Below, piece by piece: positions 1 to 42,496 of a DNA stretch of 42,496 bases (the first letter of the stretch is position 1; the number at the start of each line of letters is the position of its first letter). A program made the position numbers and the translations under genes. The DNA is taken from the NCBI GenBank assembly GCA_964576265.1, contig CAZNVB010000202.1, forward strand, positions 1 through 42,496. Direction: 5' to 3'. A model generated the notes under the pieces. It did no database searches. It saw nothing but the letters and a program-made list of their open reading frames with translations, and was not told the origin of the DNA. The stretch is from an uncultured Eubacteriales bacterium (GTDB lineage: Bacteria > Acidobacteriota > Aminicenantia > Aminicenantales > UBA8522).

Positions 1-1
1 C

Positions 2-946
2 GAGCGGCAGGATTTTCAGGCAGATGATGGCATAGACTTCCTTGGCGTTCTCAATCCCCGGGACAAGAACGCGGGCCGCCAGCCCGGGGAAAAAGAAGAT
101 GGGGGGCATAATGAACATCAGGAAGGCGATCCACCAGATCATTTTCCGGACTTCCCTCTCGCTTTTCAACGTGTTGTATTTCTGGACCAGAGCCCAGCTG
201 GCATTGTAAGTCAGGATGGTAATGATGAAAACTGTAAAGAGGAGGTAACTCCAGCCGTAGGGTTCCGGCGCGGGATGGAGAAATCCGGCCGGCAACTGGC
301 GGAAAAAATCACCGAAATTTCCGATCTGGCCGAGGGTGATGATAAAGAGCGTCACCACCGCCACGGCGAGAATCGAAACATTGACGAAATCGGTCACCAT
401 GACGGTCATCTGTCCTCCGAGAAAGGAGTAGAGAATCATGATGACCCCGATGATCGCCATGAACGGGACGATCCCGAGACCGAGGCCCCGCAGGGCGACG
501 GCAAAAATGATCGAAGTCGAGAGAATTTTTAAAGAATTGTCGAACATTCGTAAGGGCAGCCCCGTCCAGACAAAAACCTGATGAACGGTCGGGCTGTAGC
601 GGCGCTCCATGAAACCGAGCGGCGTCACCACTCTCGACCTGCGCCAGAGATGGGCGGTGAAATAGCCGCCGAGCAGGATGCAAAGGGGCGAGATCCACAT
701 GATGATGATGGCGACGATGCCGTATTTGTAGGCGATCTCGTTATAGATGACGAAAAGCAGGGCACTGAACGAAGCTTTATAGAACGATGTCCCGGCCAGC
801 CACCAGGGCATGATGCTTCCGGCGGCGAAATAATCCTTGGCTTTTTGAATATACTGGGCAAAGGTCAGACCCACCCCGACGATGACCGCAAAATAAGCTA
901 AGATGACGAGATAATCGGGAAGGGCGATACTCTGAACGGATTCCAT
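2..946 (-). CDS. Sodium:solute symporter (SSS) family transporter, 5' part (runs off the window start)
   Basis: Not in the ORF track because it is truncated. Manual translation from the ATG at 946, with AAGGAGG just upstream, gives MESVQSIALPDYLVILAYFAVIVGVGLTFAQYIQKAKDYFAAGSIMPWWLAGTSFY...LWRRSRVVTPLGFMERRY, which matches the SSS N-terminal pattern (D..VI..Y, YF..G..MPWW, T...E.RY). Confidence 0.88.
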   Translation of the reverse strand, partial: MESVQSIALPDYLVILAYFAVIVGVGLTFAQYIQKAKDYFAAGSIMPWWLAGTSFYKASFSALLFVIYNEIAYKYGIVAIIIMWISPLCILLGGYFTAHLWRRSRVVTPLGFMERRYSPTVHQVFVWTGLPLRMFDNSLKILSTSIIFAVALRGLGLGIVPFMAIIGVIMILYSFLGGQMTVMVTDFVNVSILAVAVVTLFIITLGQIGNFGDFFRQLPAGFLHPAPEPYGWSYLLFTVFIITILTYNASWALVQKYNTLKSEREVRKMIWWIAFLMFIMPPIFFFPGLAARVLVPGIENAKEVYAIICLKILPL

Positions 947-1027
947 CAGTCGCCTCCTTTTCGTGGATTTCGGAGAAATCGAAGCCGCGCAGCGAACCGA
1001 ACCAACCGCAGGATCATCGGCTCTCTA

Positions 1028-1057
1028 ACAATACAAAATTTCGCCCTCCCATGACAA
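1028..1057 (-). promoter_or_regulatory. Candidate sigma70 promoter for the SSS gene
   Basis: Minus strand reads TTGTCA-N18-TATTGT, about 80 nt upstream of the ATG at 946. Confidence 0.4.
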
Positions 1058-1123
1058 GTGCCGTTTTTGCGATGCCGATTCTTTAACCTTGACCGACCCG
1101 AATTCCGAGCCTGCCTTGTCTTT

Positions 1124-1152
1124 TTGACCCCAGGGACAAAATTCGTTACCAT
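1124..1152 (+). promoter_or_regulatory. Candidate sigma70 promoter for the DUF362 gene
   Basis: TTGACC-N17-TACCAT, followed by the RBS GGAGGAG (1159-1165) and ATG at 1174. Confidence 0.55.
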
Positions 1153-1173
1153 AACTGCGGAGGAGAGTTGGCG

Positions 1174-2067
1174 ATGAAAATAAGGAGACGAGAATTCATC
1201 GAAAAATCCGGCTTGGCGATCGCTGCCCTCGGCGCCTCGAGCGCCTTTGCCGGGCTCCTTCCAAAACAGGAGGAAGCCACGCCCGACATTTCTATCGCCC
1301 GCAATGATTCCCTGCCCCGACTCCTTGAGCGCGCTCTCTCCCCCTGGAACGGAATGAAAAATTTCGTCCACCGAGGGGACAAAGTCGTCATCCTCCCGAA
1401 CCCTCAAGGGAATCGCCCCGGAGTCAGCACCAGTGCCGCCCTCGTCGGGCATGCCGTTCGGCTTTGCCTCGAGGCCGGTGCGGCGGAAGTGACGGTGGCG
1501 TCGATCCACAGCCCCGGTCGCTGGTTCGGGACCGGCGTTGTTCAAGCCGTTGAAGAGAACGGCGGAAAAATGCACTATCCCCAGTCAGGAAAGGATTGGA
1601 TGGAGATCCGGCTGACCGCCGGCATCCGGCTCAAGAAGGCGACGATCATCCGGAAGTCCAAAGAAAACGACGTTTTTATTAACATGCCGATCGTCAAACA
1701 GCACGATAGCACAAGGATGACCGCCGGACTGAAAAACCTTATGGGGTTCAACCTGGACAACCAGTCTTTCCACCAGGGAGAAGAGTACATCCACCAGGCG
1801 ATCGCCGACCTGGCCACGCTATTTTCTCCCCGACTGATTATCATCGACGCCTTCACGATTCTGACCGAGAACGGCCCGTTCGGTCCCGGACGGACGATCT
1901 CGCCGCAATCCGTCGTCGTCGGAACCGACATCGTTGCGCTGGACGCCTACTCCTGCCGCTTTCTCGGCCTCGACCCGGATGAAGTCGGACACATCGGCCG
2001 GGCTCATCAATTGGGCCTGGGGAGAAAAGATGTTTCCGCTCTGAGAATCGTCGAAGCCCGCGGCTGA
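1174..2067 (+). CDS. Tat-exported DUF362 domain protein
   Basis: Twin-arginine signal (IRRREFIEK..LAIAALGA). DUF362 motifs GDKVVILPN, DVFINMPIVKQH, TAGLKNLMG, ENGPFGPG, GTDIVALD. ATG 1174 preferred over TTG 1168 on RBS spacing. Confidence 0.85.
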   Translation: MKIRRREFIEKSGLAIAALGASSAFAGLLPKQEEATPDISIARNDSLPRLLERALSPWNGMKNFVHRGDKVVILPNPQGNRPGVSTSAALVGHAVRLCLEAGAAEVTVASIHSPGRWFGTGVVQAVEENGGKMHYPQSGKDWMEIRLTAGIRLKKATIIRKSKENDVFINMPIVKQHDSTRMTAGLKNLMGFNLDNQSFHQGEEYIHQAIADLATLFSPRLIIIDAFTILTENGPFGPGRTISPQSVVVGTDIVALDAYSCRFLGLDPDEVGHIGRAHQLGLGRKDVSALRIVEARG

Positions 2068-2084
2068 TGGAGCCGACTAGCCGC

Positions 2085-2113
2085 TTGACCGAGACTCTTT
2101 TCTGGATTAGAGT
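2085..2113 (+). promoter_or_regulatory. Candidate sigma70 promoter
   Basis: TTGACC-N17-TAGAGT. It supports a start at 2142 rather than 2067 for the next gene. Confidence 0.5.
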
Positions 2114-2141
2114 GGGATCGGCGATTGAGTTTATCACCGAA

Positions 2142-3470
2142 ATGAAAAAACGGCGGGTTCGAGTTTTCCTACTCCTTTTCTTGCTGATCGCTCTTCCGCT
2201 TGTCTCTGCCGTCAAACAGGTCCGGGTCATCGTCGACCGGGCGATCATCTACATCGAGCCCAGCCGCACGAGCAGCCGGATCGAGATCGTCGAAAAAGGG
2301 ACTCTCCTCGCCCTGTACCAACAGAGAAAAATCAAGGACGCCTGGTACTACGTCACCTTCAACTCCCCGCGGCTCGGCGCGCGGATCTCCGGATTCATTC
2401 ACGAATCCTCGGTCGAGCCGGTCGAAGAACGACCGGCCGTCTTGCCCAAGGTTGAAGAAAAACCGCCGGAGGAAAAAGCCAAGATTCTCACCCCTCAAGA
2501 AAAGCCCGCCGTCCAGCCGAAAGCGCCAGAAAAGCCGCTCCTGCCTCCTGAATCCGAGGCAGAAATCAAATCCGAAGCGAAACCTGAGCCCGAGATTCCC
2601 GCCAAACCGACAGTGGCCCTGATCCCAACGTCTTTGCCCCAGGCAAGGAACATCCTGTTTCCGCGCCGCAAGCAGATCCTCAACGAGCTTTCCTGGAAAG
2701 CTTCCGAATCGTCCAGGCCTGCCGCCGAGCCGAAATCTCCTGAGGTCGAGAAAAAGGCTGTCCCCGCCCGCATCATCGAAAAGCCCTCTCTTAAGCCTAC
2801 CGAGCCACCTCCTGCAAAAAAAGAAAAGGTGACCGGGATCTCGCCGCCGCCGAAGAAAGACCTCCCGATTGAAGAAAAGGCCGTCGAACCGCCGGCCGAA
2901 AAAGAGGAAAAGAAAATCGAGCCGGCTCCGCCTCCCCCGTCTCCTGTCCGGCCGGCTCGGGTTAAAACTCTCCCGACAGAGGTTTCAGCCCGCAAGCCGG
3001 ACTTCCTGTCCTTCGGTTTGGGTTTCGGGACGTCTTTTGGCGGGGCGGGTGCTTCTCTCGAAATACGGACGAAATCAGGGTTGGCGGTCCACGGCGGGTT
3101 CGGCCTTTATCCCACCTCCTTGATCTATTCCGAAACAGAATGGGTGAAAAATCGAACCCTGTTCAGCTTCGGAATCAAGTATTACCTTCCTCTGAGATCG
3201 AATCTTTTTTCCCCTTATCTGGATTTTCAGTATGGCGGATTGAGAATTGAAGCCGCCCAAATCGTCATCGGAATTTGGGAATACGCCTATGTTTTTCATC
3301 AGGAACAGAAAGCCCTCTTCGGGCCTTCCCTGCTCGCCGGGACAAAGATCCGGCTGGGTCGGATCGGAATCAACGGCGGCCTGGGCCTTTCCTACTCCCT
3401 GACCGATTGGGATTTTCTGGAAAAACGGGTCGCCCTCTCTTTTGATGCCGGCGTTTTCTTCCATTTTTAG
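2142..3470 (+). CDS. Exported SH3b-domain protein with Pro/Glu/Lys-rich linker and C-terminal outer-membrane beta-barrel
   Basis: Signal peptide MKKRRVRVFLLLFLLIALPLVSA. SH3b-like segment (VRVIVDRAIIYIEPS...WYYV...GFIHESSVE). About 190 aa P/E/K-rich linker. Amphipathic Gly/aromatic strands ending FDAGVFFHF (terminal Phe, a BAM-type signal). Confidence 0.75.
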   Translation: MKKRRVRVFLLLFLLIALPLVSAVKQVRVIVDRAIIYIEPSRTSSRIEIVEKGTLLALYQQRKIKDAWYYVTFNSPRLGARISGFIHESSVEPVEERPAVLPKVEEKPPEEKAKILTPQEKPAVQPKAPEKPLLPPESEAEIKSEAKPEPEIPAKPTVALIPTSLPQARNILFPRRKQILNELSWKASESSRPAAEPKSPEVEKKAVPARIIEKPSLKPTEPPPAKKEKVTGISPPPKKDLPIEEKAVEPPAEKEEKKIEPAPPPPSPVRPARVKTLPTEVSARKPDFLSFGLGFGTSFGGAGASLEIRTKSGLAVHGGFGLYPTSLIYSETEWVKNRTLFSFGIKYYLPLRSNLFSPYLDFQYGGLRIEAAQIVIGIWEYAYVFHQEQKALFGPSLLAGTKIRLGRIGINGGLGLSYSLTDWDFLEKRVALSFDAGVFFHF

Positions 3471-3570
3471 CCCTTCTAAAAGTCCTTTCGCTTTCCGCGC
3501 TTGATCGAGGAAAGAGATCTGATCGGCGATTTAAGCGAGATCTGGCTTTTCGACTTCGTTCCGAATGAAT

Positions 3571-3600
3571 TTGAATCCTTTGCCCATCTTATGTTATAAG
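3571..3600 (+). promoter_or_regulatory. Candidate extended -10 promoter
   Basis: TTGAAT-N18-TATAAG with TGn immediately before the -10. Confidence 0.35.
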
Positions 3601-3629
3601 CAAAATCTCGGTTCTCAAAGGACAAGCCG

Positions 3630-4493
3630 ATGATCCGTCAAACCTTGAGCATTCCCTTTCGCCGTGCCCTCGGATCAGCCTTGATCTTTTTCTTTTTTCA
3701 TCCGGTCTTCTCCGGTCCGGGGACTGCCGATCAGACTCGGACGGCTGTCCAGGAAAAGCGAGAGACAACAGTCCGCAATCTGACCAAAGAAATGGTCCGC
3801 TACACCATCCGACGCCTTCAATCCGATGTGCAACCCATCGCCCGTTTTCTCAAGCCCGAGGGGCTCGATCGCTGGCCCTGTTCCGGGGAAATGGACATCG
3901 AATTCAGCCGCGGCGAGGAGACGATCAGCTATCGTCTGGAATGCGGCTTATCCTACACGTTTCGCTACGATGAGAGAGATCGGCTGGAACTCTACAGCGG
4001 GTCCCACGGACTGTTCGGCGTGGTCGATCTGGCTCCTTTTGTGCCCACGCCGATGGTCGTCGTCGAAAAAATGCTCGAACTCGGCGAGGTAGATGCCAAC
4101 GACATTCTCTATGATCTTGGTTGCGGCGACGGCCGGATCGTCATCACGGCAGCGAGAAGGTTCGGCACCCGGGGGGTGGGCATCGACATCGATCCGGAGC
4201 GAATCGCAGAATCGAGAAAAGCTGCCCGCGAGGCCGGGGTCGAGCCGCTCGTCGAATTCCGCGAACAGGATGTCCTCAGAGCTGAGTTTTCAGCCGCGAC
4301 GGTGGTGACGCTCTATCTTCTTCCCGAATCCAACGCTCTCCTGCGGCCTCTCCTTGAAGCTCAGCTCAAACCGGGCACCCTGGTCGTCTCCCACAATTAT
4401 TCCATTTCTGGTTGGGAGAGCAAGGAAACCCATTATGTGACTCTTCAGAACGGCGCCGGACAGGAGCATACGATTTACGTTTACAAGCGCTGA
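3630..4493 (+). CDS. Class I SAM-dependent methyltransferase (FAM173/aKMT-like) with N-terminal extension
   Basis: APFVPTP..VVEKMLEL, YDLGCGDGRIV, GIDID, ATVVTLYL, PGTLVVSHNY. Preceded by a hydrophobic signal-like stretch and a ~95 aa unknown domain. Confidence 0.88.
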   Translation: MIRQTLSIPFRRALGSALIFFFFHPVFSGPGTADQTRTAVQEKRETTVRNLTKEMVRYTIRRLQSDVQPIARFLKPEGLDRWPCSGEMDIEFSRGEETISYRLECGLSYTFRYDERDRLELYSGSHGLFGVVDLAPFVPTPMVVVEKMLELGEVDANDILYDLGCGDGRIVITAARRFGTRGVGIDIDPERIAESRKAAREAGVEPLVEFREQDVLRAEFSAATVVTLYLLPESNALLRPLLEAQLKPGTLVVSHNYSISGWESKETHYVTLQNGAGQEHTIYVYKR

Positions 4494-4598
4494 CCATAGA
4501 AAAGCGGACTCCGGTGTCTGGAAGATGTCATCAAGAAAAGTTAGACCAAGGAAACCATCCTGAAGACTGGCGAGATTGACCGAGGAGGAAGGCAAAAA

Positions 4599-5705
4599 AT
4601 GAGACGATTTGTTTGGCGCAAGGCCATGATGTTCATTTTTCTTTTGACGGCTTACTCGGGCGCTCAGGAAACACCGCCCGGCAAGAACCCTATCCGGGTA
4701 GGGATCATTCGCTGCGACACCCACGGGATGTACTTCGGACCCCTCCTGAGTCGGCACGATCCCTGGAAACTCCGCGATCCGCTGAAGTTCACCCCGGGAC
4801 CGCAGCGTTATACCTGGCAGAGCGGGGCTTCCCATTTCGCCTTTTACGGTCACTACTATCAGCAGGATAAAATGACCGTTCCCTTCGTGGAGGGTTTCGA
4901 GGTCGTCAAGGTCTGGGACGAGTTCCCTGACGCCGCCGAGTGCGCGGCGAATGTTTTCATCAACAAACCTCAGGTGGCGAAGACCTTCGAAGAGGTCTCG
5001 GACGGGGTCGACCTGGTCATTGTCGCCGATTCGAACTTCGACGGCTCCGACCACCTCAAGCTGGCCTCGCCAGGGCTGGCCAAAGGGGTCCCCACTTTCG
5101 TGGATAAGCCTTTGGCTTCAAACTACGCGGAAGCGAAGGCCATGGTCGAGCTCGCTCTGCGGCATCGCACTCCGCTCCTCAGTCTGTCGATGCTTCGAGT
5201 CCTGCCTGAAGCCGAATTCTTCCGCCACCGCTTTCCCGAAATCGCGCCCGTCCAATTCGGCGTCATCAGGGGCGGCTGGAAGACTTTGGCGGCTCAGATT
5301 CACTCTCTGAGCCTGGCCCAGCTGCTTTTCGGCCCGGGAGTCGAGGAAGTGGAATGCATGGGCGCATCGCCGCTGGCCACCATTCACTTGAGCTACGGCC
5401 AGCGGCCCGATCGGCCCGAGGACGGGGTGATGGTCCTTTGCATCTCCGGAAAATCGTCGATCCGGTCCCAGTATTATGCCTCCGCTTACAGCGAAAACGG
5501 GGCTATCCATTCCAATCCACTGAATTACTTCACCTACCCCTACGGGGCCGTCGAAATTATCAAAAAAATGAAAGAGATGGTTTGGACCGGCAAACCTCCG
5601 GTACCCTATGAGGAGATGCTCGAACTGATCGCCATCGTCGATGCCGCTCGGCTCTCGCAAAAAGAAAAACGGCCCGTCCGGCTCGAGGAAATCACCGCCC
5701 AATGA
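4599..5705 (+). CDS. Gfo/Idh/MocA-family oxidoreductase with signal peptide
   Basis: RBS GAGGAGG. Signal peptide ending AYSGA-Q. IRVGII Rossmann strand, GVDLVIV, H...A...L.KG.PTFVDKPLA, C-terminal AARLSQKEKRPVRL. Confidence 0.8.
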   Translation: MRRFVWRKAMMFIFLLTAYSGAQETPPGKNPIRVGIIRCDTHGMYFGPLLSRHDPWKLRDPLKFTPGPQRYTWQSGASHFAFYGHYYQQDKMTVPFVEGFEVVKVWDEFPDAAECAANVFINKPQVAKTFEEVSDGVDLVIVADSNFDGSDHLKLASPGLAKGVPTFVDKPLASNYAEAKAMVELALRHRTPLLSLSMLRVLPEAEFFRHRFPEIAPVQFGVIRGGWKTLAAQIHSLSLAQLLFGPGVEEVECMGASPLATIHLSYGQRPDRPEDGVMVLCISGKSSIRSQYYASAYSENGAIHSNPLNYFTYPYGAVEIIKKMKEMVWTGKPPVPYEEMLELIAIVDAARLSQKEKRPVRLEEITAQ

Positions 5706-8700
5706 AAGGGACGTCTGCCATGTGGCCTCTCATTTTCTTGTTGTGCCTCGGCCTTCTTGTTGGGTTGGCCTACTCAGCGATGAGGTCGGAGGAGGAGCCC
5801 AGCCATATCGAGCCTTTTATTTATGAACAGAGTTTTTCTACCGGAGAACTCGTGGGCTGGGCTTCCTATCCGCCAAATCAGGATACGGCCTACGACCCTT
5901 ATGTTTATCCAGGGAAAATCCGCCCCGACGATCCGGGGATTTGCCTGGTCGTTCGAGCGGAGCCTCCTTGGAACGAGGACCAGCTCCTGGGCGCCGTGAA
6001 GATCATGGATTTCATTCTCGATCGAAGTTTCCGACTCGGCTTCCGGTTCTATCTCAAGACGGTGGACCGCTCGACGGAACTTGCCGTTCACTTCCCCCTG
6101 GCCGACGGAAGACGTCTGATCTACCGACTGCCGGAGCCGCCGCAGAACCGCTGGGCGGAGATCGATCTTTCCTGGAAAGACCTTCTGGCCGCCGGACTCG
6201 TGTCCGAGAAAGAAAACAAGCTGCGAGTGACAGCCCTGGCGCTCACCGCCCGGATTTCTCGTGCCGACCCGTCGGTTCCGATTCATCTGGGTCTCGACGA
6301 CATTCGCCTCTGCGGCATCCGGGAAAAGTCGTTTAATTTTTTTGAACCGGAAGTGACCGTCCTCGACGAGTGGAAAGAGCGCATTCCCCGCCGCCACTAT
6401 CGGCAGGGAGAGATCTTTCGCCTGAGCGGAGATTTCGGCTTCCTTCCGGACGAGGTTCGATTGGTCATTTCCGAGTTTATCGATCGAAATAATATTATTT
6501 TAGACGCCCGCCTCGATCAGGCGAAAAATAAGCTTTGGGAATCCGGGAAGATTCTGATTTCTCCGGACCGTTTTCCCCTCGGTCTTTATCGCGGGACGAT
6601 CACCGCCCGAAAAAAAGCCGCTGTTGTGTCGCGAACCGAATTCACTCTTTTCGTCGTCTCCGAATCGAAAAAGCCCGCTCATCCCCGTCTCTTTTTCGGC
6701 CCGGGAGAACTTCGCCGCTTTCAAGAACGCCTGAATTCGGACCGTTTCCGGCCGGTCCTCGAACGTTTTCTCTCTCGGGCCAGATCCTACCGGGAAGAGC
6801 TCGAGCCGGCAAAGCTTGTTTTCGATATCGACCAGTTTCCCGAACAAGACTGGATCGCCAGCCTTCCCGCCTGGTACAAAGACCGGTTTATGGCGTTCCG
6901 CGAAGCTCTTTTCACCAATGCCGTCGCCCTCCTCAGCGGCCGCGATGATGAAGCCGGTCCGTTTGCCAGAGCGCTTCTTCTTCAGCTTTCTTCCTGGCCT
7001 CAATGGAATCATCCCTGGATGGAGCGACGCGGTTTTCACACCTATTACCCCCTGGGCGAGTTCGCCGAAGCTTTTGCCGTGGCCTATGATGCCGTCTTTG
7101 ACCAACTCTCCGAGGAAGAGCGGAAATTGGCCCGTCGAGGACTGATGAGGAATTACATCAAGCCCGCCTACCGCACCTACGTCGAACAAAACCAGGTGAC
7201 GAGCAATTCCTCGAATTGGATCAGCCACATTGCCGGCGGAGCTCTTCTCGGATTGATGGCCATCGCCTGGGACGACGCCGAACTCGGCGACCTCGAACCC
7301 TGGCTGACGGGTTTTATCCTGAAAGAACATCGATATATCACGACGGTTTTCGGCCGGGACGGCTCATACGGGGAAGGCTTCCGCTATTACAACTTCGCCA
7401 TGAAATCCTTCGCCAAAACCATTCCCACCCTAAAGAGAATTTTCGGGCTCGACCTCTCCGCCCCGTTTTTCGGCTCGCACCAAGAAACGCTTTGGTCCTC
7501 CATCGTCGAGAAGAATCTCTCATTTGGGTTCGGGGACACGGAAAGTTATCTTAAGCAGGAGGCCCAAGCGTGGTGGATCGGCGGGGAGAGCGGCCCGATG
7601 AACAACTGGGCTTGGCTTCTCGAACTTTCGCGCGATCCTTCCCTCGCCTGGCTCTACGGCCAACTCAAGGAATTCGACACCCTGCAAGAGGTCCTTCATG
7701 AAACCTCCGACATCCGGCCCGAACGGCCCGAAAGCCTCGGCACGGTCCGGTTCTTTCCCGATGTCGGGACGGCCGTCTTCCGTTCCGGTTGGACTCCGGA
7801 GGACTTCCTTTTCGTTTTTCGCAGCGGGCCTTTTTTCAACCATCAACATCTGGATCAGGGCTCTTTTGCCTTCGTCGATCATGGAGAGGTTTTTCTTGAA
7901 GAACGTTATGACGGCGAGCATCACTACTACGACGACCCGGTCTACCGCAGTCATGCCATTCAGCCGATCAGCCACAACACGATTCTCCTCAACCGCAACC
8001 CGCAGAGTCAGAAAGTCGGCGACCCGAAAGGGTTTGCCCCCGGGATGAATGACCAGGCCCGGCTTCTTCACTGGCTTGACGCGCCGGATCTGGCGTTCGT
8101 CGCCGGAAGCCTGGAAAAGGTTTATGTCGACGAAGTCCGCCAACTCAAACGGAATGTCGTTTTTCTTAAACCGCGGTCGATCCTTCTCATCGACGAGATC
8201 GTTCCGGCCCGAGCTCCGATCGAGGTCAACCGTCTCTTCCATACCCGTTGGAAAAAAGATATCTGCCCAGGAGACTGGGAGAGCCGGATTACGAAGGGCT
8301 CGAAAGTTCTGCGCCTTGTTCATCTGGCCCCGGAAACAGCCGTCAAAGAAATCCTCCGTGAGCCGCATTTTCTTTATCAATACGCCGCTCGTCCCCTGAT
8401 CGAAAGAGGTTATCTTCAGATCTCGGACCGAACGGAAAAAGAGAAACTCATTTTCGCCGACCTGCTCAGCGCTGCTCCTGAAGGAAGCCCTTCGCCATAT
8501 GAGATCGAGAAGCACAAAGAGTCCGTTTCGATCCGCCGAAAAATGGGAGAACGAACCCAAACGGTCGTTTTGAATCTCGGCTCGTCCATTTCGCTCGGCG
8601 ATTGGTCGAGCGATGCGCTGATTCTCGCTTCGAGCTCACGGGGGGAAATTTTCCTGGCCAGAGGAACGACTCTTTCCCTGGAAGGCGGAATCAAACTCCA

Positions 8701-8926
8701 TTCGGACAGGCCTTTTTATGGTCTCCTCCGCCGGGACAATGATCTCCTTGAACTCGAAGCGAATCAGGAAGAAAAAACGACTGTTTCTCTCTTTGGCCTC
8801 GTCGCACCGCGGCGGATCGTCGTCAACGGCCGGCCGTTCAAGGATTTCCGCTTTGATTCTTCCCTGTCTTTACTGCAGATATCTCTCCCCCCGGGGTCAA
8901 GTCGGATTCTCGTCTTCGGTCGATAA
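5702..8926 (+). CDS. Heparinase II/III-family (DUF4962 + Hepar_II_III) polysaccharide lyase-like protein, paralogue 1
   Basis: Signal peptide; HPRLFF, SNWISH, DGSYGEGFRYY, FGD, G.AVFRSGW, HQHLDQGSF, SHNTILLN. ATGA overlap with the upstream gene; alternative start 5720. Confidence 0.85.
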   Translation: MKGTSAMWPLIFLLCLGLLVGLAYSAMRSEEEPSHIEPFIYEQSFSTGELVGWASYPPNQDTAYDPYVYPGKIRPDDPGICLVVRAEPPWNEDQLLGAVKIMDFILDRSFRLGFRFYLKTVDRSTELAVHFPLADGRRLIYRLPEPPQNRWAEIDLSWKDLLAAGLVSEKENKLRVTALALTARISRADPSVPIHLGLDDIRLCGIREKSFNFFEPEVTVLDEWKERIPRRHYRQGEIFRLSGDFGFLPDEVRLVISEFIDRNNIILDARLDQAKNKLWESGKILISPDRFPLGLYRGTITARKKAAVVSRTEFTLFVVSESKKPAHPRLFFGPGELRRFQERLNSDRFRPVLERFLSRARSYREELEPAKLVFDIDQFPEQDWIASLPAWYKDRFMAFREALFTNAVALLSGRDDEAGPFARALLLQLSSWPQWNHPWMERRGFHTYYPLGEFAEAFAVAYDAVFDQLSEEERKLARRGLMRNYIKPAYRTYVEQNQVTSNSSNWISHIAGGALLGLMAIAWDDAELGDLEPWLTGFILKEHRYITTVFGRDGSYGEGFRYYNFAMKSFAKTIPTLKRIFGLDLSAPFFGSHQETLWSSIVEKNLSFGFGDTESYLKQEAQAWWIGGESGPMNNWAWLLELSRDPSLAWLYGQLKEFDTLQEVLHETSDIRPERPESLGTVRFFPDVGTAVFRSGWTPEDFLFVFRSGPFFNHQHLDQGSFAFVDHGEVFLEERYDGEHHYYDDPVYRSHAIQPISHNTILLNRNPQSQKVGDPKGFAPGMNDQARLLHWLDAPDLAFVAGSLEKVYVDEVRQLKRNVVFLKPRSILLIDEIVPARAPIEVNRLFHTRWKKDICPGDWESRITKGSKVLRLVHLAPETAVKEILREPHFLYQYAARPLIERGYLQISDRTEKEKLIFADLLSAAPEGSPSPYEIEKHKESVSIRRKMGERTQTVVLNLGSSISLGDWSSDALILASSSRGEIFLARGTTLSLEGGIKLHSDRPFYGLLRRDNDLLELEANQEEKTTVSLFGLVAPRRIVVNGRPFKDFRFDSSLSLLQISLPPGSSRILVFGR

Positions 8927-8952
8927 AGGAGATTTTCCCAAAAGGCCTATGC

Positions 8953-8982
8953 TTGCGGCGCGGCTGGGCCCATCGTTATAAT
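8953..8982 (+). promoter_or_regulatory. Candidate sigma70 promoter for the peptidase
   Basis: TTGCGG-N18-TATAAT (consensus -10). Confidence 0.5.
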
Positions 8983-9010
8983 GAGAATGCTCTATGGAAA
9001 GGAGAGCGTG

Positions 9011-11131
9011 ATGAGGAAAAACAAACGGTTCTCTTTTATTCCCGTCTTGGCCGTTCTTCTGATGGCGACAGGATGCCGGAGCCAGCGTCCGGATCTTGTC
9101 TATCCGAACACTCCCAAGGTTGATGTCGTCGACGATTATTTCGGAACAAAGGTCGCCGACCCCTACCGCTGGTTGGAAGACGACAAAGCGGAAAACGTCA
9201 GGCAGTGGGTTGAAGCGCAGAACAAATTGACCTTCGGCTATCTCGCGGCCATCCCTTTTCGGGAAAAAATCCGCCAGCGCCTGACCGAGCTCTACAATTA
9301 TCCCCGCTATTCTTCGCCCGTCCGGGTCGGCGAATATTATTTTTTCTCTAAAAATGACGGCCTGCAAAACCAAAGCGTCATCTATTTCCAAAAAGGCCTC
9401 GACGGCGAGGCGACGGTTTTCCTCGACCCGAACACCCTCTCCCCGGATGGGACGACCCGGGCCTACCTCAGCGGCTTCTCCAATGATGACCGTTATGCTT
9501 GTTATTCCATCTCGGAAGGAGGTTCCGACTGGACTGAAATCCGGGTCATGGAGATCGAAACCAAAAAAGAGCTCGGCGATCGGATCCAATGGACAAAATT
9601 TGGCGGCGCTGCCTGGCAAGGAGACGGATTCTACTACAGCGGTTTCGACAAGCCCGAAGCCGGGCGCGAGCTCACGGCCGCTAATGAGAACCAAAAGATT
9701 TTCTACCATCGTCTCGGCACACCCCAAACCGAAGATCGTCTGATCTACGCCGACCCGGAGCATCCTCGGCGCTATCACCGCGTCGAGGTCACCAAAGACG
9801 AACGCTTTTTGCTCTTGAGCGTCTCTGAAGGGACTCACGGCAACGAGCTCTATTGGAAAGACCTCCAAGCTCCTCAAGCCGATTTCATACCGCTCGTTCG
9901 GGGGTTCGAGCACAACACGGATGTCATCGACAACCTCGAAGACAAGTTCCTGGTGGTCACAGATATCGATGCGCCGAACAAGAAAATTATGCTCGTCGAT
10001 CCGCGCCGCCCGGCTCGGGAGGACTGGCAGCTCATTGTTCCGGAAAGGCAGGAAACCCTGACCCATGCCGCGGTCATCGGCGGAAAGCTGTTCGTCGGCT
10101 ATCTCAAGGACGCCACGACGAGAATTTTCCAGCATGACCTGGCCGGGAACCTGGAGAAAGAAATCCCGCTTCCCGAGCTTGGAAGCGCAAGCTTCGGAGG
10201 GAAAAGAGATGATCCGATCATGTTCTATACGTTCACGACCTTCACCCGCCCGCCGGAAATCTATCGGTACGACATCGCCTCAGGAAGATCGGAAGTTTTT
10301 CGGCGTTCCGAGGTGAATTTTAACCCCGATGATTTCGAGACCCGCCAGGTTTTTTATCCGAGCAAAGACGGAACGAAAATCCCGCTGTTCATCGTCGCCA
10401 AAAAGGGGTTCAAGCGGAATGGAAAGAATCCGGCGTACCTCTACGCCTACGGCGGCTTCAATGCCAGTACGCTGCCCGTGTTTAACGTGGCCAACATCGT
10501 TCTTCTGGAAAACGGAGGAATCTACGCTTCCGCCAATATCAGAGGCGGAGGGGAATACGGCGAGGCCTGGCATCGAGCCGGGATGCTGGATAAGAAACAG
10601 AATGTCTTCGATGATTTCATCGCCGCCGCCGAGTATCTTATCCGGGAAAAGTACACTTCGAGAGACCGGCTGGCCATCGCCGGCGCCTCCAACGGCGGGC
10701 TCCTTGTCGGAGCCTGCATGACCCAGCGGCCCGATCTGTTCAAAGTCGCCTTTCCGGCGGTCGGAGTCATGGACATGCTGCGCTTTCACAAATTCACCGT
10801 CGGCTGGGGATGGACGGTCGAATACGGTTCGAGCGATCATCCCGAGCAATTCAAATACCTGTACGCCTATTCCCCTCTCCATAACATTAAGGAGGGGGTG
10901 AATTATCCGGCGACTCTGGTGACCACAGCCGACCACGACGACCGGGTCGTGCCGGCTCATTCCTACAAATTCATCGCCACCCTGCAGGAAAAGCACCGCG
11001 GCCGGAATCCGGTCCTCATCCGTATCGATACGAGATCCGGACACGGAGCAAGCAGCACGACCAAGGCGATCGACCAACTGGCGGACCGATGGGCGTTTTT
11101 CTTTTATCATGTCGGCCGACAGGTCCGATAA
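9011..11131 (+). CDS. Prolyl oligopeptidase (S9A), lipoprotein
   Basis: Lipobox LMATGC; DPYRWLED, YGGFN, RGGGEYG. Catalytic triad motifs GASNGG, DHDDRV, GHG. RBS GGAGAG before ATG 9011. Confidence 0.95.
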   Translation: MRKNKRFSFIPVLAVLLMATGCRSQRPDLVYPNTPKVDVVDDYFGTKVADPYRWLEDDKAENVRQWVEAQNKLTFGYLAAIPFREKIRQRLTELYNYPRYSSPVRVGEYYFFSKNDGLQNQSVIYFQKGLDGEATVFLDPNTLSPDGTTRAYLSGFSNDDRYACYSISEGGSDWTEIRVMEIETKKELGDRIQWTKFGGAAWQGDGFYYSGFDKPEAGRELTAANENQKIFYHRLGTPQTEDRLIYADPEHPRRYHRVEVTKDERFLLLSVSEGTHGNELYWKDLQAPQADFIPLVRGFEHNTDVIDNLEDKFLVVTDIDAPNKKIMLVDPRRPAREDWQLIVPERQETLTHAAVIGGKLFVGYLKDATTRIFQHDLAGNLEKEIPLPELGSASFGGKRDDPIMFYTFTTFTRPPEIYRYDIASGRSEVFRRSEVNFNPDDFETRQVFYPSKDGTKIPLFIVAKKGFKRNGKNPAYLYAYGGFNASTLPVFNVANIVLLENGGIYASANIRGGGEYGEAWHRAGMLDKKQNVFDDFIAAAEYLIREKYTSRDRLAIAGASNGGLLVGACMTQRPDLFKVAFPAVGVMDMLRFHKFTVGWGWTVEYGSSDHPEQFKYLYAYSPLHNIKEGVNYPATLVTTADHDDRVVPAHSYKFIATLQEKHRGRNPVLIRIDTRSGHGASSTTKAIDQLADRWAFFFYHVGRQVR

Positions 11132-11240
11132 CTCGGGCTTCTCATCTCCCGGAGTCCCGCGAGTCCGCTTCCTGTCGAAAGCGAGCAACTTATCGATTAG
11201 CGAGAACGAGAAACGTGCTTCCTGAGCGTTGGAGAAACAA

Positions 11241-14200
11241 ATGAAGCTTCGATCCTGCCTGACGATTCCTTCCTGCCTCTTGATCCTGACGGGAATCCTT
11301 CCGGCCCAAAACGCCGACTCGCCGCTTGAACGATTTGTCTCTTTCTTCGATTTCGAGGCTGGTTCGGTCGGATCGTGGTCCTCCTATCCGCCGGCCCAGG
11401 ACACCGCCTACGACCCGAGCATCTGGGTAAAGGAAATGCCTGGTCGCCACGGCCGGTGTCTTGTCCGCGAAATACTGCCCAACCGTCCGATCCGCTACAC
11501 CTTTGGGATGCGGAAAAAGCTGGCCGTTCTTGTTGACGCCGAAACCGTCATTTCCTTCTTTTATGCGGTCAAGAATTACGGCCCGACGGAGGGATTGATC
11601 GTCAAGCTCGCTTTTAGCGACGGAACCAGCCGGGAGACAAGACTCCCGCAAGGAATGAATATGGAGTGGCGACAGGCGGAAATCCGACTGGCGGAACTTC
11701 TGGGCGAAAAGGCAATGGCCGGACTCGAGGCCGTCGCCGTCATGGCGGTCTGCCCCAAGGCCGACCCAGAGAGCCCTCTCAAGCTGGCGATCGATGATTT
11801 CAAGATTACAGGTTGGCGGAGGAAAGAATTCGTCTTCCTGGAGCCGGCGACCCACAGGCTGGAGGAGTTCGGCGTTTCTGTGGCCGGCGTCCATTTTGAC
11901 GAGGCGGCCGACCTCCGGCTTCGCGGCGCCTTCCCCGGAGCTGTGGACCGGGCCGAAATCAGCGTCGACAGCGTCATGAGGCCGGGCCGGATGAGACGGT
12001 TCCCCCTGCGAAAAACAGCCGGCCTGTCTTTTGAGGCCGTGATTTCCTGCCGCCATCTCGGTCCCGGGCTCTGGCGGGCGGAAATCAAAGGTCTGCGGAG
12101 AGGAAGAGAATTCTCGGCAGGAACTCTCGTCTTCCTCGTCCGCTCAAAGGAGGCTCCGGACGATCATCCTTTTCTTCTCCTGACCGAGAAAGACAAGCCG
12201 AGGCTCCGACAGCTCGTTCTCCAGGGCCGCAGCCGAGAGATCTGGGAAAAGCTTCAAGATTCGGCCCGGGCCTTTCGCCAAAAATTCGACCCTGAATCCT
12301 TCCACTACAACTTGGACGCCTATGACGAAATATTCTGGCTTCCGACTTACGGCGGTTATTCCAATACGATCCGGACCTTGTCGTCTTTCGCTCGAAACAA
12401 CGCCTTCGTTTATGCGCTCGGCGGAGAAAAAGAAGCGGGAGAAGCCGCCCGACGAGCTCTGCTCAAAATGGCCGCCTGGCCGTCTTTCGTCCATCCGCAC
12501 ATTCTGAATCAGGGGCAATTCACTTATTGGCCCGTCGGGCTGGTTCTGATCGACCTCGCCCTGGCTTATGATATGATTTACGATCTCCTTGGCCCGTCCG
12601 AAAGACAGACGATCGCTTCCGCCCTCTACAAAAAAGGAATCACCGAGGTTTATAAAGAGTATGTCCGGGACAACCGGGTCTCCTCCAACACCTCAAACTG
12701 GATCAGTCATGTCGCAGGAGGCGGAATTCTCTCCGCCCTGGCCGTATCACGCGAATATCCGGACAGAGAGCTCGAACCCTATCTCACCGGCATGATTCTG
12801 AAAACTGCCGACTTCGTCGCCGCAACCTTCGATCGCGACGGCCATTACGGCGAAGGTTACGGCTATCACAATTTCACCATGCAAACCCTGTCTGAAATCA
12901 TGCCCGTCCTGGAGACTCATTTCGGCATCGTCTTCCCCGAAAAGGTCTTCCATTCGTTCCTCTATCTGCCTTATCAGATGAATGCGCCGGCCGGAGAAAT
13001 CTACGATTTCGGCGACACATCGCCCAAGCTCTCCTCAATGAGCAACTTTGCTTATCTTCTGAAAAAAACCCAGGATCCTCTCCTCCGCTGGCTCTACAGT
13101 CTGGCTCCGGGCGACCGAGACGTCGACCTCCTCTTCGACGATGAAAGGACCTCGTCTGAGCCACCTTTATCCCGCTTGCCGCTCGTCAAGTTGTTCCGCG
13201 ATACGGGCACGGTCGTCTTTCGTTCCGGATTCGGTTGGGACGATTTTCTTTTCGTCTTTCGGGCCGGGCCCTTTTATAACCATCAACATTTTGACCAGGG
13301 CACATTCTTTCTCCGGGATAAGGGACAGGACTTCCTTGTCGAGGGCGGAAGAACGGATTATTACAACGACCCCTGGTATCAATCATTTTTCATCCAGCCG
13401 GGCGGTCACAATTGCCTGCTACCCGACGGCGATCCAGAATCCCAAACCGTAGGTGACCTGAAGTTCGATGTCCCGGCCTGGCAGAATTACGCTCGAATCA
13501 CCGATTTCCTCGAATTCCAGGACGGCGCAATCCTTTCGGCCGAACTTGCCCCCATCTACCGGCAAAAATTTCAATCCTTAAGGCGAAATATTCTTTATTT
13601 TGCGCCTCGGACGATCATCCTCTTCGATCTGGCCGAAGGAAGCAGGGATGTCGACGCTCTCCATCTCCGTTTTCATCCTCCGAGGAAAAAGGACATTCAG
13701 TCGAGCCCGCCGATGTCGGAAATCCACCGCGGGGGGCGGACGCTATGGATCAAGAGCCTTTTTCCCGAGAGCATCCGTTCCGAGGTCAAGAAAAGACCGT
13801 TGAGCTTGAGCGAATTCGGAGCGGAAAATCCGATCACCATGTCAGCCCGCGGCTTCCTCGAGCTGGCGGCCGACATCGACCACGGCGGCTGCAGGATCAT
13901 CAACGTTTTAAGTTCAGACGAGGAGACCGTGCGCCGCACTCGGCTGGAGAAAAAAACCGGCTTTTTTGATTTGATGGTCGGAAGCGGCCGCTTTTTGATC
14001 AACCAGGTCCCCGGCTCTGGCTATGAAATCGAGGGAATCGGCACGGATTCTTTGGCCTTTTGCCGCCGCGATGACGGTTTTATCGCCTTTCGCGCTTCGG
14101 AAGTGAGCGAAGATTCGAGGACCCTGTTCAAGGCCGGCATTCCCGTCAGCCTTCGCCTGGAAAAAGAAAAGCGGTCTGTTTCCCTCCATCTTTGGGCCGC

Positions 14201-14348
14201 GAATCCCACCCGGATTCAACTTTTAAGCTCCGCGAGGCCGAAGAGCGTAAGACTCGACGGCCGTCCGATCAAGACATGGGAGTACGCCGCCCCGTTTGTC
14301 GCCCTCGAAATTCCCGCTGAACGATCATGGATTCAGGTCGAATATTGA
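11241..14348 (+). CDS. Heparinase II/III-family polysaccharide lyase-like protein, paralogue 2
   Basis: Signal peptide; HPFLLL, SNWISH, DGHYGEGYGYH, FGD, VVFRSGF, HQHFDQGTF, GHN. RBS GGAG before ATG 11241. Confidence 0.85.
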   Translation: MKLRSCLTIPSCLLILTGILPAQNADSPLERFVSFFDFEAGSVGSWSSYPPAQDTAYDPSIWVKEMPGRHGRCLVREILPNRPIRYTFGMRKKLAVLVDAETVISFFYAVKNYGPTEGLIVKLAFSDGTSRETRLPQGMNMEWRQAEIRLAELLGEKAMAGLEAVAVMAVCPKADPESPLKLAIDDFKITGWRRKEFVFLEPATHRLEEFGVSVAGVHFDEAADLRLRGAFPGAVDRAEISVDSVMRPGRMRRFPLRKTAGLSFEAVISCRHLGPGLWRAEIKGLRRGREFSAGTLVFLVRSKEAPDDHPFLLLTEKDKPRLRQLVLQGRSREIWEKLQDSARAFRQKFDPESFHYNLDAYDEIFWLPTYGGYSNTIRTLSSFARNNAFVYALGGEKEAGEAARRALLKMAAWPSFVHPHILNQGQFTYWPVGLVLIDLALAYDMIYDLLGPSERQTIASALYKKGITEVYKEYVRDNRVSSNTSNWISHVAGGGILSALAVSREYPDRELEPYLTGMILKTADFVAATFDRDGHYGEGYGYHNFTMQTLSEIMPVLETHFGIVFPEKVFHSFLYLPYQMNAPAGEIYDFGDTSPKLSSMSNFAYLLKKTQDPLLRWLYSLAPGDRDVDLLFDDERTSSEPPLSRLPLVKLFRDTGTVVFRSGFGWDDFLFVFRAGPFYNHQHFDQGTFFLRDKGQDFLVEGGRTDYYNDPWYQSFFIQPGGHNCLLPDGDPESQTVGDLKFDVPAWQNYARITDFLEFQDGAILSAELAPIYRQKFQSLRRNILYFAPRTIILFDLAEGSRDVDALHLRFHPPRKKDIQSSPPMSEIHRGGRTLWIKSLFPESIRSEVKKRPLSLSEFGAENPITMSARGFLELAADIDHGGCRIINVLSSDEETVRRTRLEKKTGFFDLMVGSGRFLINQVPGSGYEIEGIGTDSLAFCRRDDGFIAFRASEVSEDSRTLFKAGIPVSLRLEKEKRSVSLHLWAANPTRIQLLSSARPKSVRLDGRPIKTWEYAAPFVALEIPAERSWIQVEY

Positions 14349-14487
14349 TTCCCGGCTTGAAACTCCATAAAATGTCGGCCAAGGCCGAAAATTTGGAAAG
14401 AAAAATCGAATTTCATCGGCCGGACGATAAAGCCGCGGTCAGTTCAAAAAACGACTTCGGCAAGACGGCAAGCGAAAGAGCGTAAGA

Positions 14488-15852
14488 ATGAAGCAGCGAG
14501 GGAATAGAACCGGAACAAATTCCATCAGGCTCGCCCTCTTCTTCCTGATCGTCGCCATTTTGTCCCTGGCGGCGCTGACCGCGATTTTCATCGACACCTA
14601 TTTTTTGGGCAGCCTGCGGACGGTCGGGATCAAAAACGATCCCCGCTGGCGGGTGTTCGATTTTCACAGCCGCCAGGCTTCCGAGAGCGAAATTTACAAC
14701 CCGGCCGAGATCCCTTCGATAAAGAAAGTCGAAGGCATCGGGAAGCGTCGGCTGAGGTTCATCTTCCACCCGCCGTATGACAAGTCGGGTTGGAAAATCC
14801 TCGATGCCCGCAACGGACAGGTCATCCACCATGGGCCTCAGGCTGAAATTCTTTTTCCGGATTTTCCCGACCGTCGGATCTTCCGCCTGATCCCGGAGAA
14901 CATGACTTCCACCAAGGATATTGTCCTGGAGATCGATTTCTATCCCGGAGAAAAATATCGGGAGAAAAATCTCTCCTGGAAGGACAACTACTGGCTGGTG
15001 AATTCCTCCATTCCCTTGACTCCAAAAAGGCCTTTTTCGACCGCCGAATGGGTCGGGTTAAAGGAGAATGATCCCGAGCTTGAGGAAGCGAAGCGGATTC
15101 TCGGCCCGAGAATCGATCCTTCGGCGCCGGCCTTGGCGAGGTCCGAGCAGGTTTTCCTCTTCGTCATGGAAGCTCTGGCAGGTTCAGGAGGGACACCGGA
15201 CGACCGTCTCCAGGCGGCCTCGCCGCTCGAAACATATTACTCTCTCACCCAAGGCGGCAAGGGGTGGTGCGAGAACAGGGCGCTCGTCTATTACCTCTTT
15301 GCCAACGCCGCCGGCATCAAGACCAGGCTGATCGATGTCGCCGGCAAGTTCGGTCCGCTCAAACTGACCGGACACTATTTCTGCGAGAGCTATATTCCGG
15401 AAGTCGGCGGTTGGATCTATGTCGACCCCCAGTTTGGAGCGGCCAGAGCCGTGCACCGGAACGGGAAACCTCTTCAGACACTTGATTTGAAAAAGCTCTT
15501 CGACCTCGGCTCGGAGAAAGACCTGACTTTTCTCCTCTATGACGAGAGCACACGAAGCTTGATTCCCCGGCCGGCGGAAAGAACGAACAGCTATCTTGTC
15601 GGTGACTTGGTGATCGCTTACAAGTTCGGCTACGGGCGAGCCAAAAGCTTCTCCCGGATTAAGAACTTCCTTGGCTATCCGACTCTTCTCTATGCGACGT
15701 TTCCGGTTCCCCCCCTTTTTCGGCTGAAGAATTGTCTCTTGGGAACCTTCGTCGTAAGCGCGCCTCTCACCGTCCTCTTTTGGCTGATTCATCTTTCAAT
15801 CAATCGAGGCCGCAAGTCCTCGAGAACGGCTCGCTTCGCAACCTCGTTCTGA
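14488..15852 (+). CDS. Membrane-anchored transglutaminase-like (Cys-His-Asp) protein
   Basis: GWCENRALVY...AAGIKTRLI, GHYFCE, WIYVDP. Hydrophobic helices near both the N- and C-terminus. Confidence 0.82.
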   Translation: MKQRGNRTGTNSIRLALFFLIVAILSLAALTAIFIDTYFLGSLRTVGIKNDPRWRVFDFHSRQASESEIYNPAEIPSIKKVEGIGKRRLRFIFHPPYDKSGWKILDARNGQVIHHGPQAEILFPDFPDRRIFRLIPENMTSTKDIVLEIDFYPGEKYREKNLSWKDNYWLVNSSIPLTPKRPFSTAEWVGLKENDPELEEAKRILGPRIDPSAPALARSEQVFLFVMEALAGSGGTPDDRLQAASPLETYYSLTQGGKGWCENRALVYYLFANAAGIKTRLIDVAGKFGPLKLTGHYFCESYIPEVGGWIYVDPQFGAARAVHRNGKPLQTLDLKKLFDLGSEKDLTFLLYDESTRSLIPRPAERTNSYLVGDLVIAYKFGYGRAKSFSRIKNFLGYPTLLYATFPVPPLFRLKNCLLGTFVVSAPLTVLFWLIHLSINRGRKSSRTARFATSF

Positions 15853-15882
15853 GCCTGGCGAAGGATTGTTTGGAGGTGAACG

Positions 15883-18800
15883 ATGAGAAACATTTTCGCT
15901 CTGTGGCTCATCAGTCTTCTGCTTGTTCAGACTGTTCGGGCCGACCGCCGAAGGGACGCCTTTAAAATCCTGGAACCTCGGACTTTCCGGGCTGATTTCG
16001 AAACCGGATCGGTCGGTCCTTGGTCTTCCTATCCCCCTGCTCAAGACACGGCTTATGACCCGACGATCTGGGTCAAAAAAATCGAAGGGAACCCGTCTCT
16101 CTGCTTGGTTCGCGAAATAAGCGCCTGGACGCCGAAGGATTATCTTTTCGGCGTTAGAAAAAAGCTCCGCCTCTATCTGACCCGGGAAAGCCTTATTTCT
16201 TTTCGCTTTTACCTTAAAAGCTACGGCGAAGCTGAGGAGGTCATCGTCAAGCTGGGATTCGGCGACGGAAAATCGAGGGAAATTCCCGTTCCGGTGAAAA
16301 AACGGATGTCCTGGCAAGACGTCCAGATCAGGCTTGGACAGGACCCCGATTTGACCGACCCGGTTAGGTTGGATGCCCTGGCCATCATGGCTCTCTGCCG
16401 TCGAGCCGATCCTGAAGCCAAACTCAGGCTGGCTGTCGACGACCTCGTCATTACCGGCTACGAAGAAAAGAAAATCCGGATCCGGAAGCCAAAGGTTCAT
16501 GATCTTGATGAACTCAAATTAGCTGTGGCGGGAGACCATTTTCAGGAGAATCAGAAGCTCGCCGTCGAGATCGACGTTCCCGTGGCATTGAAGTCGGCGG
16601 AGATCAGACTCGAGAAAGACTGGGAAGGATTTACCACGGCTTCCCTCAAGATGAAACGCGAGTCCAAGAATCTCTGGTCGGCCGAGGTTCCCGGGCTCGA
16701 GCCCGGTCTCTGGCGGGCAAACATCATCGGTCGAACGGCCGCCGGCAATTCCCTGGAATCGGCTCTTGTTTTCTTAGTCAGGCCCTTTTCCTCTCCCCCC
16801 GATCATCCTTTCCTTCTTTTCACTGAGAGCGGCCTGACGGGGATAAAAGAGGCTCTCCGAAGCGGGCGGACGACGGCTGTGTGGGAGACGGTCCGTAGCG
16901 AAGCGGCGGCTTTTCGGGAAAAATTCGATCCGCAGGATTTCCGCTATAATCTGGACGCATATGATGAAATCTTCTGGCTTCCGACTTACGAAGGATACGT
17001 GAGAGCGCTCCACACGCCCTCCCGTTTCATCCGGGAGAATGCGATCGTCTACACCGTTTCAGGCGACCGAACGGCCGGAGAGGCCGCCCGCCGGGCTCTT
17101 CTCGCCATTGCTTCCTGGCCGAGCTTTGTCCATCCTCACATCCTCAACCAAGGGCAGTTCACTTACTGGCCCGTGGGCCTGGCGCTCATCGATTTTGCTC
17201 TAGGTTACGATATGGTCTATGACCTTTTCACCCCGGAGGAGCGCAAAACGGTAGCCGACGCCCTGTTCCATAAGGGAGTCACGGAGGTTTTTAAAGAATA
17301 TGTTCGGGACAATCGCGTTTCTTCCAACACCTCGAACTGGATCAGTCACGTGACCGGAGGCGGGATTCTTTGCGCCCTGGCGATCAGCCGGGAATATTCT
17401 CCCGCCGAGCTCGAGCCCTATCTGACAGGGATGATCGTCAAGCTGAAGGAATTTATCGACAGCACGTTCGATCCCGACGGCTATTACGGAGAAGGGTACT
17501 ATTATCATAATTTCGCCATGCAATCGCTTTCTCACAGTCTGCCGGCTCTCCGGAACCACTTCGGCCTCGACTACCCCAAAAAAGTCGCCGACTCTTATCA
17601 ATATATTCTTTATCAGCAGAACAATGAGACCGGCCGGATCTACGAGTTCGGAGACGCTCATGACGACCTGATTCCCTCATCGATGAGCAATTTCGCCTTT
17701 ATCCTCCATTCCGGCGGAAACCCTCACCTGCTCTGGCTCTATCGCCAGAGGCCGGGAAACAATTACCTCGACCTTCTTTTCCCGGCACCGGAGGGAAAAG
17801 GGGCCGCTCCCTCAGACCTTCCTCTCGTCAAGAGGCTGCGCCGTGTCGGCTCGGTCATTTTTCGCTCGGGATTCGGATCCGATGATTTCGTCTTTATCAC
17901 CAAATGCGGTCCGTTTTTCAACCATCAGCACTTCGATCAGGGGTCGTTTTTCTTGGCCGACCGGGGAGAGCTCTTTATCGAGGAATGCGGAAATTCCAAT
18001 TATTACGAAGATCCGTGGTATCCGCGGCTCTACATCCAGGCTGGAGGACACAATACCCTGCTCACCGACTCGGACATCGAGTCGCAGATCGCCGGTGATT
18101 TCTCCCACGATGTTCCCGCTTGGCAGAATTACGCCCGGATAACGGAATTCCTCGATTGGAAGGAAGGGGCCTTCTTGTCTGCCGACCTCGCTCCGGTTTA
18201 CGCCGGAAAATGGAAAAGCCTGAGGCGAGATATCCTCTATCTAAAGCCGCGGACGATCCTTCTCGTCGATCGAGGCGAAGGAGGGTCGGAGGCGACCGGA
18301 TTGAGCCTGCGGATCCATCCTCCACGGCGGGATGACCTTCAGGTCGAGGGAAAAATCGCTAAGATCACCCGAGATGGAAAAGCTCTCTACATCCGGACGC
18401 TTGCACCCGAGGAGTATGAAACCCGGATTCTCAAGCGGCCGATGAGCCTCAATGAATTCAAAGCGGAAAACCCGATCACCATGAAGGCCAGAGGATTTCT
18501 CGAGCTCTCGACCCGTCCGATCGACGGGAAATGCACCTTCATCAATATCTTAGGCACCGAGCCGGAGATGACGGTCGGTCTGAAGGCGACCAAACACACG
18601 GGCTTCCTTGAGATCTCAGCGGATCAGGGCCAATACGCCATCAGCGATCATCCGGGAAGTCTTTATAAGTGCGGCGAATTCGAAACCGATGCTTCCGTAT
18701 TCGGCCGGATCTCCGAAGCTCTCCTCGTCCTTCACGGCACCTCGCTCAGCGTGCAGGGCCGACCGGTTCTCAAGGCCAAAGCGCCGGCGTCTCTTTGTCT

Positions 18801-18990
18801 TGTTCAAACGAGCCGGGAAATCCGCCTCGACTTCTCGTCTTTTTCGGGCACCGAGATCGAACTCCGGACCGGAAAGAAACCCCAATCCCTCCTCTTAGGA
18901 GAAACATCGATCCGCGATTGGAATTATCAAAACGGCCTGGTTGCGGTTCGCCTTCCGGCCGGGGAAGGCTCCCTGAAGATCGTCTTTTAG
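15883..18990 (+). CDS. Heparinase II/III-family polysaccharide lyase-like protein, paralogue 3
   Basis: RBS GGAGGTG; signal peptide ending TVRA. HPFLLF, SNWISH, DGYYGEGYYYH, HQHFDQGSF, GHNTLL. Closest to paralogue 2. Confidence 0.85.
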   Translation: MRNIFALWLISLLLVQTVRADRRRDAFKILEPRTFRADFETGSVGPWSSYPPAQDTAYDPTIWVKKIEGNPSLCLVREISAWTPKDYLFGVRKKLRLYLTRESLISFRFYLKSYGEAEEVIVKLGFGDGKSREIPVPVKKRMSWQDVQIRLGQDPDLTDPVRLDALAIMALCRRADPEAKLRLAVDDLVITGYEEKKIRIRKPKVHDLDELKLAVAGDHFQENQKLAVEIDVPVALKSAEIRLEKDWEGFTTASLKMKRESKNLWSAEVPGLEPGLWRANIIGRTAAGNSLESALVFLVRPFSSPPDHPFLLFTESGLTGIKEALRSGRTTAVWETVRSEAAAFREKFDPQDFRYNLDAYDEIFWLPTYEGYVRALHTPSRFIRENAIVYTVSGDRTAGEAARRALLAIASWPSFVHPHILNQGQFTYWPVGLALIDFALGYDMVYDLFTPEERKTVADALFHKGVTEVFKEYVRDNRVSSNTSNWISHVTGGGILCALAISREYSPAELEPYLTGMIVKLKEFIDSTFDPDGYYGEGYYYHNFAMQSLSHSLPALRNHFGLDYPKKVADSYQYILYQQNNETGRIYEFGDAHDDLIPSSMSNFAFILHSGGNPHLLWLYRQRPGNNYLDLLFPAPEGKGAAPSDLPLVKRLRRVGSVIFRSGFGSDDFVFITKCGPFFNHQHFDQGSFFLADRGELFIEECGNSNYYEDPWYPRLYIQAGGHNTLLTDSDIESQIAGDFSHDVPAWQNYARITEFLDWKEGAFLSADLAPVYAGKWKSLRRDILYLKPRTILLVDRGEGGSEATGLSLRIHPPRRDDLQVEGKIAKITRDGKALYIRTLAPEEYETRILKRPMSLNEFKAENPITMKARGFLELSTRPIDGKCTFINILGTEPEMTVGLKATKHTGFLEISADQGQYAISDHPGSLYKCGEFETDASVFGRISEALLVLHGTSLSVQGRPVLKAKAPASLCLVQTSREIRLDFSSFSGTEIELRTGKKPQSLLLGETSIRDWNYQNGLVAVRLPAGEGSLKIVF

Positions 18991-19082
18991 AGCTCGAATG
19001 CGGCAAAAGTCTTTCTCGACCCGGGAAGAGATAAATTGTTCCATGCCGCACTTTCAAAATCACTCTCCAAGGAGAATCCATC

Positions 19083-22000
19083 ATGGCCAACAGCCGAAGA
19101 GAAATCTCAGAAAAAAAATTGACGACGGGGGGAATCATCTTATTTTTCTTATTTTTTTCTATGTTATATTCCACGCCTCCTTCGCCGACGCTCGACGATC
19201 CCAAGCATCTCGAGCCCTGCATTTATCAAGAAAATTTCGAGACCAACGAACTCAATGCCTGGGCTTCTTATCCCCTCTGGCAGGATACGGCCTTTGACCC
19301 GAATCTCCGACCGGGACGAATCGTTCCCGGCGATCCGAACATCTCTCTTCTTTTGCGAGTCACTCCCTACAGCCACGTCGATCAGTATGCCGGAGCCCAG
19401 AAAGAGCTCGATTTATGGTTCACTCCCGATTCCAAAATCAGCTTGAAATTCTATCTCAAGACCGAAGGAAAAGCGGAATATCTGAAAATCCGGCTGGGAG
19501 CCGGAAAAGAAGGCCAAATCGATTTCACTTTTTCCGATCCTCCGACCAACCGCTGGCATGAAGTCACCGTTACACAGAAGGATTTGGCCGCTCAAAACCC
19601 CGGACTGGCCGGCCGGACAATCGAGTTAAAGGGACTCGCGGTTTTAGCCAAGTTCCCGAACGCCGACCCGGCCATGCCGATTTATTTCGGCCTGGACGAT
19701 ATTGTCATCAACGCCGCCCGGTCAGCTGAATTTGTTTTCCTCGAACCCCAGACGAACAAACTGGCTGAATGGAAACCCTTGATCATCAGCCGTCATTATC
19801 AGCGAGGAGAAATCTTTCAGGTCAAAGGCCGCTGGCCGTTCGCGTCCGAGCGCGTCCTTCTGCGGGTCTCGGACTTCGCTTCAAGAACAAAAATCGTTTT
19901 CCAATCCCGGCTCAAGCCGACGGCCGACGGATGGATTCTTCCGCCTGTCAAACTGGATTGGCCGGAGGGGCTTTATCTCGGCGAAATTGTCGCCCAGACG
20001 TCTGGAACCGAAACGGCCAGGACGCCGTTCACTCTCCTCGTCGCCCCAGCCAATCTCTCCGGAAGACATCCGCGGTTGTGGTTCGATGATCGAGGCCTGG
20101 AGCTAGCGAGAGTCCGGATCGGCGAAGAACGCTTCCGTCAGCTCGCCGAATCCCTTTCCAGGAGTGCCCGAGAAGCCAGGGAAAATCTGCCGCTTGAGAA
20201 CGTGATCTTCGATATCGATATCTTTCCCAAGGACGAGCCGACCCTGGGAAATGTCCCGCGATCAATTTACGCCTGGTTTGACCGGATTCGTCCGTGGCGG
20301 ACAGCGGTCCGGCAGAACTCCCTGGCCTACGCGCTGCTCGACGATCAGGAAGCGGGACTGTACGCCAAAGGCTTGATCGTCCGCCTCTGCGGCTTCCCGA
20401 TCTGGCTCCATCCCTGGTTCGAAAGCCGAGGCCAGCATATTTATTATCCTGTCGGCGAGCTTGGAATGGACGTCGCTCTCGCCTATGACCTCGTCTTCGG
20501 TCTGCTGAGTGAAGAGGAACGGAAAATCGTCCGCGCCGGCCTGCGAAGAAACGTCGTCGATGGCTGCCACCGCAGCTATGTAGAAGACGATCTTGTCACG
20601 AACAACACCTCCAACTGGGTCGCCCACATCACAGGAGGATCGTTGATGAGCCAGGCGGCAATCTATGGGGACGGCGAGGACGGCGCCAGCGTCGAGCCTT
20701 ATTTCACCGGAGCTGTGTTCAAACTCCATGACATGATCCAAAAATCGATCGGCCGGGATGGAGGCTACGGGGAGAGCTACGGCTACTGCAATTTCACCAT
20801 GGAATCTCTCTCTAAAGCCCTTCCGGCCCTGATCAACGTTTTCCACATCGATCTCTCCGGTCCCATCGCCCTGACTTATCAGGATATTGCCTGGGCGACT
20901 CTTTTTGACAAAAAATTCTTTTTTTATTTCGGCGACAGCAGTGGAAACCTCGGCCCGATGACCAACTGGGCCTGGTTTCTGGCGAAGCGGAGCGATCCCC
21001 TTCTTGGCTGGCTCTATCATTTTTTCAAAAAGGAGGAAACGCTTGCCGACCTCCTCTACCCGACGGATCAGGCGCCGCGGCACGACCCGTTCGGCGAGAA
21101 TCCCGTTCGGCTTTTCAGGGACATCGGGACCACCGTCTTCCGCAGCGGCTGGGATAAAGACGATTTTGTCTTTGTCATGAGAAGTGGGCCTTTCTACAAT
21201 CACCAGCATCTCGATCAGGGGACTTTTTGGCTGGCCGACCGGGGGGAAGTTTTCATCAAAGAACGACAAGGAAGCACCTATTACGACGACCCGATCTACC
21301 AATCTCATTACACCCAGCCCGTGGCCCATTCGACGATTCTCATCAACCGCAATCCCCAGAGCCAGCGGGTCGGCGATCCGCTCCGCTTCATTGACGGCTT
21401 TGCCGATCAGGCGTCCGTCGATCATTTTCTTGACGGCACTCGGGCGGCCTTTGTTTCCGGGGATATCGGAAGACTTTATTGGAACAAAATCCGCTCGCTG
21501 AAGCGGAACGTCCTCTATCTCAAGCCCAGGACTGTTCTGATGCTCGATACGGTCGAGCCGGCGGAAAACGATGCGGAAGTTACGATTCTCTATCAGGCTG
21601 GAGAGTTCAAGGATATCCATCCCGATCGAACCGCCTCGGCCATCCACAAAGGCAGTCAAACGCTTTCCATCGCCCATCTCTGGCCCGAGAATAGAGATGT
21701 CCGGGTGGAAGAGACCCCCCTCTACATCAACACCCTGAAGACGTCGAACCCTCTCGTTCGTGAGGGAATGCTCACCGTGACCACGAGAACAGATTCCGGC
21801 CCGCTGGTCGTGGCCAACCTGCTGACGACGGCCGCCGGAAAAGATGTCCTGACCGGGTCCATAGAAAAGCGATCGGGATGCGTCGAAGGCCGGATGGAAG
21901 ATCTTTTTTTCATCTTTTCCACTCGACCAGGCGGAATCTATAAGACTCCCCTTTGGACGAGCGACGCGCTGGCCTTGACCTGGAAAGACGAATGGCGGTT

Positions 22001-22259
22001 TGCCGCTCTGTGCACCACTTTATTTGAAAACGGAGTTCCGGTCCTTCAATCGAGCGAACCCTTGACCTGCGAAATCCTGCCGAAAAAGATGAAAGGCTAT
22101 CTTTCCCGGCCCGGCGAGATCAGTCTGCGACGAGAAAAAAGGCCGCGGTCGATCGTTTTGGGGAAGAAAAAATTGGATAAATTTATCTGGGAAGACAAAA
22201 GCCGGATGCTGAAGCTTCGTCTTCCCGCCGGAGAGAGTGTCCTTGTCTTTTATGATTGA
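19083..22259 (+). CDS. Heparinase II/III-family polysaccharide lyase-like protein, paralogue 4
   Basis: RBS AAGGAGA; N-terminal hydrophobic segment. HPRLWF, SNWVAH, DGGYGESYGY, FGD, HQHLDQGTF, AHSTILIN. Closest to paralogue 1. Confidence 0.85.
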   Translation: MANSRREISEKKLTTGGIILFFLFFSMLYSTPPSPTLDDPKHLEPCIYQENFETNELNAWASYPLWQDTAFDPNLRPGRIVPGDPNISLLLRVTPYSHVDQYAGAQKELDLWFTPDSKISLKFYLKTEGKAEYLKIRLGAGKEGQIDFTFSDPPTNRWHEVTVTQKDLAAQNPGLAGRTIELKGLAVLAKFPNADPAMPIYFGLDDIVINAARSAEFVFLEPQTNKLAEWKPLIISRHYQRGEIFQVKGRWPFASERVLLRVSDFASRTKIVFQSRLKPTADGWILPPVKLDWPEGLYLGEIVAQTSGTETARTPFTLLVAPANLSGRHPRLWFDDRGLELARVRIGEERFRQLAESLSRSAREARENLPLENVIFDIDIFPKDEPTLGNVPRSIYAWFDRIRPWRTAVRQNSLAYALLDDQEAGLYAKGLIVRLCGFPIWLHPWFESRGQHIYYPVGELGMDVALAYDLVFGLLSEEERKIVRAGLRRNVVDGCHRSYVEDDLVTNNTSNWVAHITGGSLMSQAAIYGDGEDGASVEPYFTGAVFKLHDMIQKSIGRDGGYGESYGYCNFTMESLSKALPALINVFHIDLSGPIALTYQDIAWATLFDKKFFFYFGDSSGNLGPMTNWAWFLAKRSDPLLGWLYHFFKKEETLADLLYPTDQAPRHDPFGENPVRLFRDIGTTVFRSGWDKDDFVFVMRSGPFYNHQHLDQGTFWLADRGEVFIKERQGSTYYDDPIYQSHYTQPVAHSTILINRNPQSQRVGDPLRFIDGFADQASVDHFLDGTRAAFVSGDIGRLYWNKIRSLKRNVLYLKPRTVLMLDTVEPAENDAEVTILYQAGEFKDIHPDRTASAIHKGSQTLSIAHLWPENRDVRVEETPLYINTLKTSNPLVREGMLTVTTRTDSGPLVVANLLTTAAGKDVLTGSIEKRSGCVEGRMEDLFFIFSTRPGGIYKTPLWTSDALALTWKDEWRFAALCTTLFENGVPVLQSSEPLTCEILPKKMKGYLSRPGEISLRREKRPRSIVLGKKKLDKFIWEDKSRMLKLRLPAGESVLVFYD

Positions 22260-22274
22260 CACAAGGAGGATGAA

Positions 22275-23633
22275 ATGAAGAGACGAGCCTTTTTAGCCGG
22301 GTCATCGGCCGCCGCCGCTTCGGCTCTGGCCGGCGCCTGGGGCTGCCGGAATGAAAATGTCTCCGATCACGGGGCGGGAACGGAAGGACCGGGGAAAATC
22401 CAAAGCGCCACGCCTTTTTCCATTTCGGATCTCGAGCGCCTAAAAAAGCAATACGAATACGACCTTTACGAGGACTTTCTTCCCTTCATGGAGAAATATG
22501 TCATCGACCACGAATACGGCGGGTTCATGTGCAACACCGACCGCGACGGGACAAATCTCTCAACGGATAAGAACACCTGGTACGAAGGTCGCGGAATCTG
22601 GGTCTATTCGTTTCTCTACAACAACCTCGCCCGGGAAGCCAAGTATCTCGACGTGGCCGCTAAATCCGCCGAGTTCATCCTTAAACATAAACCGGCGGGC
22701 GATGGACTCTGGCCTTCCGCTTTCACCCGCGAAGGGGAAGCCAAGGGAGAACCGGATGCCAGAGGCTACGGCGACCTGTTCGTGGCCGGCGGGCTGGCGG
22801 AACTTGCCAAAGCTTCGGGTGAGAAAAAATATTTCGACCTGGCCAAAGAAATCATCGCCAAAGTCATCCGCCTTTACGATCGGGAAGATTACCATCCGGA
22901 AGCCGGCCGGAGTTATCTCGGACCGACGGCCCCACAGACACCCGGGGCTCGCGTTCTCGGCGTCTGGATGGTCCTGATCAACACGGCAACCCAGATGCTG
23001 GATCACATTGCCGACGCCGAAATTTTGGCCGTGGCCGACCGGGCTCTCGAGGCGATAATGACGTATCATTACAACCCGGATTTCGACCTTCTCAACGAGA
23101 TCCTGAATCACGATCTGTCTCGGCCCCAGAACGAATATGCTCAATTTTCTTATACCGGCCATGCCATCGAGACGCTGTGGATGGTTCTTTATGAGGCCGC
23201 CCGGAGGAGGGACAAAGCCCTCTTTGATCTGGCGGCGCGGCGCTTCCGGCGGCACGTGGAGGTCGCCTGGGACGATGTTTACGGCGGCGCCTTCCGCTCG
23301 CTTGATCATGTCGATAAGAATATCTGGAAAGTCGATAAAGTCCTCTGGCTCCAGGAGGAAGTTCTGATCGGCTCTCTCTTTCTCATCGAGCACACCGGAG
23401 CCTCCTGGGCCCGGGAGATGTTCGATCGGATGAACAGCTATGTCCGAGAAAAATTCACTCTCCAACAATACGGATTTCCCCTCTGGATGCACGCCGCCGA
23501 CCGCAAAGCGACCTTTGAAAGACATTCCAACCGGGTAGAAAACTTTCATCACCCGCGTCATCTCATGCTCAACCTGCTTTCCATCCGGAGAATGATCGAC
23601 CGGAAGGGCAGAGTCTCCGGTCTATTTGCCTGA
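22275..23633 (+). CDS. AGE-family (N-acylglucosamine 2-epimerase-like) protein, Tat lipoprotein
   Basis: RBS AAGGAGG; signal MKRRAFLAG...LAGAWGC. Family motifs LPF...IDHEYGGF.C..DRDG, K..WYEGRGIW, GHAIETLW, WDDVYGG, KVLWLQEE, FHHPRHL. Confidence 0.9.
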   Translation: MKRRAFLAGSSAAAASALAGAWGCRNENVSDHGAGTEGPGKIQSATPFSISDLERLKKQYEYDLYEDFLPFMEKYVIDHEYGGFMCNTDRDGTNLSTDKNTWYEGRGIWVYSFLYNNLAREAKYLDVAAKSAEFILKHKPAGDGLWPSAFTREGEAKGEPDARGYGDLFVAGGLAELAKASGEKKYFDLAKEIIAKVIRLYDREDYHPEAGRSYLGPTAPQTPGARVLGVWMVLINTATQMLDHIADAEILAVADRALEAIMTYHYNPDFDLLNEILNHDLSRPQNEYAQFSYTGHAIETLWMVLYEAARRRDKALFDLAARRFRRHVEVAWDDVYGGAFRSLDHVDKNIWKVDKVLWLQEEVLIGSLFLIEHTGASWAREMFDRMNSYVREKFTLQQYGFPLWMHAADRKATFERHSNRVENFHHPRHLMLNLLSIRRMIDRKGRVSGLFA

Positions 23634-23644
23634 GGGGGACACGG

Positions 23645-23812
23645 ATGTGCAGAATACGGCATGTCCGTGGCCGACTTCGATGCCAACGGCAGCTCGGCCT
23701 CTTGGCGGCTAAGAAATATGATCTCTTCGTTCGATTATCGTCGAGGATGGAAGTCGTCCTGAGGGATGTCGCCCTCGGCCAAACTTTCCGGATCAGCGAA
23801 CCGAAAAAATAA
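23645..23812 (+). pseudogene. Possible relic of an FG-GAP/ASPIC-UnbV (CRTAC1-like) gene, or a 55 aa small ORF
   Basis: One frame reads YGMSVADFDANG (FG-GAP-like; MSVADFDANG at 23661-23690). The frame of ATG 23645 ends LGLLAAKKYDLFVRLSSRMEVVLRDVALGQTFRISEPKK*, resembling an ASPIC/UnbV C-terminus. Confidence 0.4.
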
Positions 23813-23888
23813 AAAAATTTCCAGATCGGTCGCCGGCCCATGAAAATTTCGATCAATCATGATCACGGCCGGCCGGTCCGAAGACGAG

Positions 23889-23917
23889 TTCTTTATCCCC
23901 GCAAAATATGATATGCT
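23889..23917 (+). promoter_or_regulatory. Candidate extended -10 promoter for the amidohydrolase pair
   Basis: TGATATGCT extended -10, with a weak -35 (TTCTTT) 17 nt upstream. Confidence 0.35.
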
Positions 23918-23944
23918 TTTTTAGAATGGAAAGAGGAAAAACCG

Positions 23945-24703
23945 ATGGACAAAATGCGCTTTTTCGACTGCAACTGCTCAATCGGGAGGATAGGATATCC
24001 TCACCTTCTGGATATCCCCGACGTTTCTGGCCTAAGGCGCGAGATGAAGACCGCCGGAATTGAAGAAGCTCTCGTCTATCACGTCCTGGCCCGCGACGGC
24101 CATCCTCCTCTCGGCAACACGCTTCTCCTCGAGGAGATCAAAGGCCAGGCCGGCCTCTATCCTGTCTGGGTCCTCCTCCCCCATCACACGGGAGAAATGC
24201 CGCCGCCTGAAAGACTCCTGGAGGAGATGAAAAGCAAGGGAGTCCGGGCCGCCAGGGTTTACCCCGGACGCCTTCACCACAGTTTCACCCTAGCCGAGTG
24301 GTCAAGCGGCGAACTCTTGACAGCCCTCGAGACAGCCAGGCTTCCGCTCATCCTGGACATCGAAATCGTCACCTGGGAGGAGGTGCATTCCCTGCTTCAG
24401 AAATACCCTCAGCTGCCGATCGTCCTGGCGAATTTCACCTACCGGCACAACCGCTTCCTCTATCCGTTGTGGGAACGGTTCGACAGCCTGTACATTGAAA
24501 TTTCCCGCTTCATGGGCGGAGGGGCCATCGAGGACGCCGTTCGAAGGTTTGGCTCCCGTCGGATTCTCTTCGGGACAAACATGCCCCATTATACGGGGAC
24601 GGCGGCTGTCGCCCGGCTGACCTATGCCGACATCTCCTGGGATGATAAGAAAGCGATTGCGGCGGACAATCTCGATCGAATCCTGAAGGAGGTCTGGTCA
24701 TGA
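23945..24703 (+). CDS. Amidohydrolase-2 family TIM-barrel protein with degenerate metal site
   Basis: FFDCNC in place of D-x-H-x-H; M..AGIEEALV, YPQLPIVLAN, LYIEIS, FGSRRILFGTNMP, IAADN..R. Confidence 0.8.
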   Translation: MDKMRFFDCNCSIGRIGYPHLLDIPDVSGLRREMKTAGIEEALVYHVLARDGHPPLGNTLLLEEIKGQAGLYPVWVLLPHHTGEMPPPERLLEEMKSKGVRAARVYPGRLHHSFTLAEWSSGELLTALETARLPLILDIEIVTWEEVHSLLQKYPQLPIVLANFTYRHNRFLYPLWERFDSLYIEISRFMGGGAIEDAVRRFGSRRILFGTNMPHYTGTAAVARLTYADISWDDKKAIAADNLDRILKEVWS

Positions 24704-25500
24704 CGGATTATTTCGCCCAGATTCACCGCGGTCTCCCCTTGAACGATGTCGAGATCATCGATCTTCATGCTCATCTCGGCCCCTACTTCAACATGCACAG
24801 CCCCTCGACCGAAGCCGCGGACGTCGTCCGGATGATGGACCTCTGCGGCATCGAAAAGGCGGTCATCTCGACGACCTTCAGTTTTGACACGGATATTGTC
24901 CTGGGGAATACGACCATGCTCCGGGCGATCGATTCGTTTCCCGGGCGGCTTTACGGCGCTTGCGGAATCAACGGGAACTATCCGGAGCTCTCGCTCGATG
25001 AGCTGGAACGGACATTCAGGCGGCCCGACGTCGTCATGATCAAGGTCCACCCGATCAGCTCAAAATGCCGACTCGACGACCGCCGGATGAATCGCCTCTT
25101 TGATTTTGCCTCGAGCAGACGGCTCTTTGTCCTTGTTCACACCTGGCTGGACAATGATCCTTACGGAAATCAGGATCTTTTCGCTTCGGTCGCCGCCTCA
25201 TATCCGGAGATCAAATGGATCATGGGCCATTCCGGAGGCCCTTATGGAAGCATCCATGCGGTAGAGCTGGCTCAGAAGACGCCGAATATTTTTCTTGATC
25301 TGACTTTGTCGATGTGCCCGGCGCGTCAGGTAGAATTTTTTGTCCAAGAAATCGGCTCGGAGCGGGTCCTCTTCGGAACCGACAGTCCTTTTCTCGATCC
25401 GCGTCTCCAAATCGGCCGGGTCGCTCTGGCCGATATTCCTCAAGCGGACAGAATCAACATCTTCGGCGCCAACGCCCGGCGCCATATCCAATTCGTCTGA
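24700..25500 (+). CDS. Amidohydrolase-2 family metallohydrolase
   Basis: IIDLHAHLG, IKVHP, VLVHT, WIMGHSG, ERVLFGTDSP, IFGANARR. ATGA overlap with the upstream paralogue. Confidence 0.9.
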   Translation: MTDYFAQIHRGLPLNDVEIIDLHAHLGPYFNMHSPSTEAADVVRMMDLCGIEKAVISTTFSFDTDIVLGNTTMLRAIDSFPGRLYGACGINGNYPELSLDELERTFRRPDVVMIKVHPISSKCRLDDRRMNRLFDFASSRRLFVLVHTWLDNDPYGNQDLFASVAASYPEIKWIMGHSGGPYGSIHAVELAQKTPNIFLDLTLSMCPARQVEFFVQEIGSERVLFGTDSPFLDPRLQIGRVALADIPQADRINIFGANARRHIQFV

Positions 25501-25611
25501 GTCAACTTGGGGGGAGATCGCTTCGCGTCCCGCTTTTCTCGGCTGCTCCGACGAGGGACTCCGGGCGGCACCGAACAAAGGGATATCCGCAGTTCTTCAG
25601 GCGGCTTGGGG

Positions 25612-26583
25612 CTAACGCTCAAGCCAGGTTCCTATTCCCTTCTCTAGAGCCCGCCGGTAAACGAGTGGAGCGACGGCCATATCGTCCAGAGCGAGACCCA
25701 AATTGCAGGTCATCGTCCTTTCGTCAGCGGATTGCCGGCCGGGCTTCCGCCCGCAAACCAGCTCGCCCAGTTCGGCATAAACGGGCGGGATCTTCTGGAA
25801 ATAGCCGATCGATCGATAGTATTCAAGTTGAGGGAGATCATCCGTCAAGAATTTATCGACCTCAAATAGAGCATCGGGATGCCAGTAGGAATCGAAATCG
25901 ACAAGCGAGGCAAAAGCCCCGGCATCGAGCCAGCCCGCCTTGATGGTGGCATGGGGGATTTTGAGGATCGGTCCTGCGGTAATGACGATGTCGGAGCCGC
26001 TGACCGCCTCCCGCGGGCTACGAGCAGGCACAACCTCAAGTCCGTAGCGGCCTTTCATGTCCCGGGCATATTGATCGAGTGCGGCCGGACGAATATCGTA
26101 GGCTTTGATTTTCTCGATCGGAAACAGGACTCTCAAAGCTTCGATGTTGCTTCTGCCCTGGACGCCGCAGCCCAGGACGCCGGCGATACGAGAGTCGGGC
26201 CGGGCTAAAAACTTTGCCGCCACGGCGGTCGCTGCCCCCGTTCGCTGGGCCGTGATCCAAGTTCCGTCCATCACAGCCAAGGGAAAACCGGTCTCCGGAT
26301 CGTTGAGGATGATCAGTCCGCTGAGATAAGGCAATCCCTTTTTTTGGTTTTCGGGAAATCCGCTCACCCACTTCATCCCAGCCGAGCGGAGTCCGGGAAT
26401 ATAGGCCGGCATGGCGTGGATGAAGGAATCGGGCCGCGGATGAATGCCCGGCTTGGGGGGCATCTCGACCCGGCCTTCCCCTTTTTCTCGAAACATGAAC
26501 TCAAGGGCGGAGATGATTTCTTTCATCTCCATTCCCAGGGATTCCACTTCAGACCGAGAAAGATAGAGAATTCGTTCGTCCAT
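25612..26583 (-). CDS. Ornithine cyclodeaminase/mu-crystallin family protein
   Basis: MPPK, HAMPAY, GMKWVSGFPEN, DPETGFPLAVMDGTWITAQRTGAA, GCGVQG, NLGLALDDMAVA. Confidence 0.93.
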   Translation of the reverse strand: MDERILYLSRSEVESLGMEMKEIISALEFMFREKGEGRVEMPPKPGIHPRPDSFIHAMPAYIPGLRSAGMKWVSGFPENQKKGLPYLSGLIILNDPETGFPLAVMDGTWITAQRTGAATAVAAKFLARPDSRIAGVLGCGVQGRSNIEALRVLFPIEKIKAYDIRPAALDQYARDMKGRYGLEVVPARSPREAVSGSDIVITAGPILKIPHATIKAGWLDAGAFASLVDFDSYWHPDALFEVDKFLTDDLPQLEYYRSIGYFQKIPPVYAELGELVCGRKPGRQSADERTMTCNLGLALDDMAVAPLVYRRALEKGIGTWLER

Positions 26584-26659
26584 GTCGGACCTCTAAAGCC
26601 GATTTTCAGCCCAGGCGAAGATTCTTTGCTCCGAGAGAACAGCCTCGCCCGGCATAAAC

Positions 26660-26690
26660 TTGACAATCGATACGATATAACATATATCAA
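26660..26690 (+). promoter_or_regulatory. GntR promoter region with inverted repeat (candidate autoregulatory operator)
   Basis: TTGACA at 26660-26665. Inverted repeat GATATA-aca-TATATC at 26674-26688. No Shine-Dalgarno before ATG 26696. Confidence 0.5.
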
Positions 26691-26695
26691 ATACA

Positions 26696-27379
26696 ATGAA
26701 AAAAGAACTAGATCTCGGGTATCGTTCTTTAAAAAACCTGGTCTATGATTACTTGCGCGATCAGATGCAAAAAGGCGAACTCAGACAAGGGGCAACGATC
26801 AATATGGAGCAGACGGCCCAGAAGCTCGGTGTCAGCAAGACGCCTCTTCGGGAAGCCTTAATCAAGCTCGAGGCGGAAGGCTTCGTCAAAATTCAGCCCT
26901 GGCGAGGCGTCGTCGTCAGCGAGCTGACGCTTCAAGATTTCAAAGACTGCTACCAGATTATCGGTGCCCTCGAGTTCTCGGCTCTGATGGCCGCCGCACC
27001 GCGGTTGAAGGAGCAGGACATTCAAAGGATGGAATTGCTCGACGAGGAAATGGAGAGGGCGCTTGAGTCGGGCGATTTCGACAGCTATTATGATCGGAAC
27101 ATCGAATTCCACCGCACCTACATCGACCTGGCGGAAAATCAGGTCCTGGCAGAGATGGTGGATGTTTTGAAGAAAAAACTTTATGAGTTTGCCCGTCCGA
27201 AGGAATTCATCAAAGAATGGGAGGACGTCTCGATGGAAGAGCACCGGCACTTCGTCAACCTCCTCAAGCAGGGGAATTTTGCCGGCGCGGCGGAATTCCT
27301 CCGCGATACAATCTGGTCCTTCGAGGCTCAGAAGAAATTCATCGTCAAATACTACCATTTCGAAAACAAGAACTCATGA
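26696..27379 (+). CDS. GntR-family (FadR/FCD) transcriptional regulator
   Basis: HTH segment AQKLGVSKTPLREALIKLEAEGFV; FCD features NIEFH and EEH. Confidence 0.95.
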   Translation: MKKELDLGYRSLKNLVYDYLRDQMQKGELRQGATINMEQTAQKLGVSKTPLREALIKLEAEGFVKIQPWRGVVVSELTLQDFKDCYQIIGALEFSALMAAAPRLKEQDIQRMELLDEEMERALESGDFDSYYDRNIEFHRTYIDLAENQVLAEMVDVLKKKLYEFARPKEFIKEWEDVSMEEHRHFVNLLKQGNFAGAAEFLRDTIWSFEAQKKFIVKYYHFENKNS

Positions 27380-28401
27380 CCGCCGAAGCGATCACCTTTA
27401 AAGTCACCGACTTTGTCGAGCGCGATCTTGCCTGGGAAGAAGAGGAATGTCGCAAGCTTGGGTTGCGGTTTGAGTTCTACCAAATGAAGGAAGCCCCGGC
27501 TCATGAAATCGTCCGCCGGGTCAAGGATGCAGAGATCGTTCTCGTCAACATGGCCAAGTTCAACCGCGAGGTCATCTCCGGGCTCGAAAAAACCCAAATC
27601 ATCATCCGTCACGGAATCGGCTATGACAACGTCGATGTCGAAGCCGCCACGGATCACGGCATCATCCTGGCCAACGAGCGGACGGCTTCGAGCGAGGATG
27701 TCGCCGAGCATGCCGTCCTCCTGATCCTCGAGTCCTATAAAAAAAGAAAGATCCAGGACCGGATCCTCAGGGATTGGATCGAAACAGGAAAGTGGAGCTC
27801 GGAGAAGATTTATCCTCTCTATCGCTTGAACGGCAAGACCGTCGGGATCGTCGGCTGCGGGAATATCGGCAGCCGGGTCCTGAAAAAAATCCAGGGATTC
27901 GGTGTCGAAACAGTCGTCTGCGACCCCTATCTTTCGGAAAAAAGGTTCCGCGAGATCTGTTGCCGCCATACGCCGCTCGAAGAGCTGCTGAAGAAATCTG
28001 ATATCATTACCATCCATGTCCCCGTGACGGACGAAACCCGCGGCATGTTCAACCTTGAGAAATTCGCCCTGATGAAAAAATCCGCCGTCCTCATTAACAC
28101 CTCCCGCGGCCCAGTCGTCAAAACCGAAGACCTGATCGTGGCGTTGAAAGAGAAAATGATCGCCGGCGCAGGGCTCGATGTCTTTGAGAAAGAACCGCCG
28201 CCGGCCGACTCGGAGCTTCTCCGGCTCGACAACGTCATCCTCAGCCCCCATATTGCCTGGTACTCGGAAGAGGGCGGGTGGGACATCCGGGTGATGATCA
28301 TGGACGACGTCAAGGCCATCCTGGCGGGCAAGCTCCCCCGCTATGTTGTCAACAAGGAAGTCCTTTCCAGCCCGAAATTGCGCTTCCGGGTCCGGTCATA
28401 A
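27376..28401 (+). CDS. D-isomer-specific 2-hydroxyacid dehydrogenase
   Basis: RHGIGYDNVD, GIVGCGNIG, LINTSRG, GLDVFEKEP, SPHIAWYS. Start moved to ATG 27376 (ATGA overlap with the GntR stop). Confidence 0.93.
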   Translation: MTAEAITFKVTDFVERDLAWEEEECRKLGLRFEFYQMKEAPAHEIVRRVKDAEIVLVNMAKFNREVISGLEKTQIIIRHGIGYDNVDVEAATDHGIILANERTASSEDVAEHAVLLILESYKKRKIQDRILRDWIETGKWSSEKIYPLYRLNGKTVGIVGCGNIGSRVLKKIQGFGVETVVCDPYLSEKRFREICCRHTPLEELLKKSDIITIHVPVTDETRGMFNLEKFALMKKSAVLINTSRGPVVKTEDLIVALKEKMIAGAGLDVFEKEPPPADSELLRLDNVILSPHIAWYSEEGGWDIRVMIMDDVKAILAGKLPRYVVNKEVLSSPKLRFRVRS

Positions 28402-28455
28402 GCTAACGTTCTAACCCGGAGGATTTCCTGATCCCGGTTTCTTTTCAACCTCGAC

Positions 28456-30240
28456 CTAATCGGTGATGGTCTTCCAGCCGCGCTTGTTCAGGTCGAAATA
28501 AATGACCCCTCCCGCCGCAAGACCCAACAGAAGAAACAGCAGGCCTTGTTGGAGACGGCCGAAAATCAGATTTCCCGCGCCAAACAGAAAGCCGTAGATC
28601 ATGGCCACGCCGCAGAGCCAATCCATCAGGTTGAAAAGCCCGTCCCGCTGCGGCACGATATCTGTCGCCTCCCGGGCGATAGGCCCCCAGAGAGCGGGGC
28701 TTGGCCGCACGCGTCGATAGAAAGCCAAGAGAACATCTTTGTTCTCCGGCCCGGTCATCAAGGTCACCGCCAGCCAGACGGCCGTCGTCACGCCGACGGT
28801 GATCAAGCAAAGAAAGGCGAATTCGCGCGGTTCGCTCTCGCGCAGCCCGAAGCCGAATTGGAGGGTGAGCGACGTGACGAACGCGGCGATCATGGCCGAG
28901 ACCTCACTCCAGGCGTTGATCCGCCACCAGAACCAGCGGAGGAGATAAACGAGTCCTGTTCCAGCTCCGATGGCGATGATGAATTTCCAGGCATCGGCGA
29001 TCGATTCCATGAAAAAAGCGCTTATGGCCGACAGGATCATCAACGTCATGGTCGTCAGCTGAGAGACGAGGACATAATGCTTTTCCGGTCGCCGACGGAC
29101 CAGAAAACGGCGGTAAAGGTCGTTGACGAGATAGCTCGCTCCCCAGTTGAGCTCGGTGGCGATCGTCGACATATAGGCGGCAAAAAAACCGGCGATCATC
29201 ACCCCCCGGAGTGAAGCCGGAAGGTCGGTGAGGAGAATCCGAATATAGCCGGATTCCGGGTCGCCGGCGAAAGCCGGATCGTCCTGAAAACGCAGGACGG
29301 CGACCAAGGCAACGAGGATCCAGGGCCAGGGCCGAAGCGCATAGTGGGCGATATTGAACCAGAGAGTGGCCAGAAGCGAGTGCTTTTCATCCTTGGCGCT
29401 GAGAATGCGCTGAGCGATAAAGCCGCCTCCTCCCGGCTCGGCTCCAGGATACCAGGAAGCCCACCAATTGACGGCGATATAAACGAAAAAAGTGATCAGC
29501 GGCATCCAGGCAGAGCCGATCTCGGGAACGAAAGAGAGCAGGGAGCCTCCGGCCGCACCTCGAGCCTGGTCGATCGAACGGATTCCCTGGATGAGCCCGG
29601 TCATGCCGCCGACATGATGAACCGCAAAGACGGCCAAAACGATCACCATACCCATGATCAAGATAAACTGAAAAAGATCGGTCACCAGGACTCCCCAGAG
29701 GCCGGCGAGTGTTGAGATCAAGGCGGTCAAGAACATGACGCCGATCGTCATCAGCAGAGCCTCGAGCTTGGTCACCCCAAGGACGATCATCAAAATCTTG
29801 GCCATGGCCAAGTTGACCCAGCCCATGATGATCAGGTTGATCGGCAGCCCGAGGTAGAAGGCCCGAAAAGCGCGAAGAAACCGGGCCGGGGGACCGCTAT
29901 AACGGAGCTCGGCGAATTCGACGTCGGTCAGGACTCCCGCCCTTCTCCAGAGGCGAGAATAGAAGAAAACGGTCAGCATGCCGCTGAAAGCCATGCTCCA
30001 CCAGATCCAGTTTCCGGCGATGCCGTTGCGCGCCACGAGGCCGGTGACGGCAAGAGGCGTATCTGCCGCGAATGTCGTCGCCACCATGGACGTTCCGGCC
30101 AGCCACCAGCTGACATTTCGGCCGGAGACAAAAAAATCGCTGACGCTTTCTGTCGCCCGGCGCCGAAAATAAAGCCCGATCCCCAGGCTGATCAGGAAAT
30201 AAAGAGCGATGACCGCCCAATCGAGGATGTTCAGGCGCAT
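28456..30240 (-). CDS. Sodium:solute symporter (SSS) family transporter
   Basis: DW.VI.LY, FFVSGR.VSWWLAGTSMVATTFAADTPL, ELRY, AQRILSAKDE, AAYMST; many TM helices. Confidence 0.93.
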   Translation of the reverse strand: MRLNILDWAVIALYFLISLGIGLYFRRRATESVSDFFVSGRNVSWWLAGTSMVATTFAADTPLAVTGLVARNGIAGNWIWWSMAFSGMLTVFFYSRLWRRAGVLTDVEFAELRYSGPPARFLRAFRAFYLGLPINLIIMGWVNLAMAKILMIVLGVTKLEALLMTIGVMFLTALISTLAGLWGVLVTDLFQFILIMGMVIVLAVFAVHHVGGMTGLIQGIRSIDQARGAAGGSLLSFVPEIGSAWMPLITFFVYIAVNWWASWYPGAEPGGGGFIAQRILSAKDEKHSLLATLWFNIAHYALRPWPWILVALVAVLRFQDDPAFAGDPESGYIRILLTDLPASLRGVMIAGFFAAYMSTIATELNWGASYLVNDLYRRFLVRRRPEKHYVLVSQLTTMTLMILSAISAFFMESIADAWKFIIAIGAGTGLVYLLRWFWWRINAWSEVSAMIAAFVTSLTLQFGFGLRESEPREFAFLCLITVGVTTAVWLAVTLMTGPENKDVLLAFYRRVRPSPALWGPIAREATDIVPQRDGLFNLMDWLCGVAMIYGFLFGAGNLIFGRLQQGLLFLLLGLAAGGVIYFDLNKRGWKTITD

Positions 30241-30349
30241 CTTCCTTTCTCCATTTTGGACTTCTCGGCGCGGCGATTCGGAGCTTCAGATCTTCCGTCC
30301 TAAGGCAAGGAAGCCCCAAGGGAATCCGTTTGCCGGGCCGGAAAGAGGC

Positions 30350-30380
30350 CATTGATATATCAATGTTTCTGGCCTGTCAA
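30350..30380 (-). promoter_or_regulatory. Perfect 16 bp palindrome (candidate repressor operator) just downstream of a TTGACA -35 box of the SSS gene
   Basis: CATTGATATATCAATG at 30350-30365. TTGACA on the minus strand at 30380-30375. Confidence 0.6.
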
Positions 30381-30577
30381 GATCGGCCGCGACCGACGCT
30401 CCCGTTCTGACTGCTGACGCCGCTCTCTCCATGATCATTGCGCGCGACGGTGGATTTGATCGTCAGAAGATTCAGAAATCAAACAAGAGGTCTTGCCAAG
30501 GGGGGGCAAATTTTGATAAAAATACTCAATGATTTTCGCCCTTTGACGAAAATTCGCAAATTTGAGCGGAGGCGACG

Positions 30578-32317
30578 ATGAAAAAAACGATCGGTTGGGC
30601 TTTCCTTTTGGGCTTCCTGGTTTTCGGGCGAAGTGCGGCGGCGGAATTCGGCTATCCCGTCAACGGAGAGCCGTGGTATTTCATCAAGGCCAGCTTCGCC
30701 GATCCAGCCCCTCTCTCCAAGGGATCCTGGCGCGTCGCCCGTGTTGCCGTCAACGGAGAACGGGCCCGCGATTATGTCCTTTTTCAAGGCGGAGAGGAAG
30801 TCCCGGGAAAAGAGATCGACGGCGAACTCCCCTTCGAAATCAAAATCCGTCACTCCTGGACGGGGAATACGTCTTATGACGTCGAAGTCACGCTGGAAAA
30901 CCCAAAATCGAAATCGTCGACTAAACTGACCCAGAAACTCACCTCCCCAGGTCTGAAGGGCTACTGGGACAGGGCCTGGAAGAACTATATTTCCCTTCTG
31001 GTGGCGGAAGAAAACGGGATCGAGCGGACGAACCTCCCCGTTCAGGCAACACTCGGCATTCTGAGCGCATACTTTCAGTCGCCCGATGAAATCCGGGTCG
31101 TTAAGACGGCCAGGCAAGGGGACGACATCGCCTATATCGAAGTCCCATGCCAAGTTTATGATATCGTCTCGTGGGAAGACCGCAAGATTCTATCGACGGT
31201 CGAAAAAGACGAAAAAACGGGCCAGCCCATCGTTCGTTATCATCCGACGACGAGCTTCAGCCTCGCTTTTTTAGCCGACCTCAAGCCGCATGAAAAGGCC
31301 ACCTATCTCGTTTTCCATAACAACCCAGCCGCCCCGAAACCCGCCTACGGGAGCGATCTCAAGGTCACCGGAGAAGGCCTCGGCAAAGCGATCGAAAACA
31401 GTTTCTTTCGGGTGACCTTGAACAAAAAAAGCGGAGTCATTTACGAAATCACCGAAAAGGCCTCAAAAACCCGACTCGAACACAAACTCGAGACAAACGG
31501 CTCGATCCATTGGAATCCCTGCGTTTATTCCCCGCCGCACGCCTGGTACCATACCTCGGACTGGGAAAACCCGCCTTTTACCGAAATCAGCGGGCCTCTG
31601 TTCTATTCCATCCGCATTGCGGCCCCGATTCCCTACTATCCGAACGTCCTGTCAAGCGTGACCTATCATTTCTACGCCGGAGTTCCGTATATCCTGGTTC
31701 AGACAACCATTCAGATTGCCGATCGCCTGTTCGTCCAAGCCCTGCGCAACGGCGAGGTCGTCTTCAACAAAAAGGTCTTTTCCCATGCCGGTTATAAGAC
31801 AGTGGACGGCCAGGTAAAGGTGATCGACCTCAGCCGCACCCGGATGCACCCCGAACATGTCATTTCCCTTCGTCCCGATATTCCCTGGGTGACTTTTTAC
31901 AACGAAGCCAAGGGCGTCGCCTTCGCCAATCTCTACTTGGAGACGGTCGCCACCAATGTCGAGGGCGGCGAAGCGTCTTTGGAACAGCCTTTTGTCTACA
32001 TCCAGCATGGGCCGTGGTATTACCTCGCCCGAGGCCTGGTCTATTCTTTCGGGACAAACAACCAGACTCGCATGCTTCCCGTGCGCAAAGGAAGCGTCTA
32101 CTACGAGAAAAATGTCTTCTACCCCTTTGCCCTGAAAAAAGGCGTCCGCTTTTCGACGGAAGCCGACCGAGTGTTCCAGATGCTGAAATTTCCTCTGAGC
32201 ATCCTGGAATCGATCGAAACTTACCCGGAAAGCCCGGAAGGCTGGGTGGTCCCCATCCTGACCGAGCCGTTCGAAGAGGGCGTCGAAGAGGCGATCGGTG
32301 GAAAAAAGAAAAAATAG
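30578..32317 (+). CDS. Exported hypothetical protein, probable beta-supersandwich (galactose mutarotase-like/GH38 C-terminal-like) fold, paralogue A
   Basis: RBS GGAGG; signal peptide ending RSAAA. EENGIERTNLPV and IENSFFRVTL...SGVIYEI are patterns typical of such carbohydrate-enzyme domains. Fold is an inference. Confidence 0.65.
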   Translation: MKKTIGWAFLLGFLVFGRSAAAEFGYPVNGEPWYFIKASFADPAPLSKGSWRVARVAVNGERARDYVLFQGGEEVPGKEIDGELPFEIKIRHSWTGNTSYDVEVTLENPKSKSSTKLTQKLTSPGLKGYWDRAWKNYISLLVAEENGIERTNLPVQATLGILSAYFQSPDEIRVVKTARQGDDIAYIEVPCQVYDIVSWEDRKILSTVEKDEKTGQPIVRYHPTTSFSLAFLADLKPHEKATYLVFHNNPAAPKPAYGSDLKVTGEGLGKAIENSFFRVTLNKKSGVIYEITEKASKTRLEHKLETNGSIHWNPCVYSPPHAWYHTSDWENPPFTEISGPLFYSIRIAAPIPYYPNVLSSVTYHFYAGVPYILVQTTIQIADRLFVQALRNGEVVFNKKVFSHAGYKTVDGQVKVIDLSRTRMHPEHVISLRPDIPWVTFYNEAKGVAFANLYLETVATNVEGGEASLEQPFVYIQHGPWYYLARGLVYSFGTNNQTRMLPVRKGSVYYEKNVFYPFALKKGVRFSTEADRVFQMLKFPLSILESIETYPESPEGWVVPILTEPFEEGVEEAIGGKKKK

Positions 32318-33878
32318 CAGGAAGCAGCTCCTCTCCGTCTTGTTGATCTCCCTCGTCCCGACCGGAGCGCACGCGGAGGCAGCCAGGGCCGCCGTTGTCT
32401 TCGTCAGTCCGACATTTGCCAAACCTCATTTTCAAATCGCCATTTCCCATACCGTGATGGAGAATAAGACCGTCCTCAAAGAGCTTCGCGTCAACGGCGA
32501 AAAGCAGCCGCGGGTGCTTGTCTTCCGAGACGGCCGGAACTTTTCCGCCGGCACGGCGCTTGAAAAAGGGACCTATGAGGTTGTTGCGGATTACGCCTGG
32601 AAATCGGGCAAGAATTATCGGCTGACGATCATCAGTCAGATTGAAGGACGAACACCGGAGATCCGGGAGATCACGGGCCGTGCGCCGGATGAAGGCGGCA
32701 TCCCCGGAGGGAAGGAAGGTTTTTACAGAGTCTATGCCGTTGAGGAAGAGGCCGGCCTGGCCAGGGACGCCGAAACTGTCAGCTTGATTCTCACTGCGCC
32801 CAAGAACGAGGCCGAGGAAGGAACATTCGTTGTCTTTGACGGCTCAAGCCCTGTCCCCTACGAGATCATAGAAAGAAGAGAATCCGTTCCCCCCGAAAAA
32901 GCCTCGGCCGATCACCCTGTCACCTTGACTTTTAAAATTGTCTTTCAGCTCAGCGCTCGAGCCGGGGAGAAAAAGCTGCTCCTTGTTCTTAAAGACGAAA
33001 AACATCCGACCGTAAAACCGGGAATCCAGCTCGTCGGCGAAGGTCTCGGCAAGACCGTGGACAACGGAATGATTGTCCTCGGCCTCAGCCCGCAGAGCGG
33101 CCAGGTCAACACGATCACTTCTCCGCCCTTGAACCTCGTGCTTCAAAACAGGGCGGGAGTGATCCATTGGAATCCCGATGTGTTTATTCCGGGCATTGCC
33201 TGGGACCATTCTTTCGACTGGAATCCTCCGCCTATCTTCGAGGAGAAGTGCGCTTCTCTGATGTACGTCAACTCCCGGCGAGGTCCCCTGCCCAGAATCC
33301 AGGATGTCCACCTTGACGTCCGATACACCCTGGAGGCGGGAAAGCCGTATTTTCTTTCGGAAACCCGGCTGAATTTCCTCCGCGATCTGGGAGTCATTGC
33401 CGTGCGCAACGACGAGATGGTCCTTTCCAAGGAACTGTTCGATTCTCTCGTTTACAAGGACCGGTATGGAAAGATTATTAAACTCGAGCTGCGGGAAAAA
33501 CCCGGAGTCCCCTTTGGTCTCGTCCACGCCGGCCCGTCGGATCTGGAATGGGTTGGCCTGGTGAACACCAAAGAAAAATATGGATTCTTCAGCCTCCGAC
33601 TGAACTCCGCCTGCGGCAATTTCGAAAGTCCGGGCGAATTCGAGCACAAAGCGGGAACATATTTTTATGCCCCCGCGGACGGAAATTATGTCTATTGGGT
33701 GAGGCCCCTAATTTACACCTGGGCCGACTTCGCCACCAACACGCTGCTCGTCTCTGTCCCGAAAGGAAGTTTTTTTTACGAAAAAAACGCTTATCTTGTG
33801 CTTCGGCTGGATGAGGATTTCGAGCCTCGGCTCGACGAATGGCATCGTCGCCTGACCCGACCTCTGCGCGTTTTCTGA
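32298..33878 (+). CDS. Exported hypothetical protein, paralogue B of 30578-32317
   Basis: GTG start overlapping the upstream gene; signal peptide ending GAHA. Shares GEGLGK, IHWNP, W.H..DW..PP, RN.E.V and KGS..YEKN with paralogue A. Confidence 0.65.
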   Translation: MEKRKNSRKQLLSVLLISLVPTGAHAEAARAAVVFVSPTFAKPHFQIAISHTVMENKTVLKELRVNGEKQPRVLVFRDGRNFSAGTALEKGTYEVVADYAWKSGKNYRLTIISQIEGRTPEIREITGRAPDEGGIPGGKEGFYRVYAVEEEAGLARDAETVSLILTAPKNEAEEGTFVVFDGSSPVPYEIIERRESVPPEKASADHPVTLTFKIVFQLSARAGEKKLLLVLKDEKHPTVKPGIQLVGEGLGKTVDNGMIVLGLSPQSGQVNTITSPPLNLVLQNRAGVIHWNPDVFIPGIAWDHSFDWNPPPIFEEKCASLMYVNSRRGPLPRIQDVHLDVRYTLEAGKPYFLSETRLNFLRDLGVIAVRNDEMVLSKELFDSLVYKDRYGKIIKLELREKPGVPFGLVHAGPSDLEWVGLVNTKEKYGFFSLRLNSACGNFESPGEFEHKAGTYFYAPADGNYVYWVRPLIYTWADFATNTLLVSVPKGSFFYEKNAYLVLRLDEDFEPRLDEWHRRLTRPLRVF

Positions 33879-33912
33879 TCGGGGCAGAAACTCAGGCGTG
33901 GGAGGAGAACGC

Positions 33913-35448
33913 ATGTTTTTCCTGGGAATCGATTCCGGGACGCAAGGGACCAAAGTCCTGGTCATCGATTTGAAAGGCCGGGTTCTCGGCCGCGGATACA
34001 GCCCGCACCGGCGGGTCGAAAACTTGAAACCCGGAGAAAGCGAACAGCAGCCCGAAGACTGGGTCCGGGCGATGGAGACGGCCCTCGGCTCGGCGCTTCG
34101 GCAGGCCCGGATCGATCCGGAAAAGATCGTTTCGCTGGGGATTTCCGGCCAGCAGCACGGGTTTGTGGCTCTCGACCGGACCGGCCGGCCGATCCGACCG
34201 GCTAAGCTCTGGAATGACACCTCAACCATCGAGGAAACAGAAATCCTGGTCCGGCGCCTAGGCGGGAAAAAAAGATACATCCGCAAGCTGGGCATCGGCC
34301 TGGCGGTCGGCTACACGGCCTCGAAGATCCTCTGGCTCAAACGCCATGAGCCGCGAAACTATGCCCGACTCCATACCGTCCTCCTTCCCCATAATTACCT
34401 GAACTTCTTTCTCACCGGAACGCCGGTCATGGAGTACGGCGATGCTTCGGGCACGGGCCTGATGGACATTAAAAAGCGCGTTTGGCACCGGGAGGCCGTT
34501 TCCGCCATCGAGCCCGCGCTGCGACTCAAGCTTCCGCCGCTCCGGCATCCGGCGGAGCCTGTCGGGTTGGTCAAAAAGAGCCTGGCTGTACGCTGGGGAA
34601 TGAAGCGTGTCCTCGTCGCCAGCGGGGGTGGAGACAACATGATGGCGGCCATCGGGAGCGGCAATGTTGTTCCCGGCATTTGCACGGTCAGCTTGGGAAC
34701 ATCGGGAACGATCTATTCCTACTCTCCGACGCCCTTCGTTGACCCTGAAGGGGAAATTGCCGCCTTTTGCGACAGCACCGGCGGATGGCTTCCTCTCCTC
34801 TGCACGATGAACGTCACGAATACGACGGAGATTCTCAAAGAACTTTTTGGTTGGACGAACAAAGATCTTGAACGCCTGGCCGGTCAGGCACCGGAAGGAG
34901 CGGGCGGACTCCTTTTCCTTCCTTTTATCGATGGGGAGAGGGTCCCCGAGCTTCCCTGGTCGAGCGGCGTTCTCTTCGGCCTCAACCGGCAAACATTTCA
35001 GCCCTCTTACTTATCCAGAGCTTTCCTCGAGGGGACGATCCTTAATCTCGGCTACGGTTTTTCCAGGATGCGAGCTCTCGGCCTCAGGCCGTCGGAAATT
35101 CGAGCCACAGGGGGCGGGTCGCGAAGCCGTCTCTGGCTTCAGATCCTGGCCGACATCCTTCAAACGCCGGTCGTAACATTGGCCGAACAGGAAGCCGCTG
35201 CCTTCGGCGCCGCCCTTCAGGCGATCTGGGCCTATGAGACTGATCGGGGAAAAGAATCCGCGATCGCGACCATCGTCGCCGAAAGGGTCAAGACCGGCCT
35301 TCGTCCCATCGAACCCCATGCCGGAAGCGGAGCGGTTTACAGAAGCCTCCAGAAACGGTTCCATTCCCTGTGGAAAACCCTCCGCGGCGAGTTCAAGGCT
35401 CACCGGACATTTTCGGTTTCACGACCGGGCGACCCTCGAGCCGTTTGA
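33913..35448 (+). CDS. xylB: Xylulokinase (FGGY carbohydrate kinase)
   Basis: LGIDSGTQGTK, GISGQQHG, AKLWND, GDASGTG, GGGDNMMAAIG, VSLGTSGT, GERVP, TGGGS. RBS GGAGG before ATG 33913. Confidence 0.9.
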   Translation: MFFLGIDSGTQGTKVLVIDLKGRVLGRGYSPHRRVENLKPGESEQQPEDWVRAMETALGSALRQARIDPEKIVSLGISGQQHGFVALDRTGRPIRPAKLWNDTSTIEETEILVRRLGGKKRYIRKLGIGLAVGYTASKILWLKRHEPRNYARLHTVLLPHNYLNFFLTGTPVMEYGDASGTGLMDIKKRVWHREAVSAIEPALRLKLPPLRHPAEPVGLVKKSLAVRWGMKRVLVASGGGDNMMAAIGSGNVVPGICTVSLGTSGTIYSYSPTPFVDPEGEIAAFCDSTGGWLPLLCTMNVTNTTEILKELFGWTNKDLERLAGQAPEGAGGLLFLPFIDGERVPELPWSSGVLFGLNRQTFQPSYLSRAFLEGTILNLGYGFSRMRALGLRPSEIRATGGGSRSRLWLQILADILQTPVVTLAEQEAAAFGAALQAIWAYETDRGKESAIATIVAERVKTGLRPIEPHAGSGAVYRSLQKRFHSLWKTLRGEFKAHRTFSVSRPGDPRAV

Positions 35449-35450
35449 TT

Positions 35451-36509
35451 TCAGGTCCAGCCGTATTCGTAGCCGGTGCGATACATCATCAGGATATTCT
35501 CGACAGGCGTGATCGGTTGAAGATTGTGACACGGCGCCAGAATATATCTTCCATCCCATCCGAGAAGGCGAAAATTATCCAGGACTTCCTGCCGGACGTC
35601 TTCCGGAGTTCCAAAAGGCAAGGTGAGCTGATTGTCCATCGCTCCGTGAAAAACGATTTTGTCGCCGAAGTCGCGTTTCAGCCCTTCTCTGTCCATCCCG
35701 GGGACACGCCACTGGATGGGGTTGAGGGCGTCGATCCCCGCGGCAATCAGGTCAGGCAGAATTCGGCGGCAATTCCCGTCGTTATGATGGAAGACATAGG
35801 CTCCGGCCTGATGAGCCAGGTCGATCATCCGTTTCATTCCGGGGAGAAGGAGCTCCCGGATGTGTTCGGGAGAAAACATTAAATCGGTCTGGCCGCCCAT
35901 GTCCTCAGCAACATAAGAGATCATGACTTTCCCTGGAATTTGTTCGTAGATCCGGAGGCTGTTTTCGTAAGCAAGGTCAAAGAGCTTTCCCAGACAATAA
36001 CGGACGATCTCGGGGTTCTCGATCAGATCGATAAAGGCTTGCTCCTGTCCCCGGAGATTCTTGTAGGTCAGGAACGGCTCGGAACCTCCGCCCCGAACAG
36101 GATACTTTTCCCATCCCTTGATCTGGCGCGGAATTCCGCCGTAATCCCACCAGTCCGGACTCGGCCAATGATATTCGCGGTCGATCTGATCAACGGAGGA
36201 GAAACGGGCCAGAGGATGGGAGACGCACTCCTTATAGATCCCGCCCCCATAATCGACTGCGGCGTAGCGACAGCCGAAAATATCCATGCCCCGGCCAAGT
36301 TTCGGGCCGATATAGTCGGGTTCCACCTTGATGACGAAATCGACATGGAGTTTCTGGAGTGCCTGCCGAGTCGTTCGGCAGCCGAGGTGCCGGCGCAGGA
36401 TGGCCGATGTTTCCTCAGTCGCCCAATAATCCATCGGTAGGCGGTCGGGCTTCCGATGCTGAAGAACGGCCAACCATCGTTCCCTGGGACTCAGGCTCTC
36501 TTTCGGCAT
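35451..36509 (-). CDS. Uroporphyrinogen decarboxylase (URO-D/MtaA-CmuA) family protein
   Basis: SPRERW......PDRLP, LRGQE, AEDMGGQ..LMFSP, FHHNDGN, GIDALNPIQ, HGAMDNQ, YILAPCHN...TPVENI. Alternative start 36524. Confidence 0.88.
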   Translation of the reverse strand: MPKESLSPRERWLAVLQHRKPDRLPMDYWATEETSAILRRHLGCRTTRQALQKLHVDFVIKVEPDYIGPKLGRGMDIFGCRYAAVDYGGGIYKECVSHPLARFSSVDQIDREYHWPSPDWWDYGGIPRQIKGWEKYPVRGGGSEPFLTYKNLRGQEQAFIDLIENPEIVRYCLGKLFDLAYENSLRIYEQIPGKVMISYVAEDMGGQTDLMFSPEHIRELLLPGMKRMIDLAHQAGAYVFHHNDGNCRRILPDLIAAGIDALNPIQWRVPGMDREGLKRDFGDKIVFHGAMDNQLTLPFGTPEDVRQEVLDNFRLLGWDGRYILAPCHNLQPITPVENILMMYRTGYEYGWT

Positions 36510-36547
36510 CCGTTCATTCCCCATTCAATTTATCAAACCTCTCGTTC

Positions 36548-38116
36548 TCAATGCCGATGCAAATCTTTGTGCATGATCTTGCGCGTTGCGTGGAGACGAT
36601 CCTCCGCCGGCAGGTCTGCCAGGATCTGGTTCATCGTTTCATCGTTTTCCGCTTGGAGAAGCCGGGCGACATAGTCGATGATGCTCGGAGGAAAGACGCC
36701 GTCCCTTTCGTAGAGGTCGCGCTTTTCCAGGAGAATCCGGCTCGACTCGACGCAGGAACGGGGAAGCGCCGGAAGCTTTTGAAGAAGAGCTCGGTCGGTA
36801 AAAATGTTTCCCTGGACATAAAGCCGATTCGCCAGTTCAAGAGCAAGGTCTTTCTGGAAGAGCGAGCTGTCGTCGCGAAAGGCCCAGTCGGCCGCCATGA
36901 CGATTCCGGCCAGGAGAAGATGGATAATCGCACTCCCATCCGGAGTCCTGAGCTCGACGGTCTGACGGCTTTCGAGGCCGGAGAGTTCCATTTTCTCTTG
37001 TGGGTTCAGCCGCTTGGCCAAGTGACGCAGGTTCGACCAGCCCAGAGGAACGCGGATCATCGAGCTCCGGTTGAGATCGCTCCAACAGATGCGCGTCGGC
37101 GCCTCAAAGTTCGGCACGAGCCTGAGATAGGCGGAAGACACGGTGTTGCCGAATGCGGTCAGGGAATCCGCATAATGGCACAAACCGCCGATCAAGCGGC
37201 GGGCCGGCAGGGAAAGTTTTCCCTCCGCGTCGACCATGATATTCTTTCCGTCTCGGAGAAGCTCGAGGTGAAAATGAAGGCCGTTTCCCGCCACCCCTTC
37301 CTCGATTTTAGGCGTGAACGTCGCCACGCAGCCGTATTTATAGGCGACATTGCGGATGAGCCAGCGACCGAGAACCAGGGCATCGGCCATCTCCTCGACC
37401 GGGCGGGGCAAATACTCCACTTCGAGCTGCTCGGCCTGTCTGCCCCGGATTTCTTCCAGGTCGCTGCGGACGCTCTCCACAAACCCGACCTCGCTGTGGG
37501 CATATTTGACCGCCCCTGTAATTTGGGTGATGTGACGGACCATTTCGTTGAGAATGGGGCCGCTCTTGACGTAGGGCGCAGCCGCGTGATAGCCGTGCTG
37601 TTTTTGGGCGGGAAAGAGGCCGGGGTTCTGGCCGCTGAGCAGGAAAAACTCGATCTCGCCGAGAACCTGAAGATCAAGCCGGGAGCGGCGGCGGAAGGTC
37701 TCGACGGCACGGGACAAGATGCTGTCCAGGGCGAAAGGAGCGAGCTCGCCGTCCTTGGTCAGATAGCGACAGATGAAATCGAGGCTCCCTTCATCAAAGG
37801 GATTGAGGAAAGCCGTCTTGTAAACGGGGACGACATAGAGGTCGGAGAGAGAGGTGTCGACCATGCCCTTAAAAAGCTGCGAGCCGTCCACCCGCTCCCC
37901 CTCCGCTAAAACGGATTCCGCTTGGAATGGGCTGGCGATCGGGAGTTTCAGCTCCTTCAGCTTGCCGTCGAGAGCCGTATAATGAAAAGTGATCCTTTCA
38001 AGCTGTTTTTGCTCGATCACTTTGAGGAAGTCCTCCCGTGTAAAATCCTGGGGCGGTTTGTCCAGGAGGACGGAAAGGGGGTTGGCCAGAGCATAAGCAA
38101 AGTCTTTTTTCGCCAC
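36548..38116 (-). CDS. glnA: Glutamine synthetase (type I family, resembling the ~500 aa Bacteroidota-like form)
   Basis: ERVDGS, GEIEF, HSEVG, Q.EVE, TFTPK, GNGLHFH, AYLRLVPNFEAP, NRS..IRVP, VELRTPDG. GTG 38116 has RBS AAGGAG. Confidence 0.88.
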   Translation of the reverse strand: MAKKDFAYALANPLSVLLDKPPQDFTREDFLKVIEQKQLERITFHYTALDGKLKELKLPIASPFQAESVLAEGERVDGSQLFKGMVDTSLSDLYVVPVYKTAFLNPFDEGSLDFICRYLTKDGELAPFALDSILSRAVETFRRRSRLDLQVLGEIEFFLLSGQNPGLFPAQKQHGYHAAAPYVKSGPILNEMVRHITQITGAVKYAHSEVGFVESVRSDLEEIRGRQAEQLEVEYLPRPVEEMADALVLGRWLIRNVAYKYGCVATFTPKIEEGVAGNGLHFHLELLRDGKNIMVDAEGKLSLPARRLIGGLCHYADSLTAFGNTVSSAYLRLVPNFEAPTRICWSDLNRSSMIRVPLGWSNLRHLAKRLNPQEKMELSGLESRQTVELRTPDGSAIIHLLLAGIVMAADWAFRDDSSLFQKDLALELANRLYVQGNIFTDRALLQKLPALPRSCVESSRILLEKRDLYERDGVFPPSIIDYVARLLQAENDETMNQILADLPAEDRLHATRKIMHKDLHRH

Positions 38117-38188
38117 CGGTTTTGCTCCTTCCTTCAAAGAAGGCGATCCCTCGGCCGCTCCAGTTGAGATGGGCCTCTTTGAGCTCCT

Positions 38189-38217
38189 ATTCTACGGAAT
38201 CCCTTATGAGATTGCAA
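38189..38217 (-). promoter_or_regulatory. Candidate sigma70 promoter for glnA
   Basis: Minus strand reads TTGCAA-N17-TAGAAT. Confidence 0.55.
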
Positions 38218-38328
38218 TGAAGACAACCTCCGCCGTCCTGAACGGCTTATATGTCCTTTGGATTTCTGAGCCCTGGGTCGAAATCCGCGGCATCAGGAGC
38301 GTGAAGACGACGGAGGAAATTTCATATT

Positions 38329-39672
38329 TCAATAGAGAAGAAAAGGCCTCCTTTCGTAGTCAAAAGCTCTGAGCCCGGCCTCATATGTCCGGACGATTTC
38401 CTCCACCTTGGCCCCGCTTTCCATCGCCCGCCTGATCTTCGATGTGCCGGCGATTTTATCGAAATAGTCCGCATGAAACTCGAAGTTCCGGGGATACATC
38501 TCTTTGATCGTCTTCAGAACATGGAGAGCGGCTTCAAAAGGTCGATAGAGATTTCTGTCCAGCACATGGATTTGCGCCCCGCCGCAGAGCTGGCCGCCGA
38601 ACTTAGAGAACGTGGGAGTGAACCAGGCCTCCCGGAAAACGACGCCCGCAAGGCCTAAAGCGTTCAGCTTCCTGGCAAGCGCGAAGCCGTCGATCCAGGC
38701 CGCGCCGAAAAGCTCAAACGGTCTGGTCGTTCCGCGGCCTTCCGAGATGTTCGTCCCTTCAATCAAAACCTGGCCGGGATAGACCGTGGCCGTGTCGAGG
38801 GTCGGCATGTTGGGCGAGGGCATGACCCAGGGCAATCCCGTCTCATCAAACCACATCTCGCGCCGCCAGCCTTCCATCGGGATGACCGTCAGCCGGACTT
38901 TTTTAGACAGGAATTTCTCGTTGAACATTCGGGCGAGCTCTCCGACCGTCATCCCGTGCCTCTCCGGGATCGGATAAAGACCGACGAACGAGCTGAACTC
39001 CGGGTATTCGAGCACCGGTCCTGCCAAATCTCTCCCGTTGATCGGGTTCGGGCGATCGAGGACGATAAAATCCACCCCGGCCTCGGCTGCGGCCTGCATG
39101 GCATAGGCCATCGTGGCGATATAGGTATAAACTCGCGTCCCGATATCCTGCAGATCGAAAATTAAGGCATCCACCTCCTTGATCATCGCCTTCTCAGGGA
39201 TCTTGCCGGCGCCGGTCGTGTCAAAAGAGCGCATGAAATCGTCGATATTCCTCAGCATGCCGGGCGAGGCCTGAAAAGACTGACCGTAAAGGCTGAAGAC
39301 GGGCAGCCTGAATTTATCGTCATAATAAAAAGGCACATATTCCCCGGCTTGGGCGTTTCCGCGGACTCCGTGCTCGGGCCCGTAGAGAGCGACGAGTTCG
39401 ACGCCCTCGGCCGCCTGCAGAAGCTCGATACTGCTCCTCAGGCGGCTGTCCACGCCCGAAGGATTGGTGATCAAACCAACCTTCTTTCCTCTGACCAGGT
39501 CGAGCCCGGAGGCCAGAAAAACCTCCACGCCCGGCTTGACCGGCTGTCCGAGCCGGACCGCCGGGGCCGATTCTTCCGTTGCCTGGCGACAGGCAAAAAA
39601 AGCGCCAGCGATATTCAGAAGACAGGAAAGCCAAAAAACGGAAAGAAGATGGCGAAAGAAAATCTTTTTCAT
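38329..39672 (-). CDS. namZ: Exo-beta-N-acetylmuramidase NamZ (DUF1343, GH171), exported, possibly a lipoprotein
   Basis: VGLITNPSG, GPEHGVRG, FDLQDIGTRVYTY, LDRPNP, HGMTVGELA, PSPNMPT, SEGRGTTRPFE. N-terminus ends AFFAC. Confidence 0.92.
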   Translation of the reverse strand: MKKIFFRHLLSVFWLSCLLNIAGAFFACRQATEESAPAVRLGQPVKPGVEVFLASGLDLVRGKKVGLITNPSGVDSRLRSSIELLQAAEGVELVALYGPEHGVRGNAQAGEYVPFYYDDKFRLPVFSLYGQSFQASPGMLRNIDDFMRSFDTTGAGKIPEKAMIKEVDALIFDLQDIGTRVYTYIATMAYAMQAAAEAGVDFIVLDRPNPINGRDLAGPVLEYPEFSSFVGLYPIPERHGMTVGELARMFNEKFLSKKVRLTVIPMEGWRREMWFDETGLPWVMPSPNMPTLDTATVYPGQVLIEGTNISEGRGTTRPFELFGAAWIDGFALARKLNALGLAGVVFREAWFTPTFSKFGGQLCGGAQIHVLDRNLYRPFEAALHVLKTIKEMYPRNFEFHADYFDKIAGTSKIRRAMESGAKVEEIVRTYEAGLRAFDYERRPFLLY

Positions 39673-39753
39673 AGGGTTCCTTTCAAGTCGATTCTGGTTC
39701 GGCCGCTTCGCTTCCGGAACTTCCAGGAGTCTCGGACTGAAGGGACCATCGGC

Positions 39754-40857
39754 TCAGATTTTAATGAATATTTTTTTCTTATAAAGGATGGAGACCAAAG
39801 CGAGCCAGATCAGGACGTAGGTGACGGCATAAGCGAGGGATCCGTTCATTTCACCGGCCCAGGGAACGAAAAATCGCTGATAAGCAAAAGCGAGAATCCC
39901 CACCGTTGATCCTCCGGATGAAACTTTGACCCGGAGGAGCAGTTTGACGACGAGGGAAGAGCCGACATAGGCGGCGATGGCATTCGTTCCGAAGGCAAAA
40001 AACGGCCAGGCCCAAGCCCTCCATCCGAGCTCATCGACCAGCAGAGAACAGGCAGCGAGAAGCAGGAGAGCTGCGCCCGCGGAAAAGAGGACAAATGTGC
40101 TCGTCCAGAGCTGTTTGTTGATCGGGAAATAAGGGTGGAGAGCAAGGCCGAGAGCCGTCAGCCCAAATCCTCCAGCCGCCAGCCCGAGGTAAGTCCGGCC
40201 AGGCTTTCTGGGTTTCCTGATCCAATCTCCGGCCAGAGTCCCGAGAAGACAGGTGGCCACCGCCGGAAACGTGCTCAGTATTCCCTCGGGATCAAATCCC
40301 GGCTCGTAGAGATGCCCGGCCAAAAGGCGGCTGTCGACATAAGCGCAAAGATTTCCTTTCTTCTCCAGAACGCCGGGGCCGTAGCCCGGGACCGGAACGA
40401 GCATCATGACCAGCCAATAGCCCCAAAGGACAGCAAGGCAGACAGCCATCCGTCCTCCGGGCCGCAAATGAAGATAGAGCAGGGCTGAGAACAGGTAGCA
40501 AAGGGCAATCCTCTGCAAGACTCCAGGAATGCGCAGGGTGGCAAAATTCAACCGGGGAATCAAGTGAAGAAGAATTCCCAGGCCGAAAAGGACCAAGCTC
40601 CGGCGGAAGATCTTGCCGTAAATCTTCCCCCTGCCCGCCCCCTCTTCCAGCCGCCGCGCGATCGCCAGCGAGATGGAAGCACCGACGATAAAAACAAAAA
40701 ACGGAAAAACCAAATCGGTCGGGGTCCAGCCGTGCCATTCCGCGTGCTTCAGAGGGGGATAGACGAATGCCCAGCTTCCGGGATTGTTGACCAGGATCAT
40801 CCCCGCGATCGTCAGGCCGCGCAACGCATCTAAAGAGGCAACGCGCCGACCGGTCAA
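39754..40857 (-). CDS. Heparan-alpha-glucosaminide N-acetyltransferase-like (HGSNAT/NagX) membrane protein
   Basis: SLDALRG, MILVNNPG, H.EWHG.TPTDLVFPFF, PGVLQRI, DPEGILST, PINKQLWTSTF, GTNAI. TTG start overlaps the upstream stop (TTGA). Confidence 0.92.
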   Translation of the reverse strand: MTGRRVASLDALRGLTIAGMILVNNPGSWAFVYPPLKHAEWHGWTPTDLVFPFFVFIVGASISLAIARRLEEGAGRGKIYGKIFRRSLVLFGLGILLHLIPRLNFATLRIPGVLQRIALCYLFSALLYLHLRPGGRMAVCLAVLWGYWLVMMLVPVPGYGPGVLEKKGNLCAYVDSRLLAGHLYEPGFDPEGILSTFPAVATCLLGTLAGDWIRKPRKPGRTYLGLAAGGFGLTALGLALHPYFPINKQLWTSTFVLFSAGAALLLLAACSLLVDELGWRAWAWPFFAFGTNAIAAYVGSSLVVKLLLRVKVSSGGSTVGILAFAYQRFFVPWAGEMNGSLAYAVTYVLIWLALVSILYKKKIFIKI

Positions 40858-42494
40858 GCCGTCCTCTTGATGACGACAAGGGTCATGTCGTCCAGCGGCG
40901 CGGCACCGCCGCAGAAGTGCCTCAATTCGTCCAGGACTTGTTCGACGATCTCGGCCGCCGACTGCTTGGAGTTCTTTTGCAACACGGCCGCCAGGTTCTC
41001 CTCGCCGAATTCTTGTTTTTGCGGATCCAGAGTTTCCGTGATCCCGTCCGTGAAAAGAACGACGATCTCGCCGGGTGAAAGATGGATTTTTTTCTCTTCA
41101 TAGCTGACGTCGGGGAACATTCCGAGACAGAAACCGCCGCTTTCGAGGCGGGTGACTTTTCCATCCTTGGCGATATGCAAAGGCGGGTTATGGCCGGCGT
41201 TGATATAGCGGAGTTCGCCCGTTCTCAAATTCAAGTCGCTGAAAAAGAAGGTGATAAACCGGTTTGCAGCCGAGCTGCGGTGGACGAAATCGTTGAGCTT
41301 GGCGATCATCTCGACAAGGTTGATCTGGGGATTGATTTCGGCATGAAGCGCCGCTCGCAAAGACGCCATCAACAGCGCGGCGCTGATCCCTTTGCCGGAA
41401 ACGTCCGCGACCAGGATCGCCATCCGGCAGGGGTCGATGCGGATGAAGTCATAGTAATCGCCCCCGATATGGAGACAGGGGATGTTCGTCCCGGCGATGT
41501 CAAAATTCTCACAGACGGGATTCTCCTTAGGTTGAAAATCCTTCTGGATCTGAGAGGCCAGCGCCAATTCCTTTTGAAATTTTTCCATTTCGATCGCTCT
41601 CTCGACGGCCAGCGCCTGCTCATACTTCACGGCCGCCAAGTTGGCCAGGAGCGTCAGGAGCCGCAGATCCTCCTCCGAAAATTGATCGAGAAGCATGATC
41701 CGGTCGGCATACAGGACGCCGATGATTTCGCGGTTGTTCCAGAGCGGGACACACATCGCCGAATGGATATTCGAAAGAATGACGCTTTCTTTGTCGCTAA
41801 AACGCTTGTCCTTCTGGGCATCGGTCGTCAGGACGGAAGAATGGTTGTCCAGGACCAGGTTGATGATGCTCTGGCTGACGACGATCTTCTGCCGGGCCAA
41901 ATTGCGGTTGTTGATCCGGGTGACCTTGGGAATCATCTGGGGAGGATTGCCCTCCCTGAGCATCAAGACGCCCCTGTCGATCGGAAGATATTCGGAGATC
42001 AAGTCCATCACCCGGTTCAAGAGCTCACCCAGAGGCTGGTGGAGGATGAGGGCCTGGCTGACCTCGTTGAGCACGGCCATGGATTTGACGTCCGAACGGA
42101 TTCTCAGGAAATCGGCCGGCGTGGCCAGATTCTGCATGGTCGTCTCAATGTCGGTCTTCTTCAGAATATCGTTAAGGTGGATGATCGTGTTGATACTCCG
42201 CGCCGGCGAGGGCATTTCGGAGACCTCGACGGGAGCGTGGGAGAGGGCCCGATCGAAAATCAGACGAGTCGAGCCGATGAGAATTTCATCGCCCTTCTTG
42301 AGAACGGCCTCGCCAGCCAGCTTTTTGCCGTTGAGAAATGTCCCGTTTTTACTGCCGCTGTCGCGAAGAATGAACCGACCTTCGGACAAATAGATGACCG
42401 CATGATGGCCGGAAGAGAAGGGGTCGGGAAGCATGATTTCATTATCAGCGGAGCGGCCGATGGACAGCTTCTCCTTATCGAGATCGTATTCAAA
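40854..42494 (-). CDS. FHA-GAF-PP2C (SpoIIE/RsbU-like) phosphatase, 5'-truncated by the window end
   Basis: The frame stays open upstream of 42434 (FEYDLDKEKLSIGRSADNEI), giving the FHA motifs GR, SGHHA, SKNGTFLNG. GAF: SAMCVPL..IIGVLYAD. PP2C: GGDYYD, ADVSGKG, NAGHNPP, FTDGITE, DDMT. Confidence 0.92.
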   Translation of the reverse strand, partial: FEYDLDKEKLSIGRSADNEIMLPDPFSSGHHAVIYLSEGRFILRDSGSKNGTFLNGKKLAGEAVLKKGDEILIGSTRLIFDRALSHAPVEVSEMPSPARSINTIIHLNDILKKTDIETTMQNLATPADFLRIRSDVKSMAVLNEVSQALILHQPLGELLNRVMDLISEYLPIDRGVLMLREGNPPQMIPKVTRINNRNLARQKIVVSQSIINLVLDNHSSVLTTDAQKDKRFSDKESVILSNIHSAMCVPLWNNREIIGVLYADRIMLLDQFSEEDLRLLTLLANLAAVKYEQALAVERAIEMEKFQKELALASQIQKDFQPKENPVCENFDIAGTNIPCLHIGGDYYDFIRIDPCRMAILVADVSGKGISAALLMASLRAALHAEINPQINLVEMIAKLNDFVHRSSAANRFITFFFSDLNLRTGELRYINAGHNPPLHIAKDGKVTRLESGGFCLGMFPDVSYEEKKIHLSPGEIVVLFTDGITETLDPQKQEFGEENLAAVLQKNSKQSAAEIVEQVLDELRHFCGGAAPLDDMTLVVIKRTA

Positions 42495-42496
42495 AC

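Follow-up and report, generated by a model that had tools for sequence, protein, structure and literature searches.

Relation to known lyases

The folds nearest to those of the proteins described here are those of PL39, PL15, PL35 and PL21 lyases and of dermatan-sulfate epimerase. PL35 enzymes (GAGase II, 8khv; GAGase VII, 8khw; chondroitinase, 9o3q) consist of 624–648 residues in two modules, and are described in PMC11262172 as broad in specificity and as 35–37% identical to the founding enzyme. PL39 is represented by the catalytic domain of alginate lyase Dp0100 (6jp4), PL21 by heparinase II (2fuq), and PL15 by exolytic lyases (Atu3025, 3a0o; exoHep, 6lja), in which an N-terminal beta-sandwich precedes the toroid. 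Human dermatan-sulfate epimerase 1 (6hzn) works in a biosynthetic pathway of eukaryotes, whereas the gene context in the present case is catabolic.

The window, which is the entire 42,496-nt stretch analyzed (contig CAZNVB010000202.1, assembly GCA_964576265.1; Acidobacteriota; Aminicenantia; Aminicenantales; UBA8522), contains at 4599..25500 an array with four lyase-family genes on the plus strand, which encode H1 (5702..8926, 1074 aa, heparinase II/III-like), H2 (11229..14348, 1039 aa), H3 (15883..18990, 1035 aa) and H4 (19083..22259, 1058 aa; assigned by Pfam, alignment and tree). BLASTP over approximately 1000 residues each gives identities of 30% for H1-H2, 31% for H1-H3, 38–39% for H1-H4, 50% for H2-H3 and 31% for H2-H4 and H3-H4. 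This mutual similarity far exceeds chance. The columns SNW, (Y)GE(G/S)xxYxNF, NHQHxDQG and H(N/S) are invariant in their alignment. All four proteins begin with a hydrophobic signal-like segment; among 72 rows of the family, three of which show no N-terminal motif, a hydrophobic leader is present in 66 of the 69 members that have this motif. H1–H4 are predicted from sequence to be exported proteins. The four co-oriented paralogues of about 1050 aa reported in the initial annotation are therefore real.

The structure of H2 is predicted with a pLDDT of 90.6 and a pTM of 0.90. From the N- to the C-terminus, the model comprises a pair of beta-sandwiches, an (alpha/alpha)6 toroid, a beta-sheet domain and a final beta-sandwich, and the sequences of H1, H3 and H4 can be aligned to it along their entire lengths. 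Foldseek matches the model to PL39 6jp4 (top match, E 1.4e-27, TM by target 0.69), PL15 3a0o (E 1.2e-23), dermatan-sulfate epimerase 6hzn (E 8e-20, TM by target 0.61), exoHep 6lja, PL35 9o3q and 8khv, and heparinase II, with 13–18% identity to the nearest folds in structural alignment. The residues invariant in the family (N490, Y546, H685, H687, D689, E705 and H727 in H2) all line up with residues of 8khv, namely Asn192, Tyr246, His401, His403, Asp405, Asp421 and His457 (numbering of PMC12088678). The conserved motifs thus coincide with the catalytic Asn (NW), Tyr (EGxxY) and His (HxHxD) of PL35 and with its Mn ligands His, Asp, Asp/Glu and His, with Asp421 replaced by Glu. By this alignment, each of H1–H4 retains the four metal ligands of PL35 lyases together with their neutralizing Asn and their catalytic Tyr and His. 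They are predicted to share a heparinase II/III-type fold with a complete set of catalytic and metal-site residues, and the fold assigned initially is borne out by the model, Foldseek and the PL35 residue alignment. Dermatan-sulfate epimerase, itself one of the fold matches, relies on these residues as well, and a lyase and an epimerase are indistinguishable here.

Organization and conservation of the array

The genes from 4599 to 23633 lie on one strand with intergenic gaps of -4 to 139 nt, which is compatible with co-transcription. The first gene (4599..5705, plus strand) encodes a divergent Gfo/Idh/MocA-like protein with a Sec-type signal. Pfam GFO_IDH_MocA matches it only over a part of the NAD domain (39.3 bits, profile positions 25–112), RCDTHG stands at the expected glycine-rich loop in the absence of a canonical GxGxxG, and the last 4 nt of the gene coincide with the beginning of H1. 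The S9A prolyl oligopeptidase (8981..11131, plus strand; Peptidase_S9_N 419 bits, Peptidase_S9 219 bits) is a probable lipoprotein with a lipobox-like ATGC. A membrane-anchored transglutaminase-fold protein, TGL (14488..15852, plus strand), scores 20.6 bits against Transglut_core at a cut-off of 23, and its family of at least 149 homologues, part of which match PF01841, has invariant C261, H296 and D313, so that the Cys-His-Asp triad is intact. Of the interleaved genes named initially, the peptidase is thus clear, the Gfo-like assignment holds in part, and that of TGL rests below the Pfam cut-off with the triad kept. The AGE-like (N-acylglucosamine 2-epimerase-like) protein (22275..23633, plus strand; Pfam 83.7 bits; PDB 6f04, E 1e-34) has a twin-arginine signal (MKRRAFL), and RR is present in all ten homologues whose N-terminus is intact. 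The earlier designation as a Tat-lipoprotein epimerase stands with the caveat of an imperfect lipobox (AWGC). AH1 (23945..24703) and AH2 (24700..25500), both Amidohydro_2 proteins on the plus strand, are encoded by genes that overlap by 4 nt. AH1 lacks the HxH motif and the strand-8 Asp; AH2 has the metal ligands HxH, His, His and Asp, and its similarity to decarboxylases and hydratases is general only. Neither has a signal peptide, and the pair is cytoplasmic rather than exported. When the 27 window ORFs are scanned, models of the TonB receptor, SusD, GH88/GH105, KduI, KduD and PfkB/KdgK give no matches, in agreement with the initial annotation. Profile scans of these ORFs also detect no SDR, KdgK or Eda, and a Pfam scan of the window detects no glycosyltransferase, flippase or polymerase.

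A survey of 185,579 species genomes yields 171 relatives, and 72 loci are retained (given here by L numbers), in which genes are crudely called as the longest non-overlapping ORFs. The gene order MT, H1, POP, H2, TGL, H3, H4, AGE is found whole in L007, in which the corresponding proteins are 62–79% identical to those of the window (L007_2210, 65% to H1; L007_7406, 62% to H2; L007_11981, 66% to H3). In the tree, each paralogue clusters with its own counterparts from L007 and L001/L005 with an SH-aLRT of 100%, and FastTree agrees. H1, H2, H3 and H4 represent four ancient, separate orthogroups (1 to 4, respectively), retained together in at least three other assemblies. H4 is closer to Daejeonella and Kordiimonadaceae proteins (43–45%) than to H1–H3 (31–39%), and it is to this clade that the AGE, AH-pair and SSS genes are coupled. 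The surroundings of the H2/H3-type clade differ, and feature an ABC-ATPase-like gene, HEAT repeats and a number of glycosyltransferases.

By tblastn with the window proteins, the AH pair is found in 17 of the 72 loci, SSS transporters in 14–15, AGE in 12, the D-isomer 2-hydroxyacid dehydrogenase (HADH) in eight, TGL in four (its cluster covers L007, L069, L070 and L072), the methyltransferase in three, and the prolyl oligopeptidase and the Gfo-like gene in one each. The peptidase is common only to L007, and the Gfo-like gene is otherwise seen as a C-terminal remnant in L007; these two genes are not conserved partners. In the closest relatives, L007, L001 and L005, an OYE-type gene stands in place of the Gfo-like gene, and in L001 and L005 the H genes adjoin without the peptidase or TGL. 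These observations favor the interpretation that no single system exists, the genes for the peptidase, the methyltransferase and the transglutaminase-like and Gfo-like proteins having no relation to the lyase-like array beside them. This interpretation is unlikely, considering the single strand and short gaps, the full order from MT to AGE retained in L007, and the recurrence of transglutaminase-fold genes beside the family in unrelated phyla, with longer versions in L052 (Daejeonella) and L017. The Tat-signal AGE-like enzyme, the cytoplasmic AH pair and the SSS transporter also recur near H genes elsewhere, so that the co-location expected initially is conserved for these genes, but not for the peptidase and the Gfo-like gene.

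Distance to numbered families

H1–H4 belong to the superfamily of heparinase II/III-type lyases, in the group with PL15, PL21, PL35 and PL39. The toroid and two-layer beta-sheet of PL35 are common to the window proteins, but these are about 1040 aa long with five domains, the extra ones being the two N-terminal beta-sandwiches and the C-terminal beta-sandwich, and are approximately 16–18% identical to PL35 by structural alignment. In the profile alignment with PL39 6jp4, query residues 305-1019 pair with chain residues 20-754, a span that starts in the toroid and includes the C-terminal beta-sandwich, but with 15% identity and just 76 bits, and the neighbors here are amino-sugar genes, not alginate genes. 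PL15 enzymes share with the window proteins the N-terminal beta-sandwich and the Tyr/His chemistry at 13–16% identity. The match to the Pfam family Hepar_II_III_C lies in the beta-sheet domain and is marginal, with 23.5, 47.1, 37.6 and 27.5 bits for H1, H2, H3 and H4 at a cut-off of 24, H1 being narrowly below it; DUF4962 is below its cut-off in all four.

One explanation for these similarities is that H1–H4 are ordinary distant members of PL35, or of PL15 or PL21, in a routine GAG or alginate locus of a non-Bacteroidota host. The best sequence matches are indeed PL35 enzymes, namely 8khv and 9o3q (the latter with E 2.7e-19 for the single sequence H2 and 1.4e-33 for the family profile). The residues for catalysis and metal binding are those of PL35, and PL35 is broad in specificity. 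However, the family profile scores nearly alike against PL35 (119 and 114 bits), PL21 (102 bits) and PL15 (102 bits), and is about equally distant from the three; its structural identity to them is far below that within PL35, and its length and domain number differ. NCBIfam heparinase (HepB, cut-off 600) and oligoalginate-lyase models give 22–38 bits at cut-offs of 600–1400. GH88 is near the family in one of the 72 loci, and neither KduI nor a sulfatase Pfam match is seen in the neighbor censuses. Membership in a numbered family is therefore quite unlikely. A literature search finds no paper on the H1–H4 family, and no activity is known for any member. Judged by the literature and the distance to solved structures, the family probably constitutes a new branch within a lyase class that is already known.

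Neighborhoods of relatives and possible function

In Bacteroidota and Alphaproteobacteria, members of the family adjoin NagA/NagB/NagP, UxuB-like SDR, KdgK and Eda genes. ORF clustering gives SDR in 13 of the 72 loci, NagB-like in ten, NagA and SusC in eight each, and SusD in seven. The gene directly after H encodes SDR in ten loci, and AGE in six loci and the window. Curated cut-offs are passed by SDR as D-mannonate oxidoreductase (318 versus 281), NagA (296 versus 226) and Eda, and UxuA of Daejeonella rubra scores 598 bits. The link to amino sugars and uronates proposed initially is supported by these Nag and GH84/GH20-like genes on the one hand and the hexuronate/KDG genes (UxuB-like SDR, UxuA, KdgK, Eda) on the other. 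The resulting lyase-SDR-KdgK pattern presumably resembles that of exolytic uronate lyases. Of 49 loci flanked by 8 kb or more, 13 contain no recurrent neighbor family. Bacteroidota members (Chitinophagaceae, Daejeonella) lie within SusCD loci that contain ECF sigma/anti-sigma, SusC, SusD, a GH84/GH20-like gene, NagA, NagB and NagP, whereas the window has SSS transporters and an exported 467-aa weak-barrel protein without SusC or SusD. The absence of SusCD, presented initially as a feature of the system, is a lineage trait, because the same family sits in SusC/SusD loci of Bacteroidota. Hints of a glycoconjugate are a PNGase F C-domain beside Nramp-H (L039) and Asparaginase_2 (L016), in one locus each, GH125 adjoining H and GH130 in L042, BNR_2 in L017, L033 and L041, and Transglut_core proteins in L052 and L017.

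The cluster probably degrades an acidic glycan containing an amino sugar. With a confidence slightly above even, it is regarded as a catabolic, extracytoplasmic depolymerization system whose core consists of four early-diverged members of an uncharacterized family of about 1040 aa. The paralogues would act by beta-elimination at 4-linked uronates of a single acidic heteroglycan, each on a linkage of its own. This glycan would also carry N-acetylhexosamine and would probably be peptide-attached, which would explain the membrane-anchored transglutaminase-fold hydrolase of the window and the PNGase F-like, asparaginase-2, S9 peptidase, GH84/GH20, GH125 and GH130 genes of relatives. The Tat-exported AGE-like enzyme may have its substrates outside the cytoplasm, in the form of reducing ends or of sugars that have been released, and small products may be taken up by SSS transporters; like the initial annotation, we infer the glycan substrate, periplasmic modification and SSS import. 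The acidic product would be handled by AH1/AH2 and HADH (27376..28401, plus strand; 2-Hacid_dh_C 201 bits), a role that UxuB-like SDR, KdgK and Eda may fill in other lineages. Several observations count against this depolymerization reading: UxuA and UxuB suggest saturated glucuronate instead of lyase products, the window lacks SDR, KdgK and Eda, recurrent neighbors are missing from the 13 loci mentioned, and the H2/H3-type clade has different surroundings. That H1–H4 instead epimerize C5 at the polymer level, or otherwise modify surface glycan or EPS of the cell itself, in an envelope-remodelling locus, as the strong fold match and identical residue types of dermatan-sulfate epimerase 1, the export of the proteins, the lack of KDG-pathway genes in the window and the glycosyltransferases of some H2/H3-type loci (L011, L012, L043, L045) might suggest, is improbable, since most of the informative loci have catabolic or uptake neighbors (NagA, NagB, KdgK, Eda, UxuA, SusCD, SSS, GH), the window lacks glycosyltransferase, flippase and polymerase genes, and lyases are more numerous among the fold matches than the single epimerase.

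Genes flanking the array

SSSa (2..946, minus strand; Pfam SSF, TIGR00813), truncated by the left end of the window and found in 14 of the 72 loci by tblastn, corresponds in orthologue type to the SSS gene adjoining the amidohydrolase pair in other loci, and its N-terminus matches SSS genes beside AH pairs in L017, L018, L022, L023, L024 and L072. A second SSS-family transporter, SSSb (28456..30240, minus strand), is identified by profile matches and tblastn. The DUF362 protein (1168..2067, plus strand; 113 bits) has a Tat-like RRREF signal, and its gene is kept upstream of the array in Aminicenantes loci (56% identity in L005, 53% in L001). The exported 467-aa protein (2067..3470, plus strand), of unknown family, has homologues in L001 and L005 and a weak C-terminal signal of an outer-membrane beta-barrel (OMP_b-brl, 16.6 bits, below cut-off). 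The SAM methyltransferase-like protein with a hydrophobic N-terminus (3630..4493, plus strand; Pfam Methyltransf_31/25) scores 135 bits against NF041081, below cut-off, and is 79% and 69% identical to its counterparts in L007 and L001, respectively. Downstream of the array lie genes for an ornithine cyclodeaminase/mu-crystallin family protein (25612..26583, minus strand; Pfam 239 bits, 70% identical in L005) and a GntR/FCD regulator (26696..27379, plus strand; assigned by profile matches, 65% identical in L005 and 58% in L018). The HADH start at 27376 is set by comparison with the N-termini of nine homologues, the longest ORF beginning at 27217.

Four lyase-like paralogues in a single gene run

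Positions 4599-25500 of the window are occupied by a single co-directional gene run on the + strand. This run contains the genes of four exported heparinase II/III-like lyase-family paralogues, H1 (5702-8926, +, 1074 aa), H2 (11229-14348, +, 1039 aa), H3 (15883-18990, +, 1035 aa) and H4 (19083-22259, +, 1058 aa). The initial annotation described four co-oriented paralogues with signal-like N-termini and shared motifs, and this description is borne out: the proteins align over their full length with pairwise identities of 30-50%, all four begin with a hydrophobic segment, and SNW, GE(G/S)xxYxNF, NHQHxDQG and H(N/S) form invariant columns of the four-way alignment. The BLASTP identity is highest for H2-H3 (50%), followed by H1-H4 (38-39%), and is 31% for H1-H3, H2-H4 and H3-H4 and 30% for H1-H2. 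H2 is predicted as a protein of 895 aa (86% of the open reading frame) in the source collection's own gene prediction. The longer reading, which starts with TTG at 11229 or with ATG four codons later, is right, because the N-terminal domain is conserved in the paralogues and homologues.

The Pfam profile Hepar_II_III_C (PF07940) detects H2 (47.1 bits), H3 (37.6 bits) and H4 (27.5 bits) marginally above its gathering cut-off of 24 bits, and H1 (23.5 bits) slightly below it. The DUF4962 profile (PF16332, cut-off 28.7 bits) gives only 17.3-21.3 bits for H1-H3 and no match for H4; many homologues carry a precomputed PF16332 annotation. The NCBIfam heparinase and oligoalginate-lyase models give 22-38 bits for H1-H4, against cut-offs of 600-1400.

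Distribution of the family and age of the four copies

The ~1040-aa family formed by H1-H4 and their relatives is termed here the H family. When 1.84 billion cluster representatives are searched exhaustively with phmmer, 125 sequences are retrieved at E <=1e-30, 767 at <=1e-10 and 2763 at <=1e-3, and relatives are encoded in 171 stretches among 185,579 species, each represented by one genome. The locus set consists of 72 loci (L001-L072) from 58 assemblies, which were kept from these stretches. According to the record titles, 23 loci are from Bacteroidota, mostly Chitinophagaceae plus the isolate Daejeonella rubra DSM 24536, and 8 are from Latescibacterota; further hosts are Acidobacteriota/Aminicenantes, Alphaproteobacteria (Kordiimonadaceae) and Ignavibacteriota, with one locus each from Verrucomicrobiota, Sumerlaeota and Kryptoniota. 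For sixteen loci the phylum is not labelled, and some labels of metagenome-assembled genomes are doubtful. The family is an exported one: the conserved N-terminal motif was detected in 69 members, 66 of which have a hydrophobic leader, and several members from Bacteroidota and Ignavibacteriota have a lipobox-like FAC.

Trees were constructed with FastTree (72 rows) and IQ-TREE (71 rows, the long-branch row L052_6621 being omitted). Each of H1-H4 clusters with one gene of L007 and one gene of L001 or L005 with 100% SH-aLRT support, and is 62-68% identical to its L007 counterpart. The gene order of L007 is a methyltransferase-like gene, (an OYE-type gene), H1, the S9A prolyl oligopeptidase (POP), H2, the transglutaminase-fold protein (TGL), H3, H4 and the N-acylglucosamine 2-epimerase-like protein (AGE). 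H4 is nearer to Daejeonella and Kordiimonadaceae proteins (43-45% identity) than to the H1-H3 proteins encoded next to it (31-39%). The four copies diverged long ago, and such ancient paralogy is consistent with a division of labour among four specificities.

No paper on the H family was found in the literature on PL35, heparinase, DUF4962, Latescibacteria, Aminicenantes and Chitinophagaceae contexts. A passage of a 2015 Latescibacteria paper proposes heparinase-like genes of a single amplified genome (SAG), annotated as PL12/PL21, as possible ulvan lyases (PMC4454575); locus L044 comes from the SAG named there.

Partner genes in the window

The genes interleaved with or following the paralogues had been read as a Gfo/Idh/MocA enzyme, a prolyl oligopeptidase, a transglutaminase-like protein, an AGE epimerase and an amidohydrolase pair. 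The POP, AGE and amidohydrolase assignments stand, the Gfo/Idh/MocA-like protein has only a partial domain, and TGL scores below the Pfam cut-off. POP (8981-11131) is an unambiguous S9A peptidase, with 418.8 bits for the beta-propeller and 219.4 bits for the S9 catalytic domain. The Gfo/Idh/MocA-like protein (4599-5705) matches the N-domain profile with 39.3 bits at profile positions 25-112 only and the C-domain with 12.9 bits, which is under the cut-off; it lacks the canonical glycine loop and has GIIRCDTHG at that position. The final ~95 nt of its open reading frame (5610-5705), just before the start of H1, are ~90% identical to positions 2115-2210 of L007, which has an OYE-type gene and no Gfo-like gene between the methyltransferase gene and H1. 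Two explanations are considered for this stretch: it may be what is left of a gene that was replaced, or an element conserved for coupling or as a leader. TGL (14488-15852) gives 20.6 bits with Transglut_core (PF01841), under the cut-off of 23. Its family comprises at least 149 proteins; TGL has an N-terminal membrane anchor, and its Cys261-His296-Asp313 triad is invariant in 14 sequences.

AGE (22275-23633) matches PF07221 with 83.7 bits (cut-off 23.4) and 6f04 with an E value of 1e-34 across residues 54-411, and keeps the GH(A/G)IE motif; with 169.5, it does not reach the cut-off of 600 of the NCBIfam equivalog. The characterised members of the AGE family are cytoplasmic enzymes. The window AGE differs from them by a twin-arginine leader. 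Of the homologues encoded beside the lyase family, 10 have an intact N-terminus, and every one of these carries such a leader as well.

The two Amidohydro_2 proteins AH1 (23945-24703, +) and AH2 (24700-25500, +) have no signal peptide. Their genes overlap by 4 nt, and are adjacent and overlapping wherever they occur. The invariant residues of AH2 are H23, H25, H117, H147, H177 and D228, which represent HxH, three more His and the strand-8 Asp and include the metal ligands of the amidohydrolase TIM barrel. In AH1, DxN replaces HxH, and Asn or Gly replaces the strand-8 Asp. The model of AH2 (pLDDT 86.5) resembles 3cjp and uncharacterised amidohydrolases, ACMSD-type decarboxylases, LigW and LigJ hydratase. 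Foldseek retrieves generic Amidohydro_2 relatives only, which point to no particular function. Because the genes always occur as a pair and overlap by 4 nt, AH1 and AH2 may form a heteromer with one catalytic subunit.

None of the 27 scanned open reading frames of the window matches a TonB-receptor, SusD, GH88/GH105, KduI, KduD or KdgK model, as had been noted from the sequence. The window thus differs from a SusCD-type polysaccharide utilisation locus, in which a SusC-like TonB-dependent transporter is adjacent to a SusD-like lipoprotein, and from a lyase locus with the canonical GH88/GH105-KduI-KduD-KdgK-KdgA route. Rfam gives no match in the window. A scan of 22000-31000 gives 8 promoter-like sites (3.2 expected) and 17 terminator-like sites (11.6 expected), and nothing usable.

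Neighbours of the family in other genomes

Homologues of the window proteins were sought in the 72 loci by tblastn (E <=1e-8, >=40% query coverage). The AH pair is found in 17 loci, the SSS-family transporter (SSS) in 14-15, AGE in 12, the D-isomer 2-hydroxyacid dehydrogenase (HADH) in 8, TGL in 4, and the methyltransferase and GntR in 3 each. Among the accessory genes, AGE, the AH pair and SSS recur, whereas POP and the Gfo-like protein are each found in 1 of the 72 loci. Neighbour families absent from the window were detected by our own calling and clustering of open reading frames and named by scans of representatives. Most frequent are a cytoplasmic or Tat-type Gfo/Idh/MocA protein (15/72) and a UxuB-like SDR (13/72), followed by NagB-like proteins and Nramp-like transporters (10/72 each), KdgK-like PfkB (9/72), NagA, SusC and aldo-keto reductase (8/72 each), SusD (7/72), GH84/GH20-like proteins, NagP-like MFS transporters and FAH (6/72 each), class III aminotransferase and M20 deacylase (5/72 each), and Eda (3/72). 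SDR (as D-mannonate oxidoreductase, 318 vs 281), NagA (296 vs 226) and Eda score above the NCBI cut-offs. Since SusC and SusD are encoded beside Bacteroidota members, the absence of SusCD proposed for the system is a trait of the lineage and does not characterise the system. A residual census covered 234 previously unscanned cluster representatives of >=220 aa (E <=1e-12) plus the earlier sets; GH88 is found only once across the loci (L037), and KduI and UxaC models have no match in the census.

The SDR gene directly follows an H gene in 10 loci, and the AGE gene does so in 6 loci and in the window; the MFS and Nramp genes directly precede an H gene in 5 and 4 loci respectively. The contexts follow the tree. 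The H4 clade has the AGE, AH, SSS and TGL context, and its sister clade has a NagA/NagB/SDR/KdgK context, with SusCD in the Bacteroidota members; the contexts of the H2/H3-type clade are other than these. The gene order in D. rubra is Transglut_core (748 aa), NagA, NagB, NagP, H, H, UxuB-like SDR, UxuA (598 bits), ECF sigma, FecR, SusC and SusD. An Aminicenantes metagenome-assembled genome encodes a different Hepar_II_III_C protein of 821 aa (L020, 16389-18854, 56 bits) flanked by two Tat-signal AGE-like genes, which indicates that the partnership with AGE reaches another branch of the superfamily.

Single loci contain hints of glycoprotein breakdown. A PNGase F C-domain adjoins the Nramp-H pair in L039, GH125 adjoins H in L042, where GH130 is also present, and Asparaginase_2 and a second AGE-like gene are found in L016. 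BNR_2 is found in L017, L033 and L041, a NanA-like gene in L057, DUF386 in L068, and S9 peptidases in L035 and L039.

The recurrent neighbour families are absent from 13 of the 49 loci with >=8 kb of flank. It is unlikely that there is no coherent system besides the lyase array. The single occurrences of POP and the Gfo-like protein are what such a reading would lead one to find; the recurrence of AGE, the AH pair and SSS is not.

Fold, catalytic residues and relation to numbered lyase families

The AlphaFold2 model of H2, built from a 29-sequence alignment, is confident (pLDDT 90.6, pTM 0.90). Behind a leader (residues 1-26), the chain forms a pair of beta-sandwiches (33-200, 202-305) and then the (alpha/alpha)6 toroid (322-636); next comes a beta-sheet domain (653-~900), and another beta-sandwich (905-1038) makes up the C-terminus. 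The superfamily architecture, in which an antiparallel beta-sheet domain comes after a helical toroid, is therefore present. A Foldseek search of the PDB retrieves solely toroid plus beta-sheet lyases and one epimerase, at 10-18% identity. The E value is 1.4e-27 for PL39 Dp0100 and 8e-20 for human dermatan-sulfate epimerase 1, and further matches are PL15 Atu3025, exoHep, the PL35 chondroitinase and GAGases, heparinase II, PL17, PL33, PL12, PL8 and PL40. The Foldseek probability is 1.00 for PL39, PL15, PL35, PL21, PL17 and PL12 structures. In an ESM Atlas search, residues 28-306 match CBM11, CBM27, CBM30 and Lyase_N clusters with scores of 0.82-0.91. These matches are leads only, and the N-terminal part of H2 is given no finer label than CBM-like beta-sandwich.

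Seven residues are invariant across the 29 sequences (H2 numbering): N490, Y546, H685, H687, D689, E705 and H727. In the profile alignment, the first six correspond to N170, Y224, H379, H381, D383 and D399 of the chain of the PL35 lyase 8khv, and H727 to a later His. With an offset of 22 residues between the chain and the numbering of the corresponding paper, the equivalents of N490, Y546 and H685 are Asn192, Tyr246 and His401, and those of H687, D689, E705 and H727 are the Mn ligands His403, Asp405, Asp421 and His457; according to the portion of the paper that describes these residues, each of the seven is required for activity (PMC12088678). The His-Asp-Asp-His metal site in the omega-loop of PL35 is thus kept in the H family, with Glu for Asp as the third ligand. 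As judged from the residues, the apparatus for abstraction of the uronate C5 proton is complete in all four copies. H1-H4 may accordingly be lyases with the chemistry of the superfamily, beta-elimination that yields a 4,5-unsaturated uronate.

When H2 is used as a single query, PL35 9o3q is the best sequence match (E 2.7e-19), and its E value is 1.4e-33 with the H-family profile. This match and the conserved metal site would suit a reading of H1-H4 as ordinary distant members of PL35 or PL15. The H-family profile gives 119 and 114 bits for PL35, 102 for PL21, 102 for PL15 and 76 for PL39, and the near equality of the PL35, PL21 and PL15 scores indicates that the H family is about equidistant from several numbered families. 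In addition, the Foldseek identity to PL35 is 16-18%, and PL35 enzymes of 624-648 aa are described in part of one report as 35-37% identical to the founding enzyme (PMC11262172). PL35 enzymes consist of two modules (~620-650 aa), whereas H1-H4 have 1035-1074 aa, with five domains in the H2 model. Ordinary membership is quite unlikely on these grounds. It is very unlikely that H1-H4 are epimerase-type remodellers of the cell's own glycan, a reading to which the match with dermatan-sulfate epimerase 1 would lend itself; in most informative loci the neighbours are genes for catabolism or uptake. The sequence by itself does not distinguish a lyase from an epimerase.

Within this well-known superfamily of lyases, the H family probably forms a branch that is unclassified or deep, as compared through solved structures and profiles. 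The five-domain build, the four-orthogroup array and the partner genes are unusual; the system is not of a new kind.

Proposed function

Taking as established that the lyases are exported, have the fold and the residues described, are ancient paralogues and have recurrent partner genes, we somewhat favour a model in which four enzymes, together with partner genes, break down an acidic heteroglycan outside the cytoplasm. H1-H4 would each cleave a different linkage of one such glycan by beta-elimination. The glycan would also contain N-acetylhexosamine (HexNAc) and might be peptide-linked, the peptide part being handled by TGL and, in the lineage of the window, POP. The Tat-exported AGE-like enzyme may isomerise freed HexNAc or reducing ends, and the products may be imported through SSS transporters. 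AH1/AH2 and HADH would stand in for the SDR-KdgK-Eda module of other lineages.

A reading based on sialic acid was prompted by the AGE, SSS, NanA-like, DUF386 and BNR genes beside relatives. It is not adopted as the principal interpretation, since the catalytic residues match those of uronate lyases and AGE is exported; sialic acid may be a part of the substrate. Aminouronic-acid polymers are also considered as substrate.

A more specific version of the heteroglycan model is doubtful: a new PL family, the Tat AGE-like enzyme, a transglutaminase-fold amidase and the AH heteromer would together form a GH88/KduI-independent necromass-recycling route for peptide-linked acidic HexNAc glycans. Its substrates would be microbial cell-envelope glycoconjugates such as teichuronic-type polymers, S-layer or archaeal N-glycans and EPS, and it would extend over Aminicenantes, Latescibacterota, Ignavibacteriota, Chitinophagaceae and Kordiimonadaceae.

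If the H family proves to be a separate lyase family of distinct specificity, its characterisation would name a substrate for genes of several poorly known sediment and soil phyla, provide an additional enzyme tool for acidic glycans, and point to a way of processing lyase products without GH88 and KduI. If it is a distant PL35/PL15 subfamily whose substrates are alginate or the common glycosaminoglycans, the result would be routine annotation. The family is directly testable, because two members (L052, 6621-9881 and 9920-13072) are present in the cultured D. rubra DSM 24536.

Other genes of the window

Upstream of the array, 1168-3470 encodes two proteins that are conserved at the corresponding place in the Aminicenantes loci L001 and L005. 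One is a DUF362 protein whose leader is Tat-like. The other, of 467 aa, is exported and gives a weak signal for an outer-membrane beta-barrel; it could be an uptake channel replacing SusC. The protein encoded at 3630-4493 has a hydrophobic N-terminus and a protein-lysine methyltransferase-like domain (135 bits, under the cut-off), and is 79% identical to its counterpart in L007 and 69% to that in L001.

Downstream of the array, the longest HADH reading frame overlaps the GntR gene by ~160 nt (27217-27379). The HADH homologues start at a Met near 27376, so that the overlap is probably just 4 nt. Two adjacent paralogous proteins of 579 and 526 aa (30578-32317 and 32298-33878) have no Pfam, NCBIfam or PDB sequence match, and are conserved in L005 (69% identity) and L012; they are followed by a clear xylulokinase (33898-35448; TIGR01312, 500 bits). 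At a distance of ~13 kb from the cluster, 38329-42434 (-) contains genes for the salvage of amino sugars or cell wall; they encode a NamZ exo-beta-N-acetylmuramidase (278 and 186 bits), a NagX-like transmembrane glucosamine N-acetyltransferase and an FHA-GAF-SpoIIE phosphatase. At 35451-38137 (-), a URO-D/MtaA-like protein is encoded beside a glutamine-synthetase-like protein, and URO-D-like genes are also found near H-family members in L021 and L041.
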